A stretch of DNA of 64,000 bases, taken from positions 135,501 through 199,500 of the forward strand of contig DF237054.1 in the NCBI GenBank assembly GCA_000708835.1, written 5' to 3'. Numbering within the stretch: position 1 is the first letter of the stretch; every line of letters begins with the position of its first letter. Under the pieces are notes generated by a model. The model did no database searches. It saw only the letters and a list, made by a program, of their open reading frames with translations, and was not told the DNA's origin. The stretch comes from Klebsormidium nitens. Its lineage: Eukaryota > Plantae > Klebsormidiophyceae. Of the stretch, positions 1 to 64,000 are shown piece after piece. The translations under genes and the position numbers were made by a program.

Positions 1-850
1 CTCCTGCATCTCCACAGCCCCAGGGCTGCACTCACTGCTCAGGTTGGGGGGCGAACGTGTCAATGGCTGGCGCCTCCTGCGCACAGCTGCCAATCCCGGA
101 TGCCGGGATGCCCACCCTTCCTGCCTCCTTGGCAGACTCATCATGGGCACTGCCTTGCCGCAAGGGTCCACATCAGCGAAGGAGATAGCCTGCCCTGCAA
201 GGTAGGGTGGCATTTGAGCATCTCTACCATGTTGGAGACTACCATGATCTGAGAGGAGGAGTTGCTTAATGTCGGGTCCATTACCTAAGCTATGTCTGCA
301 CGGCCAGACCACTGCATCCGCTGTGTGCATTTGAGTGGCGATCCTTGGCAAGACATACGCCGTCCTTTCCAAACCCCACAATCCAGCACATGGTGAAATG
401 GACCACAAAGTTAATAAGGAATCGGTACTGTCAAAACCGTTGCAAGCAGCTGTGAAACATTTTTTACAGTTTGCAGGGACTGCGAGGCTGTGAAACATAC
501 TACTGGTGGCTGAGAGGTATGGGGGGGGCGGTAACTCAGTCTGCCGCAGGGACACCAAATGTTAGGTCAAAATGCCGACGGGCTCCTCTGCTTTTTGGTG
601 CGTTATATATGAAGAGACGTCCTATGTTTCTTGTAAAGCAAATGTCCCACGTCTTATGCAACGAACGGGAGACATCAATCATAACACTCATACCTCGCGG
701 GAATTGCTCGAATACTCACTCTGCTCCTGCTGGTCCAAGCTGCTGCGATGGCGGTCCCCAGGATCCTCAACAGACTGCCTTGATTCGCCAGACTCCTTTA
801 CTAACGAGCCAATATGCGGCCGGTGACAGCTGCTGGCAGAAGCATCAGGG

Positions 851-1405
851 CGATGTGTCCAGCCATTTTTACTCAGCTCCCAAATGTAGATCCCTATTCT
901 TTTTCCAACAGACTGAACACACGGAACGTTAGACAGGATATTTCGACACAGATTCTAATTTCGAAACTGCCAGATGGACAAGCGGATCCAGGGTTTTGCA
1001 GGATTCCAGCCCTCAGCCAATCGCACGGCCGCAAAGTGATTCTGGGTCACGTGAGACAATCTATATGTGAATGAGTCTAGTGCTCACCTGCTGGTCCATA
1101 CTGCTGTTTTAGCGGTCCTTGGTTCATCCTTGTTTCTTCTGCTGTGTCCAGCCATATTTACTCAGCTCCAGCGTCGGGTCGGCATGTTAGCGTGCGCGCT
1201 CAGGATCCGGGACGGTACACTCGGCAACTTCTGACAAATTTTTTGACCCAGATTCTGATTTCGAGACTGCCAACCGATCTGGACTCTGCGAATGGGGATC
1301 TTCACCAGATTCGTTTTACAGGGCTTCAGCCATCTCCCCGTCTTTCAGCCAATCGGAACGGTCGTTGAAGATTCTCGGTCACGTGAGACAATCTTTATAT
1401 GTGGT
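851..1405. repeat. Degenerate ~300-bp tandem duplication (two copies)
   Basis: Three collinear matching blocks: tgtgtccagccat(t/a)tttactcagctcc at ~855 and ~1144; gattct(a/g)atttcga(a/g)actgcca at 951 and 1251; ggtcacgtgagacaatct at 1045 and 1377. Offsets are about 290-330 nt. Confidence 0.85.
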
Positions 1406-1803
1406 GTTTTCTAAGTTGGCACTGATTATAAGATTTCCACCCGATATTCAGGAACTTTAAGGGAGACCGTGCCGAAACCGGACGGTAGAGTGCAGGTGCA
1501 CGTGTCGACGAGTCGCAATAAAAGCGCGCCGCGACCGAGAGCCACAGCCATGACCAGATTCGCCGCGGCAAAACCGGCGGCCTTGACAATCAAGGTCCCT
1601 CGAGCAGCTCTACGATGAAAAGCTCGAGCCTGGCTGCGCTGCAAGCTGACCGAGATACGCTGCCTACGATACCGCAGCAGTCGTGACGCCTCACCTCCAA
1701 TCTGGCTCTCATCACTTACTTTCAGGGCAGCAGCGCGTCGAACGTACGGAGGAGACCATCGAACTGGCCAACCAAAGGTGCACTGCTTAGGCCGCTTGCC
1801 ATT

Positions 1804-2256
1804 GTGAGAGCGTTTGCAGTCAATATGGACAGGTGGGGAAACGTCGCAAGCCTGGAGGTGCAGGAGATAAGCGTTGCTCTGAACATGGAGGATACAGTGC
1901 TCCGCTTGTACGAGAAAATCTCTTGGATGGAAAGTCAACTGTTCCAAGCTTATGTCCAGGTGAACATTTTAAGGTCGGAGAACCTTATTTTGAAGGAGAA
2001 GCATGGCGAGGAAGTGAAGGTGCTGCAAGAAGAGCTCAAGATGGGCAGAATAATGGTGGACAAGTTGGTCACGGAGCAGAATGAGGCGACTTGCAAATTT
2101 TGCATTAAGATGTCCAAATTGGATCTGGTAAGGAGCTTCAGATCCTGCAGCAGTATATTGTGCTACATCTTCAATGAGAAATTGAAGTTGACTGTCTTGA
2201 AGCTCACTGGCTTTGATTGTTGCAAAGCAGGCTGGAAAGTTCTGAACTTGGTCTAA
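1804..2256 (+). CDS. Possible exon of a short coiled-coil protein (unrecognised family; may be a gene remnant)
   Basis: The open frame reads as heptad-like protein (LEVQEISVALNMEDTVLRLYEKISWMESQLFQAYVQVNILRSENLILKEKHGEEVKVLQEELK) and has a GTAAGG donor near 2128. The next plausible acceptor (~2289) gives a stop after 4 codons, and no clear ATG start was found. Confidence 0.3.
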   Translation: MRAFAVNMDRWGNVASLEVQEISVALNMEDTVLRLYEKISWMESQLFQAYVQVNILRSENLILKEKHGEEVKVLQEELKMGRIMVDKLVTEQNEATCKFCIKMSKLDLVRSFRSCSSILCYIFNEKLKLTVLKLTGFDCCKAGWKVLNLV

Positions 2257-4890
2257 CCAATGTGCTGACAGTTTTCTCTTGTCGAGCAGGATGCAATATT
2301 TTGAATCCTATCAACATCAAGGAAAGACCTTGAAGCTGAAAGCTTATCAGAAGGCTTTCAGATGTGTTCAGCAATAAATGATGTTTTTTGTACTATTAAC
2401 AAAGGATCACTAAAGATTTCTACAGGGGGTGCAAAAGGGAGCTATGGCGTATGTTGATGGCAATAGAGCTACAAGATAACACAGGATGTTCTGGTCAATT
2501 GTACAGTCTTCTTTCTCAGGACATTCCCACTGTTTCTGGATGCTCACATGGTTTCTAGTTGACTATGGGCCAGCGCTGACACATGCTCAATTCCTACTCT
2601 AATCATCAACATTTATAATAGTCTTTATGGGACCCTGAACTTTGCAAGGCCAAACTGCACTGTTAATACGTGGTCCATATGACACTCCCAAAACCAAGTG
2701 GAAGGGCCACCTTCTTAGCGCCCATGGTTGCTTTGACAGCCTGCAGAAGTTCAGCGCCTCAATTCCAACAAAACAAGACAGATCTAGAAACATGGCTCGT
2801 CATAAATGTCGAATTTCTCAAGGGGTCCTGCATTGAATTCTCACGTGTTTCCAGCTCCATGCATGTGTCTTTGGTACTACCGACAACCGGTTGGCATATA
2901 TCTGGAAGAAGGGACGTAATCAAGCGACCGCGAAGCATACTTCTGTGGCATTCTGTCGCCAGAGAATGATGTCAGCACTGCTCTCTGGGCGACACTTGAA
3001 GTTACGTACCGTACTGGTAGGGCCGTACAGCAGGCCGCGACGCGACCAGCGCGGCCGCGTGTTCTGGTATTCCAGCAAGCGCGCGCGCGCGGCCCGCCCA
3101 GGTCGCCCGTCGTTTCGACACTGAGTTGCATGATCTCAGCGCCCTTGTGAACAGAAAGAACATAGGAATAACATGTAATTTTTCCTGGAAACTTCAACGC
3201 GCCCTGCCAAGCTGGCTGGAATCATTGACTGTACTTTGATGTGGCATCGAGATTACTCGGTTTTGTGCACTGCGTTGATCTTCTGGTTTGGCATTCACCA
3301 AAACGTCAGTGGGAAAGATGGACGTGAGGTGGACACGTCTAGTAACTTACAAACATGCCCATGCTTGAAACGGACAGTCAAAGAAATGGGCAACGCTTGA
3401 CGTCCCCTTCCCGCCAGGACATCCAAACCGTAGGAACGATTTGTAGCCGCCCCCGCCGACATGGATCGACATACACGCACTTCAACCTTTAAGGAATCCA
3501 ATGAACTACAAGTTCACTGCCATGGCGGCACGCAAATGATGTTAAAGTTGGAGCATCATAGGTGATGCAACTAGACTTGGTGGCATTGGTCGCCTGCGGC
3601 GCCAAGATTGATGTCCACTCACAAGCAACAGACGACGGTGTCGTGTATCTTTCTTCGTCAGACCTGGAAAGACTTTCGAATTTTTCACGTCTTCTTTGTA
3701 CGTGTCACCATGTTTGTGTGGTTTCTGCACCAGGGAATCAGCAAGCCGTTCAGCGTTTCATCCGTCCAAAGCTGCACAAGAATCGTCCCACAGGATTACG
3801 ACAAAGACGTCATGGTATCGTTGGATAGGCGTAGGACTCGTGTCTTGTTGGTCGGCCCCAAGCGTCAGTTCCTTACAGAGTTCTCATGATGCGTGATCTG
3901 ATCGCAACCGGCGCAGCGATGAAAGTTGGTCTAGCTCTATCAGACGCCCATCAGACGCTTGGCTCTAGCTTTTCCATTTGCAATCAGCATCGATCAATGT
4001 GCACCGCTACAAAGATTGCGTCATAAGGCTTGATTACAAGGTCGTTTTATCCTAAGTACACTGTACACGTTTGAGCTCCGGGTAGTATACTTATAACAAG
4101 GAATAGGCTCTGCTCAAATCAGTGCACGAGTGATTCGACTGGGACTGACCTTGAGAACTAAGTCACGATGGTCCCTCATGGGGTCTACTTAACTTCTACT
4201 TCAAATCTACTTAACTTAGAGAAAACGTCGTTAAAATGGCCAAATCATGCGTTATGTAAAAGTCCCCAGGAGAGAGACATAACTTTCGGTAAAAGCGGTA
4301 GCAGCAGATGCAAGACAGGCGCTGTGTCAGGAACGGATTTGCGGATCGGGATGATCAGATAAGAAGCAAGACATCGCGATCGGCAGATGGTTACGCAAAT
4401 ATGACCGTTCTGAGTTGAGCACGGCGCACCGCATACACTGATTAAACGCTCACTAGTGCCAATGCATTCGTTTTCAGAAGACCACGCACCAACCGTTGAA
4501 AGGCGTGAAACCCAAAGTAACGCAGCGCAGGCACATGAAAGCCAATCACACATATAAGAGAGGCAAAATGGTGCATGAACGGAGCGGCAGTAAATGAGTG
4601 TATGCCTCCAGGAAAAAGTATGATTCGTCCTATGAGAATCTCCACTGTACTTGCTGTGCCGCTATCCGCTCTCAAGCCTGCTATTTTGCTAGTGCGGTCA
4701 AGCAGTGACCGTGAGCTCAATGAGTCAGTCCTGCGCAAACCCAACAAACACAAACCCTCACACTGACCTACGTGCGCGCCCTATCCTTACGTAGTACAGT
4801 CAATTGCTACCCAAACCCGTCGAACCTGATACCAACTAACTTAGCAAGGTTGAACTATGCTAACACCTCTAAGATGTAAAGAAATTCACA

Positions 4891-7800
4891 CTATTGGGTC
4901 GTTTTCTCTTCCGGCGCTTGAGCAGGGTTCATCTTTAGGTGCAGTCGCCCCGCCCCTGACGGAACGGAAGGCGGCTTCCACGGACCTTTCCGTTTCCGGG
5001 GGGTCCCGGGAGGTGTGCTCGCCGCACTCGAAGGCCCCCCCGACGCGGAACTCTCTTTCCTAGACCCGGGACCACCAGAATCTACCACCTTATCCTCTTC
5101 GCTTACACTCGTCCGAGAGTCCTGCGACAGAGAGCCGGACTTCCTGCCTGGGGTTTTCGCCTCGGTCATCTTCTCTATCGAGTTTCCGGCGCTTCTGGTG
5201 CCCGGGATCCGTCCCCGGGGTTCCGCCAGTCCGCCCCGCGGATTCCGCTGGCTGCTCACGGCAGAAGACCCCGACTGGCTCCGGGTAAGCGCCGCTCGTG
5301 GGGATGTCGGCGTGGAACGGAAACCGCTGGCGGCCGGAACGGTGCTTCCGGGAATCTCAACGTAGCTCTTCGCGGTTTTCGCCCCTTCAGCGTTACCTCC
5401 GCGCTCGCTTTGCGTCGGAACCGTCAGCACAGGCGGCCGCTTCGCTTTCGTGCCGTTCTTCGCGTTCCGTTCCACTTCCGGTCGTATGTCCGGAACGGTA
5501 ACGAAACCCGTCAGAGCATCTTTTGCATCTTGGAGCGTCTTCGGATCCTTCCCTTCGTCAAAATGACGCCAGCTTTGAGTCCTGGAGGGTGGTTGGGCGC
5601 CCAGGTCATTCCGTCCCCCGGAGTGCCGCCTGCTTTCCGCTCGGGAAGATCCGCCGGAACGGCCGGACGGGGTCGGGACTTCGGACAGTGAGAGGGGCGT
5701 CGGGAGCCACGGGTCGTCCGAAGAGATGTCGTGCACGGTGACTTCCAACCGGGCTAGATTGCCGCTGTCGGAAAGGAGTGACTCCAACCGGGGGACGTCA
5801 CCGACCGTCTGGCTCATCGTCTCTTCCCGCATCCCTGCATCAGTTCGGAATGCTTTGTGAGATGCTTGCAGATGAGTCAGTCTTTCTCCGGTGTTCGAGT
5901 GATATAAAGAAAGCAGTTTATTTTAACGCTCTTCAAATCCGGACATACGAGATAAATCTTCTTAATTCGAACGTGAAAGACGCGTCGGGCGTGCAACTTG
6001 CAAGGTGCTGTCTTCTCCGCTTTTACCTTAACCAACTTGTTCTTCCAAGCCAACATAGCCAGCGAAATGTAAAATAGATTGGTGCCTTCACTTTGCTGCA
6101 ACTTTAGACACCAATCTCGGCATGACCGAAGGTCCAACGACATTCCGAGATACAAAGTAGTAGTTATAAGTCCTAAGTCTTGATTAAACTGGGCCTACGA
6201 TGTGACTGCTAGCAGCGTTCACGTGTGATATTTCTATCCGCTAGGATGAACTGAACCACATCGTATCAACAAACTGGAATTCTAAGGTTTACAGGACTCT
6301 CCAAGCGGCTAATGACCCGCGAATTTCAAAAGCCCCTGTTGTTCCGAGTCCAAGTCTTCTACGGTTCTACTTGGGACCTCCAAGCGGTTGGATATCAAGA
6401 ATAAGGTAGCATCAGCATTGGACGATGAAAATGCCCAGCGACATATAAGCCACAGCGAAGCTCGATAAACAAACACACACCCACCAATCTTTGTACTTTA
6501 GCGTGTTGACGACTCCAGTGATTTCAAAGAAGAAAGAAGAAATGATCGAAACGGTAAGTAATTTTATTGATCTGCTTACCCATCGTAAATTGCTCCACGT
6601 GCTCCTCAAACCCCTCGCTCGCGCGGTCGCTCCGCGGGCTCGCGGCCGCGTCAAGCGCACTGAGCCGCCGGCTGGATCCTCCGTCCAGGCTGCTGACGCT
6701 GCTCTCCATGCTCGCGCGCACCGATCGCTGGATTGACGTCACCTCCAGCGAGAGAGCGCTCGCGCGCTCCTCGACCACCGTGTTCTGGCGCGAGAGCGCG
6801 CGCAGCTGCGCGAGCTCCTTCTCGTCGGGTGCCATCTCGCGCACCATGGTCGCGATGACGCGCTGCAGGCAGTAAAGTAAAGTTTGAGTTGAACATTCGG
6901 CTCTGAATAGTATAATGCGGGTTGTATGGTTGAAAACAAGGGTTTCGGGTTATATTTCGCATCGAAGGAATCTGGACCATATGTATGTCAAGAAGCTGTA
7001 GCCACGACCATCTTCAAGAAACAAAATCAGCCTGTAAACGGATAAAAGTCCGTGCGTTCTTACGCAACTCAGAACTCTCTCTTCGTATTTTAAAAGTCAT
7101 TTTCTTTGAGATGAACTCGTGGAGGACAGAACCTGAATCAAACCTCAAAGTCATGGTACCTGATTCTTAGCAGTACTCTGTGTGCCATAATCAGACGACA
7201 TGAAAAAGCGGATGCAAACTTGCAGTCTTCAACGGCGACTGGGGCTATCGTTTGATGTTGTATTGGCGAGAAGCACCAAAACTGAGGGATGAAGCTATTT
7301 TGTCTTTCTGATTGCCGGAGTGCACTGGTCCAAACGAGTGAAATCAAGTCGAAAGCTTATCAAGATATCAGGCCTTTCGAAATTACATAAGCCCAGTGCT
7401 CATGAACGAAGCCCGAGACACTATCTTTAACTGATTGTCAGGCTACAAAAATGAGCCGATGCAAACTTGCAGTCTCGAAGGCTACTGGGGCTCCCTTTAC
7501 TTCATCAAACTCCTGATGAACGGCGAGAAGCACCAAAAGGAGACTGGATATCTGTGTTCTCTTCGCGTTTGCCAAAATGACCCAGCCTAAATGGAGTTGT
7601 GTTGCAGAAATTCATGAGGCCTGCTTAATTTACACGAACTGTGTTCACGCGTGAAGCGGGCCTCACCTGCAGATGCTGCACTTGTTGCCGCAGCGCCTCC
7701 TCCCCTTCGCTCCCTGCGGCCGCGCGCGGCACTACCATCCACAGCTCGTCCGCGTGTCCGGCCACTCCCGACTCGACACGTGTCCTCGTCACCTCCAGAA

Positions 7801-10800
7801 CCTCCGCGCGCAAAACCTCGCACCGCGCCTCGCACTCCTCGAGCGCGCCGCGAAGCCATGAGATCTCGCGTTCCGAGTCCGCGCGCGCGTCCGCGGACTC
7901 CGTTGCCTGCTGCTTCAGCGCGCGCTCGAGGCGCGCGACCTCGCGCCGGAGCGAGGGGACCTCCTCGTGGGCGCGCTCGCGCGCGCTCAGCAGCGACGTC
8001 AGGCTGACGACCTGGTCCCGGAGCTCCTGCTCGACGGAGTCGCCCGCGAACGACACGTGGTCCATCTGCAGCGCGAGCGGTTCAGACCGCGCTTTGCGGA
8101 CCGGTGCCCCGTAGAGAAGGTTATCTTCAACCGATTCTGACATCACATCTTCCGTTCGCTCGTTACGGTCCGCTTCTTCTGTCCGCTCGATAGGGAGAGT
8201 TTTCGTGATGACGTCGTTGAAGTGCCGTCTTCCGGCCCCTTCTCCGCCCTCCTCAGCGGAACGCTGCAGCGTGGCTGGCGCCGAGGCCGACCGGAGCCGC
8301 TCCGCCGCGACCGCCTCCCAGGCCAAAACCTCCAAACCCCGCAGGGACGCGCGGCGCAGGCCCACGATCATCGGCGGCAGCGCGGCCGCGGTCTCGCTCT
8401 TTGCGCGCGGCTTCCCCTCGCGGCCGGCGCGCGCGCCAAACTCCTCTTCCGGTTCCCGCCCGGCCACCGGCTCCGAAACGGTGAGCGACAGGCGGTGCAT
8501 GATGCTCGCGCCCAAACCCTCCAAACCCTGGATCCGGCTCGCGCGCAGCGCCTCCGCGGCCGCGACGAGCGCCGCCTCGCGGTCGGCCAGCTCTGCGCGC
8601 AGGCTCAGCAGCTCTTCCTTCACGATGGCCACGTCGGCCTCGCGTTTTCTCGCCAATACTAGCTCCTCCCGCAGCCTCGCCACGAGCGCCTCCAGCGCCT
8701 GCCGGCTAGTATGTTCCTCGCTCTCGTTCTCGGAGCTGATGGTTGACGTCGGCGTGACGTTGCGCTGCTGCCGGCCTGCCAGCTGGCGCCTCAAGAGGGC
8801 CACTTCGAACATGAGGGCGGGAAGTTCTACGAGCGCCTGATGGTACGTTTCCAGGTTCCCATTAACCAAGGCGATCTCTGTGCCCAGGGTTGCTAAGTTT
8901 CTCTGACGGTCCACCTCCTCTCGTTGTGATCCATTCCCGGCTAGGACTTCGCCGAAAACATTCTTGCCAGCAGAAAAGCCCTCGTCAAAGTGTTCCGGAA
9001 CAACTCCGTCTGGGGTTATCCCGTCCGTTCTCCCGACGGAAACCTTCCCAATCTCGACCCGCTGTGGCAACTCGAACGAACTCGCCCTGACGTCACACCC
9101 CAAAAGCATGCTCTCCAGGCGGCTGACTCGCGCCGGCAGATCAAACGAGTCCTTGCTCGAAGCACTTTCAAACCGGGTGGGAAATGCAGTCTCTGCTGAG
9201 TCGCCTGCTTCCTCGGTTGAGATCGAACGGTCCCCAATATCATCATCGGCTTTCGCATTCACACCAACCACCGTGTCCGGTGTGAATACCCCGAGCACTC
9301 CCTCGGGCGGGTCGACGGCGGATGAAGGGTTCCTGGTCTGCTCCCCGGTGGACCGCCCCGACAGCATGCTCTCCAGCCTGGTTATCCGCACCGGCAGGTC
9401 GAGCGACTCCGCTGGCGACCGCTCGTTATTTTCTTGCAGTCCCTTCTGTTTCGCTTCCGCTTCCTCTCCAGTTCCGCTTCCGCTGACGGTCTCGCTCCCG
9501 CCCCCGCTTTCGGACTCGCTTCCGATTCCGTTTCCGTTTGCAGTCTCTCGCAGCATACTTTCGACCCGGGCTACTCGTATCGGAAGGTCTAACGAGCCCT
9601 GGGGTGTCCGTTGCTCTCCGTGGCCGCTTCCGCTTTCGCGTCCGTTTCCGTTTTCGTTTTCGTTTCCGTTTCCGGAATCCCGCTGCATACTCTCGATCCG
9701 GGTTACTCGTACCGGTAACTCGAACGAGCCCTGGGGCGTCCGTTCCTCTCCGTGGCCCGTTCCGTTTCCGCTTCCGCTTTCGGTTCCGATTCCGTCTCCA
9801 ATCTCTGGCAGCATACTGTCAAACCGGGTCACTCGTACCGGTAACTCAAACGATCCCTGGGGCGTCCGTTCCGGTGTGGCACCAGGCGAAGGCCCAGGCG
9901 AAGGAGCGACGGGGTTCCAAGCACAGCCCAGCAGAGGTTCCGCTGTTCCGCCCGATGAAGGTTCCGCCGTTCCGGCCTGAGATCGCAGCGTGTCTATCGC
10001 CTGGGAGACGGGACTGCCGGCAGCATTGCCGGTGACGCCCGTGAATGAGGCGCTGAAGCTTCTCGTTCCGCCGGAACATCCCGTTCCGGCTGCAGTGGAT
10101 TCCGCTCTAACAGTGTTGAGGCGGAGCCGTAACTCCGCGCACTGCTCGCGCAGGGCTTCCAGCTCGAGACGCTCGGCGGCTGCCAAGGCAGGCGCAGCAG
10201 GATTCACGCCATCCTCTGCGGAGCGGCAAAAGCACGTGATTTATAGCCTGCCTATGGCCGTACATATATTGCACCAGAGAGAAAAGGGAGAAAGCAAGTC
10301 CGATCGAGTGTAAGATAAAGTGTGAGACCTTTCAAACACAGCCGCTCGCTGTGACGTGAATTTGAGGGGCTGCGTGTCAATTGATTGTTTGTCGCAAGTT
10401 TGTTACAGTGCATCGCTCGTACCTGGGAAATCTTTGGATTCTCGAAGACATGAGAGGTCACCACTACGGGCCGCTTACCCATGGCGACCGGTTCCTCAAA
10501 GGCGGTGATGACCTCCGCCTCTTCTCTCGGAACCTCTCGTGGTAAATGTTCGGGGACGCCGGTCTGGTTGGGCAACGGTTTTGCAGCCGAGCTCGCTTCC
10601 AGCATGGATTCAACCTGCAAATGAGATGCGCTTTAGATCTTGAAAACAGTTACGCAAAGCATCATACAAGATGGGTCGGGTTCACAAGCCAAGAACTAAA
10701 TTCACCTAAACAGGAAAGACCCAGATTGGAGAAGCGTGCAAGATTGCTTCGGATTCAAAGCTTCGAAGCCAGAAAACGGTTCTCCTTACTCACCTCGTCA

Positions 10801-13800
10801 CTTGTTTCTGTCCCCGCAAGTGGTACGTGCCCGCTCGCGCTCAGGTTCTGGACGATTCCATGCTCTCCAAGCTTCGGCGGAATGACGATTCCGCGCTGTC
10901 CAAGCTCCGGCGGCGGAATGACGTCGGCAGAAATACGTCCGGCTCGCAAAGTGTCCAGCTCGCGTTGGAGAGCTGCGAAAATCGTGCAAATCAAAACCTT
11001 AAGTCCCCAAAGATTCTGTCTAAAGTACGCAATGCTGTTGATGAATGAAGCAACCGGTCATGACACTTCTTTCCAGAAAGGACCTCAGTACAAATGAATG
11101 AAGCGTTTCGCACATGTGATTTTGAGGGCATTAGGGAGATTATCGTTTCTACTTGAACAGGCTTAGACAAACAAGTCTGTTCGTCGGACCCCAGGAGCAA
11201 GCAGTACCCCTCTTTCGCTGTAGCTTCTCGTCATGTTTGTATGTTGAACGTGAAGCAAAATCCTCACCGGTCGCTCTGCCTTCTGCAGCCTCCAGTCCCG
11301 CTTTCAGTTCCGTCACAAGCTCTTCCGCTCCTGCCACGATGGCGGAATGAACCAGATCGTCGACTCTGTTTCCAGAGTAACCACCGTCGGTCCTGTTCAA
11401 ACCGCTCTGGGATCCGCCCACGCCTTCCGTCTCTGCCTCCCCTTCCATGCTTTCGGGCTGAGTCGACTTAGTAAACGTCGGCCTGACGTCATCCTGCCGG
11501 AGGTTTGCCAGCTGGCGCTTGCAAAGGGCCACTTCAAACATCAGCGCGGGGAGCTCTGCTAATGCCGCTCCGTACGCTTCCAGCTCGGGACTTTCCACCG
11601 GGCACGTCTTCTGCTGTTCTTGTGACTGGGTTGACTGCCCGGTTACGCCTAAACCGGGCCCACTCTCTCGACTTTCTCCAGTCTGCGTCAACCCCTCGGT
11701 TACTTCCCCCGGTTGGTTCAAAGAGAGGGCGCCGAGCATGCTTTCCAGGCGGGCCACTCGTTCCGGGAGTTCAAAGGCGTCGGAAGATATCCCGGCAGAC
11801 CCGTTGGAAGAGATCATGCTCTCCAGCCTAGTTACGCGCACCGGTAGGTCGAACGATCCGGAAGGCGACCGCTCGGTGGACTCCTCAGGGGTTTGGTCGC
11901 CGGAAGGCGGGGTGTCTTTGATGCTCTTCCGTTGGGTCACTCGGACGGGCAAGTCAAAGGAGTTGCTGGGCGACCGGTCCGCAGTGAAATGCTGCTCCTG
12001 GTCGCCGAGCAGGATAGATTCCAGCCGACTGACTCGCACGGGGAGGTCGAAGGATCCCAGCGGCGACCGGGATAGCCCATCTGCCGGTTCGGTTAGCAGA
12101 ACTTCCGCTTTCTGGTCGCCGTCCAATTCTGAACTATCGTGCGCTGATTCATTTTCCGGTCCCACATTCAGTTCCTGAATGTGAGTCCCAGCGATGGAGA
12201 CCCCTCCACCTGACGCCGTTTTCCCGACAGCCGTAGCGCTCTCCCCTGAATCTCGACTTTCTCGCCCCGTCTCTCCGGACTCCGTCTCGTCTGTCTCGGT
12301 ACCGTTCTCCTCCGTGTCCTTCCGTTCCGTTACAGTCTCGCTCGAAAGTTCCGCCGGAGCTTCTCCATCCTTGACACCCCGCCCGGTCACCTCTGCCGCC
12401 GTCTCCGTGTCTCTTCCTGCCAGGTACAACATCCGTACCAACTGCTCATTCTCTTCCCCTTTTAACTCCGCTTCTCTTCGTACCCTTTCCAATTCATTCT
12501 CCACCCTCTCCAATGTAGAAACCAGCTCTTCCGTCTCTCTCTTCGCCGCCTTCAGATTGCCACCCAGAGTCTCTTTCTCATTCAATTGCCGCGCCTTGAT
12601 CTCCGAAACCGTCGACAGCGCCAGGGTGATGTCCGCCCCCATCATCTCCGTAAACAACCGTAACTCTGAAGCTAACCCGTGTTTACCGCTCGATAAGCTT
12701 ACCAACCCGCTCAGAAGCTTCGCTCTCGCTCCAGCCATCCCCTCTTTCTTTCCCCTCGAGAACCTCTCGTTCGTTTCCAAGGTCTCTTTCAGCGCCTCAA
12801 TCTCTGATCTCGCGCTTTCCAGCTCCGCTTGGGAAACCAAGATTCGTGCTCTGCCTTCTTCGACCTCCCTCTCAGCATCCACACATCTTTTCTGTGTTCC
12901 TACGATCTCTCCCTTCAACCGTACCGTCTCTTCCTCCAGCACTCTATTAGAATCAGCCCCGGCCGCCACTTCCTCCTCCAGCCGCCGCTGCACTGATTCT
13001 AACTCCCGCCCCCTACCCTCCTCGGCGCTCTCCAAGTCCGCCACTCTGTTTTCCGCCACTTCGAGCGTTGCCGAAACCTCCCTAAACCTCTCCCCCGCGG
13101 CCGCGGCCGCGTCGCCCATCTCCGCGACCCTCAAACTCGCGGCTGCCAAGTCTCTCTCCAGCGCCGCCAAAACCTCGCCAAACCTCTCTCCCGCCGCCGC
13201 GGCCGCATCGCCCATCTGCTCGATCCTCAGGCCCGCGGCCGCCAGATCGCTCTCGAGCCTTGCCGTCTCTTCCCGCGCACTCGACAGCTCGCGTTCCGTT
13301 TCCGCTGCCGCTTGCCTGAGGTCTTCCGTTTCCGTTAGAGCGCCCGCCAGCCGCGCCTCCGCCTCATCCCGGGCCCTTTCAGCGGCCGTCACTTCGGTGC
13401 TTAGGTCAGTATGCGCCTTCTTAGCCGCTTCCAGCTCGGAGCTGACGTCAGAGTGGCCGTTATGAGCCGCCTCTAGCTCCGCTCGAACGTCAGCATGCGC
13501 CTTTTGGGCCGTCTCCAGCTGTTCGATGACGTCGGCACGCGTCCTCTGGACCGCCTCCAGCTCCGAGATGACGTCAGCGTGGGCTTTCTGAGTCTCCTCC
13601 AACTCGTGCATCGCCTCAGAGCGCGCCCTTTGCTCTGCCGCCAGCTCTAGGCTGACGTCACCATGCGCCCTCTGCGACGCCATCAGCTCTGCGCTGACGT
13701 CCGCATGGGCTTCCTGGCTTGCCACCAGTGCGGCTCTAACGTCAGCATGTTCCTTCTGGGCTTCTTCCAATCTTGCCCTGAAGTCAGCCTGGGCCGTCAG

Positions 13801-16800
13801 GGACGCCGCCAGCTCAGCGGTGACGTCAGCATGAGCCTTCTTACTGGCTGCCAGCGTGGTGCGGCGGGCGGCGCCTTCCTCAGTCAAGGCCGCCAGCTGG
13901 GCGCTGACGTCAGCGTGCGCGGACCGCGCGTTTTCGAGCTCCGCGCTGACGTAAGCGTGTTCGCTCCAAGCGGCTGCCAGCTGTCTCTCCGCGGCGGCGG
14001 CGCGGTCCTCGTTAGAAGCCAGCTCCACCTTGAGCCGGATGTTCATCTCCCGTGCTTCGGACAGATTGGCTGCAGGAACGTTGGTAATGGGTTCACAATT
14101 TGACGTGTCTCACTCGGGTGCGAATTATACTTGGGTTCGATGCTAAAACTTGACAGTAACGAACTACAAATGTCTCTTGCTTGTCCCTTGCACGTACGGA
14201 ATATCAAGATGCAGAGAAACAGATTGAACTTACATTTGAAGACGTAGAAATGCATTCTACTTCAATCTACATACCCTTAACACGCCCGCAAGGTTGATCA
14301 AGTATTCCCAATCTGTTAGACACCGTTTACAAAATTTGCAAAAAGCTGCAAGCGAGCTCAAAATAGTTGAGATTGCACGTAACAAGCACCACAGGCGCCC
14401 ACATATTTTATTAGTTTCAACAACTGCCAATACTGCAAAGCTGATACTTTCAAGAACACTACAGCTTCGTAGCTTCTACTCTTTAATCTCTGCTAATAGG
14501 CACAGCTACTTACCCGCCGCTCTAGCCTCCGCTTCCGCAAGCTCTGCTTGCAACTCTGCGACGGTCTCCCGCGCGCCTCCCACAATCGACGACAGTACCA
14601 AATCACTCACTGCTCGTTCGCTCTCCGACCCCACCCTCTCTTTTCGTTCCGCTTGCACAGAGTGTTTTACCGCCCCTCTATGTGACGCTTCGACACTTTC
14701 CGGCGCGTCTTTTTCCGGGTCTCCGCTAGTGTTCTGTGAGCTTTCGCTCCGCGGCGTTTCCGTGACGTCATGCTTGCGCCGAAGCTCTGCCAGGTGGCGC
14801 TTGAAGAGCGCCGCCTCAAACATCACAGCGGGCAGCTCTACGAGAGCCCGCCGATACGCTTCGAGCCGGGCAGTCTCCCCCGAGAACTTTTCTCCCCCCT
14901 TCTTATCCTGACCCGACTCCCCGGTTGATTCCCCCGAGCCATCACCCGCTCTGCCGGATCCACTTTCGTTCGCTGGTGCCACCGACTCGGACACAGTCCC
15001 CGCCCTTTGGACGCTCGGTGAGAATCCCGCCAGCATACTTTCCAGTCGGCTCACTCTGACCGGCAAGTCAAAGGAGCCGCTGGGCGACCGGCCCCCAGGA
15101 GCTTCCTGCCTTTGGTCGCCCAGAAGGCTTTCCAGCCGGCCGACTCGCACGGGGAGGTCGAAGGAAACGGCCTCCGATCGAGTTTCTTCTCTCGACGTAC
15201 TTTGGAGCACACGGCTTGTCGAGTCCTTTTGGGCTAGGTCTGCTGTAAAATGGTCTGAAGCCCCAACCATGTTCCCTGCTAAAGCTTTCTCTGCTGCGGC
15301 AGCAAGGACCGGAGGTGTCTGCGGTACAAACCCGGGGAACTCGGACTCCTTAGTTGCCGAATCAGGGCTCCCGGTTCTTCGCTCCCGGGCGACGTCTTCG
15401 CTTTTGCTCAGTGCCCTTTGTTCCGCTTCCGCATCCTCTCCGGTTCCGGTTCCGGTCCCGTTTCCGTTCCCAGACCCTCGCAGCATACTTTCGACCCGGT
15501 TCACTCGTATCGGGAGGTCAAAGGAGCCTTGGGGCGTCCGTTCCGGTGTACCCGAGGGACTGGGCGGAATTGCCACCGGATTCCAGGCCCACACCGGAAG
15601 CTCCTTCGGCTTGGAGCCTTTCTTTACGCTGACGTCCTCCGACGGAATCGATGCCTGACAAGCAGCGTCTTGCGCCCAAAGAATTGTGGGTCCGCCCGCT
15701 GCAGTTCCGGCGGAACCCGGCTTTGTGGGCTCGAAGAAGCCCTCCATTTGACAGCTCACGCTGCACACCGTCACCGCTTCGGCCGCCGGATTCCGGAGTG
15801 CCTCCATCAGCGGAATCGCCTTCGCCTCTCCGACCACCGCTCCAAACAGGGTCGTGGTCTCACCGTTTGCATTTCGCTGCCCAAGTTCTGCCTCAGCCTC
15901 CGATTCAGAAAGAGCAACCACACTGTTCTGTTCAGTGCTCGCTTTCCGCCCTCCGAGCTCCAAGGGAGTCTCCGAGACGGACGGAAGCTCGCGAGCGCGC
16001 ACGCCCAACCCGCCAAACTCAAACGCGCCCAGGCTGTTCGTCCGCGTCGCGGGCTCGCTGCCGGAGTAACTCGACAGAGTCGATCCCAGGAGACCGCTCA
16101 TGCCGAACGCGTCGACTCCGCTCTCTTGCGAAGTCAGCGTGACGTCAGCAGACCGCACGGAAGGCGCGTCACCCCACGCGGCGCTTTCACTTCCCCCGGT
16201 CTCTTCGAGATGCTGCTTCCCGGGCCCTTGGGGGGTCATGAAGCTGCTTAAGCGCGGTTCCGATTTATCACCCAGGCTTTCGTGCAAAGTAGAACCTTCC
16301 TCCTTGGAGCTTAAGCTAAACTGACCGGGGCTTACGTCTTCAGTGGGCTCTGGCAGGGCGTTCTGGCGTTCCTCCATTGACTTGCTCCGGTCTTCCAACC
16401 GAAGCTCCGGCGGAGCCTCAGCCTTGTCCACGCTTTCCACCGCCCTCAGTCTGTCCTCCAGCCGCGCAATATTGGCCCGCAGTTGTCTATTCTCCTCCAA
16501 AATTGGAGTCTCCTCCTTGGCTCTATCTTCTTCCAATCCACCCGCTGCTCCCACAACCGCAAGTCCAACTTGGGCTCCATCAGCCAAATCCGGTTCTGCG
16601 CTCGACTCCGCTACTTTTTTCGAAGCTTCCCGCCTTTCCGTCTCTTTGTTCTTCCCGTCTTCCTCCCTGTTCCCCCTACTCACTTCTCCCCCTACATTTG
16701 CCTCAGAGGCTTCAGCTTCTTCCACTCCCCCCTTCCTCGAGCATCCAGCCTTTTCCGTTCGTTCCGCCTGCTGCCCCTCCACCGGAACTCCGGGCTTCTC

Positions 16801-19800
16801 ACTTTCCTCCCCAGCGCTGAGCGTTTCTTCCAGAGGAGCGACCGCTCCTCCGAGCGCCGCGTTCTCCGGCGCCGCCAATTCTTTCTGCGCGAGCTCCTCC
16901 TGGAGCGCGCGCACTTCAAGGCGCAGGCCCGCGATCGCCTGCGCGGCCGTCGCGCGCTCCTCGCGCAGCCGCGCTATCTCGAGTTGCTCGTCGTGCGTTT
17001 CCGGATCTGCGCTTGCCTCTTCTGAGATACTCGCGGGTGCATCCTGCAAAAGTGGTGGCATGAACGGATCAGAGGCCGCTAATGTGAAACAGAGCTGCCG
17101 CTTGCTTGAAAGGTAGATAGCCGCTCCCTCTTGCCCTTCATAGTGATTCGTGTGTTCTTCCGGTTGTGTAGCTGTGTAAACAGCAGTCGCAATCCGGAAG
17201 TCTGCCATCAGAGACTCTGACTGACTCAGGAAAGCTTGCTGAAAGCACCTTTTTCAGAAGAGAATAAGTCATGTGGACGACACCAATTGAAGGTTTCACT
17301 TGACAGACACGCGCGTCTGCTTAACGAATATTAGAAGCACTTGAGTCCGGGAGAGAATGGAATCGTAAGAGGTATGGAAGGGCTTTCTACCCTCGAAATT
17401 ATTGCAGAATTGAGACGGTGCGCTTACCGCGGCATTGCGGCTTGCAATCTGCACGGCTGGCGGTTGAGCAGTGTCTATTAGGCCCTCATCCTGTTGCGGC
17501 CCCTCGCTGTCGATCAGAGAGTCGCTCGCAGCGCCCAGCTCCGCTTGCAGGTACTCCAAGTCGTCTTGAAGCGCTGCGGAGAAAAAAAATGTACTAAGAT
17601 GCTCATTTGTGAAGACCTCCACTTTGTCATACCAAGAGCGTGGCTCTGAGTCTTTTTAATCTTCGAATTGCTGGGCCCCTAAAAGACGGAAGAGGGAAGC
17701 AAAGAGGAGAAAGTGGTCCCGTCTGATATGAAGCTGTGAAATACCGTCATTTGAAGTGACTTGTTGAGCTCTAAGATTTTTGATGCCGATGCTAAGATTC
17801 CTGCGCAAGATCCTCCGTGCGCTGTTACGGTGCATGCCTTATGCTCAACGTTGCCGGCATACAGTCGAAGGCTCTTGACCTGAAAGAATTAGAACCTCCA
17901 CACTAATAGAATCTGTCCTTGCGAGGGATAAGAATGGTTATTCGAATTGAAACTTGAAGAGGATAAGTTTGCATCCGGCTTACCAGCGGCCATCCCCTCC
18001 GCCATCTGCAGGTCCTCCTTGACTTCCGCCAGGACCTCTTCCGCTCCGGCCATGATTGCGGAATGAACGAAGTTGTCGACCGCTTTGTCGGTCTCCAAGC
18101 TTCTGCGAGCTTCTTGCTCCGACTTGAGATTGAGGACAGCGGACTGGAGGCTCGCAGCGGTCGCGGCCTGTAACTCGTGGAGCGTAACCACTTCTTCTCT
18201 GAGGGCATTCACACTCGCAGACTCGATCTGCATTTCAACCTGCGAGGAGGAATGTAGATTCTTCAAAGTGAAGTGATGACAGTATCAAGTCCGACCTTCT
18301 GATCTGTGCAGCGTAATAAGAAGATAGACTTTGGGAGTGGTCTGTGGTGTATGAAACGGGGTTTAAAAATTGACGACTTGAGTCCTACCTTTGGAGACCG
18401 GATAAAGCGCAGTTCACTTTGCGGCCGGCTTCAATCAGTCCCAGTCTCCCAAGTTCTACAACTGATAACTTGCCCGCTTTGAGTACTCCCACGTTGTGTG
18501 GTGCAAGTACCTTGACCCAAATCTGTCGTCAATCAGTGCCTAAAATCATTCCCGGCAATTGAATGGCACTCCAAGTCCAGAAAAGCGAAGCTAATCCTCT
18601 GGCCTACTCAAAAAAAATCCCTGAGCTTCCAAAGCCGGCTTACCGTTTCCTCCTCATAACCAGCTTCCTCCTCCCGAACTTCCGGTCCGCCCTCTCCAGT
18701 TTCCGAAAGGTCCTCCTCCTCAACGCCTGTGTTCCTCCCTTTCACGATCTCCAGCTCTCTCAGTGCAACTCGCAGCTCCTCCCGGGCACTCTCAATCTTC
18801 CCGCGGGCATCGCCCACTTCCCCGTTCGCTTCATCCAGCCTGCCGCGTGCCAACGTCAGATCCTCGTTACTAGAGGTTACCTCCTCCCGAGTCCTTTCCA
18901 GCGCCTCTTGGAGGAATTTTAACTCCCCGGTAGCTTTCTCCAGCTTCCCGTGCGCCGACTCTAGTTCTTCAACGCTGGCAATCGTATCCGCCCGGTTACT
19001 CTGAAGTGCCCCCCGGCCCTCGCTCAGCGCCTCGTTTGTCGCTCGCAGCTTGCCACGTGTCAGCGCCAGATCCTGGTTGCTATCCCTTACCTCTCCCCGC
19101 GTCCTTTCGAGCGCTTCCCGGAGGCTACTCAATTCCCCGGTTTCTCTGTCAAGCCTCCCTTGGGCCGACTCTAGTTCCTCAACACTGGCAACCGTATCCT
19201 CCCGGTTCCTCTCCAGAGCCACCAGGGACTCTCTCAGCGCCTCGTTTGTAGCCCGCAACTTGCCACGTGTCAGCGCCAGACCCTCGTTGCTAGCCGTTAC
19301 ATCTCCCCGAGTCATTTCTAGCTCTTCCCGGAGGATACTTAACTCCCCCTTCGCTTTCAGGAGAATGAGCTCCCAGGTCGCTTTCTCCAGCCTGCGGTGC
19401 GCCAACTCTAGTTCCTCAACACTGGCAACCGTAGCCGCCCGGTTCCTCTGAAGACCTCCCTGAGACTCGCTCAGCGTCTCGTTTGTAGCGCGCAGCTTGC
19501 CACGTGTCAGCGTCAGATCCTCTTCGCCAGCTTTTACCTCCCCCCGAGTCCTTTCAAGCGCTTCCTGGAGGAAAATCAGCTCCCCGGTTGCTCTTTCCTG
19601 CCTTCCGTGCGCCGACTCTAGTTCCTCAACACTGGAGGCCATTTCTGCCCGATTATCCCGAAGAGCTCCCCGGGACTCGCTCAGCGCCTCGTTTGTAGCC
19701 CGCAGCTTGCCACGTGTTAGCGCCAGAACCTGGTTGTTATTCCTTGCCTCTCCCCGCGTCCTTTCTACCTCTCCCTGGAGGAGAATCAGCTCCCCGGTTG

Positions 19801-22800
19801 CCTTCTCCAGCCTGCCGTGCGCCGACTCTACTTCAATATTGGCGACCGTTTCCGCCCGGTTAATTTGAACAGCCCCCCGAGACTCGCTCAGCGCCTCGTT
19901 CGTAGCCCGCAGCTTGCCACGTGTCACGAAGAGCTCTCTTTTTGTTTCTTCCACCTCCCGGTGCAACTTCCCGAGCTCTTCCCTCGCTTCATTTACAAGT
20001 CCCGAAAAGACAACCCCTTCTTCGTCGGCTCGCGTCCCTCTCGGGTTAGTGGAAACCACCTCCTCTAACCGTTTTCCAGTTGCAAAATCAGGGTTCTCCA
20101 ACCCCGTCTTTTCGACCTTGGCAGGCTCTTCCACCGGTGACGGCGACTCAATTGAAAACAAGGCCCGCTTGAAGGTCGCCGAAATCTCCTCCAGGTTGGT
20201 TTCCCCGGGCAAGTCTCCGTCTCTAGCGGCTCGCAGGAGCGCCAAATGCGCGTCTGCGGTCGTCAGCTCGACGCGCGCGGCCGCGAGCTTGTGCGCCGTC
20301 TGCCGCAGCTCCTCCCTGGCTGACGTCACCAGCTGCGTCATGTCGCGCTGTGCCACTTCCGCGCTCACAGCCTGCACTTGAAAGTTAAGATGCTTAGAAG
20401 ATGCTTGGTAGCAGGTCCTTGTGCGTCAAAAAGGTCTGCGCATGTCAGTGCCCGCAAAGGCTTTGCTTACCAAAAGAAAGAGTGGGCGCATCACTCATAT
20501 CCTCGGCGATTGAGAGGCATTTTAACGTAGAGGTCCACATCAGATCGGGTTTGCATTACCGCCGGTCGCGACAATGGCTCTCTGAAGTACTGCCAATATG
20601 ACATGAAGGGCGCTTCAAGCTTTACCTTTAGCCACGATGACGAAGGGCCTTTATATATTGAACCACAACGAGTGCCGTCACTAAGAATCTTCTTTAACAT
20701 ACAGGAGTTCCAAACCCTGTCGTATCGATTTTTCCTCACCTCTTTCGAACCTTCGAGAGGGTTTTGGTGCTCGTTAGGTGAAGAAGCACCTGTGTAAGCG
20801 GCGAGCGCTTCTTGGAGTGCAGTCAGCTCGGCGAGCGCAGAGTCGCTCTTCTGCTCGTACTCTGCAATGAAGTTCACGCAACAAAGTGAGCAGAAGGAAT
20901 AATTTCCGGCTTTTCGATCTTGTAAAATCTTCGGCTCCTATGTTCACTCCTTAATTGCCCTTGCACTGAGGCTAACTACGATCCAAAGAATTGAATCAGA
21001 AAGCACATCCTTTGTGACTAGAGAAAGAAGCTCCGGCTCTAGGATGGCAGGAAATAAGCTATCGGATTATACCAGCTATGCAAAATGATTCACACTAAAC
21101 CTTCTTCTTCACCCGTGCTATGCTGCTGATGATCGTGACGCTACCAAGTTTTGTCACTCTAGACATCGCAGGAAGCGGCCGCGACAGTTTCTTTTCAGAA
21201 CAGAGCTAGCAGAGCTGCAGCTCTCTGATTTTCTGATAGCCCATCATCCAAACAACGCCTTCGTATGCGCTTGACTCAGAACTTACCAGCAGCTCGCGAC
21301 TCGGCCTTCCTGACGTCTCCTTTCAGCACCCGGACGGTCTCCTCCGCTCCCGCCAGTATCGCAGAATAGACCAATGCGTCTGCTGTCCTGTCAAACTCCA
21401 AATCTTTTAGCGCTGCTCTCTCCGCTTGCAAGGAGCCAAGGGCCGCCTCAAGTTCTTCAACAGCGGCCTCGTGTTTTCCTTGCAGATCTTGCATTTCTTC
21501 CTCGAGACCCACTCGCGTGTAATCTGCAGGGAGATGAAGATTACTGTTTGAGCCGCATGGCCCTTGAAATTGATCTGGGGGAACGCAGTCGGATGCAGTG
21601 CTGTTCCGGACATGGGGCAAAAGATTAGCCCCTTCTTTAGGGGAGGTGCCTAGGTGTCCTGAAATTGTCTTGACACCTTCGTATCACGATAGGAATTGCA
21701 TGAATCTCTCCAGATTCGAATGTTGCATGCAAGTCAGCAGATGCACTCAAGCTTGCACACTAGAGTATTCATAAGTTTTTGGGATCTCGTCTTGCCTAGG
21801 AAGGCAAACGACTCATTCTTAGTTTCAGTATCAACTCACGTGCCGCTTGTTTTTCCGTCGCTGCCAGGTCGTTCTTCGAAGACCCAACCGCTTCGCTGGC
21901 CCCGGTCAGGATGGCAGAACGCAACAGCTCGTCGCTGTTGTTCTCCGATATTGCTTGGTCAGACGGAGCCGGAACCGGGAACGGGACCGGAACCTTCTCT
22001 GCGTCCACAGGAAGGCGGGTTTCGATGTAGCTGCTCCTCCGGACGGCTTCCTTCTGACTGTCCGCGGATGTCTGCTTCTGCAGAAAGGAGAATCAGACAA
22101 GGGGACAAATCAAACGGGTGGCAAAAAGTGAAAACTGGAATCATCTGGAAGCGGGATGTCCTATAGATTGCCCTTGCTGCAAGCTCCTCAAAGGTGTCCT
22201 GTCCTGTCGGTAATTAGTGCACAACATTGCCACAACACAAGTAATATTCAACCGTGAAACAATACCCCCTCTCCATCCCACTCGAGAGGTCTGTTTCTAT
22301 AGTCTGAGCTTCTACAGGTTCGCCTCATTACAAACCAGCACAGTATCTCGCATCGAATTGCAAGATTAAATGGTTGCCCTGAATCAATCAGCATCCTTTC
22401 AAAGAAAAGCAACGATAGAGACAATAAAGCTACTTTTACCGAGAAGCTCGAGTAGAAAAGACGAACGCATTGGGAACCTTTAACTGTTTGTAGGTAGAAA
22501 TAATTTCAGGACCTCGCTTTTCACAAGCTCACCTCCAAGCCCTGCAGCCTGGCCGCCTCCGCCATCCTGAGCGCATTCACACTCGCCCGCCTCACCGCTT
22601 TCCTCACCGCCTCCACCCCCGCTCCCCCGACAACCCCTTCAATTTCCCCCCCGGTAAATATCTGGATCTCTTCGTAGAACTGCGTGAGCGACTTTCGCGT
22701 GGCCTGCAGCTCCTCTTTCACTGCGCGCAGCTCCTCCTGATACCCCGAGCACTCGGCCGCTTTCTCCCGATAGGCTTCCGCAGTAGAGGCCTCGTCCCAC

Positions 22801-25800
22801 CGGATCTCGGCATCCGCCCGGGGCGACTGGCTACCATTCCCAGGGCAAGCTTCGCCCGAACAAGGCCCATCGACGTGGGTCTCTGACTGGAGCCCGTTAT
22901 GAGAGTCGGCTGGGACGGCTTTGAGTCCGTCAGCCTCTTCAGACACGTTGAAGAGTCTGCTGACGTCAGACAACACGTCAGCGTTCTCGTCTTCCGGTCC
23001 GCTTGAGTCCCCGGTTGTTGTCAGCGCCCGAAGTGCGAGGGCCTTGCCTGACGTAGGGCTGAGCACCGCCGGGTCGATCAGATCGTCACTCTTGTCCAAA
23101 ACTCCCGCTCTAGTTGCTTCACTTTCGCTCGGGTTCCGTTTCCCCTCCCCATCCCCGTCTGAACTCGCCGTCGTAAGTCCCTCCTCCACGCTGCTTGCAA
23201 AAGGCTCACAGACAACCGCCGACAGCTCCTCTGTCTCCGTTTGTGCGGCAACTATCCTCTTCTTGCGACCCTCCTGCTCTTCCTCGTTCTCTTCACTAGG
23301 TCCTACGACCGCATCGCTCTCAATCGTACCTCCCAAAGGCTCTAGTTCTTCCCCCACCGGTTGTCCGAAAGAAGCGGCCAAAACCAAGCCCCGGACGTCC
23401 GCCAGCTCCGCCTCCAGCGTCCGGAGCTTCTCCTCCTTCCCGGCGCACTCCACCGACCGGGCCTCCAGTCGCGCGGAGACCTCTTCAAACGCTTGCCCCG
23501 ACACCCTTCGCCCTTCTACCGGGCACTCACCTTCCGCTTCGTGCGCAAACGCGTCTGCCAGAGTCTGTCTCGCCCTCACCAACTCTCCTCTCACGGCTTC
23601 CAATTTCGAATCGAGCGCATTCGCCTCCGCGGTCTTCTGCTCGAGGGCGGCAGAATTGCTCTCGTATTCCGCCCGGTTTACAGAGCTCCGACCACTTTCT
23701 CCGCCAGAGGTCTCTTCCAAAGAGTCTCTGCACGAATTACCGACTTCTTCCGTAACCTCTTCCAATTCCGTTCGCAGAGACCGGAGCTTCTCCCCTTTCC
23801 TGGCACATTCCGCCGACCGGACTTCCAACCGCGCGGAAAGCTCCCCAAACTCTTCCACCGACACCCCTTTCTCCCCCGGTATCTCACCTTCAGCCCGCAT
23901 GGCAAATCCATCCGCCATGGCGCTTCTCGCCGCCAGAAGCTCCTCCCTCGCAACCATTATTCGTTTGTCAAGCTCACTCTCTTCTCGCACCTTGTTGTGG
24001 AAACCGGCGGACAGCGCTTCGAACTCCTCCGCAGGGATAAAGTGTCGCCCGTCATCATCCCCGGCGAATCTCACCGACACTTCACTGGCCGTACCCGCGT
24101 CTGCTTTTCTCGCTTCTTCTAGTTCCTCTCGAAGCGCCCGTAGCTGGCCGGCCTTCCGGGCACACTCTACCGAGCGCTCCTCCAACCGAATTGGCATCAG
24201 CTCGTCGTCTCCCGCATCCACACCTTTATCTGATTCTCTTTCTCCCTCCGACTGGATTTCACGCATTCTCTCGCGTTGCTTTTCGGTACATGCTTCTTTT
24301 GCGTGTGACAGCTGCTCTCTTACAGTGACCAACTGCACCTCCAACTCGTTCTCCTCCCGTTCCCTTGTCTCGCAAAGCTCTGACAGCCGTTCGATCTCTC
24401 CAGCAGAAGCACTTTTCCGTTCCTCCCTCTCATCAGGCGCCACTGGCATCGACGCCAGCGTGATGTCAGCTAGCTCCTCCCGCAGCGCGCGCAGCATCCC
24501 CCTCTTCCGCGCGCACTCGAGCGCAGCCGCGGCCGACCGACCGGCCAAACCCTCGGCCTCATCCCGCGTCCCTCCCGCTTCCACGTGGCACTCAAATCTC
24601 GCCGCGAGCACCGCGCGCGCGCTCAACAGCTCCTCCTGGGCTGCTCCGAGCCTTCCGTCCAGATTTCCCGCCTCTAGTTCCTTCTGCTCGACAGCCGCCG
24701 AGAGCCGCTCCCATTCCGTTCCGCTTCCGTTCGCTGCTCCAGACTCCGGTCCCCGGACGGAATCCTCGGCCACTCCCTCGCTCAACGCCTGGACTTCTTC
24801 CAGCTCCCGGTGGATCGACACGATCTTCCGTTCCTTCCGTTCACAAGCTTGTGTCACCTCCGCCAACTGCGTCGCCAGGGTTTCAATCTCGCCGTCCAAA
24901 ACCCCCAAACCTCCGCCGATGCCGGCCGCGGCAAACCCGTCGGCAAGCGCGGTCCTTGCCTGGGTTAGTGCTTCGGTGGCGTCCATCAACGCTCCCTCGA
25001 GAAGCTCGTGCTGCTGACGTTTTTCCTCGACGTCTGACGAGAGCCTCGCAACTTCCTCCGAGTCTAGTGCAGGCGTGGTCTCGTCTTCCTTCATTGTATG
25101 CAAAGGCGATTTCCTTCCAGAGCCCAGATCTGCCAAGTCTTCCCGGATCGCGCGCAGCTGCCCCCTCTTCCTCGCGCACTCCGCGACCAGGGCCTCCAGC
25201 TGCCCGGTCAAATCCCGCGCGGTCTCGGACACGCCCGGCGCACTTTCGGACCCCAATCTCTGGGCGCCCGTTTCGCACTCGCCTGCGAAGCTCTCAGCGA
25301 GCGCGTCCCTAGCTGCCAGCAGCTCATCTCTCGCAGCCCCCAGAGCCACGTCAAGACTGTAGTCATCCATTACCATCATCTGGTAAGCCGCCAAAAGCTG
25401 CTCCAAATGGGGCGCCCCTGCCTCTCCCTCTGCCATTGAGCCTTCCTTAGCAAGCAAAGTCTCCGCGACGAAACTCTTGACTCCCGCCAACTCCTCACGC
25501 AACGCCGAAAGCGTCTCCTCCTTTCGCGTTGACGCTGCCCGCAGGATCTCGAGTCTCTCCAGCACGTTAGCCTCGTTGACGCCGGCGTGCTCCACTGCCG
25601 CGCCCCCGTCTGCCGACGTCTTCGCTAGAGCAGCCCTCGCCTGTTGTGCTACCCGAATCTCTCCGTCCAACTGCTCTTGCTTCCGCAGTTCCTCCACCTC
25701 TGCGAGTCTCTCAATCTCAACCGCAGTGGCACCTTTTCCTCCCCCCTCTTCCGAGACGTTTCTGTTGAGTTCACCATTGCTCTCCGTCCGCACATGGTCT

Positions 25801-28800
25801 AGCTCCTGACCAAGCTCTCCCTCCTCGTTCAAGTCTTCTTTTCTGGTCGTTGCCGTGAACATCAAACCCTTCTCCACCGCTAAGATCTCTTCTGCCTTCG
25901 ACACTTCCTCAACGGCGTTCGAAAGGAGTCCAACGGCGTCCGTCCTCCGGTCTACGGCGTCCGCATTCCATCCGCTGGCGTCCGAGATCCGCTCACTGGC
26001 GCTCCGTCCGCGGGCGTCCGAAAGGCGCCCAACCTGGAAGGGCCGCGTCCGCAGCAGCTCCTCATTCTGTTCCTTCAGGCACCGCAGCTTCCCGGCGGCC
26101 TGCCACAGCGCCACCTGTCTTCCCTCCTCCTCCAAAGCACTCGCGCGCCGCTCGCGCACTTTACCGTCGATTTGCGCGTCCCCGCGTGGCTCCGACTCCT
26201 CCTTCCCATCTACTTGCACGCCGCTTCTTGCAGCGACTTCTCCATTAGCCTCTCTTTTCTGAGCCTTAGCTTCTCTCAGTCTGACCACTAACCCAGCCGC
26301 CTCTGGCAGAACAATTCCCTTAACCCGCAGGTCAACTTGATCCACCAGCCCCTCCGCCTCCAGTTCACGCGCGCGCCGCAGTGCCGCGTCTCTCTCTCGC
26401 TCTAGCTGATCAATCCGCAGCAGCAAACTTTCCGTTCCGGTCGGGCCCTGTTCCGCTGCCGATTTGTCGCCTTCCGCATTTCTCCTCGCCGGAGTTGGCG
26501 TCGTGAGATCCTCACCGTCTGCCACCAACTCTATCCTGCCAGTCTCTAGCCTTTCTGCTGCCAAGCTTCCGCTTTCCGCTTCCGCTTCCGCTTCCGCCTC
26601 CGCTTCCACGGACGGAACCACACTGTTCAGGGCGTCTGGGCACTCTCCAACACTCCACTTCACGTGGTAGACGCTGTTTTCCTCCGCCCCGTCAGAAGTG
26701 CCCGTCTCCCCAGCAATGCTTTTATCCTGCGGAGGAGAGCTCTCGACATAGTCCGAAATTGGGGCGTCGGGAGCTTCTCCCACGCTCCACTTCACAAGGT
26801 ACACTCCGTTCTCCACGATCTCGTTAGGGTCGGCCGCCTGTCCTGTGACGGTCTGGTCCTCCGGGGAAGAAGTCTCAATGTTCACCGGGAAAGTTCCCTC
26901 CTCGCTTCGGCCCCCTCCCACAAAGTCTGCCACCAGAAAGTCGACCTCCAGAGACGCAGCACGCGACAGCTGTTCCTGGTTTGCGTCCTCTGCTTGCGTT
27001 TCCTCTGTTTGCTGTTGCTCTTCAGCGTCTGACTTTCTATCAACCGGTTCCTCTTCCCCGACCATTCCCCTTCCGCTGTGCAGCTCTGCTTCCGCCGGAC
27101 CGCTCCCGGTTTCTTCTGCCCCGGTTGCCTTTCTTAGAAAAGCATCCTCCAGCTTCACTGACGTGGCCACTAGCTGCTCCTCCTTCCGCTGCAGAAGCGC
27201 CTCCAGCCGAGCCAGTTCCGCCGCCATCCGTTCCGCTTCCGCTGCCATTCGTTCCGTTTCCGCTCGCAGCTCCGCACCCTCGTGCGCCCCCTGCTGGCTT
27301 TCTTCCAGAAGGGCCCTCAGCGCGGCCACCTCTTCCCCTCGGGAAAAGCACAACCTCTCTAGTTCGCGTAACCGGGCTGATTCACACTCGGGCTCTGCCC
27401 TCTTGTTGGCTTGGTGTAAATACACCGCGTCTGTCATCGACTGCGAACGCTTGGGCAACTCCAGCGGACTGAATAACTCGCCCTCAATCCCGAACAGCGG
27501 GTTCAACCGGGGAGTCGCCCCGAAGGCCCATTCCTGGGCTGTTGGCATACTCACCGAGAGCGACTTCCGGCGACCTTCCAATGCCCTTTCGGGCAGTTCA
27601 TCGGCACCGCCGGTCGCCAGATCAACCGGCCGGGGTCCTTCCTCGGTCACAAGCTGCCCATTTCCGCTTGGCAGAAAGAGCGAATCTTCGACCGGTTCAT
27701 ATTGCACGGTGAAGCACTCGCTGATGCGCTCCGACGGCGGCTGGCCGCCCTCGCCCACGAGCCACCCCTCCGCGTCTTCGGACGTCCGCACGAGCGAAGA
27801 TTTGGACAGGCTGCGAGCCACGCCGGCGTCCGCATCGTGCGCCAAGGCGTCCGAACCGTGCGCCAAAGCATCCGCAGGTTCAGCGGAAGCGTCCGGACCG
27901 CGTGCCAGGACGTCCGGAAGACGCGGCAGAGCGACCGAACCACTCGCGGAAGCGTCCGAAGTGCGCGCCAGAGGGTTTGAAACGCGCCCCAGGACGTCCG
28001 CATCGCGCGCCAGAGCTTCCGCGACGCTGGAAGCCTCCGAGCGGATGACCGCCGAGTCGAAGCGCGGCCGGCCCTCCCCGAAACCCCCGCTAAACCCTCC
28101 GTCCCTTGGGCTTTCATACAGAGGGTTTTGGACCCCCACCGTCTCAAAGTCTGGCCGCGCAACAGCGGCAGTGGCCAGCCGCTCTGTCTCGTTCTTCAGC
28201 TCCTCGAGCTGTGCGCGCGCAAACGCGAGCTCGTCCTGAAGTGCGCCGCGCGCGCCGCGCTCCTCCGCGAGCTGCGCGCGCAGCTCCGCGACCTCGAGCT
28301 CCAGGGAGAAGCGCCCGGCGGCCAAACCCTGCAAACCCTGAACTTCCGCGGCCAGCTGCGCCGACGCGGCCTGCGACAACTGGAGTGCGACCAGGGACGC
28401 CTCGAGCTGCGCTCGCAGAGTTCTGACCTCTACTTGGAGCCGGGTAATGGCACCGGAATCCGCCGGAACCGTCGACCCCGGCAGAGCAGCTGCTATTGAC
28501 GGAACGGGGCCGAGGTCTTCGGGGTTCGAGACAGGAAGACTTTCCATTACAGCAGCGTCGGTACATGGAGGAAGTGACTGATCGTATTTCGGTTCCGCTG
28601 GGATAAGCGTTGCCTGTGCACCGATGCCGTCGACGTTCTTGATGAGCTCTGCACGAAGTTTCAGGAAAGGTCAGATTATAATACTAAAAACCGAGTCCCA
28701 GGGTTGTTCGACGAGGCTGACTCCTCAAGGCTTAGCTTATAAGATGTAGAATCGGTAAGTCGCTGTAAGTGTGTTGAATCACCAGAAAACTCTTCCTGGA

Positions 28801-31800
28801 GTTAGGACAGAAAGAGAAGTGAGGTCGAGCTTGACTACTCATCAATCTTATCTAATCAATCCGCTTTAAGAGTACTCTTGTACCCTCAGAAAACGTTCGG
28901 TCGAGTGCTGCTTTATGTGCTGCGCAGTTGCATCAACAAACAACAGCGTGGGCGCAATCGACAACTTGACATCCAGATTTCTGCAGGTTCTCTTTCAGAG
29001 CTTCCAACCTGTAAGCAAATTGACTGTACCTCCCTCGTAGCATAGTCGTCCCCTAAAGCAAAAGACCTGACGCGTCTTTGAAGCGAGTTGGACCGGCGAT
29101 ATTTGGCATGTTTGCGGACGGCGCTCTTGAATCTTCATGAGAGATGAGCATAAAGAACAAAAAGAAAAGCGTGGAATAGGAATCAGGACTGCTTGAAAAC
29201 GGACGTCAAGTGCAGGTCGACAGACGAAATCCTCGAAGTTGCAAGGATACCACACTCGAACGCTTGATGGTCCACTAACTTCGGTATGATCGGCACTACC
29301 CCGACTCACCTTCTGCTTCTCGTGGCGGATCACGAAGCTTTTCCTCAGCCGCGGCGTCCCGAGCTTCCTGCTGGTTTGCATCCCTAAGCTCCCCCTCCAG
29401 GTCCCTTATTACTCCCTTAAGCTCCTCGTTCTCCGCTCTAGTTCCCCGCAGCAGCGCCAGCTCATCCTCCAAAGCTTCGAGCCCCACGTCCGCCCCGCCC
29501 TGCCACGTGGCAGCCAGCCGCGCGTTCTCCTCGCGCGCACCGCGCACCACGCGCTCCAGCTCCTTGACCTTCTCCTCCAAACCCTGAACCCCGGGGTCGG
29601 CGTCTCGCGGCCGCGTGTCGGTCTGCTCCACGACGTCCGAAGTCATCGGGCGCTCGCGCTCCTCTTCGCGCTCGCGCGAACGCGCGGCCTCGCTCCTCAG
29701 AAGCGTCACCTCCGCCTGCAGCGCCTCAAAGCCCTCGTGCTCCGCCACGTGGCACTCCGCGCGCAGAACGCCCTCCCTGTGCGCGCGCTCGACCTCGTCT
29801 GCCAGCGCCTCGCTCTCCGCGACTTTCTCCTGCAGCCGCTGCAGTTCGTCGCGCAGCGCCTCCAGCTCGCGCGCGCGCCCGGGGGTTGAGACCCTGGAGG
29901 CGGAAACGGAACCGCCGCCGGAACAAGAACGGGAGTGCGAACGCGAAATGGGTGTTTCGACCCAGACCCGGCCCACATCCGAAAGCCCAGAGAGGCCCCG
30001 GGTGTCATTTTGAACCTCTGCCTTTTCAGCGGAGATCAGAATCTCGGACCCGGGGTTTAAGCCGCGGATTTTAGCCCCCAGCTGCTCCTCCAGCTCGGAG
30101 ACGCGCGCGGCGAGCGCGACGTTCAGGGCGGCCGCGGCCGCCAGGGCCGCGTCCTTCTCCATCTCCAGGACCGGGCCTTCCCGTTTCGCCAGCGCGCTGT
30201 CAAACTGCTCTACAAGGTTGCGCTTCGCTTTAGCGCCCGATGCTGACGCGAGCCCGACCTCTGTGCCGCTGCTTTCGCTGGTGATGACGTCCTTCTCCAA
30301 CGTCTGCGGGCTTTCAGTTGCCACGTCAGCAACCTCTGAACGCTCTGTGTCTGTATCCGGATCCTCAAAGTCGATTTCGTCGGGTTTTGTTGTTAGTGCA
30401 GACGCGTCCGGTGGGCTGAAAGTCGTGTCCGTTTCCGCTTGGTAGGTGTCCGTCGTCGCTTGCAGGGGAGTCCTCGGCGGACTTATAAGGACGGGAAGCG
30501 AGAGCAGTGGAACTTCAGAGGTCTGATGGAGCGGTTCCAAGCCTCCGTCCGAAAGTAGGCCCCGCAAGTTCTCGCCGAAGACGTCCTCTTCGGTGCGGCA
30601 ACAGGGAAAGCGAGAGTGCTGTCAGCATCGAACATGATAGTTTAAGCGAGTGACAGGTTTTTTGAGATGAGCTGTTCATGCCTTTAATCCGTCACTGAAC
30701 AGAAGTGGAAGAGCCGGGTCGTTTAGGTGGAAGCTGGCCTGTAGCCTCTTCGTCACGTGTGTGCTACTCGGGCTTTTGGGGCTTGTTTTGTGATCCCTTG
30801 AATCATTCCACTCATGCAGTTCATTAACGTCGTGATTAGTAAGTTCAAAGTTTGTTCATTCTGGCTCAAAACCTGGTGAGTTCGAAATTTGGCAAGACGA
30901 AAGGCTCAAGACGAGAGAATCAGACTCGTCATACAGAATTTTTGGATTGTAAACCACATCCTCGAATTCAATGTCCATCTACTTTGTTGACAAGCGTATC
31001 GTGAGACGCTTGCAATCGTGAAGATTCACTTCTTCCACATTGAGAGGACACAAAGAACACATGCATGACTTCTGAACACCCAGATTGGAGACAAAACGAT
31101 TTACCTTGGTGAAGCTTTTTCCACTGAGCCAGAGACACGCCTGCCGCTCCACACCGGCGACCCAAAGTCGCGTATGTCGCCTCCCGAGCTCAGCGTTATC
31201 TCAACTTGGTCGCCCTCATCCTTTCCCCCGGTTTCTTGCGCGAGCGGGCCAACAAACTCCACTTCCCCGGGCGCCCTTGCCTCCAACTCCGAGGACAGTG
31301 CCGAATCCCAAGCCGCCACGTGTCCGGTTGCTCGCCCGGCGCTCCTCGCAGGCGCATCCAACGAGTCCATGTGGATGAGCTTCCCGCTCGACAGCAGCCG
31401 GTTGCCTCCCCCCGACAAAACGAAGCCCAGCTGCCCGTTCACCAAATCGTGGAAGTTGGGGGATCCCTCTGCGGCCGGGGGGGTGGAACCTAGACTGGGG
31501 GAGCTCTGGGCGCTGTCAATGCCCAGCGCCTCCAGAAGGGCCCGTGCCCCGGGCTCATCTACTGGAGAGTCCTGTCCTTTGTAACCGGAACCGGTATTCC
31601 CAGTAAAAGTTGGAGGTTGCGAATCCGCTGGTGATCCATCCTGGGGAATGGCGTCACTCAAGTTAAGCCCAATCGCTAAGGGACTCAAACCGCTCCCCAT
31701 CGAGCTGGCGCTCCTCTCTCCTTTCCCGGGGGGTACACCAGTCGCCGTAACAGGCCCAACCTTCTCCGTTTCCACACCCCCCGAGAAGCTCTTCCCGGCA

Positions 31801-34800
31801 CCGGCCAGCTTCTCGGTCATAAGGACAGCTTCCCTCAACTGGGCCTCCTTCTCGTAGAGAGACCGCTTCAGCCCCAGAACTCTCTCTTCCAGTTCGCCCG
31901 CCCGAATGCTGGCCTTCCGCCATCCGGCTTCCATCCTCTCCGCGTCCGCCTGCGCGAGCTCGCACGCGCGCTCTAGCTCCTCCACGCGTGCCTCCACTTC
32001 CGTCCGCTGGAGCTCCGCTCTCATTGCGCTCTCGTTCCGCCCCGCCTTCGCCTGGGTTTGCTCCAACTCGTGCAACGCCGCCTGCATTTGCACGTCTACA
32101 GTCTCCAGCGCTTCTTTCAGGCGCTCATTTTCTGACAGGAGCCCCTCCATTTCGCTGTCAAACCGCTGCTTTTGCTCCTCAAGCCCCGCATATAGAGTGG
32201 CCTTTTCGAGCTCAAGTCCGTCTACCTGCTCTGCAAAAGTTGCCCTTTCTGCCTCGAGGTCTGCCCTCAGCCGCTCCTCTCCAAACAGAAGAACCTCCGT
32301 CTCGCCCACGAAGCGCGCTCTCTCCTCTTCAACTATCTTCTGCAAAGCCTCAATTTCGCCGGCAGACTTCGCTCTTTCTTCCGCAATACTATTCAGCAAC
32401 GCCTCCTTCTCGACAGACAAACCTTCCAACTCAGCCACACAACGCGCAATTTTCTCTTGCAGCCGCGCATTCTCGAGCTTTGTCTCCGCGAGTTCGCTCT
32501 CAAACCACGCTGTGTCCCTGTCATTGGAATCCCTCAGCCGTTCGTTCTCGAGCGACACCCGCCTCACCTCCTCTCCCAACCGCTCGCTTTCCCCTTCCAA
32601 AGACCTTCTCAGACGCTCTTCTTCGACTTGCAGAGTCTCCATCTTATCCGCAAACCGCTCCCTCTCTTCCTCAACCGCGTCTACCAGCCGGTCTTTGTCA
32701 CTCGTCAGGTTGTCCAACTTCGCCAACAGTGCCGCGTTCTCTCCTTCCAGAAGCGCCGCACGTTCTTCCGCCGCGTCACGGGCCGTCAGAAGCTCCCGCT
32801 CGGTGCGCGCTTCAGCCTCCTCGTCACGTGCCACATGCAAGGCTCCCTGGCCGGGGAGTGCGCCTTGCGCCTCAGCAATGTCGTCTTGGCTCTTCTCTGC
32901 AACTCCATCTTCAGCCAACACTTTCGATCCCGCTCGGTCCGCTGCCGCCCCCTCTAAAATGCCAATCGCATACTTCTCTTCCTCAGCAAGCGAGCCTGCC
33001 AATCTACCTCCTTCTTCCGCCACCACTCTATTTCCCCTCACCTCTTCCTCCTGCCTGTCTGGCCCCGAATTTGCTCCATCACCGAAACCCTTTGCCCCTC
33101 GGCCTCCATTCCCCTGTGCCGCAATCGTACCGTCAGCCTGAGCAACGCCAGCTGGCATTCCGCATCCAGTTCCGGCTACCAAGAGCTGCTCCTGCATCGC
33201 CAAAATGAGGCCCTCCTGCTGCGCGCACGTCCGCTCCACCTCCGCAAACCGCTGCTCCGCCGCGCGCGCCGCGATCTCCAGCTCCGCCGCAATCTGCTCA
33301 AAGTCACGTGCCACCCGCTCCGCCGCCACCTCAGCATCTCTCGCCGCCACCTCAGCATCTCTCGCCGCCACCTCAGCATCCCTCGCTGCCACCTCAGCAT
33401 CCCTTGCCGTGGCAAGCTCTGCTTTCAGCGCCTCAGCGCTGTCGTTACTCTTCGCAGCAGTGGCGCGGAGGGTTTTCAGCTCTGCTAACAGGCCCGCAAT
33501 ACGCTCATCTCTTTTTGCAAGATCTAGGGCGAGCGCCGCAACTTGGCCCTCTGCCAAACCAAGGTCCGCAGATTGCGATGCAGCGTCCGCCTCCGATCGG
33601 AAGAACTCATTTGCAGTCAGAGCTAGCTTCGTTTGGAGTGCAAGCGCGTGCTCTTCTGCTGCCGCTAGGTCAGCTTTGACTCCTGCCACGTTGTCCACTT
33701 CTCCTCTGAGCGCCGCAATGTTCCCATCCTTCTCAGCGACTTCCTCTTCGAGATGCAAAAGCTGCTCCGCCCCAGCCGCAAGTTCCACTTGCATGCGCTC
33801 GGTGCCCTCCGAGAGCACATCAATTTGCGCCTGTAGATCTGCAATCTGTGCCTGGAGGTCAAAGTCTTCCGCCCCCCCAGCCTGCGCCAGGCCTTTTGGC
33901 CCCCCTGGAATGCCGACCACCAGCTCATTTCCCCTTTCTTTGGCTATGCTGTCCTTTGCCAACGTGTCCAAGAGCTGCCCCACTTCAGCGAAGTAGGCGC
34001 CAAACGAGGCTTCTAGGTTGTCAACTACCGTTGCAAACTGAACTTTAGTGGCAAGCGAACCCTCTGCTATTGGGCCCCGTTTTGGTGTTTCAGCCTTTGG
34101 TTCTGCTGCAGACTCTGGACTCTGTCCGCTTGGACTCGGCGCAGCAACAAGAGCGTCGGTATTGGTAGGGGCCAGTGTAGTTTCTTGGCTCTCCTGATGC
34201 CACTTGGCTAAGCCCTGCCGAGCACTCTGCACTGATGTCTCGATTGCCGTCAGCTGCGCAGCCTGCTTTGACAGACTGTGACTGTCCTTGTCAGGAACCT
34301 TTGCATTTCCCTCCTCTAGCTGCCGGTTGCGCTCTTGAGCAATCTGAATGGAGAAAAGCAACAGAATGATAGCTTTAGGGATAACCCTGTGGAGATTGAT
34401 GCTGAGAAGGGACCATCAATCTTGGATCGAGATGAGCGGAGGTGCTTCTGAAAAGCTTCTTTGCCCGATTGAAGTCCGAAGGGACAATATGCACGGAATG
34501 TTTGAGGAGCACAGGGGTAAGATCATCAGGGATCTACTAAAGTGGCCATCCGCGTAGTTGGAGCTCAAATGCGTCTTTTTTGAAATGTTGCATGCATTCC
34601 CTTCCCTTTGATCAGCCCGACCGAGGTTTTTAGGGTACATCACATAAGAAAAAGGTTCTCAAATAAGACTTACCAGCAGGTCTTTCTCCCGCTCGTATAG
34701 CGCCTTTTCAAGGTAGAAGATCTCCGCCTGGCTTAGGACGAGCCGCCTTGATAGGTCTTCATACTGGAAATACAGGAGCTCATGTTTACCCATCGGTCAA

Positions 34801-35136
34801 TAAGTGAGAGCTTGCAGCATGATCTGCTGTTCTCACGCACCGTCCCTGCTTTGCATTGCTGCCACTGTTCACAGTGAAAAGCTTCAGACAGCTGCTCAGG
34901 AGCTTCTCCTATTGGCAAGAAGAGAAGGCCCGCATGAGAGATGATCATGGCATTGCCTACCAAAGCTCTGTTGCATTTAAGAAAGTAGGCGGCCTGCATG
35001 TATACTTATCTCCAGTGAAGAGGCAAAAGTGAAAACAAGACGTACTTACCTGCTTTAGCTCCTCTTCTCCCAGGTGTTGCGATCGCTGAAGGCGATAGCT
35101 TATGTGCCCCTCCATCAATTTAGCTGGGTCAGCCAT
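4891..35136 (-). CDS. Giant (~7,654 aa) acidic coiled-coil and repeat protein with basic S/P/R-rich C-terminal tail, 18 exons
   Basis: Manually joined exons (minus): 35136-35050, 34763-34674, 34343-31105, 30592-29310, 28648-22533, 22077-21840, 21523-21287, 20861-20740, 20371-18644, 18239-17984, 17573-17428, 17043-14514, 14069-11268, 10972-10794, 10614-10479, 10215-7667, 6862-6580, 5834-4891; total 22,965 nt. Sixteen junctions are GT-AG with matching phase; 31105/30592 matches phase only with an AC acceptor. All long minus-strand ORFs of the track (1086, 423, 2008, 589, 900, 965, 860, 313 aa) fall into this chain and share A/E/L/R-rich heptad composition. No catalytic domain recognised. Confidence 0.75.
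7205..7545. repeat. Intronic degenerate duplication (~250-nt period) inside the giant gene
   Basis: gatgcaaacttgcagtct...actggggct...ggcgagaagcaccaaaa occurs at ~7210-7285 and again at ~7457-7540. Confidence 0.8.
13372..13959 (-). repeat. Coding tandem repeat, 42-nt / 14-aa unit (HADVxAELxAxQxA), about 14 units
   Basis: The translation of ORF 11149-14046 shows HAYVSAELENARSA, HADVTAELAASLTA, HADVRAALVASQEA, HADVSAELMASQRA, HGDVSLELAAEQRA and further units. Confidence 0.9.
18815..19935 (-). repeat. Coding tandem repeat, 210-nt / 70-aa unit, five full copies plus a partial sixth
   Basis: The unit LALTRGKLRATNEALSESRGAL..NRA..VASVEELESAHGRLEKATGEL..LQEALERTRGEV recurs; DNA anchor ccacgtgt(c/t)a recurs near 19056, 19266, 19503, 19713 and 19920. 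Confidence 0.95.
23395..25365 (-). repeat. Coding repeat of ~110-120 aa (EELLxARxxLADxFA...ECARKxxxLRxLREEL), six copies
   Basis: In the 2008-aa ORF: ECARKRGQLRAIREDL, ACERKERKIVSIHREL, ECARKRGMLRALREEL, ECARKAGQLRALREEL, ECARKGEKLRSLRTEL, ECAGKEEKLRTLEAEL, each preceded by a matching helical block. Confidence 0.9.
33323..33408 (-). repeat. Near-perfect 21-nt tandem repeat x4 encoding one heptad (RDAEVAA)
   Basis: gccacctcagcatc(t/c)ctcgc(c/t) is repeated four times; the protein reads ARDAEVAARDAEVAARDAEVAARDAEVAA. Confidence 0.95.
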
Positions 35137-35974
35137 TGTTAACAGCTCGTGTCGCTCCAGCTTTTGACAGGTTCTGTGCCTAAGTGCCAGGAATGCTGTT
35201 GCTCAAAGCTCCCAATCTGGCCTTATGACCTCTAAGCTGAATCAGCCCCATCCAGCCAAGAGCAAAAATTTTCAGATCAGTGATCGCAAAGGCTGGTGAG
35301 TGCAACCCCACCGCGCCAGCAGATTTGCTTAGCACTGGAGCTCGCAAAACCTCTTCTCCATGATTTTGGTCAGACCATCTTGCCAGATCCATTGCCGTGC
35401 TCTGAGCTGCCAGTTGCACCTGCGTTTTTGTAGTACAGCTCTGGATGAGATACATTGCCTCTACAGCCGCCGGCCATCCCGAGACTGCGCAGAAAGCCAC
35501 CTGTGCTGGCACCAGGTTGAGGTGGTTTGCGGCAGCTCGAGCCAGTGCGCTACACGCATGTCCACAACTTTAAGGACCAAGACTAGGTAGGTCACAAGGC
35601 CACCGGTACACTGAACTTTCTGTAGCAACTTCGCGGATTTTGTTGTGGGCCTTTATTAAAGGACTCTTCGTACCCCTTCTTGTAGGCTTCGAGTTCAAAA
35701 CACCTGGGTTCCTGCTTTCATTTCTGCAGCACCGCTGACATGCCGGCCGAAAAAGGTCAGCCGCTCGCGCAGCATTTCGTTCCAAAAAGTGTCAGGTCGC
35801 CACGTTGGCACCCATGCTCCAGCTTCCATGTCGTCGATCTATCTTGATCGACGGCAACTGTGCGCTTGCTGAGCTGGAGCCCAGTGGATATTTGCACAAT
35901 ACTCACGTGGGCTCACTTTTCCACCCCACGCGAAGGAGACAGGTTCCTGGTTTCACCATGGGCCAAACTTCCAG

Positions 35975-36211
35975 CTACACCACATTGCGCTTGCAAACCA
36001 TTTTGAACCACAGCCGCCTTGCACATTTTCCCATCTTTCTATTCGGAGAGAAAAGGTTCTTAGCGAAGTACTCTTTGCAGAGTCTGAGGGAACATGGCTC
36101 ACGCCGCTGTCGGACGGCTTGCGGTGCCTTTGGCATCGCCCGAGCTTCTGAGAGCAACAAGCAACAGGTCAGCAAGCACCAGCTGCTGTTCCGCAGCTTA
36201 TGCGCTTCCAT
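35975..36211 (-). CDS. 78-codon ORF with signal-peptide-like N-terminus; small secreted peptide or uORF of the giant gene
   Basis: The ATG at 36211 lies 20 nt inside an apparent spliced exon (acceptor gtttcag at 36232, donor CAG/gtaagt at 36420). It reads MEAHKLRNSSWCLLTCCLLLSEARA followed by a K/R- and Cys-containing segment. No homolog recognised. Confidence 0.25.
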   Translation of the reverse strand: MEAHKLRNSSWCLLTCCLLLSEARAMPKAPQAVRQRREPCSLRLCKEYFAKNLFSPNRKMGKCARRLWFKMVCKRNVV

Positions 36212-36312
36212 CTTCTTCCGGGGGGGCAGCCCTGAAACGAAACAGGGCAGGACTTAGCTTTTTGGGGCAGGGGGTTGTGCGGGGTTTTGAGGCGCAAGCT
36301 GGCGGAGTTAGA

Positions 36313-37683
36313 ATGGCTCTAGCAGTGCACCATGAGGGGGACCCATCTACTGTGAATCCAACTGGTTTGCACGAGACCATGCTCGACAATGTTTCAGCAA
36401 GTGAGGTGAGAAACACTTACCTGCTGTGCGTCACAATCTGATCCTTCTGTGTGAGATTGCTAGAGTTTCTCGCCTTGCGGGCTTGACAGGGATTTAAATT
36501 GAAAGAAGTTCTAGCCTTAAAGTTAAACAGTGTCCCGTGAAGTACTAAACTTTTCGACTTTTTAAAGAACAGACTTGTTAGGAAGTTTTGAAGGCATCAC
36601 TTTATGAGCGACACTTAAGTCTCTTGAATGTAGGTCCATGATGTAATTGTTGGCATCTACCTGGCGCTTTTGCAGCCATTTGAGTTTAATCTTATCAGTA
36701 CCCACGTCATTATTTTATGATTGTGCTTTCAATGTCGGGCATTATCCAAATGACTTCCCTCAAGGGAGCACAACTGGTTTGCTAAAAGTATCCGCCCTCG
36801 AAGGTTCTTGCATCAACCACCTGCAGCAAGCCGATCAACAGTGTGTACTCAGCCTGATCAATGGAGCTTTTGTCGGCAGGTGTTTCATGATGAGGACAAG
36901 GGCATCACGTGCTACGAGACTCCCCTGGGGGAGATTGTGTGCGAGGGAATCGACGACGGTCCGCATTTTTCGTCCAAGGAGCTGCCTCAGGCCAAGAGGT
37001 ATGTCAGAGTGCAACTTGTAGTTGCTTTTACTGGATTTGGTATCGTTTTTACGAGCGAGGGCTGGCAGAGTCTGGTCTGGTTGATATTGAAGTAAACTCA
37101 TCTGCCGCTTCTTCGGTCCTTGTCAAGCGGCCGTTTTTCACACCTTTTCAGTCGCGCCTCTGTCAAGGCCGCCACTGTGTTGTTTGTATGGTGTCTGTCG
37201 CTGTTGATGCTGTGCTACGTCAAGTACTGAGGCTGGTTACGGGAAGTTCCACCATTTTCGGTGGTTCAACGCACTAATTTCGCCTTGACTGGTGGGATAC
37301 ATGGTCAAATGTTTTGCTTACTAGATAACCCTGCGCCAATGCAACCAAGGTAGATGAAAACTTGGGAATACTGCAACGCATTTTACAATCCATCTTAGTG
37401 CTTTCTATGTTCAAAGTAATTGACACAGGGGGCCTAGCCAACAAACTCACCTTGATATAGGTTAAAGACCTTTGTTGTGATAAATCCTGAAGCGCTGGAC
37501 CCCTGCGTTGTTCACAGGATGGTTGGCGCACTTCACAGCGGGCTGGACCAGGTCAAGGCCCGCGCCATGAAAGTGCGGAGGGCATTGCGCGACAACGAGC
37601 CCCTCGAAGGCGCCATGTGTGTGACAGACAGTGAGGGGCACGTCGAGTGTGACGGATTGGACGAAAGCCACGTTTGCATGTAG
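36313..37683 (+). CDS. Small (~125 aa) 3-exon protein of unknown function with two C-x5-G-x3-C-[DE]-G-x-D motifs
   Basis: Exons 36313-36405, 36880-36998 and 37518-37683 join with GT-AG sites and matching phases (0, 2). Motifs are CYETPLGEIVCEGIDDGPHF and CVTDSEGHVECDGLDESH. Confidence 0.75.
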
Positions 37684-38919
37684 GAACAAAAAGGTTTAGC
37701 TGGGTGCTTTTGTGGGCATGCACTGTGCGGGAGACATGCATGCCGGGACCTCCGATTATCCGAAACGAGGTTGCCCAAGGCTCGGGGCTAGAAAGGGCCA
37801 GGAAGAATGTTTTCGAAGTCGCCATTGTGAACCTGGCTGCAGGAGGCCTGAGTTCAATTGTATTTGAGGATTAAGGGGAGGGTGTGGGCCCGGGGGGTAA
37901 TACACAAATGGTGACGTGTTGTTTAGGTCAGATCAAGGAGCTGCTTGTGTCCAGGGATGAGCGCCGTAAACCGGGCGCCGTGGCTTTCAAGCTTTGAGGC
38001 ATGCCCACAGTGTGTGTGTTGTGTGAGCTGAAGTCACACCAAACAAGATGACGGTTTCTCAGAGAGCCATTGTGCAAACCCGTTTATTAGCTGACGTGGA
38101 CTACAAGATTTTCAGCGGCCTGGAGGGGGGTGAGACCCAAGGCACATGAACTAGAACAAGTTTGCCGAACGATGGTGCTTCGGTTTTCCATCAAAATTAG
38201 TAGAACCTAGTAGTAACGCAGATCCGGCACAGGGACAGTCAACAAGGTAAAGGTTGAGGTGACAAGGCAGCCGCCATTAGGGGGCATCTCGCAGTAGTAA
38301 TCTCCTATGTTTGCGCTTTGCTTGCGTAGGATTGGCCACCGACGTGACTCATCACCTGTAAAATCAGCGCTTCTTGTGTCGCAAACCTTTGGGCCTGCTA
38401 GCTGTTCGTTGATCGTTGTCCGGAGCTGCGCATTCTTCCATCCATGCGGCATTCCTTGTACTGAGAGATGAGAAACTTGTTGGGGATACGTACCCGTATC
38501 TTGGCCGGAGTGCGGATCATGCATCTATACATAGCTAGGCGCTGCGTCCACACCGCATCCGTTTTATACCATACCGTGAAAGCGCCTCGAGTGGGTGACG
38601 ATTCAGTCGGATACGACACGCGCCAATTTTTGTTCTGCATGCATTCCCCAGCCTCAGAACTGAGGATGGACTAATCAATATGGACATGTCTTATATAATA
38701 ATTGACTGCACATAACCTGTACGAACACCTCAGCGAAAGGTTGAGCATCGAGAACATGATACAGCTCGACGGTGCTTGCGCAAAGCGAATGGAAATTCTG
38801 CATAATAGCAACTGCTTTTGAAGACGCCCTGAACTCAGTAATCATCTATCATGACTTCGAATCCTGTTCCCCTCGAGGCCTAAACTAAGTGGGTCACACA
38901 CAAACCCAGTTTCTTTAGT

Positions 38920-41900
38920 CTAAGCCAGGCCAGCATCTTTCAGCACGGCTTCAAAAGCGTCGTCATCGTCCCAAGGGACCTGCAGCACGACGTAGAATGA
39001 AGTCAGCAACTTTCGCAAAGGCGGACTGGCCATTGCTGTCACCTCTTGAATCTTTGATCCAAACCTCTCAAAACTTCAACACTTTAAGTTGAACTCTGGC
39101 CAATATCAAACAGTTGCGCTCTTCGCGGGCAGTTTTAGCATTACCAACAAAGGGGTCTAGAACATGGTCAAACTTTGAAAAAACTAGACTCCAAATCACA
39201 AACCGAGTTTCTCACCTCCTTGATCTCGCGTTGGAAATGCTCCTCAATCTTGTTCAGCTTCTCCGTGTCCCGGTCGCCTGCCACGAGGTTAAACGCGGCG
39301 CCTTTACGTCCGAAGCGCCCGGACCGTCCGATGCGGTGCAGGTACGTTTCGTACTCGGGCTCGTACGGCGGGTGTACGTTAACCGGGATGTCGTAGTTAA
39401 CCACCAGGGTTACGTTGGCCTGGTCGAACCCGCGCGCGAGCACGTCCGTCGAGATCAGAATCTAAGAGAGAACAACACTGGCTTCAGTGTTTAAGTGTCT
39501 ATGTCTCCATTTGCACATTAAATAAAATGTTGCAATCAACCACCAGCTTAGATTGACCTGGTCGATCAGGCGCGCGAGGACGTCCGTCGATATCAGAAAC
39601 TGTGAATGGGGAACTTTGGCGTCAGTGTGGGGTGGAGTTACGCACGTGTGTTTTTGTGCACGTTGATGAAAAGCGCCGTAGTATACTACTGCGGTTACGT
39701 CAAGCTGGTCGAGACTGCGCGCGTATAATACCGTCAAGCTGAGGACTGCGGATGGAAATGTTTGCGTCAAGGTGGTGGTGATAATGTCGAGCAAGTTTCG
39801 TCCGACATGCGTATTACTGGGTTCGCTACTTCCAACGAGAGTAAGAAAACGCTGCCTGGTGCAACCCTGCGCAACCGGATTGTTGGACGAATAATAGCAG
39901 GAAGCAAGCCTTTCTTGCGCGACTTCCTGACCCTTTGCAGGACGCCTGTCCGTCGATAACACGAAGGAACCCTACTACGTTTAGCCCACAGAGATAGATA
40001 ACGGCCGAATTTCGCCTGATCAAACCGAGCTTGAGCAACCTGAGCCTTAACCGATTATCCACCAGAGTCCAACGGAAAAAGATCGGAAGTCCCGTTCATG
40101 GCAGAAGTGACAGGACTTCGGAAGTTGGAAGTGGTGAACCGGGTGCTCACCTTCGTGGTCCCGTTTCTGAACTCCTTGATGACCCGGTCTCGATCGCTGT
40201 GCTGCATCCCGCCGTGGATTGCTGTGCACTTGTAGCCCTCACGATCCAACCTGGACGAAACCGATGGAAATATGTTTAGCTCTCCAACTCTGCTTCGGTC
40301 TCAGCAACGTTGCGGTTGAGAATCTTAACCAACGACCTCGACCAACGCATTGACTCTGAAATAAGCAAACAGCCTGCAACGTAGTGGAACGACATTCAAG
40401 CGTTCTAGCGTTGGGACTCTGATCATTTCAATAAAGTGCCTTGCACTGCAGCTGACACGCAACTGAGAAGGCTTCGAACGCTTGCACAACATTCAAAAAG
40501 GAGGCACGCCGCTCCCGTACTCTGACGAAGATACTGGCTTTTTGGACATAACATGCGTAAGAGAATCCACACTATAACGTCTTACGCAATCCCTCGACTC
40601 AACAGAGATGGAAGTAACTTCAGCTGTGGCTACAGACTATTAAGACCTTTTCACAAAACCGATACCTTTTTAAAATTCGCACCTTTCAAAAGGGGACATG
40701 CCGTCTCCTGCCTTTTGACAAAGATGATATGATCTTCCAACGTAGCGACCATAAGAGGTTCCACAGGAAATCTCAGCTGTGGCTACGGGCAATTGGGAGA
40801 TGTTACGTAATCCCGCACCTTTCAAAGAGGAGGCGCGCCGTCTCCCGCGTTTTGACGAAGATGATGGACTGGCCCAGCTTCTCGGCGGCCGGGAAGATGC
40901 GCTCCTCGAGCACCTTGATCTTGTCGCTCTCGATCATGTCCCGGTTGCGGCTGAAGGGCACCACCACCCGGTACTGCTTGATCACGTCCAGGCTCAGCTC
41001 CTCCCGGGGCACAAACACCTGCGACCCGGACGAAATTGGGTTAACGTTGACAAAGTTAACGTCCCGGTTGTGGCCAGAGGGACCACCACTTGCTATGCTA
41101 AATGACGTCCAGCCTCAGCTCCTCCCGAGCCACGGACACCTGCGACCGAGGAAATAAAATTGGTTAACGTTGACCAGCTTTTCGACTCACACGGTTTCTG
41201 AGCTTTATGAGGCAGAGTTGCTTGAGCACGTCCAGGCTCAGCTCCTCCCGGGGCACAAACACCTGCAACCGGGCAAAAAGACTCGGTTATGGTTGACCGG
41301 ATCAATAATTCGTACGGTCTTCGAGCTTGGAACGGTTACTGCCTGATCATGTCCAGGCTCCGCTCTTCCGGGCGTGATCACCTGCGACCGGAAAAGGAGA
41401 TTCCGATTTATTGTTAATCGGGTTTTCGACCAGGTTCGCCAATGGACGAAGGCCTGCGACTCAGAAAGCGACTCAGCTTATGGTTGACCAGTTTCTGAAA
41501 GTTCGGCTGTGTTCGACCTTTTGTGAGGCGAAAACGCGGCGCTGCATCAATAGTGGCTCAAAACGGAGGGTGAAGGAAGCAGGATTAGGACGATGTTCTA
41601 CTGGATATGGCTTCGAAACTCCAAGCAGTCTGCGTTCGTAGATTAAGAAGCTGATAACAGAGAATTAGACATTTGGACTCTTGAACACAAAGATTTCGCC
41701 CAGAAGCAAAGCTGCATCAGAGACGGCTCGAACTCGACCTTTTCATCATCTGAACGGGTGTGTAACTGTGGTCAAATCGAATCGGGATAGAACCTGGGGC
41801 GACTGTTTATCCAGATGAAGCACAGATCTGAGGGGCAATCCGAACAAGAATTAGCATCGGCTCTTACCAACGAGCTTAGGAGCACCAAAACCGTCCTGCT

Positions 41901-44900
41901 ACTAGCTAAAGCATCTGTCCCCCTGACCAGATAAGTGCAACGTGCTTGAAGTAAGTTTCTCAGCAGGGAAAGCAAACATAGTACCGGATAGTCCGGAACA
42001 GACGACTCGAGTCCTTACCTGGTTCGCGTTCTTCACCATGTTGACTGCAAACTGCTTCACCTTGTCGCTGAAGGTGGCCGAGAAAAGAAGGATCTGCGAG
42101 AACCAGGTCGGTATGAGTACAAACCAGGCTAGATCACGTCACTCCCAACGCATCGCGGCACTCACTAGCTACACCATAACTCAACAATGTTGTGCTCCTT
42201 TTCAAAATTGTCGTGATCAACCTGCAGACCTGAATTGCAACCAACACTGTCGTAATCCACCTGCAGACCTGATTTACAACCAACACCTTTGGCAGCCAAA
42301 GTGAGTCCTCCTACACATCTTAACCACGCCGTAACCCACAAATAGACCGCCTAGTTTGTGACCAGAACCTTTCAACGAGCCTGAGTCCCCTCCAGCTCTC
42401 AACCATGTCGCATTCCACCTGCAGGCCGCTTGATTTGCGACTAATTTTCTTCAGCAGCCTGGTCGAGTCGTACTCGGAGCTCTAAGTGCCCTAGTTAAGT
42501 CAACTGCAGGCCGCCTGACTGCGCCTAACCGAAACCTCAACCATGTCGCAAACCACCTGCAGACCAGATACATTCAAACGGTATCATCGAATCGGTCTGA
42601 CTCATGTCATAGCCCACCTGTAGACCGGCTGACTTGCGACTGATCTCCTTCAGCAGCCTGATCGAGTCGTCCTTGAACCCGTCCTGGTCGAGCATGTGAT
42701 CCGCCTCGTCAAACACCAAGATCCGCAGATTGTCCGGTTCTAGAATCCGGTCCTTGGTCAGCCACCGTTTCAGTGTGCCCGGGGTGCCGATTACCACCTG
42801 CCGCATGACCAGGCTCGTGGTCAGTGGAAAAGATCCCTGTATCTGACTGCCGGGAGTAAACTGACGGGCTGGCTTGCGGGCTTCAAGAGCATGGACTTGT
42901 CGAAGCATAGGAATGGGCTTACGTAAACCAACGGTACCCAGAGATAGTGGACTGCAACAACATGTTGGCATGTTCCAATCGACGGCCCTGGAATTAGTTT
43001 CATCAAAGCAAGCACCAGGCTCAGCGAACTGCTTGAGACGGCAGCAAGGGTCCCTGAAAATCAGTTTCAAACCAGGCATACGTAGCCGTAGAACATAAAC
43101 AGTCCAAGAAAGAAAGACTGCGAAGCTGCAAGAAAAAAATTGACAAGACACCACCAACCAAGGGCACCGCACGACTCCAGAACGTTCTTTGTCCTCCAAA
43201 CGTGGCGTCCGAAAAGCTTTCATCGACTCTTATCAAACGATTCCGACCCGAACACAATCAAAGATACAAGCATATCACACATTCCCGCGCAAACACAATA
43301 AATAATACAAGCAAGCCAACGCAAATGACCCCGCAAACAGACCCACATCTCACCTGGTCCACCAGTTTGTCTCGTCTCGTCGAGGACGGCCCGTAGCCCT
43401 GGTCCGCGAGCGCCGTGCATGCCACTGTGATCCCCGTGTACTTCGCCATCCGCAGAGTGACCTCTTCGTTCTGAGCAGTGGATAATAGTGGTCAGGAAAC
43501 GCTTTTTTATCCATCCAGCCAGCAATGCTAAGAATGAGAGGATCTTTAGAAAACATCGGAAAGGGAGCGCCGTAAATGCCACTGTAACCCCCGTGTCTTA
43601 AGCCATCCGCAGAGTGACCTCCTCGTTCTGTAGCGTACGAGTCAGCCAATCAGGAATAACCATACGAACTTCACCAAAAGCCTGCTCGGGAATGTTCGTT
43701 GAAACAGCCTAGCTTACGACCAAAGCGTAAGGAACTCTCGGGTTTGGTCACTGTACGCACGCAAAGCATCTGTTCCAATTTGAAACCAAAAGGCTGAATC
43801 GCATACCGGCCACAATGGTCCATCCACAGGCATGAGTATTGTATAGACACAGACTGTGCCGCTCGACAGCCCCGGCTACCCGACGGCAAAAGATGCTCGG
43901 CTGGTGCCATTGACTTTGCACCATCGAATCAACTTCAAAGCTTCCCTTCCCAAGCGGCCAGGCCTATTTCAAAGTACTGCACTCACGACTCTTCTGACAA
44001 CCAACGTACTGGCCGCTGAAGATAGCGGTCGTCAGACTTCATTCAGGATCGTCACATCATTCTTCAGAACTTCGGAAGTCCCTAGCAAACAATCTAGAGG
44101 ACACAAAGATGGACAAAGCAGATGGAGGGATACCTGTATAGCCAGCTCTCTGGTTGGACAAATACAGAGGGCTTGTGGGGCCTTCATATTGGGGTCCACT
44201 CTGCTAAGCATGCCGAGGACGAAACAGGTCGTCTTGCCACTACCGTTGTGCGCCTGCACCAGTCCAAGAAAGAACGACGTTTCTTCTCCGTTCTGCTTGG
44301 ATGCTTAGTTCCTGCCGCGATGATCTTTGACACAATCTTATGCACGTATGATGGTTAGAAGGTGGAGCGATGTCAGAAGATTCGAAGGAGGAGAAACCGC
44401 AAACAACAGATCGACAAAACCCGCCAACCGAGAAGGACACTTTTCTAGATGCTGACTGTGGTGTGCATAATAGTCTTCTGATTTTGAGATCAAGTTCATA
44501 AAAACCGGCAGCCTATTCTGTTGCTCAAACACTAAACACCGCACGACTTCGGGGCCCTCCAGAAAATACAAAGGCGATGGCCCAGAAAAGAAGGAAAGGG
44601 CTAAGATGCGCACCTGAGCGATGAGGTTCATGTGCGGTGGTTGAAGGATAAGGGGCAGCGTTTCTGCCTGTATCCGACTCGGCTTCTCGAACTTCATCTC
44701 GGAGTAGAGGCCTCTCAGCAATGCAGAAGAGAGTTGTAGATCCTCGAACGTCGCTGCGCTGCTGTAGGGGGTGTTCCCCGCTAGTACCTGCATAGCAAAG
44801 GTATCGTTCCTTCTATGTTCGTTCGCGCATTGTCTCCATTCCCTTCAAAGCGTCAGTCCCAAACTCAGTTGTGAAACATCATGTTGTCAAATATTTCCAG

Positions 44901-46237
44901 AGCTGTCCAGGAAGTCACTTGCGTGCGCCTCCGGGTGCAACACAAGCGACTAAGGACCATAACAACTTGGAAGCGATTGGCACACAAATTGGGCCCTTCA
45001 AAGAAAGCATCTCCTCATCCAGTTCAAAGCACTTAGGCCCTTGGTGAGCTAAGCATCTCCACAGTAACCACTGACGCCAGAAAAGTCAATTCCCCGGCTA
45101 CCTTTGCATTTCCAACGAAGCGCGGACACATGATCCACACATACTGGAATCAAGTACTTTTGCTGCAAAAGCAGAAAAGTTCTTTAACAACCAAGAAATC
45201 CAACGCAGTTTGTCTTTCACCTTCTGTATCTTCCCCTCCGCCGCTTCGTTCAGACCGTTGGATTTGATCACTTCCTCTGCTTTGTCAATGGTCCCTCCAC
45301 TTGAGATAGCCAGGCTGCAGCCAGCAAGATGTTACATGTGAAGTCCATCCGAAAGCTTGAGATGTAGATTCAAAGGTTTGGCTGAACGTATTTCCAGTGG
45401 TGTGTTTCTTAGCCAGAGCACACGTAATGATCAGTGACCTCTTCGAAAAACGCTTCAATCACCCGAATCTGAAGTCTGCACCTAGCAGGGGATGAACATC
45501 CAGCGGGTGCCTCAAGGTGGACTTGCGAGCCGCTCTTTCAAAAGCGGACTTTGATCATTCTTCCAATTTGCTGATGCTTTTCCTTTTGGAACCCTGTTGA
45601 ATTTGAGTGGAATTGAGTGGGGTTCCCTAACGTCCCTGGTTTAAAGAGGAGAAAAAGTTTTTGGCAGGAAGCTGACGATGCAGTAGTGGCGGCATGTTCT
45701 TTCCATAAAGATGATGCGACAAAACAGATATTGGTTCTGCCCACCCCTTGACCACTACTCCAGCATTCTTGGTTGTGATCATGCTTCTCTCTAGATGCAC
45801 CTTACCCTTCACACTCCCAGCTCTCCATTATTCCCTTTGGATTCTCTAAACTTTGACGAGCACCAAAAGTTTCAGGTCAGACTCGATTGAGCCTCAGACT
45901 TCAAACAATCAAGACATGTCCCAATCAACCACCCGCGCTGTGGCGTTCCTCTGCACTGGACTCACTTTCCCATCCCAAAGTTATCAGCTGGCCCTGAAGA
46001 GTAAGGATCCGCATCCTCGGGAATGTCTGCCCAAGATACAGGAGCCGGCGCAGGGGCGGGGGCGGGCGCAGGCGCAGGGGCAGGCGCCGGAGCTGGGGTT
46101 GGTGCAGGTGATGGAGCCGGAGCTGCAGTAGACGCTGGGGCGGCAGTGGTAGGAGGCGCGGCTTTCTCCTCTGACGGTGCCATCTTCGGCGATTCCTCGT
46201 CTGCAAACTCGTCGACATTGATATCATCGTCCGCCAT
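38920..46237 (-). CDS. DBP5: DEAD-box RNA helicase of the DBP5/DDX19/LOS4 (RH38) mRNA-export subfamily, 11 exons, 545 aa
   Basis: Exons 46237-45966, 45314-45221, 44787-44614, 44253-44134, 43470-43354, 42797-42618, 42093-42019, 41018-40819, 40250-40151, 39461-39216, 38979-38920, all GT-AG and in phase. Motifs: Q motif (FEKPSRIQ), [57 protein letters not shown]. The N-terminal SWAD and the AHNGSGKT variant are typical of DBP5/LOS4. Confidence 0.95.
39540..39745 (-). repeat. Two decayed copies of the acceptor plus 5' end of the helicase exon starting at 39461
   Basis: The copy at 39599 reads cag/[14 protein letters not shown] versus the true ag/[14 protein letters not shown]. An older copy near 39690-39745 reads [16 protein letters not shown] versus [16 protein letters not shown]. 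Confidence 0.85.
40485..40740 (-). repeat. Two decayed copies of the 3' end plus donor of helicase exon 41018-40819
   Basis: True plus-strand text cgcacctttcaaagaggaggcgcgccgtctcccgcgttttgacgaagatgat (from ~40814) has copies at ~40678 (cgcacctttcaaaaggggacatgccgtctcctgccttttgacaaagatgat) and ~40490. Confidence 0.85.
41019..41400 (-). repeat. Three decayed ~121-nt tandem copies of the acceptor plus 5' end of the helicase exon starting at 41018
   Basis: cag/GTGTTTGTGCCC(C)GGGAGGAGCTGAGCCTGGACGTG-like text starts at 41139, 41261 and 41381, each with a ggtta..gttgac intronic block. Confidence 0.9.
42215..42575 (-). repeat. Decayed copies of the 3' end plus donor of helicase exon 42797-42618
   Basis: A ~57-nt copy at ~42414 (ccacctgcaggccgcttgatttgcgactaattttcttcagcagcctggtcgagtcgt) matches the true text at ~42614. 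Shorter acctgcagacc copies lie near 42220, 42258 and 42554. Confidence 0.8.
43560..43640 (-). repeat. Pseudo-exon copy of the 5' part of helicase exon 43470-43354, carrying an in-frame stop
   Basis: cag/AAC GAG GAG GTC ACT CTG CGG ATG GCT TAA at 43627 versus the true cag/AAC GAA GAG GTC ACT CTG CGG ATG GCG AAG at 43470. Confidence 0.9.
46040..46130 (-). repeat. Hexanucleotide-type repeat encoding (AP)n in the helicase N-terminus
   Basis: [28 protein letters not shown] lies directly before the SWAD motif. Confidence 0.9.
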
Positions 46238-47096
46238 TCTGATTCTGTAAGCTCTCGACTCTGAATCACCAAATGTTTTGGGGCCAAGTGGGCTCTATAA
46301 GGGGAAAGCTGCGGCTCAAGTTTTTGAAAGGTGAACCAATGTCAAAAGCTGCGCTCAGAAGAGCAGGCTAAGAATCAGAGCTGGAGCTTGAGGACTCATC
46401 CGGAAGAACGAAGGCTTGTTATACTAGAGTGTGAATACGGTCCGGTATTGAATCCAGTGCAGCTATGTATAGTCTGCCTAGGCCGTAGGTACTACCTGGC
46501 AGACGGTGGAGGCCGCCTGCCTGGAGGCTGGCACAGATCAGAAGAAAGTGGTAAAGGGGTTCTGCTCCAGCGTTACATCCGGTTTGGAACAACATAAAGA
46601 GCAAAGCATTATACCGTACCAGCGTTTAATTTCGTCAGGTTCGACGCCAGATAATTAATTACGAAACGTTTGCGGGTTTCGGCAGCCCTAGCGTTACCTG
46701 CTAAACAAGACCAGTATCGGTCCATTACCGCCAGACTATTTTCTAGCGGAATTCGTCAGGCCAAATAATTATTTAATATTTGACGAAATCAAACGCTGGT
46801 ACGGTAGCGGGCAAATGCAAATGGCAGTGTAACGGTGTTGGTTGGTTTGTGGTTGATACTCACCGGTTGATTAATTTCACTTCCAGCAAATCCTTCTTTT
46901 TATGGAGCAGGGAAGATCGGCAGTCTGTGGCCCGTGGGCCCCCAATTCCGGTATCCAACGGCTCAGGTCTCGTCGTAGTCAAACATCCCACCTTCCCGCT
47001 CATTCACACCAATCGAAAGCCCGGAAATGGAAAGGAACTTGCTTTAAGTTTGAGCAGCTGTTTCATGTGCAGCGTCATTGAGCCTATTTGAGGATC
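46238..47096. promoter_or_regulatory. Probable bidirectional promoter region between DBP5 and NOC1
   Basis: The start codons diverge at 46237 (minus) and 47097 (plus), 859 nt apart. GGGCC/TGGGC(T/C) site-II-like words occur at ~46280-46295 and ~46928-46942. Transcription starts cannot be located from sequence. Confidence 0.5.
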
Positions 47097-50000
47097 ATGG
47101 CGAAAGGTGAGAAGGGCAGGCGGCGCCCCTGGCGGGAGGGGAAGCCGCAGGGGCCACCAAAACCAGGGGGTGGCAAAGCCAATGGAAGACTGGGCGGAGG
47201 CAAGCCAGAGTTTCCAAAGAACAGACAGTACACGAAGGACGATGATGATTCTGAAGACGTCCCCAACTTCAGCGATCTGTCAGACGATGACATTGGGGAG
47301 GACAATGCAGTCTCCGAGGATGCTGACAGTATCAAAGACGATGTTGCAAAGTTTGCAGCCAATCTGGGCTTGGCCGTGGAAGGCTTTTCCGGCAGCGGGT
47401 TCGATGACCGCGACTTTAGAAAACCCCCAAAGAAGGTGGAAGTGTCCAAACAAAAGGAGGACAAGAAGAAGGGGAAGGCTGCGGCAGACGGTAAAGGTGA
47501 CGAGGCGGCAGGTAAAGGTCAGAAGGGCAGAAAGCAGAGTGAGAAGAACGATTCGGAGGTTGATGGTGGTGGTGCGAAGGGAAAGAAGAACAAGAATGGG
47601 GAGAAAAACAAGGGTGCGCTACCACCACCCCCCGCTGGAGAAATTCCGGAGGCGGGGGGTGCATTCGCACCAGCGGAGTCGTTTTTCGAAGTCGGAGGGG
47701 GGGGCATCGAGGACGTTCCGATGGGGCCATGGTACGAACAGGCGGCCGAACTCTCTTCAAAGCTGCCGGCCCCGACCGCTGACGTCAGCGCGAAGGGCAA
47801 GAAATCGAAAAGGGGAGCGGCTGACGTCAGCAGCGAGCCGCTGAAGAATTGGGACGACGTGCTGCAGAAGATGCGGGGGGATGGGGAGGAGTTATTGCAT
47901 AAGGCGGCGGAGGCTTACGAGCGGGGGCAGGGGAAGAGCGGGAAGGACGTGGCGTGGCTCGTGCGCGCGCGGAAGACGGGGACGTCGGCGGATAAGGTGG
48001 CGGCCATGACGGTCATGGTGCAGGAGGACCCCGTGGCCAATGTGCGCAGCCTGGACGCCCTGCTAGGTGAGCGAGTGATGCTTTGATGAAAGCTTGGGTG
48101 GTGGTGTAGTGTCTTGTGATTGAAGTTCTCAGGAAGATGGGTTTCTAAAGACTTTTTTCTGAGACTATGAGTTGGTGCTTTGTTGCTGGTTCTTATCGCC
48201 CGGTTAGACGAGCAACCGCCTCATAGCACCTCTGATGAATGTGTTTTGTTCTGTTCATGAATGTCACTGCACTTGGAAGGCTTGTTGTTTATCAGATTAG
48301 CATTAGCTTGGAATAACGTGCGATTGCTTGTTCCAGCATTCCTGTTGGCTACGGATTCACTCGAAGCTGACCATCACAATATGTCACCCCTCCAGTTGAA
48401 ACAGATTCCACCAGGTACTTTTTCAGGCTTTTGCTTACCAACTCATAAGCTACTCTATCACAAGTCCGACAGCGTCACTGCCTCTCAACTCAACCGTGTA
48501 CCTTACTCAATGTAGGCATGGTGTCCAACAAGGGCGGTAAGCGCAATGCGGCGATCGCGATTGACGCCTTGCGTGAGCTGTTTGTGACGTCGCTCCTGCC
48601 GGACCGCAAGCTCAGATACCTGGCGCAGCGGCCCGAGCTGGAGACCCTGGCGTCGCAGGGAAAGGACGGGGAGCCCCTCCTTCAATTCTGGTACTGGGAG
48701 GATGCCCTTAAGCAACGGTGGGTCTGACACGCTCGCTTCTTTCTTTGGCCCCATAGGTTCTTGGCCCGCATTTGACCATGCCTGAAGCATTGAACAGCTT
48801 TTGTTGCCCTTTTTGTGATCGATGTTCTTATATTCAAAGCTGGTGCACATCAAGAGGCCCTTTTGTTGCGATTGTTCACCACAGCGGGAGTTGCTGCCTT
48901 CACAGTTTCAGTGCTATCAATTCATCTGATTGAGTGCTTGACTTGTTTGGAATGTTCCAAACATGGCGCTCGCTCCTCCGATTGCGCACTTGGTGGGCCT
49001 CGCTTTGTAGCACTCTTTTAACAGCATGCCTGGGGGCAAAGAATGCTGCGCTCATATGTTTACGCCCCCGCCTTATTCTCCCCGCCCGCCTGCAGGTATG
49101 ACACATTTGTGACGTCACTGGACGCGCTGAGCCGTGACAACCTGCAGTTTCTCAAGGAGAAGGCGCTCAAGACACTGTTCGACCTGCTGGTAGCAAAACC
49201 GGAGCAGGAGGCCAAGCTGCTAGCAGCGCTTGTAAATAAGGTGCGCCTGTGACATTTTTGTGGAGACTCCCTCGGAGATTGTTGTGCTCTCTTAGAAATG
49301 CATGTTTCAGCTGAGGCAGTGTGCATCAGTACACCAGCCCAAAGATGCACAGCATCCGTTCTATATGGTAGATCCCCTTTGGAGCAAGCTCGTATGGTCC
49401 TCTAGAGACGTTGCAACATTTAAGCTATTTGCCATGGGTCCGTCCCCGACCCCCTAACCACGCTCTCTCATATGGTCTTCTGGTGATTTTCGGCCCGCTG
49501 ACAATTTTGTTCCTCCCGCGCCTAGTTGGGTGACCCTGAGCGGAAGGTCGCCTCTAAGGCGGGGTACCTGCTGGCGCGCCTCCTGGAGCAGCACCCCGCC
49601 ATGAAGCGCGTCGTCGTGCAAGAAGTCGAGGCCTTCGTCTTTCGGCCCCACGTGGGCCTGCGGGCGCGCTACTATGCGGTATGTTGTTTCAAAGTGTCTA
49701 ACGTCATTGTTGAATCGCAATATGGGTATCTGCTTTGTGGGCTCCGCAATCGAAGCTTGTGCGAACGAAGCTCTTGGTGTTCGTAATCTATGCAAAGTCC
49801 TTCATGTAGTCTTTCGTATGTGCTGTTGAGTTGGGGCGTGTCCGAAGTATGGTGCCTTTGATTTTTGTTGAATTACGAACTTGTTATCTGCGGGTCTCTA
49901 CCGAGGAGCGTGGGCCTTTGGTGCTTTCTTGTAGAGAGACTCGTCTTTTACATGTACCTTGAAGAGAACACCTTTTGATTTGCACTTGAACGGCGGCCAG

Positions 50001-53000
50001 ATTGTAGAGCCGAGAGCGAACATCTGTTTTTGACAGCTTCATTTTTTTGCTAGCTACCGTGTCTTCGCAGGCATGTTCACAAGACCGCTTCTATCAAGCC
50101 AGCGAGGCTCACTGCTTTGCTCGTAGCTTTTCAAATAACAGACCTGAACCTGCCTTACACGTGGGCTTTGCGGCGCCTCTGATCTTTGCTCAAGCCAGTC
50201 GCAGTCCCTCTCTGCAGGTAGTGTTTCTGAACCAGATCATTCTTACCAAGAAGGGTGACGGCTCGGCCCTGGCAAAGTCGCTGATTGGCCTTTACTTCGG
50301 GCTTTTCAAGGTGAGTGCGAGCCAGCGATCTGCAAAGTTTAAGGGTCACCTTACTTACAGTGCTTGGAATTGTCTGCCTCTCTGAGCTGGGGATGCATGT
50401 CTCGATTCCCTGTTTTTACGTGGCGAAGTTTTCTTTCTTCTCTGGAACTTATTTTCGTAGGGGAGAACTCCGCCCATACTATTTGGAAGTTAAGACGTGG
50501 AAGGACTCGATTAAATGGTTCTTGAGCTTTCAGGAATTTCGTGGTTTCGTCTTTCAAAACAGGCTTCCTCAACACCGACGCTGCTTTCCTTCAGCAACCT
50601 TGTCCCCCAACGAGCTTCCAATTTGCGTTTTCGAGTTTGAAGATCTTTTGATGCCTAGCCCTCCAGCTTTTCGTACTTGTGTTGATAATCAACACCCGAC
50701 AATTGGATTAGACTGGTTATTTGATTGAAGTGGCGCCAGTTAAGCATCCGAATGAATCGTGAAATCAATTGAGCAATTTTACCGCAGGCTCTGACGGCGC
50801 TCGAGGCCGACGCGGAAGACCCTTCCTCCACCTTCCAGAAGTCCCTCGGCAAGCGCCCCCGCCAAAAGACGCGCGAAGTCAAGAAGATCATCCAGAGCAA
50901 GAAAAAGCGCCTCGCCGCCAAAAGCGCGACCAAGGGCGCAGCCCCAGTCTCGGAGGACAGCACTGTGGGGGTCGATTCGCGGATCCTGTCGGCCATTCTC
51001 ACCGGTGTGAACAGGGCCTTTCCGTATGTGGCGGCAGATGACGTGGACGCGCTGCTGCGGGAGCACACGCCGGAGCTGTTCCGAATGGTGAGCGATTAGT
51101 TTCGCTCAAGAAACGAAATAACAGTTCTTGAGTCCGTGCGTTTGTGTATCTGGTTGCAACAGCGCTCAATGCGGAGGGGCTCCCTATGCCTTGACAAGTG
51201 GAACACTGTGCGGTTGCATCATTAACCAGCTTCGGCCGCTGATCAATAAAAACATATAACGGAGAAGCTGAGGATCCTTCGTCGCAAGTCTCAACAGCGT
51301 CGATTGTCAGGAATGACGTGAGGTTTTGTTCAATCAAGTTACATGGGCAAGCAGCCGTTATAGTTGTCCCCGTCCTCGGCTCATATGCTCCACCACTCTA
51401 GCCGAACCATCGAAGATCAACCTGCACAAGAGGTCCAATCAAATCCAAGCCTGTCACTGACCAACATCACAGGTCATTCGTCAATCCCAGTTTTCTCTCA
51501 TTTGCCGCTATGCCTGCGCTGAACTCGTCCCGCTACTCCTGTCCCCAGGTCCACGCGGGCAACTTCAACGTGTCTGTCCAGGCCCTGTTGCTGCTGCACC
51601 AGCTCATGTCCGCCCACCAGGCCGTCAGCGAGCGCTTCTACAGGGCCCTCTACGCCGTGCTGCTCTCCCCCGCCCTCGCCAAGTCGTCCAAGGTAGGCCC
51701 CGTCTGCGGCCCTGTTCCTTGTAACCGTGCCCGGAGAGCGACGTGATCTGGATTTTGTGTTCGTGGGGGGAGTTACGTGGAGAAGAATATGGTAGCTCGT
51801 ATGCAATACCAAGATTGTTTGCCCGTTTCCATTTGGTTGGTCCTTTAGAAGTCTTGAATGGGGTCACCTCACGACCAGAATCTACTTTAGCTCTTTTTCT
51901 GTTGTCCTCGTACAGGCCAACATTTCGACATCGATCTTGTTCACCTCTTCCAGCTCGCCCGCTCCCGCTTCTTGTCTTGAAGTCTCAGCTTTTTTGTAAT
52001 CCGTTTTCTCACATCACTCGCTCTCCCGTGTCCAGGCCGCCCTCTTTCTCTCGGTCCTCTTCAAAGCCATGAAGTCGGACCTCGACTCCAAGCGCATCGC
52101 TGCGTTTGCAAAGCGCCTTCTCCAAATCGCGGCCCACCAAAGCCCGCCGTTCACGTGTGGCGCGTTACTGCTCGTTTCCGAGGTCCTCAAGATTCGGCCG
52201 ATCCTTTGGGGGGCGGTCCAGCAGCCGGAAGACAAAGGGGACGATCTGGAGCATTTCGAGGACGTCCGAGAAGAGGGTGACGGTTCGGCAGACGGTCCGA
52301 GAAGCGCGGGTGAGTATCGCTGTTTGAGTAATTGTGAGGAGTGTGTTTCGTTCGTTGTGTAGGTTAGCTGACTTAGGAATCTGGCGGATCGCCGAAGACG
52401 TGCGCTTTTACTTAACAAGATGCTCTGGGAAATTGCGGGGCTGAGACTCTTGAGACCACCTACTATGCAGATGCCTTTGGCTCCGGCATCCACTGCAGAG
52501 AAAGAAGCTGAAAAAGAATCAGCCAAAGCTTTGAAGAGCAGGATCACAATCAACGGGTGTCCTGATCTTCGCCCCTCATCGTCTTTTTGCAGAAAAGGAA
52601 ACGCCTGACTCCCAACCCCCTAAATCCTCCGCGCCCGCCCCCGCTGCTGATATCAGCGGTCCCGTCCTTGGCTTCTCCGCCGAGGATGACGCCAGCGACG
52701 ATGAGGGATCCCCCTCGGGCGACTCGGACGCGGACTCCGACGCCTTGGACGCCGACGAGCGGAGGAAACGCTCCGCTGACGCCAGCACGAGCTCATCGAA
52801 AGGAAGGGCACCAAACGGGCGGTCACAAACGGCGCCTTCAAGCGAGGGTTTGCCTAATGGGGGCGTTAACGGCTTGGTTAAAGGAGATGCTGACACGTGG
52901 CCTGCGAAGGGGCGGTACGATGCGAAGTCGCGGGAGCCGTCGTTTTGCCACGCGGAGACGGCGTGCTGGTGGGAGCTGACGGCGCTCGCCGCGCACGCGC

Positions 53001-56000
53001 ACCCGTCGGTCGCGGCGATGGCCAAGACGCTCTTGGCGGGAGCTAACGTGGTAAGTACACAAGTTCATTCTGGCCAAAATTCTTTTGGCCGGAGCGAATG
53101 GGAGCACTAGCCTTCTGTTGGTCTGTTTGGCCATAAGAAACGAATTTCGAATTGGTGACCGGCGCCGTAAGTTAAGGCAGGTGGGCAGGCGACGTTGTGT
53201 TGTTTTCTGGAAGATGCGATCAGAACTTCGGTGGAAATGACGTGGCACGTAAGAATATGGTTTTTGTTTGAGGGTCGGCTTGCCTGGGCTGACCGAGGCA
53301 TCCTGAAGCCAAGATTCTACCTTAGGATCCCGTAGATTCCTTGAACGGATCATGCTTTGTCTTCCACCAGCCTGCTTCCCCGAGTTCTGGAGATTTTCCT
53401 TTCAAATGCTGTCTGACTTGCTCTCAAAGATCCTTTCGCTGTTCTCAATGATCCCCCTGCAGTTGGTTGCAGCTCTCCGACGGCGACACATGTTTCGAAT
53501 CACGGCCTGTTCCTTCGTATACAAGAACTGCGTTCCAACGAATATCCATTCCTGCAGGCTTCGATGGAGATCCCCTCCGCTTTTGCGCTGACCATCTGTT
53601 CCCTCTTCAGCAGATTATATTGTCTTCTCACCACCCCAAATCTCCCCGCCTCCCGCAGCTATGTGTCGGCGATGCGACCTCGCGCTCACCATCTTCCTGG
53701 ACCTCTTCCTGACAAACAACCTACTGTTTCCTTTGCATATTGGTTTTCCCACATCACCCTATATCCGCTCCCCGCAGTTATACGACGGTGATCCCCTGCG
53801 CGACCTCGCACTTGCGATCTTCCTGGACCGGTTCGTGGAGAAGAAGCCGCGCGCCGCCAAAAGCGACGGCAAGTTCAAGGGCGCTTCGTTCATGCAGCCG
53901 CTGCGGAAAGGTGACGTCACGCGATCGCACCTGCTCGTGGGAGGGGAGGCGTTTGCGGCGGTGGAGGAGAGCCAAGTCGCCGCGGAGGACGCATTCTTCT
54001 ACAAGTTCTACACGGCGAAGGCGGCTAAGGTGGGGAGTTACTTAGTATAGATTGAAGGTTCTTGGAAAATAATGCCAACGAAGAGAACCGGATACCTGTC
54101 CTCCTCTTCATGGCGGAAAAGGACGCAGCTTTTTGCAGTTACGAAGGCTGCCAAGATGAAATGCTGGTGAACGCCTTGAGAATGCTCAACATGGGCCGAG
54201 ATTTCTAACATACTCCAGGGATGCTTCTATTGACAGAGTTTGCTGCCATTCCTGCGCTAGACACTTTTGTGGTCGGTTCCTACCGTAGTTGCGTTTATTG
54301 TTGTGTTTTGGATATTTGTTCCATCCCATTCAAGAGCCCACTCGGAAGCGAGACAAGGAGGGCCACAGCTTCGGACTCGGACTATTTCAAGAGACCCCTG
54401 ATGTGAAACTGCTTAACCTGATTAAACATTTAAAGCTGATCTGTGCAGAAGCCTGGCTGGAGGCGGGGGCACAGGTCCGACGAAGATTCAATAACTGGAC
54501 ATCAGGAACGCAATCCAATCTTAGTTGTTGTCTTTTCTTTTTTACCTTATGTCGTTGAATGCTCAACGTTCGTGTGTGCAGAAGCCAGGCCGAGAGCCGG
54601 CCAAGGGTTGCGACAGCTTGAACGAGCATGCCATAAGCCGGAATTCTAAGTCTACGACGGACAGTGTGTTGTTTCTCGTGGTTGAACTATCAGTATCTGT
54701 GCGTGCAGAAGCCGGGCCGAAAGCGAGGCAAGAGCGGCGACAGCTCGGATGAGGATTTCACAAGCCGAAATTTAGGTTTTTACAGACAATGTGTTGTTTC
54801 TCGTTGTTGAACAATCGGGAACTTGTGCGTGCAGAAGCCGGGTCGAAAGCGAGGCAAGGGCGGCGATAGCTCGGACGAGGACTCTGACGCGGAGGGGCCG
54901 TCCAAAACGAAGGCCAAGAAAGGGAAGAAGAAAGCGGCGGGGGGGGGGAGCGACGACGACATCGAAAACGTCGACAGTGACGATGACGCTCTGGAAAAGA
55001 TTCTGGAGCGGGGGATGGGCGAGGAAGAAGGAGGGTCCGAAGACGAGAGGGGCGAAGATGCCGAAGAGGGTGAGCTCGTCGCCCCCGTTGTGTGTTTGCT
55101 TCTTTCGCCGACGTCTCCTTTCTTTGCTCCACGCATTTTGGCTCATTTTATGTTAATACTAGCTTGCTCTTTTTCGCTTTTTTGGGTGTGCACGTGCTTG
55201 TCATCATTTTTCGTGTTATACCTCGTCTCTCGTTCCGTCATCTTTAAGTCCTCCGTCCTTGTGTGTTGTCCTTGCTTGTCGTTCTCCTTGCCTCACTGTT
55301 GTACATTTTCCTTTCAGTCTGTATCCTTGCTTGCTCGAAAGCCTCTGTCTGTGTTGAAGCGCTGTTTGTAAGCAAGCAAATCTCCTGTGAACGGACACGG
55401 CCCAAAGTACACTGGTTCAGATCTTTCCACTAAGTTAACGCCCTTCTTTTGGGTCTCGCTGGAGTCTTGTGCCTACACTACGGCTGAAGACTGCAAAGCT
55501 CTCATACTAGTAGCACCTGTTTCTGTTCATGACGAGTCGCAGCAGTCTGGGGGCAATGATGTCAAACATGGGTTTCACATAACGGGCCGCTTGCGAGCGG
55601 CCTTGATGAACCAATTTGTTTCCTATTAGCCTGAGCCCTCGCCAGACTACGTCAGCTGTCTTTGACCTCTTCGCTGATTGAACTCTCCGCCATTTTCGAC
55701 CTCTCTGCGTTTCAAGATTCAGAACTAGCTCTTTTCTTATTCAAAGTTTCTGGTCGCTCGTTTGAGGGTCTCCTGATTCGCTTTTCCTGACGAGCGCCGT
55801 GTATGAAAAGCTGTTAGAGCTGCACTCTCTTCTGAACAGGGTTTGACTTTGAAGAAACGTAAGATGGTGTCTTTAGTTCTTATTGACACTCTCTCATGTG
55901 CTTGGCACCTACCATTCCTCTTGTTGGTCGCAGCATTATGTTGAGGTGCCTATTCTGAGTTTCGAGACACGGACAGTGCCTTCTTGTTTCTTGGATGGGT

Positions 56001-56800
56001 AACAGTGTTCACTGGCTGGAGATGCGTGACTAGTGTTTAGCTTGCGCGACCTCTCGCAGGCTCTTGGGCGTGTTATTGCTGAGTCAATGTCCCGGCAACG
56101 GTCCTCAGATGGAAGCCTTCAAACCGTCACAGCCCTACATTCTGAATTCTGATACTTGAGTCGATGAGAGTTTATGCTTTTCCTGGACTTAAAGCCTTTG
56201 ACGTCTGATATACTCGGCCGATTCTTCGCAGGCGGGTGGGACTACGACCGGCTGGCCAAGGTCCTTGAAAAAGACGACGACGCGGACGCGCGCTCAGACG
56301 GCGAGGAGAGCCTGGACGCGGCCGCGGATTCGGACGAGGACGACGAGGGCGGCTTCGAGGGGTTCGCGGTCGCGGGCAGCGACGACGAGGACGAGGACGA
56401 GGCTGACGTCAGCGGGGACGACGATGACGGCAGCGACGAGGATGCTGACGTCAGCGACGGAGGGGAGGACGAGGACAGCGACGACGAGGGGTTCGACTTT
56501 GGGGAGGACGAGAGCGGGAGCGAGGGGGAAGAAGACGGTACCGACGGGGTGCGTGAGAGCGGGGGAGCCGAGAGCTCGTTTGAGGACGAGGCGGAACGGA
56601 GTCAACGGAAAGGAAAGCGGAACCGAGCGGGCCAGAAAAAGGGAGCGCTTGAAGAGGAAGCGGCATTTGAAGGAGGAGAAGAGCCTTCAGAAGGGGCGAA
56701 GGGGGGCGGCACTGGGAAGGGGCCAAAGAAGCGGAAGAAGGGAGGTGTGGGAGTGTCACCGTTTGCAGCTATGGAGGACTTCGCGCACTTGCTAGATTAG
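47097..56800 (+). CDS. NOC1: Nucleolar complex protein 1 / CBF-Mak21 family (CEBPZ, MAK21, plant SWA2/EDA25), 12 exons
   Basis: Exons start at about 47097, 48516, 49096, 49527, 50218, 50789, 51551, 52036, 52592, 53778, 54835 and 56232, GT-AG and in phase. Family motifs: GTSADKVAAM, LLPDRKLRY, WYWEDALKQRY, LGDPERKVASKA, LLEQHPAMK, SRILSAILTGVNRAFPY, RFYRALY, KAMKSD, AFAKRLLQ, WELTALAAHAHPSV, YDGDPLRDL, FLDRFV, acidic tail ending FAAMEDFAHLL. Confidence 0.95.
53455..53777 (+). repeat. Two to three decayed copies of the acceptor plus 5' end of the NOC1 exon starting at 53778
   Basis: True cag/TTATACGACGGTGATCCCCTGCGCGACCTCGCACTTGCGATCTTCCTGGACC. Copies start at 53659 (cag/ctatgtgtcggcgatgcgacctcgcgctcaccatcttcctggacc), 53558 (cag/gcttcgatggagatcccctccgc) and, weakly, 53473. 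Confidence 0.8.
54440..54834 (+). repeat. Three decayed ~128-nt tandem copies of the acceptor plus 5' end of the NOC1 exon starting at 54835
   Basis: gtgcag/AAGCC(T/A/G)GG starts at 54449, 54582, 54709 and the true exon at 54835. Similarity to the true exon rises toward it, and the intronic block gtgttgtttctcgt.gttgaac is also repeated. Confidence 0.92.
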
Positions 56801-57389
56801 GAACTTGAGAGGATGTTCCGGCTTACGGTCAACCATAGTACGTTTTACCCCCAACGAGGATGATTCCCAAAGGCAACCTTTTTCAGCCGTTGTGTGCCTC
56901 CTGTTAGCCGTGCAGTCTGGGACGTCAATGCATGTTCATGTGAGGCATATGATAGTCCAAGAATGGACGGCCAAGCGCAGACTCTTTTGGACGTCTACAA
57001 GCTTGAAGGTTGATTGCAAAGGTTGACTGCACGCTGGTGCAGCCGTATGCATATCGAGGACTCGCGCGTGGCTTCGTCGATCCTGGCATGTCATGGAAAA
57101 TATCATATTCCGAAGTTCATTCTAATTCGGATTGCAACGGTCGGGCGCTGACACTTCATGTGCATGGCCCAGTTTTGTGGCCGGTAGCTCGGATCACGAT
57201 ATACGCATATATGACCCAGTGTTCTCCTTCTTGAAGCGTATGAGAGACGGTCTCACATGGAGTACAGAATTGACATGTAGATCCTGCACACCCACACTGA
57301 CTTCCGCTTGTACTGATAGCCGATCCGCACATGCATGTGCGCGCGGGTCTCCAAGGAACCATCTGAGCATTTTTGGTGGTGCGCGTGCA

Positions 57390-57527
57390 GTGCAAACAAT
57401 ACGTTCGCTATACCATTAAGCTTCAAAGAGAATTGATCCCGCAGCGCTTGATTGCCCGAGTGCAAACAATACTCGCTATACCCTTAGGCTTCAACGAGAA
57501 TTGATCCCGGCGCTTAATTGCCCGAGT
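57390..57527. repeat. Two-copy ~70-nt tandem repeat
   Basis: gtgcaaacaatac(gt)tcgctatacc(a/c)tta(a/g)gcttcaa(a/c)gagaattgatccc...gcgctt(g/a)attgcccga occurs at 57390 and 57460. Confidence 0.9.
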
Positions 57528-58277
57528 ACGTAGCTCTTCTACGCCATTACACACGTACAGTATACCTAAAGTGTGAGTTGCCAACTGATGGTATCGACGA
57601 AGCGTATGCTTTGTGTTCAATTGACTTCCTCGGCCAACTCAAGGACAAACACGACTGGCCGGCTGAACCCTTCTGGGGCCGCACTGGTGCCTAAAAGTGC
57701 AGTGCACACACTTTAGTCACGCCCATACAAATGTGGTACTGCCCACATAGATCACAGCAGTACCAGCCTGAACTTGGGAAGAAATTGTCTGGCCGCCGCA
57801 TATACTTATGACATGGCAGATATTGACAAATGTGGCTGTGGGGAAATGATATGTCGCGTCACCAAGAAGCATCCTGTCATGAATGCTTCTATCATGCTGA
57901 GGACCGCTACACATCTACAGACTCTGCAAACGTTTTGGATGGAGCTTCCTGTGGCTCGGCGACTAGTTTTCTGACAGCTCGACAAGTAATCCCATTACCA
58001 TGTTCCGCAAGCCTACATTCTTTCCGTAGTCTTCTGCCAATCTCTTTGTCTCCATTCTTCCATCAAACGTACTGAATATGCTTGGAGCTCCCTTTTTGAC
58101 GCAGACTGGAAGAAATTGGTTTAATTGGATGGGCATATTGTACCTACGAGACACTCGACGAAGGTGAGCGCAAGTATAAATAGCATTGAGTGTAAGAGAG
58201 AATAACATCACTTGAATGAGTAGATCTTTGGAACGATATATTCATGCAGCATATATTCGCGTCCCCAGATCTATCTT

Positions 58278-61200
58278 CTAGTGTAAGTAGACAGCATAGG
58301 TATCAAAGAAGTAAACGGGATCAAAGATTAGAAGGTTCGTGAACGTAACTTGGTCCTGATGGTACCTATCAGCAGCAACTTTCACTTCGCAAACAGGAAA
58401 AACAGACAAAAAATAACGTCATGATTTCGATGCGTTACCGCTGGATGGAGGCGATCACGTGCGCCTTTGCTTCCGGACCCAGCCCGCCAAAGGCGAGGAG
58501 TTCTGTCTCCACCGGATCTGCGCAGAAGTCGACCAGCTGCCTGCAATGCCGGCAGCCGCAATCGCAGTCCACACGCGCCGCCCAATCGCGCGCCCCCAGC
58601 GGAGGTTCGCTGCAGCGCTTTTCGAGCGCTTCGAGACAGCCTTGGCACAGCTCCATGAACCAGGCGGGCGTTGCCTCTTTGCGTTCTTTGAGCCAGGCCC
58701 GGAGCTCCGTTAGAGTCGGCACGAGAGTCTTCTCTAGGTCATAGAGCCGCGGATGGGCCACGAAATGCGCGACCAAACTCTTCAAAGCCTCGCCGTCGAA
58801 GCCCCAGCAGTGCAGCGCTGCCAGCAGCCGGGGATGGAGTAATTGTGGTAAGGAGAGCGCTCCTCCGGGCGGGTCGACTCGTTTTCGCCGAGCAACAGTG
58901 CGACCAATTTGCCGGACAACTTTTGGCCGATGTCCGCAGCCAAAGAAGCGGCGTGTCCGGATAGGACCTCGTGCCGTCCTGTCGAGGCGCTGGGCATCTG
59001 AACGTCTGGATGCAGCAGTTGCACCGCCTCGAAGAAAGCCCTGATCGCCGATGAGGAACACTTAAGGCTTGGTCCGATGAGGCAGTCGATCGCGGGCGTC
59101 CAGGGTGTCCACCCAAAGCGATCCAGGACTTGTTGGAAGTAGTCCTCGGACAAGAGGTCTATCAGACGAGTCAGTCCGTAAGATCCTTCCGACCACTTCG
59201 AGCACACGGCACTGACCACTGCTGCCAAGGCCTCGCCGCTCACAGCCAATCTCTCTTGCTCGTCTCTGAGGGTTTCTCCGTTTCCTTGACTTTGCCCGGC
59301 ACTGGCGGACAGCTCCCGTTCATCTTTCTTAGTCGAGAGCTCTTTTGTCGTGTTTGTCTGCTCTTCTGAAACGGTGTTGCTTATCTGAAGCAGCACCTGG
59401 AAGCAATCCTTCCGTGCATACTCATTGCCGGCGAACTCTCGAACCAGCCAGTCGATGAAAGCCGGCGCCAGGGCTCTCCAACCGAAGCGGGCCGCGAGAT
59501 GCTCCACAAAGCAGCGATTGTTGAAGCTCCGTGGGCCGTAGTACTCTCGGATGAACACCTGTGCAACAAGAACTGAGAGATAAGAGCTAAATTTGATGAT
59601 GTTCCAGAGTTACAGCTAGTAGCAATTCGTCTGAATCTTGGGGTATGCTACTCGCTCAGGACTAGCTCAATCGTATGCTTTGGGTTTCTGACTTTTTTCT
59701 TCCACTTTTTGTTTCAAGATCAGAAGTGAAGAGATTGGCTCTAACCCATTTTGAGACCTTGAAGCATAGGTTGCCTCACCTTTGCAAGATCCACATAGCC
59801 GTGTTTTGCTATCAGCCCTGCGACGGTAGGCTTTAAGAATTGGAGAAGCGCCAGGTCGGGGCGCAGAGCTCTTAGAAGGCGCGATCGGCAAGTCTTCGAC
59901 AGCGTATACGTGTCCGTGCTCAAGAATCAGTGTTGCCACCGTCGTTGCCTGCCCGGGTGTTAGGTGCCCCCCGGACAAGCAGGCGGCTTCCAGAATGCGC
60001 GGCAAAGCCGCCACGGTGTAGGAGAGAAAACAAGATTCTTGCAAATACGAGAAGCACAACACTTAAAGACGTCGTCTTTTCAGCGACATATAGCTGATAT
60101 GCATTGGATGCCTGTTCCTGCGCTGCTACTTTACCGGGGTGCTTGCGAGTGACCGCGAAAACAAAAACTCTTCAACTTCCACAACGCCCCCTTCAAAAGA
60201 AGCTGCCACTGACGACTGCAGTGCTTGTCTTCTGCTGATTGGCTAGGGGTATCACTTCGTTCGCCTCCCCTCAGTAAGCAGGAGCCTGGAATGTAGAACC
60301 TTTTGACAATCTCCAAAGAAGTCTATGTTGCTGAGCTTCCGGTGGTCTCACCTTCAAAACCGTTTCTGGGTCGTTGGTGCAAGCTATCTCCCAATGCCTG
60401 GCGTGCGGCCAGATCACGAGAGCAGCATGGTGGTACCAGCGCTCTTCCACCATCCCTTCGTTCCGGGTAAAGCGCTCATCTTCTTTTTGCCACTCCCGGC
60501 CGTCGAGAGCCGTTTCAGGAATCAGCTCTGCAAATAGAAGCGGTCATGAAGAGCTTTTACTAGGACGGTCCAAGAGCCGTATCCTACGATAACCCGATGA
60601 GAAGCACGTGAGCCTCATCGTAAGGTTTGGATTCCCCTTGTGACGCTTTGGCTCTCCGTTTGGAGAGTTAGACGGTCACCAGGCGCGGGGTTCTTAGCAA
60701 ACGGGTTTAGATTGCCGTGGGGAGAAGTTTTCTGCTTCTTTATCAGTCTAGATCACCACCAAGGTCTTGAAATTTTTATGAAGGCGATCATTGAGCTCTG
60801 TGGCATGATAACTTACCCTCCCTCTCAACTTCAATTCTTTTGTAGGCGCCTGAATATCCATGTAGTTTGTAGATGTTGCTCAGGGAATATGAGGTGCGGA
60901 ATTCGGTATCTCCAAGGTCCACGTTCCGCTCTTCGAACTTCTGTAGCATTCCTAGGAAGATGTGGACGGCAGGGGCGTTGCAGGTCTGCACACAAGTGGC
61001 ACAAATGAAGATCTTGAAGCACGAATAGCATTTGTAATCCTCCTAAATTGCACAAGCGGGCCTCTCGTCAGCTATTGCGCAAGCCTGGATACGCGTTGAC
61101 AGCTTCGGATGCGTCGCAATCTCTGAGCAGAATGAGGTTGCATCCCCAGTTGCTACAGAACCAAGTAAAATAGGTTGCTCCAAGCCTCTTTGTTGCGCAT

Positions 61201-61425
61201 CCTACCTTAGCTGCTTGGAGGAAGACCTCGACGGTCGCTATGTCCTTCCCACGAAGCGTGTCATATGACAAGCTGTCTTGAGTGTACTGGTGTTTCAAAG
61301 GAATCACCAGTTTCTTCCTCCCTTCACTATCTTGGTTCCATCGCTTGATGGCATCGGCGACTTTTGCGGTAGCTTCCGTGTTGTCGGCAGGGCCTTGGAT
61401 CCGATTGCGATCTTCTCGAATTGAC
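58278..61425 (-). pseudogene. Spliced, frameshifted C-terminal part of a 2OG-Fe(II) oxygenase-family protein of the bacterial/fungal type
   Basis: Exon translations show motifs I recall from that family: KKLVIPLKHQYTQDSLSYDTLRGKD, FTRNEGMVEERWYHHAALVIWP, DWAARVDCDCGCRHCRQLVDFCADP. Protein-like sequence switches frame without splice sites near 58830-58860, and probably near 59860-59920. The N-terminal catalytic domain is not in the window. Confidence 0.65.
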
Positions 61426-61458
61426 CTTTGCGTGAGTTATTTGATGTTCTCCAGATTT

Positions 61459-62349
61459 CTAGCTCTGTATCGCTGCTCTCATTCTACGGATTAGTGAAAC
61501 CGCCTCCTGAAGACATTCCCGTTGGCGCGTCATCACGTAGGCAATCTGCAGATGTGCTACGCGTTGCTGTTCTCCTTCCGAGATGAACAACGGGTCTATG
61601 TTGCCTAGACGCGTCATGCTGGCCAGCATACAAAACTGCTGATGCTCATCGATCCTCCTCTGCACAATTCTGATGCCTCCGTGCCCTCCATTGATGTAGT
61701 CTCGAGCGTAGTGCTCGACGAATCGGAACGCTAAGAGATTCGTCGGACAATACGCCCGCTGTACGAGGATGCTGACACTCCTACGTCGCTGCAAGCGACG
61801 GTCCCTCTTGCATGCTTCTCTCTGAAGCACAGCTTCCATCTTAGCCAAGAGATTCTTTCTCCCGTATCGAAGCATGGACGACTAAAGAACGTCTACGAAG
61901 CGGTAGTAGTGTTCACCGCGAGAGTTCTTAATCACCTCGATTCGCTTCAGATCTTCTGTAGTGAGAAAGTAGCGTTTGCGAGCCAGCGCAGCTCGCATGA
62001 GTGCCGTCTTGCGTTCGAATAAGCTATTAACCGTGTCGAAGTTGAAGCGGATATGCCACCTCCCTTCATCGTCCTCGAAGTACCCGTATATGCAAGAAGA
62101 CTCAAGATCCTCTCGCTTCTTCGAATCCATTCCCCTTTCGTCCAGGATCTCAGACGAGATCCTTGCGCTCTCTCCCTCGCATCTCTTCGAATATCTGGCC
62201 ATTTTAGTGGGCCACAGGTAGTCAACGGCCTGTTGGTGACTCGTTGACGTACATGCAAGAGCTGTCAGGGAGGCCGCGTCTATATCCGAGTGCGACTCCA
62301 ACAGATTCACCAGATTGTGAGCACCCAGAGTCTCGATAGGAGCTGCCAT
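61459..62349 (-). pseudogene. Intronless ~296-codon F-box-like / XPA-like-domain ORF interrupted by one in-frame TAG
   Basis: ORFs 61882-62349 and 61459-61875 are in the same frame, separated by TAG at 61882-61884. The N-terminus is F-box-like (LVNLLESHSDIDAASLTALACTS). The middle segment ARKRYFLTTEDLKRI..KN....YYRFVDVL*SSMLRYG resembles the XPA-like DNA-binding fold pattern (inference). Confidence 0.55.
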
Positions 62350-62513
62350 TCTCGTCGTGAAGCGTTTGGTCCCTCCGTTGCTCGACCTTCCTCCTAAGCC
62401 GGGTGACCATCTGATTCTCGTACCCCATGAACATGGTATTCAGTTTCGGCTCTGCACATGTGACGTGGCATCTGAGTTTCGAAATTTTTCATTAGTACTT
62501 GGTAGATACATTC

Positions 62514-63938
62514 ATGTCGGCGCGTACCTGGGATGGCAGCAGTTCTGCTGTCATGGGAACTTCCGGCTACGACAACAACAAGCCGTATGGACCGTTGACC
62601 TGTCCTGGGGGATACTACGTTTCGAAGGTGGAAGGGAACTCCTGGGATGGCAACGTCGGCTACATATCTTCCATCACTTGCACCAACTACCTGGATCCGA
62701 CCAAGACGATAAAGATTGACGGAGCCATAGGGTATCCCAATCAGGGAGCCAGTCAGTCCTTCGATTGCGGCCCGAGGGGAATGACGGGTGTGCTCTATAG
62801 CGCTGGTACCATCTTGGACAGCATGTACCCCATTTGTGGTCTCGACAAAGACGCCTGGATGAAGTTCGATCAGAAGACTAACAGGTTGATAGGCGCCGAC
62901 CCCAATTGGCCGCACATCGGTAATCCGAGCTCCACATTGGCCCCCCAATGGTGCCAACTGTCAGGGAAACCGGCCGGAGTCAACGCTTTCGTGACCGGGC
63001 TCAGAGGGCAGAATTCCAGCAAGTATGGAGGTCGGATAACCAGTGCCAACTTCACGTGCAAGGACTTCACGGACATCGACGCCGTCAAGAAAAGCCCCGA
63101 CCGCATGGCAGACGTCTGCAATCAGGTCGATCCGCTGACTCCAGAACTAGCAGGTGCGATCTCGTGCCCTTCCTACATGAGGAGCTATTGTTCGGGTCTA
63201 AACGCGTGGAGTTCCAAGTGCAGCGACTATTACGGTAAGAATCCAGGCTTAACGGTGGATGTGGACGACAATAAGTTTGCTTTCTGTACGCAGGGCGACA
63301 ACTACAAGGATCCAAAGTGTCTCTCGTTCTGCGATTGGCAGGGGGCAGGGAGCGGAGATCCGGATGCGCGTCCGGCTTACAAGGGTAGATGCAACGACCA
63401 TTATGCGAGGGTCTGCAAGGGACAGTCCTCGGACCTCTGCTCCTGCTTGAACAGACCGAACCTCGAGGACTGGGCTGGGACGGAAGGTTATGCAGGCATC
63501 GCTGCGGCGGTGACCTCATCGAAGGGAGCTTCCACGAAGCCACAGTGCTACTTCAAGGCGTGTCGCGATAACGGATACAAGATCTTTGCCAATCAGACGC
63601 CGAGCGTGAATTGCCCGACGTGCCTCAACTCCGTGAACGTGTCCGCTCAGTATCAGGCGGCGGCGTCCGTAGGCGACGTGGTGCAGCAGTGCGGTGCTTC
63701 CGGAGGGGGTGGTGGGACCTCGGACGCCAACAAGAGTTCTACCGCCCAGACCACGAGCACCAGCACGAGTATGATTCAGGACATGAGGACGAAGGCCGCT
63801 GCTCTGCCTCCGTGGCAGCTGTGGGGTATCGTCGCTCTGCTGGTGCTGCTCGTCGCATTCGCTTTTTGGTACTTCACGAGTGGTTCTGCAGAAGAGGATG
63901 GCACGGACTATGACAGACTTTCGTCTCGACTGCCTTGA
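62514..63938 (+). CDS. Intronless 474-aa membrane protein: beta-prism (jacalin/VMO-I-like) domain, poxvirus A16/G9/J5-like Cys-rich domain, C-terminal TM helix
   Basis: First ATG at 62514. Three C..G...V.g..G....I.s...C repeats in the N-terminal ~190 aa. The Cys array ends CSCL...PQCYFKACRDNGYK...CPTCLNSVNV...VVQQCG, the spacing typical of NCLDV entry-fusion A16/G9/J5 proteins. S/T/G linker, TM segment WQLWGIVALLVLLVAFAFWYF, short acidic tail. Confidence 0.75.
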   Translation: MSARTWDGSSSAVMGTSGYDNNKPYGPLTCPGGYYVSKVEGNSWDGNVGYISSITCTNYLDPTKTIKIDGAIGYPNQGASQSFDCGPRGMTGVLYSAGTILDSMYPICGLDKDAWMKFDQKTNRLIGADPNWPHIGNPSSTLAPQWCQLSGKPAGVNAFVTGLRGQNSSKYGGRITSANFTCKDFTDIDAVKKSPDRMADVCNQVDPLTPELAGAISCPSYMRSYCSGLNAWSSKCSDYYGKNPGLTVDVDDNKFAFCTQGDNYKDPKCLSFCDWQGAGSGDPDARPAYKGRCNDHYARVCKGQSSDLCSCLNRPNLEDWAGTEGYAGIAAAVTSSKGASTKPQCYFKACRDNGYKIFANQTPSVNCPTCLNSVNVSAQYQAAASVGDVVQQCGASGGGGGTSDANKSSTAQTTSTSTSMIQDMRTKAAALPPWQLWGIVALLVLLVAFAFWYFTSGSAEEDGTDYDRLSSRLP

Positions 63939-64000
63939 CATGCTCCTATCCTATTTGCAGCGGCTATAATGTCTCTTCTGAAGGGTTCATTTATCTGCTC

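Follow-up and report, generated by a model that had tools for sequence, protein, structure and literature searches.

Eight long open reading frames on the minus strand span approximately 30 kb of the Klebsormidium nitens DNA analyzed here (the window, a stretch of 64,000 nt to which all coordinates refer). Are these frames separate genes or exons of a single one, and does this genome make the very large protein that they would encode together? An earlier note on the sequence had joined the frames through ten small exons into one coding region for a coiled-coil protein of about 7,650 residues.

Gene organization

The eight long frames are present, and an independent splice-chain search recovered all ten small exons and all 17 introns. 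The locus has 18 exons extending from 35136 to 4891 on the minus strand (as do all exons below), and 17 of 17 introns in this model are GT..AG. The single frame of 22,965 nt described in the earlier note (7,655 codons with no internal stops) is reproduced exactly, but only with exon 4 starting at 30595, in which case the preceding intron would end in CG rather than AG. Its consistent phase is seen at 16 of the 17 junctions, but junction 3–4 fails, with CG at 30597–30596 and a join observed in RNA (31105 to 30587) that shifts the frame. GT..AG introns everywhere and a frame kept at every junction are therefore not found together, owing to this one join. All searches were done exon by exon, and the joined spliced model was used for length, stop and composition counts only.

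In the four gaps holding small exons none of 100 shuffles matched the observed chain score; for exons 6, 7 and 8 the score is 44.7 versus a maximum of 15.7 in the shuffles. The shuffles say nothing about the two single-intron gaps, between exons 4 and 5 and between exons 12 and 13. The basis for the exon 4–5 junction is its phase 1, conserved in four relatives (L001, J, L007 and L008), and that for exon 12–13 is a phase-1 junction in L005 alone, J having one such module only. These related algal loci are L001 and L005 (two contigs of one relative), J (L002 plus L003), L007 and L008.

Exon 1 (35136–35050) has 29 codons, beginning with the ATG at 35136–35134, upstream of which there is an in-frame stop, and ending at the donor CAG/GTAAGT; both the 29 residues and the donor are conserved in L001. 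Exon 2 (34763–34674; 30 codons, YEDLSRRLVLSQAEIFYLEKALYEREKDLL) is the best-conserved piece of the gene: its tblastn match, upstream flank included, has 93% identity in L001 and 80% in L002, and both of these conserve the acceptor and the donor. Two other features near the start were considered and rejected. One is an extra small exon at 34908–34873, possibly part of the earlier model; it is not conserved in L001, and the frame closes without it, exon 1 and exon 2 each being phase 0. The second is the ATG at 34793 as a different start codon, which L001 lacks. Exon 3 (34343–31105; 3,239 nt) aligns with L001 over 1,110 aa at 65% identity and ends in phase 2 at the donor CCAAG/GTAAAT. The TAA that follows it at 31103–31101 is part of this donor and is only an apparent stop.

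Exon 4 as observed extends from 30587 to 29310, with the in-frame version of the earlier note starting at 30595. It is 75% identical to L001 and 46–49% identical to the more distant loci, and its conserved blocks include GLLSDGGLEALH, LEKHVITSESS and RVSTPGRARELEALRDELQRLQEKVAESEALADEVERA. Exon 5 (28648–22533) is 6,116 nt long with 2,038 full codons, and is 60% identical to P0001 over 99% of the exon. Exons 6, 7 and 8 (22077–21840, 21523–21287 and 20861–20740) are all conserved in L001, phases (0,1,1,0) included. Exon 9 (20371–18644) contains, at 18836–19926, a tandem array of about five repeats of 70 aa (210 nt) each, and the relative's two contigs both break inside this exon (the end of L001 and the start of L005). 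Exons 10 and 11 (18239–17984 and 17573–17428) were found by the chain search with its shuffles and are both conserved in L005, where the homologue of exon 11 runs on into that of exon 12 as one open frame.

Three large exons, 12, 13 and 16, are paralogous modules. The first (exon 12, 17043–14514) has three copies of a conserved 20-residue motif (15543–15484, 15183–15124 and 15093–15034). The second (exon 13, 14069–11268) has two copies (12072–12013 and 11874–11815) as well as nine HADV-type motifs, whose spacing is mostly 14 or 28 residues. Over 979 aa it shows 65% identity with L005. Exons 14 and 15 follow (10972–10794 and 10614–10479), the former conserved in L005 and the latter found by the chain search only. 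The third module (exon 16, 10215–7667) has four copies (9871–9812, 9745–9686, 9613–9554 and 9424–9365) and a strongly conserved end (...DELWMVVPRAAAGSEGEEALRQQVQHLQ), and it matches J with 39% identity over 948 aa (E 2e-126). Exon 17 (6862–6580; 283 nt) shows 59% identity with J and 78% with L005, and all three agree in the length of this exon modulo 3 and in the phases on either side (0, 1). Exon 18 (5834–4891) encodes a basic Ser/Pro/Gly-rich tail with a pI of 10.1 (11.3 for the last 150 aa), a PRKRK cluster (5001–4987) and seven S/T-P sites, and ends with the stop TAG at 4893–4891, the position of which is conserved in L005 and J.

RNA evidence and the exon 3–4 junction

RNA-derived contigs were placed on 6 kb of the gene, where two junctions are seen (exons 2–3 and 3–4); support for the other 15 of the 17 comes from comparison with relatives. 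The origin of these runs from RNA is the tool's guess, and its only support is the pair of spliced joints together with the confinement of the contigs to exons. Contig X4:13 joins the 3′ end of exon 2 to exon 3 in frame, and other contigs lie along exon 3 and on exon 4. At the next junction, contig X2:5 (348 nt, depth 4.4, with 236 and 112 nt flanking the joint) joins 31105 to 30587, 8 nt downstream of the in-frame start at 30595, and removes a GT..AG intron of 517 nt (31104–30588). No other contig of the gene in that run is deeper than X2:5, and the out-of-frame junction is known from this one assembled contig of one run. The acceptor in use (AAG, its AG at 30589–30588) is the first AG past a short gap downstream of a branch-like CTGAC, and the first seven AGs at this junction are all out of frame. 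The lost acceptor (30597–30588) reads TTGCCG/CACC, where L001 has CTGCAG/CACC.

The frame shift caused by this join leads to a TGA at 30517–30515, which X2:5 reads through, and the predicted product is 1,162 aa long, consisting of the first 1,138 residues and 24 out-of-frame residues. The claim that this genome makes a 7,650-aa protein is not borne out, since the sole exon 3–4 junction observed is out of frame and the open frame ends after 1,162 aa. Peptide fragments spanning the exon 3–4 junction were sought in the RNA assemblies and not found. Downstream of the break 6,490 codons are still open, a frame of 19.5 kb.

Conservation in related algae

A search of 1.84 billion representative proteins turned up only four relatives. 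The four related loci keep the exon order, the intron phases and the stop position, and all four that include junction 3–4 (L001, J, L007 and L008) have a phase-2 donor AG/GTAA and an in-frame acceptor there. Together these argue for one ancestral giant open frame, with a break that is specific to this genome. The GTAA donor that holds the TAA at 31103–31101 is conserved in five of five genomes. Exons 5, 13 and 16 have few relatives, all of them algal, and no land-plant relatives (exons 3 and 4 were outside the large-library searches), in agreement with the suggestion that the protein is lineage-restricted. Metagenome scans with an exon 4 profile and with a DNA pattern gave no match, and a literature search found nothing relevant.

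Protein architecture

The modelled full-length protein has approximately 7,655 residues and a mass of about 817 kDa, is acidic, and has no recognizable head. Helical rods alternate with disordered linkers and the protein ends in a basic tail; these features and the internal repeats are as first described from the sequence. AlphaFold2 models of exon 4 show disorder for residues 1–120 and then three long helices, and those of exon 16 show helices and disorder only, the helices in the two exons being 76–91 residues long. Heptad-like hydrophobic spacing covers 32% of the model versus 12% of shuffled sequence by a crude, home-made measure that is not a standard predictor, and with the long helices this places the protein in the coiled-coil class. 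The earlier note had recognized no catalytic domain, and neither a catalytic nor a globular domain emerges here: Pfam gives sub-threshold coiled-coil noise only across all exons, a PDB sequence search with three regions has no match, and AlphaFold2 predicts no globular fold in the two best-conserved regions.

The 20-residue motif, ER[ST]PxGSF[DE]LPVRVxR[LIV]ESM, is present in nine copies here, displayed by the linkers, and four in J, and its peptide form, with an S/T-P site, is ERSPSGSFDLPVRVSRLESM. Four modules each end with LVxSAIxAGAEE..RAA, followed by a phase-1 intron.

Origin and fate of the gene

The explanation we favor, with moderate confidence, is that this is one 18-exon gene for an ancestral acidic rod protein of approximately 7,655 residues, and that the intron 3 acceptor has been lost in the sequenced strain such that the product is truncated. 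The gene would have grown through internal duplication of sets of exons. The acceptor AG would then have become CG in this strain, with the spliceosome taking the next AG, 8 nt downstream, and shifting the frame; the mRNA would therefore encode 1,138 residues and 24 more out of frame. The lesion is probably very recent because the 6,490 downstream codons are uninterrupted. An intact frame of 19.5 kb is unexpected in a dead region, and the tail could still be translated; the two options are a very recent lesion and a tail that reaches expression by another route. As to role, where the earlier note had suggested a filament or tether, the most likely inference is a very long structural scaffold or tether, whose repeated 20-residue peptide would serve as a multiple docking site for one partner and whose ends would be anchors.

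The alternative that fares best, which we nonetheless consider unlikely, is that a full protein of 7,6xx residues is still made using an in-frame acceptor further downstream (exon start at 30481, 30472 or 30415), with X2:5 representing a non-productive by-product. Three in-frame AGs are indeed available 106–172 nt downstream of the acceptor used, the downstream codons are all open, and one contig only covers the junction. However, that contig is as deep as the others of the gene in the same run and it reads 30481 as exon, and TTATAAG/ and CCGCCGAG/ are poor acceptors. The in-frame isoforms would also lose 38, 41 or 60 residues of the N-terminal part of exon 4; the 38- and 41-residue losses remove the conserved block FGENxxGLLSDGGLExLH, and the 60-residue loss also affects conserved positions further in.

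A still less probable reading is that the gene is in the course of splitting into one for the 1,162-aa N-terminal protein and one for a separate protein of approximately 6,370 aa, whose internal start would be exon 4's first in-frame Met (30162–30160). The intact downstream frame and the similar depth of RNA contigs on exons 3 and 4 are consistent with this, but the Met is not conserved (it is Asp in L001), and exons 3 and 4 are on one spliced RNA. A broader proposal of which we are equally doubtful is that the protein represents an undescribed class of giant multivalent scaffolds confined to Klebsormidium-like algae, the longest coiled-coil-type prediction in the green lineage, that functions through arrays of ER[ST]PxGSFDLPVRVxRLESM, and that the reference strain is in the midst of fission into a 1,162-aa head and a still-expressed tail of approximately 6,400 aa.

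That the long frames are several independent neighboring genes is very improbable and already largely refuted: each can be read alone and a stop-like TAA follows exon 3, but this TAA lies within the conserved donor, canonical sites close every gap, with phases that are conserved, most of the long frames lack a conserved start, exons 11 and 12 form one frame in a relative, and the RNA is spliced from 31105 to 30587 and therefore has no poly(A) site or restart at 31101, where a transcript end would, according to the earlier note, have pointed to several genes.

If the ancestral protein is made in the relatives, few non-enzymatic proteins predicted in the plant lineage would match it in size. The family is an orphan one, and its short peptide, cleanly repeated and highly conserved, makes the binding partner an attractive thing to look for. 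In practical use of the reference genome, annotation of the locus as a single 7,655-aa protein needs a caveat, and, given the splice-acceptor lesion and RNA that predicts truncation, the strain may be a natural knock-down of the gene.

Comparison with known systems

Scaffolds of microtubule-organizing centers and spindle poles (centrosomin/Cnn, Spc72, SnaD, pericentrin/AKAP450 and NuMA) share with this protein a giant acidic coiled coil and a basic Ser/Pro-rich tail with S/T-P sites. The nearest feature clusters in the Atlas are of this type, with language-model look-alike scores of 0.88–0.91 and low recognition, and there is a weak Pfam match to Cep57_CLD. However, CM1 (Cnn_1N) is absent by Pfam in every exon and a PACT domain is likewise not detected, and the likeness seen is one of composition only.

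The NMCP/CRWN nuclear lamina proteins are also plant-lineage coiled-coil rods that have a PRKRK-type cluster and a basic tail. The protein here is approximately seven times longer, and searches with exons 5, 13 and 16 turned up no land-plant relative.

Golgins and other long tethers such as giantin and TMF resemble it in their very long helical rods, broken by disorder, and in lacking an enzymatic domain, and the Atlas look-alike search returned generic coiled-coil clusters, including TMF-like ones, with low recognition. Golgi-targeting domains (GRIP, GRAB or TMF_TATA_bd) were not found above family threshold by Pfam, the only matches being TMF_DNA_bd at 16–18 bits (cut-off 35) and, in a relative, TMF_TATA_bd at 10 bits; GRIP, GRAB, the TMF C-terminal targeting domain and the membrane anchor of these proteins are all absent. 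The protein encoded here, in contrast, would be two to three times longer and adds to the rod an array of the conserved 20-aa motif.

Structure of the giant gene and its relatives

From 34415 down to 4894, the minus strand has eight frames without stops, 343 to 2,049 codons in length and all with a high content of E, A, L, R, G and S. Six of the seven intervening gaps were closed with canonical sites by a splice-chain search whose score combines splice donors and acceptors, frame openness and codon usage, and for the four gaps needing small exons the observed chain score was unapproached in 100 shuffles (44.7, 38.3, 20.3 and 28.9, against best shuffled scores of 15.7, 12.3, 15.5 and 12.6, respectively). 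The 5′ exons were taken by direct reading. The full model (35136 to 4891) has eight long and ten small exons and 17 GT..AG introns of 179–804 nt each, and its exons sum to 22,965 nt (7,655 codons) with no internal stops, provided that the start of exon 4 is forced to 30595. This is exactly the length proposed in the earlier note, and because the totals match we take the two models to be identical. The basis for 15 junctions is comparison with relatives, and for the other two (exons 2–3 and 3–4) it is RNA.

All searches were run exon by exon, and figures for the joined model come from scripts only. The 2,049-aa exon gave four protein matches, and of 1.84 billion representative proteins the 871-aa exon matched only four. 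The contigs encoding the matched proteins are orthologous loci. L001 and L005, from one Logan run, have ~60–75% protein identity to the window gene; L002 and L003 (together J), on one 192-kb JGI metagenome contig, have ~32–42% identity across most long exons; and L007 and L008 are further orthologous loci. L007 and L002/L003 are on different contigs of the same JGI sample (3300060284), each with a copy of the giant gene (ORFs of 945, 560, 1,783 and 2,963+ aa in L007 versus 942, 536, 1,819 and 2,806 aa); the two copies come from related algae or from two haplotypes, or else reflect a duplication.

Exon order is unchanged from the 30-codon exon 2 through the last exon, intron phases agree wherever comparison is possible, and the stop codon is at the same aligned place in the relatives. 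The earlier proposal of one gene, rather than several with, for example, a separate start near 17220, is favored by L005, in which the exon 11 homologue continues into the exon 12 homologue as a single open frame. By tblastn, exon 2 together with the sequence just upstream matches L001 at 93% identity and L002 at 80%. The 33 nt upstream of the exon 2 acceptor (34764–34796) are kept in L001, and in the window they include an ATG that shares the exon 2 frame (MGKHELLYFQ/YEDL...). Because L001 lacks this ATG, conservation of a branch point and pyrimidine region is a likelier explanation than a start codon. Upstream of the gene, the minus strand also has several short coding segments (35978–37867) that are conserved in L001 (59–2410), with 45–96% protein identity and in the same order; they are probably part of a neighboring multi-exon gene that is syntenic in L001.

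A frame break at the exon 3–4 junction

The consistent phase claimed at every junction in the earlier note fails at exons 3–4. In the in-frame model intron 3, which follows exon 3 (31105..34343), ends at 30597–30596 with CG instead of AG, and the joint in RNA is out of frame. RNA contigs were aligned only to 28350–34349; those identical to the window (≤1 differing letter) are from four runs of one study and all are on exons. In one of these, X2:5 (348 nt at a depth of 4.4), 31105 is spliced to 30587, a joint that skips 517 nt with GT..AG on the minus strand. Because this joint crosses 31103–31101, the TAA there is not the gene end, and the poly(A) or restart at 31101 that would indicate separate genes is absent. 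The intron 3 donor is phase 2, leaving two codon bases, and the acceptor used is 8 nt beyond the in-frame position, so that the message continues as ...EKASPRGRLRRELAGPTFGRRLGTAPSDL up to a TGA at 30517–30515. The resulting open reading frame is 1,162 residues, with the frameshift seen in one contig, X2:5, which continues as exon past this premature TGA. In another contig, X4:13, the alignment stops at 34344, and the 21 unaligned letters beyond it match the unique 3′ end of exon 2 exactly, confirming the exon 2–3 junction in frame.

In all four relatives intron 3 has a phase-2 AG/GTAA donor and an in-frame YYYCAG acceptor, the site being CTGCAG/CACC in L001 versus TTGCCG CACC in the window. 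Ancestrally the gene was therefore a single giant ORF, broken only in the window genome. The choice of 30587 is that predicted by the 3′ splice-site scanning model after loss of the normal AG; none of the first seven AGs after a branch-like CTGAC is in frame, and the earliest in-frame AG gives an exon start at 30481.

The same donor in all five genomes (the window, L001, L002, L007 and L008) places an in-frame TAA directly after exon 3, at which ORF-based gene callers therefore terminate the protein, as those used on the Logan and JGI contigs did.

There are no stops in the 6,490 codons downstream of the break. On a rough estimate that assumes ~4% of substitutions create stops and indels occur at ~1/10 of the substitution rate, a neutral 19.5-kb frame is expected to break after ~0.1% divergence, which leaves two options, a very recent lesion or continued translation of the tail. 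A minor in-frame isoform could be the template for such translation, although isoforms of this kind would lose N-terminal exon 4 sequence, at minimum the conserved block FGENxxGLLSDGGLExLH; the tail could also be translated from an internal start, although the first downstream Met (30162–30160) is not conserved.

Predicted protein and turnover of the rod

Script computation for the in-frame model gives ~817 kDa and a pI of 4.7, and by a crude measure of our own its heptad coverage is 32%, versus 12% when shuffled. The last exon has a pI of 10.1, seven S/T-P sites and a PRKRK cluster. AF2 models of the two best-conserved regions contain long helices with intervening disorder and nothing else, and exon-by-exon searches of Pfam, PDB and Atlas gave no match above noise. 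The internal repeats described earlier are confirmed: exon 9 contains about five units of 70 aa, and the large exons 12 (14514..17043), 13 (11268..14069) and 16 (7667..10215) are paralogous. Each of four modules closes with LVxSAIxAGAEE...RAA and then a phase-1 intron, and nine HADV-type motifs occur in exon 13, most of them spaced by 14 or 28 residues.

L005, compared over 1748–1900, has no equivalent of intron 11 or of the first ~217 codons of exon 12 (16393–17043), and its exon 11 runs straight on into the remainder of exon 12; it looks as if rod sequence was gained or lost in one lineage. The distant orthologue J has a single 2,825-codon coiled-coil exon mid-gene (J 17207–25681) with no alignable similarity to window exons 9–13. 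The rod changes fast, while the gene ends and short motifs stay conserved.

We infer a role for the protein as a tether or scaffold. The pattern ER[ST]PxGSF[DE]LPVRVxR[LIV]ESM is present in nine copies in the window gene and four in J, and the J copies are nearly unchanged amid flanking sequence that is only ~39% identical, as would be expected of a docking peptide located within a disordered linker.

Follow-up and report, generated by a model that had tools for sequence, protein, structure and literature searches.

How giant viruses of walled algae recognize the cell surface and fuse their internal membrane is, to our knowledge, largely unknown. A locus in Klebsormidium, a streptophyte alga close to the land-plant lineage, bears on this problem. 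An earlier note on the terminal 64 kb of scaffold DF237054.1 of Klebsormidium nitens (the window, meaning the whole stretch of DNA analysed here) had described an intact ORF whose C-terminal half resembles A16, G9 and J5 of the poxvirus entry-fusion complex (EFC) and whose N-terminal half resembles a lectin. Is this ORF viral, is it related to A16/G9/J5, and what is it doing in an algal genome? The only systematic survey finds that all known algal giant viruses lack both widespread entry-fusion families, A16/G9/J5 being one, and builds a host-range scenario on their loss (PMC10100723; Kao et al., 2023).

The ORF and its annotation

The intact ORF of the earlier note is borne out, with K. nitens as the host: the frame runs uninterrupted from an ATG at 62514 to a stop at 63936-63938, and an in-frame TTG lies at 62499. 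The features of the gene and its flanks are collected in Table 1. The public model of the gene, KFL_001050310 (protein accession GAQ82268.1), has 390 aa, as it begins at Met14 and drops 72 aa as an in-frame 213-nt ‘intron’. Public K. nitens gene models, that is, cut introns into intronless viral ORFs. The 474-aa ORF is far beyond chance, because its relatives score at E = 2e-258 to 6e-88. Single-protein and profile searches of Pfam, PHROGs, NCBIfam and PDB sequences returned nothing relevant; matches to HVO_1552_C, FixQ and RIFIN in these searches were set aside as transmembrane or low-complexity noise.

Table 1. Coordinates of the ORF, its predicted protein regions and its flanks in the 64-kb window
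Feature	Position	Strand	Basis or remark
Short upstream motif	62486..62497	+	12 nt, 16 nt before the ATG; upstream-flank alignment, common to the two closest orthologues
Intact intronless ORF	62514..63938	+	474 aa plus stop; K. nitens KFL_001050310
Head domain, residues about 14-182, predicted beta-prism I	62553..63059	+	AF2 pLDDT mostly >90; Foldseek
All-helical Cys-rich module (stalk), residues 183-395, family-defining	63060..63698	+	Domain model pLDDT 90.7
Probable J5-like eight-Cys block, residues 301-393	63414..63692	+	Cys spacing, co-loss, BFVD fold matches
Low-complexity G/S/T-rich linker, residues 396-432	63699..63809	+	Predicted disordered; pLDDT <50 for 397-418
Predicted C-terminal transmembrane helix (tail anchor), residues 433-455	63810..63878	+	AF2 helix, hydropathy
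Short acidic C-terminal tail, residues 456-474	63879..63935	+	Sequence, AF2
Post-stop stretch to the end of DF237054.1	63939..64000	.	62 nt

Relatives of the ORF lie among giant-virus genes

Among 1.84 billion proteins searched, the relatives of the ORF come to 45 representatives; in scans of IMG/VR, neither the family alignment nor the upstream ORF had any relative. A second iteration with the trimmed C-terminal alignment (A3), made from members that have a locus reference, gave just four members already known, probably because its candidate list had filled up with linker words. Wherever the context of a relative was read, it was a dense array of NCLDV-type genes or, in K. nitens, a region collinear with one, which supports the giant-virus origin claimed earlier. 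The genes beside the relatives include those for a Pox_A32-like ATPase, mRNA capping enzyme, RNR, Erv1/Alr, dUTPase and TFIIB, and further MCP, PolB, D5 primase, Rpb2 and AEP primase. The contigs of the relatives are dense, intronless and up to 546 kb long. On one of them (L007) the MCP is closest to the capsid proteins of PBCV-1, and on another (L005) 1.2 kb separates an Erv1/Alr gene from the orthologue of our ORF. The family spans chlorovirus-like contigs, other giant-virus contigs and Klebsormidium's own genome.

The K. nitens assembly holds at least three copies of the family, at least two of them in addition to KFL_001050310. The second, on DF237338.1, is likewise intact and lies in an 11.4-kb block that is 93% identical to a viral-type metagenome contig; its scaffold is 89 kb long, and the copy, deep within it, is flanked by viral-type genes to one side and by a host-type gene to the other. 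The third comes from an orphan scaffold of 4 kb. Earlier work has already described core NCLDV genes from Klebsormidium (Gallot-Lavallee and Blanc, 2017; PMC5294986). Like the endogenous giant-virus DNA described in green algae in that work, our ORF is contiguous with K. nitens host DNA, and elsewhere in the assembly further copies sit within more extensive viral-type regions. Unlike those elements, it is a single detectable viral-type gene in the window, at a scaffold end, and that survey's set of core markers does not include its family. These data support the identification of the ORF as an endogenous giant-virus (Nucleocytoviricota) gene.

Predicted architecture and constraint

In the AlphaFold2 model (pLDDT 84.6), the beta-prism I head is followed by a helical Cys-rich module, then by a linker and finally by a C-terminal transmembrane helix. 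The Cys-rich C-terminal half and terminal anchor seen in the earlier note are confirmed, with 16 of the 22 cysteines in residues 202-393 and a hydrophobic segment at about 433-455 (hydropathy maximum 2.44 at residue 436). The 474-aa protein has no signal peptide. A C-terminal hydrophobic segment is found in 42 of the 49 family members, and an N-terminal one in only two. Relative to the nearest relative, the stalk is the most constrained region (pN 0.06) and the linker, transmembrane segment and tail evolve fastest (pN 0.40); dN/dS comes to about 0.03 for the stalk and 0.08 for the protein as a whole, with synonymous sites near saturation (pS about 0.70).

The head has a predicted lectin-type fold and is swappable

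The earlier note's assignment of the head to a jacalin/VMO-I-like beta-prism holds for the fold, but not for the sequence profile. The model of the head is all-beta, with three pseudo-repeats bracketed by the Cys pairs C30/C56, C85/C108 and C147/C182. By Foldseek, it matches more than 40 jacalin-type chains (prob 0.99-1.0, TMt 0.5-0.73); the PDB matches include Calsepa, banana lectin, ZG16 and WGA16 (TMt 0.5-0.73, prob 1.0, E about 1e-3), as well as VMO-I (E 2.7e-3). The 474-aa protein has no match to the Pfam Jacalin (PF01419) or VMO-I profile, and PF01419 is reached by two of the 49 members, only at E = 0.1. Where alignment columns are conserved from head to head, the residue is mostly Cys or Gly.

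The modelled head thus has the same three-sheet fold as the beta-prism I proteins (Calsepa, banana lectin, ZG16/WGA16, griffithsin and VMO-I) and as domain II of insecticidal toxins, which is also a beta-prism I. Compared with jacalin-related lectins, it is only 8-17% identical, has one Cys pair bracketing each repeat and, unlike them, is fused to a membrane-anchored stalk. Structural modelling therefore supports a lectin-type beta-prism I fold, and the head may be predicted to bind sugars.

Five members carry other heads: PAN in four and Vps62-like in one (P0025, P0027, P0029, P0030 and P0036), and MCP and PolB adjoin P0025. These PAN/apple- and Vps62-like-headed proteins share the Cys-rich stalk, linker, transmembrane anchor and NCLDV context, but have another N-terminal binding domain in place of the beta-prism, which indicates that the head is swappable.

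Is the stalk related to A16/G9/J5?

Of the stalk cysteines, the fourteen between C226 and C393 inclusive each occur in 86% of members or more. The last eight (C301, C309, C311, C345, C350, C367, C370 and C393) form a block in which the numbers of residues between successive cysteines are 7, 1, 33, 4, 16, 2 and 22. The Cys positions quoted for vaccinia J5 give gaps of 8, 1, 19, 4, 17, 4 and 19, and Cys2-x-Cys3 and Cys4-x4-Cys5 are singled out as diagnostic (PMC10100723). Both spacings are invariant in 39 members. In the model, the block starts with short helices and ends in a long extended loop, an arrangement also described for the J5-like domain, whose long loop contains cysteines (PMC10100723).

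If the block shares the published J5 disulfide topology (1-2, 3-5, 4-6 and 7-8), then bonded cysteines may be lost together. Across the stalk, the co-loss pairs are C202-C218, C226-C236, C273-C293 and C311-C350. The last of these corresponds to bond 3-5, with four joint losses and one single loss (Fisher p 3e-5, counting sequences and not independent events); the other three pairs of the topology have too few losses. The single testable disulfide thus agrees with J5.

Searches of BFVD with the whole model returned, among others, named A16/G9 homologues from giant viruses. ‘Myristylated protein’ entries were matched from Fadolivirus (E 7.8e-4), Barrevirus (1.1e-3) and Klosneuvirus (6.6e-3), a name that may stand for either the A16/G9/J5 or the F9/L1 family. 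A ‘Pox virus entry-fusion-complex G9/A16’ protein of Dikerogammarus haemobaphes virus 1 was matched at E 1.3e-2 and prob 0.97, and entomopoxvirus A16L and G9R homologues are also among the matches. The matches A0A8F8SJN0, A0A886NGV7, A0A7S6NYV7 and A0A811A8W0 carry no protein name. At least seven proteins named A16/G9 homologue or myristylated protein are enriched in the top 36 BFVD matches, and the named A16/G9-type matches fall between E 8e-4 and 5e-2 (prob 0.63-1.0), values that come with a large rmsd and that generic helix-plus-transmembrane similarity may partly drive. Cellular Cys-rich surface proteins, which the earlier note had named as the competing outcome, were not the best matches.

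The alternative is that the protein is a giant-virus membrane adhesin, on the virion or the infected cell, in which an independent Cys-rich stalk merely resembles A16/G9/J5 and serves attachment or spacing, not fusion. Sequence profiles speak for it. With the E cut-off relaxed to 10, PF03003, to which the earlier note had pointed, still matches neither the 474-aa protein nor any of the 49 family members, and profiles built from 8 sequences (A1) and 49 sequences (A2) find no solved A16/G9/J5 chain by sequence. With the domain-only model, a vaccinia EFC chain ranks first in the PDB and three more A16/G9 entries are among the 59 matches, but the matches to the solved vaccinia A16/G9 fold are insignificant (E 1.4-9.3, TM score at most 0.31). 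The vaccinia A16/G9 and EFC entries returned were 9uzo, 9hpa, 9hls and 8gp6. The stalk also has eight further cysteines upstream of the block (C202-C293), six of which (C226-C293) occur in 86% of members or more, and A16/G9/J5 is reported absent from the algal giant viruses surveyed (PMC10100723). An F9/L1 homologue co-occurs with A16/G9/J5 in 93% of non-pox giant viruses, and the L1R_F9L Pfam entry is absent from the +/-10 kb flanks of nine relatives. Against an independent stalk stand the enrichment of named A16/G9 or myristylated proteins in BFVD, the vaccinia EFC chain as top PDB match, the two invariant diagnostic spacings and the one disulfide that agrees with J5. We consider an independent stalk less likely.

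The A16/G9/J5 link claimed earlier is thus half supported, with BFVD folds, Cys spacing and one disulfide pair for it and the PF03003 profile against it. Like A16/G9/J5, the family is encoded by Nucleocytoviricota, combines a Cys-rich ectodomain, modelled as helical and ending in a long loop, with a C-terminal transmembrane segment and no signal peptide, and in one relative has an Erv1/Alr oxidase encoded nearby. Unlike them, it has a Cys3-Cys4 loop of 33 residues (19 in J5), carries an N-terminal head (lectin-type, PAN or Vps62-like) of a kind not mentioned in PMC10100723, and occurs in alga-associated viruses. Nor does it have a Met-Gly start: the N-terminal Met-Gly myristoylation motif belongs to A16 and G9, not to J5, and our protein begins Met-Ser, with Met-Gly in only three of 49 members. 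Collectively, these data suggest that the last eight cysteines of the stalk probably form a divergent J5-like domain, and we infer homology to A16/G9/J5.

A model for the viral protein

The reading that we favour, with moderate confidence, is that the ORF is an endogenous NCLDV structural gene encoding a tail-anchored, lectin-headed protein with a divergent J5-like stalk, present in K. nitens as a passenger relic. Stated more simply, it is probably an endogenous giant-virus gene for a divergent J5-like entry or attachment protein. In the mechanism that we propose, the protein would be made without a signal peptide in the virus-infected cytoplasm, an Erv1/Alr-type thiol oxidase encoded by the virus itself would oxidise its ectodomain, and its C-terminal tail would insert it into the virion membrane. 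The swappable head (a beta-prism here, PAN or Vps62-like elsewhere) would then bind a host surface ligand, probably a glycan, and the J5-like stalk would take part in membrane fusion or entry.

More tentatively, it is possible that alga-associated giant viruses, contrary to current inference, never lost A16/G9/J5 but kept it in a form too divergent for BLAST or Pfam and fused it to interchangeable heads, giving a single-polypeptide ‘bind-and-fuse’ subunit of which intact copies were repeatedly deposited in a streptophyte alga. If confirmed, a divergent J5-like module that carries exchangeable binding heads would change the picture drawn in PMC10100723, and would provide a concrete candidate for attachment and entry as well as a marker gene for finding such viruses.

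A viral relic or a host gene?

As the ORF is intact and so is the second K. nitens copy, we considered the co-option by the alga that the earlier note had raised beside recent insertion. The product could then act as a surface lectin, in fusion or in receptor interference (superinfection exclusion). At 0.69, the GC3 of the ORF falls inside the host-exon range for the window (0.62-0.72) and exceeds that of the nearest relatives (0.49 and 0.59). The ORF is also contiguous with host genes on DF237054.1, namely a CBF-domain gene and a giant coiled-coil gene; there is no cluster of viral or hallmark genes at the locus, and the ORF is the only viral-type match in the window. However, the scaffold ends 62 nt past the stop, so that the remainder of the insertion, if any, would be unassembled. 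The topology argues against a simple host surface role: with no signal peptide and a tail anchor, the 22-Cys ectodomain would, without a viral assembly pathway, face the reducing cytosol. Moreover, with pS at about 0.70, the host branch cannot be credited with the measured constraint, and literature searches by gene identifier found no evidence of expression in K. nitens. Co-option is thus very unlikely; most probably, the K. nitens copy persists as a passenger relic on the margin of an insertion.

That there is no integration at all, and the locus reflects a chimeric join at a scaffold end or a virus present in the sequenced culture, would fit a gene that fills the last 1.5 kb of its scaffold, similarity to viral relatives that begins only about 30 nt upstream of the ATG, and the third copy on its orphan scaffold, but it is highly improbable given a window without any N or gap, the embedding of the DF237338.1 copy between viral-type and host-type genes, and the published NCLDV inserts in the K. 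nitens genome (PMC5294986).

Flanks of the ORF

The ORF had been described earlier as lying between two broken neighbours, a claim that our analysis does not support: no downstream neighbour is assembled, and the upstream region, at about 58435-62202 on the minus strand, is annotated as a single multi-exon gene of 572 aa. The ORF pieces of this upstream gene, each searched separately, matched no Pfam entry and no family, and the adjacent 155-aa upstream ORF had no relatives of comparable length; the gene can therefore be called neither broken nor viral. The post-stop stretch shows no similarity to the 3′ flanks of the relatives.

On the 5′ side, the last detectable virus-type similarity is the short upstream motif. 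We rejected it as a general promoter of viral loci, since it is gene-specific and does not recur elsewhere in the loci of the two orthologues (L003 and L005). It occurs once in the window, once in L003 and once in L005, each time upstream of a stalk-family gene, where it may serve as a promoter or 5′UTR element.

An uninterrupted ORF of giant-virus origin

The ORF under study is open from its ATG through its stop codon and encodes 474 aa, so the earlier description of it as intact stands. The scaffold that carries it, DF237054.1 of Klebsormidium nitens, is 199,500 bp long; the window is its final 64 kb, and both terminate 62 nt past the stop codon. In public data the ORF appears as hypothetical protein KFL_001050310 (GAQ82268.1), in a model that starts at Met14 and drops 72 conserved residues of the beta-prism, three conserved cysteines among them, as an in-frame 213-nt GT-AG ‘intron’. 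Because all relatives keep the stretch that is spliced out, and because the public model of a second K. nitens copy is similarly shortened (397 aa versus a 469-aa ORF), the ‘introns’ of both models are probably artefacts of eukaryotic gene prediction on intronless viral ORFs.

A word-based search returned seven relatives at 40-80% identity, and an exhaustive profile search, covering 1.84 billion representatives, yielded just 45 proteins with E up to 1e-3. The K. nitens copies aside, all members looked up come from metagenome or Logan assemblies. Wherever the context of a member was read, it was a dense, intronless giant-virus gene array, which bears out the viral origin proposed in the earlier note. 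Among the family-bearing loci, L001 encodes a Pox_A32-like ATPase, mRNA capping enzyme, RNR small subunit and SNF2 helicase; L002 and L003 encode P11_C, TFIIB, YqaJ, dUTPase and DUF5871; L005 encodes Erv1/Alr, a kinase-receiver fusion, cyclin and dUTPase; L006 encodes a D5 primase; and L007 encodes the major capsid protein, PolB with an intein and a capping methyltransferase. In contigs of 454 and 546 kb, capping enzyme, RNA polymerase Rpb2 and AEP primase lie near family members. Among solved structures, those of PBCV-1 capsid proteins come closest to the L007 capsid protein, which makes part of the family chlorovirus-like; other lineages are indicated as well, by the contig that carries an RNA polymerase subunit.

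A beta-prism head on a constant stalk

To view the architecture of the protein, we ran AlphaFold2 with a 49-sequence alignment. The model (mean pLDDT 84.6, pTM 0.72) consists of the parts listed in the table, and the stalk modelled by itself reached a pLDDT of 90.7. The target has no N-terminal hydrophobic segment; across the family, a C-terminal anchor is present in 42 of 49 members and an N-terminal hydrophobic stretch in two.

Against the PDB, Foldseek matched the head to the jacalin-type lectins Calsepa, banana lectin, ZG16, WGA16, artocarpin, griffithsin and heltuba (prob 0.99-1.0, target-normalised TM 0.5-0.73, E about 1e-3), to VMO-I (E 2.7e-3) and to beta-prism domains of insecticidal proteins. 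As all of these share the beta-prism I fold, the earlier guess at a lectin-like beta-prism holds structurally, but not at the level of sequence profiles: the target matches neither Jacalin nor VMO-I, and two members reach Jacalin only at E = 0.1. Most columns conserved among the 21 members with a head are Cys or Gly, and each repeat has one Cys pair. Judging from its fold, the head may bind sugar.

Other members carry different N-termini, namely PAN/apple domains (P0025, P0027, P0029 and P0030) or a Vps62-like domain (P0036), and some are stalk alone. The constant part is stalk, linker and anchor, and the head is interchangeable, as would be expected if a receptor-binding module sat on a conserved membrane-proximal machine. 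In a comparison with the nearest relative (73% aa identity), the stalk has a pN of 0.06 and the head one of 0.14, against 0.40 for linker, TM helix and tail. Overall dN/dS is about 0.08, with pS about 0.70. The protein has clearly been under purifying selection; because pS is close to saturation, this constraint reveals neither selection in the host nor the age of the insertion, which the earlier note had suggested to be recent. The GC3 of 0.69, inside the host-exon range and above the nearest relatives, is at most a weak hint of amelioration.

Relation of the stalk to A16/G9/J5

The earlier note had likened the C-terminal half, by its Cys spacing and TM anchor, to the poxvirus A16/G9/J5 entry-fusion family. 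Sequence comparison did not recover this link: none of the 49 members matched PF03003 even at E up to 10, and profiles of 8 and 49 sequences found no solved A16, G9 or J5 chain. Fold comparison of the stalk-only model with solved vaccinia structures was weak (E 1.4-9.3, TM at most 0.31). In favor of the link, A16/G9 entries make up four of only 59 PDB matches of that model, one of them ranked first (9uzo_B; the others are 9hpa_B, 9hls_B and 8gp6_A). Among the BFVD structures matched by the whole model are entries titled ‘Myristylated protein’, from Fadolivirus (E 7.8e-4), Barrevirus (1.1e-3) and Klosneuvirus (6.6e-3), and one titled ‘Pox virus entry-fusion-complex G9/A16’, from Dikerogammarus haemobaphes virus 1 (DhV1; E 1.3e-2, prob 0.97), together with entomopoxvirus A16L and G9R homologues and a salmon gill poxvirus A16L. 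Such enrichment of one small family is not explained by chance. A16/G9/J5 homologues are listed for Barrevirus, Klosneuvirus and DhV1 (Kao et al., PMC10100723); the entries titled only ‘myristylated protein’ may correspond to some of these.

The cysteines also favor the link. The last eight (301, 309, 311, 345, 350, 367, 370 and 393) are separated by gaps of 7, 1, 33, 4, 16, 2 and 22, compared with 8, 1, 19, 4, 17, 4 and 19 in vaccinia J5, from positions quoted in PMC10100723. C-x-C and C-x4-C, singled out there as conserved spacings, are invariant in 39 of 39 members with eight cysteines aligned. C311 and C350, cysteines 3 and 5 of the block, are lost together (four joint losses, one single, Fisher p 3e-5, although related sequences may share one loss event), matching the published J5 3-5 bond. 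The target also agrees with the published description of A16/G9/J5 in its short helices leading into a long loop with cysteines, its C-terminal anchor and its lack of a signal peptide. Eight further cysteines lie upstream of the block, with co-loss pairs C202-C218, C226-C236 and C273-C293. Taking both sides together, we lean towards the stalk being a very divergent J5-like domain, extended upstream by these eight cysteines.

If this homology is true, a J5-like module has been fused to lectin or PAN heads, a combination of which we found no description in the literature; if it fails, the proteins form a new family of giant-virus membrane proteins with a beta-prism head. Both A16/G9/J5 and F9/L1 are reported to be missing from every isolated giant virus that infects algae, and ancient losses have been inferred, for example at the origin of Algavirales (Kao et al., PMC10100723). 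The present family, found in a streptophyte alga and in giant-virus contigs, chlorovirus-like ones and others, escapes the BLASTP and orthogroup criteria of that survey.

Like A16, G9 and J5, the target lacks a signal peptide and has many structural cysteines. Poxvirus proteins of this type are oxidised in the cytoplasm by a viral Erv1/Alr-type pathway and tail-anchored in the virion membrane. In L005, the target’s orthologue has an Erv1/Alr gene 1.2 kb away. The target may likewise be oxidised in the cytoplasm by such a viral pathway and held by its tail in that membrane. In the virion, its head would then bind a ligand on the host surface, and its stalk would take part in fusion or entry. 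Expressed by the alga without the viral oxidation pathway, the ectodomain would face the reducing cytosol, which counts against simple co-option as a surface lectin.

Genomic surroundings and further copies

The claim that both neighbours are broken is not confirmed: no downstream neighbour is assembled, and the upstream one is annotated as one multi-exon gene, whose ORF pieces, searched one by one, have no Pfam family. Directly upstream of the target and divergent from it are two back-to-back, ATG-initiated ORFs of 155 and 138 aa, 6 nt apart, which the annotation merges into that 572-aa spliced gene. Neither has a Pfam match or relatives of comparable length; for the adjacent 155-aa ORF, 5.8 billion proteins and IMG/VR were searched, and neither yielded any.

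The two closest orthologous loci resemble the window from a 12-nt motif, 16 nt before the ATG, to the stop codon, and window 34.5-62.48 kb resembles none of the viral-type family loci compared. The motif, common to the three closest orthologues and not recurrent elsewhere in their loci, may be a gene-specific promoter or leader element. Farther upstream are host genes: a CBF-domain gene, a DEAD-box exon and a giant coiled-coil gene with long exons spanning 7.6-34.4 kb. The very long ORFs there (423-2008 aa) have a high content of E, A, L and R and a strong skew in both GC and AT; Pfam gives only weak coiled-coil families for them, and they look like exons of this single gene. The window contains zero N.

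Features of the window, the target protein and related loci
Feature	Location	Position	Strand	Remark
Target ORF	window	62514-63938	+	ATG 62514; stop 63936-63938
All-beta head	target	about 14-184 aa		AlphaFold2
All-helical Cys-rich module	target	186 to about 395 aa		AlphaFold2
G/S/T-rich linker	target	between module and TM helix		disordered (AlphaFold2)
TM helix	target	433-455 aa		AlphaFold2
Short acidic tail	target	after TM helix		AlphaFold2
Upstream gene, 572 aa	window	about 58435-62202	-	multi-exon, annotation
155- and 138-aa ORFs	window	61459-62349	-
12-nt motif	window	62486-62497		15-16 nt before ATG
12-nt motif	L003	about 9974-9985		15-16 nt before ATG
12-nt motif	L005	upstream of 824
Very long ORFs	window	7625-34361	-
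KFL_003890240	DF237338.1 (L008)	within 1-12038		intact 469-aa ORF
KFL_015830010	DF238532.1 (L009), 4-kb scaffold	within 1-4085		cut by contig start, remainder open
Inverted duplication	L002	8382-11414; 18375-21406
Kinase-receiver fusion, cyclin	L003	12346-13893
Kinase-receiver fusion, cyclin	L005	3974-5501
TnpB/Fanzor-like gene	L007	154-1779		OrfB_IS605, Cas12f1-like TNB
TnpB/Fanzor-like gene	L009	1870-3913		OrfB_IS605, Cas12f1-like TNB; resolvase domain
RNA polymerase second-largest subunit	L010	14497-19039	one strand	three ORFs
TIR-NB-ARC-LRR gene	L001	3169-5889

K. nitens has at least two more family copies, KFL_003890240 and KFL_015830010. The former sits in a block of 11.4 kb that shares 93% identity with metagenome contig L002; just past the gene comes a weaker 84% block and then no match, placing the gene at the edge of a viral-type region. 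Since both share only about 40% identity with the window protein, the K. nitens copies come from different viruses, which implies several independent insertions. An earlier study had already reported NCLDV core genes in Klebsormidium (PMC5294986).

KFL_015830010 adjoins a resolvase and a TnpB/Fanzor-like gene; in two unrelated loci, L007 and L009, such genes lie at most about 1 kb from family members. The closest viral-type relatives have nearby a protein kinase fused to a response-regulator receiver domain and then a small cyclin, a pair that is unusual for a virus. In L002 the family gene and its neighbours are present twice, inverted, in a palindromic arrangement; either a viral genome has a terminal inverted repeat or hairpin here, or the arrangement is an artefact of assembly. 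The 454-kb giant-virus-type contig (L010) has its RNA polymerase second-largest subunit called as three ORFs. L001, a 125-kb contig otherwise with giant-virus genes, carries a plant immune-receptor-like gene, and may be host DNA with an insertion or a virus with a host-derived gene.
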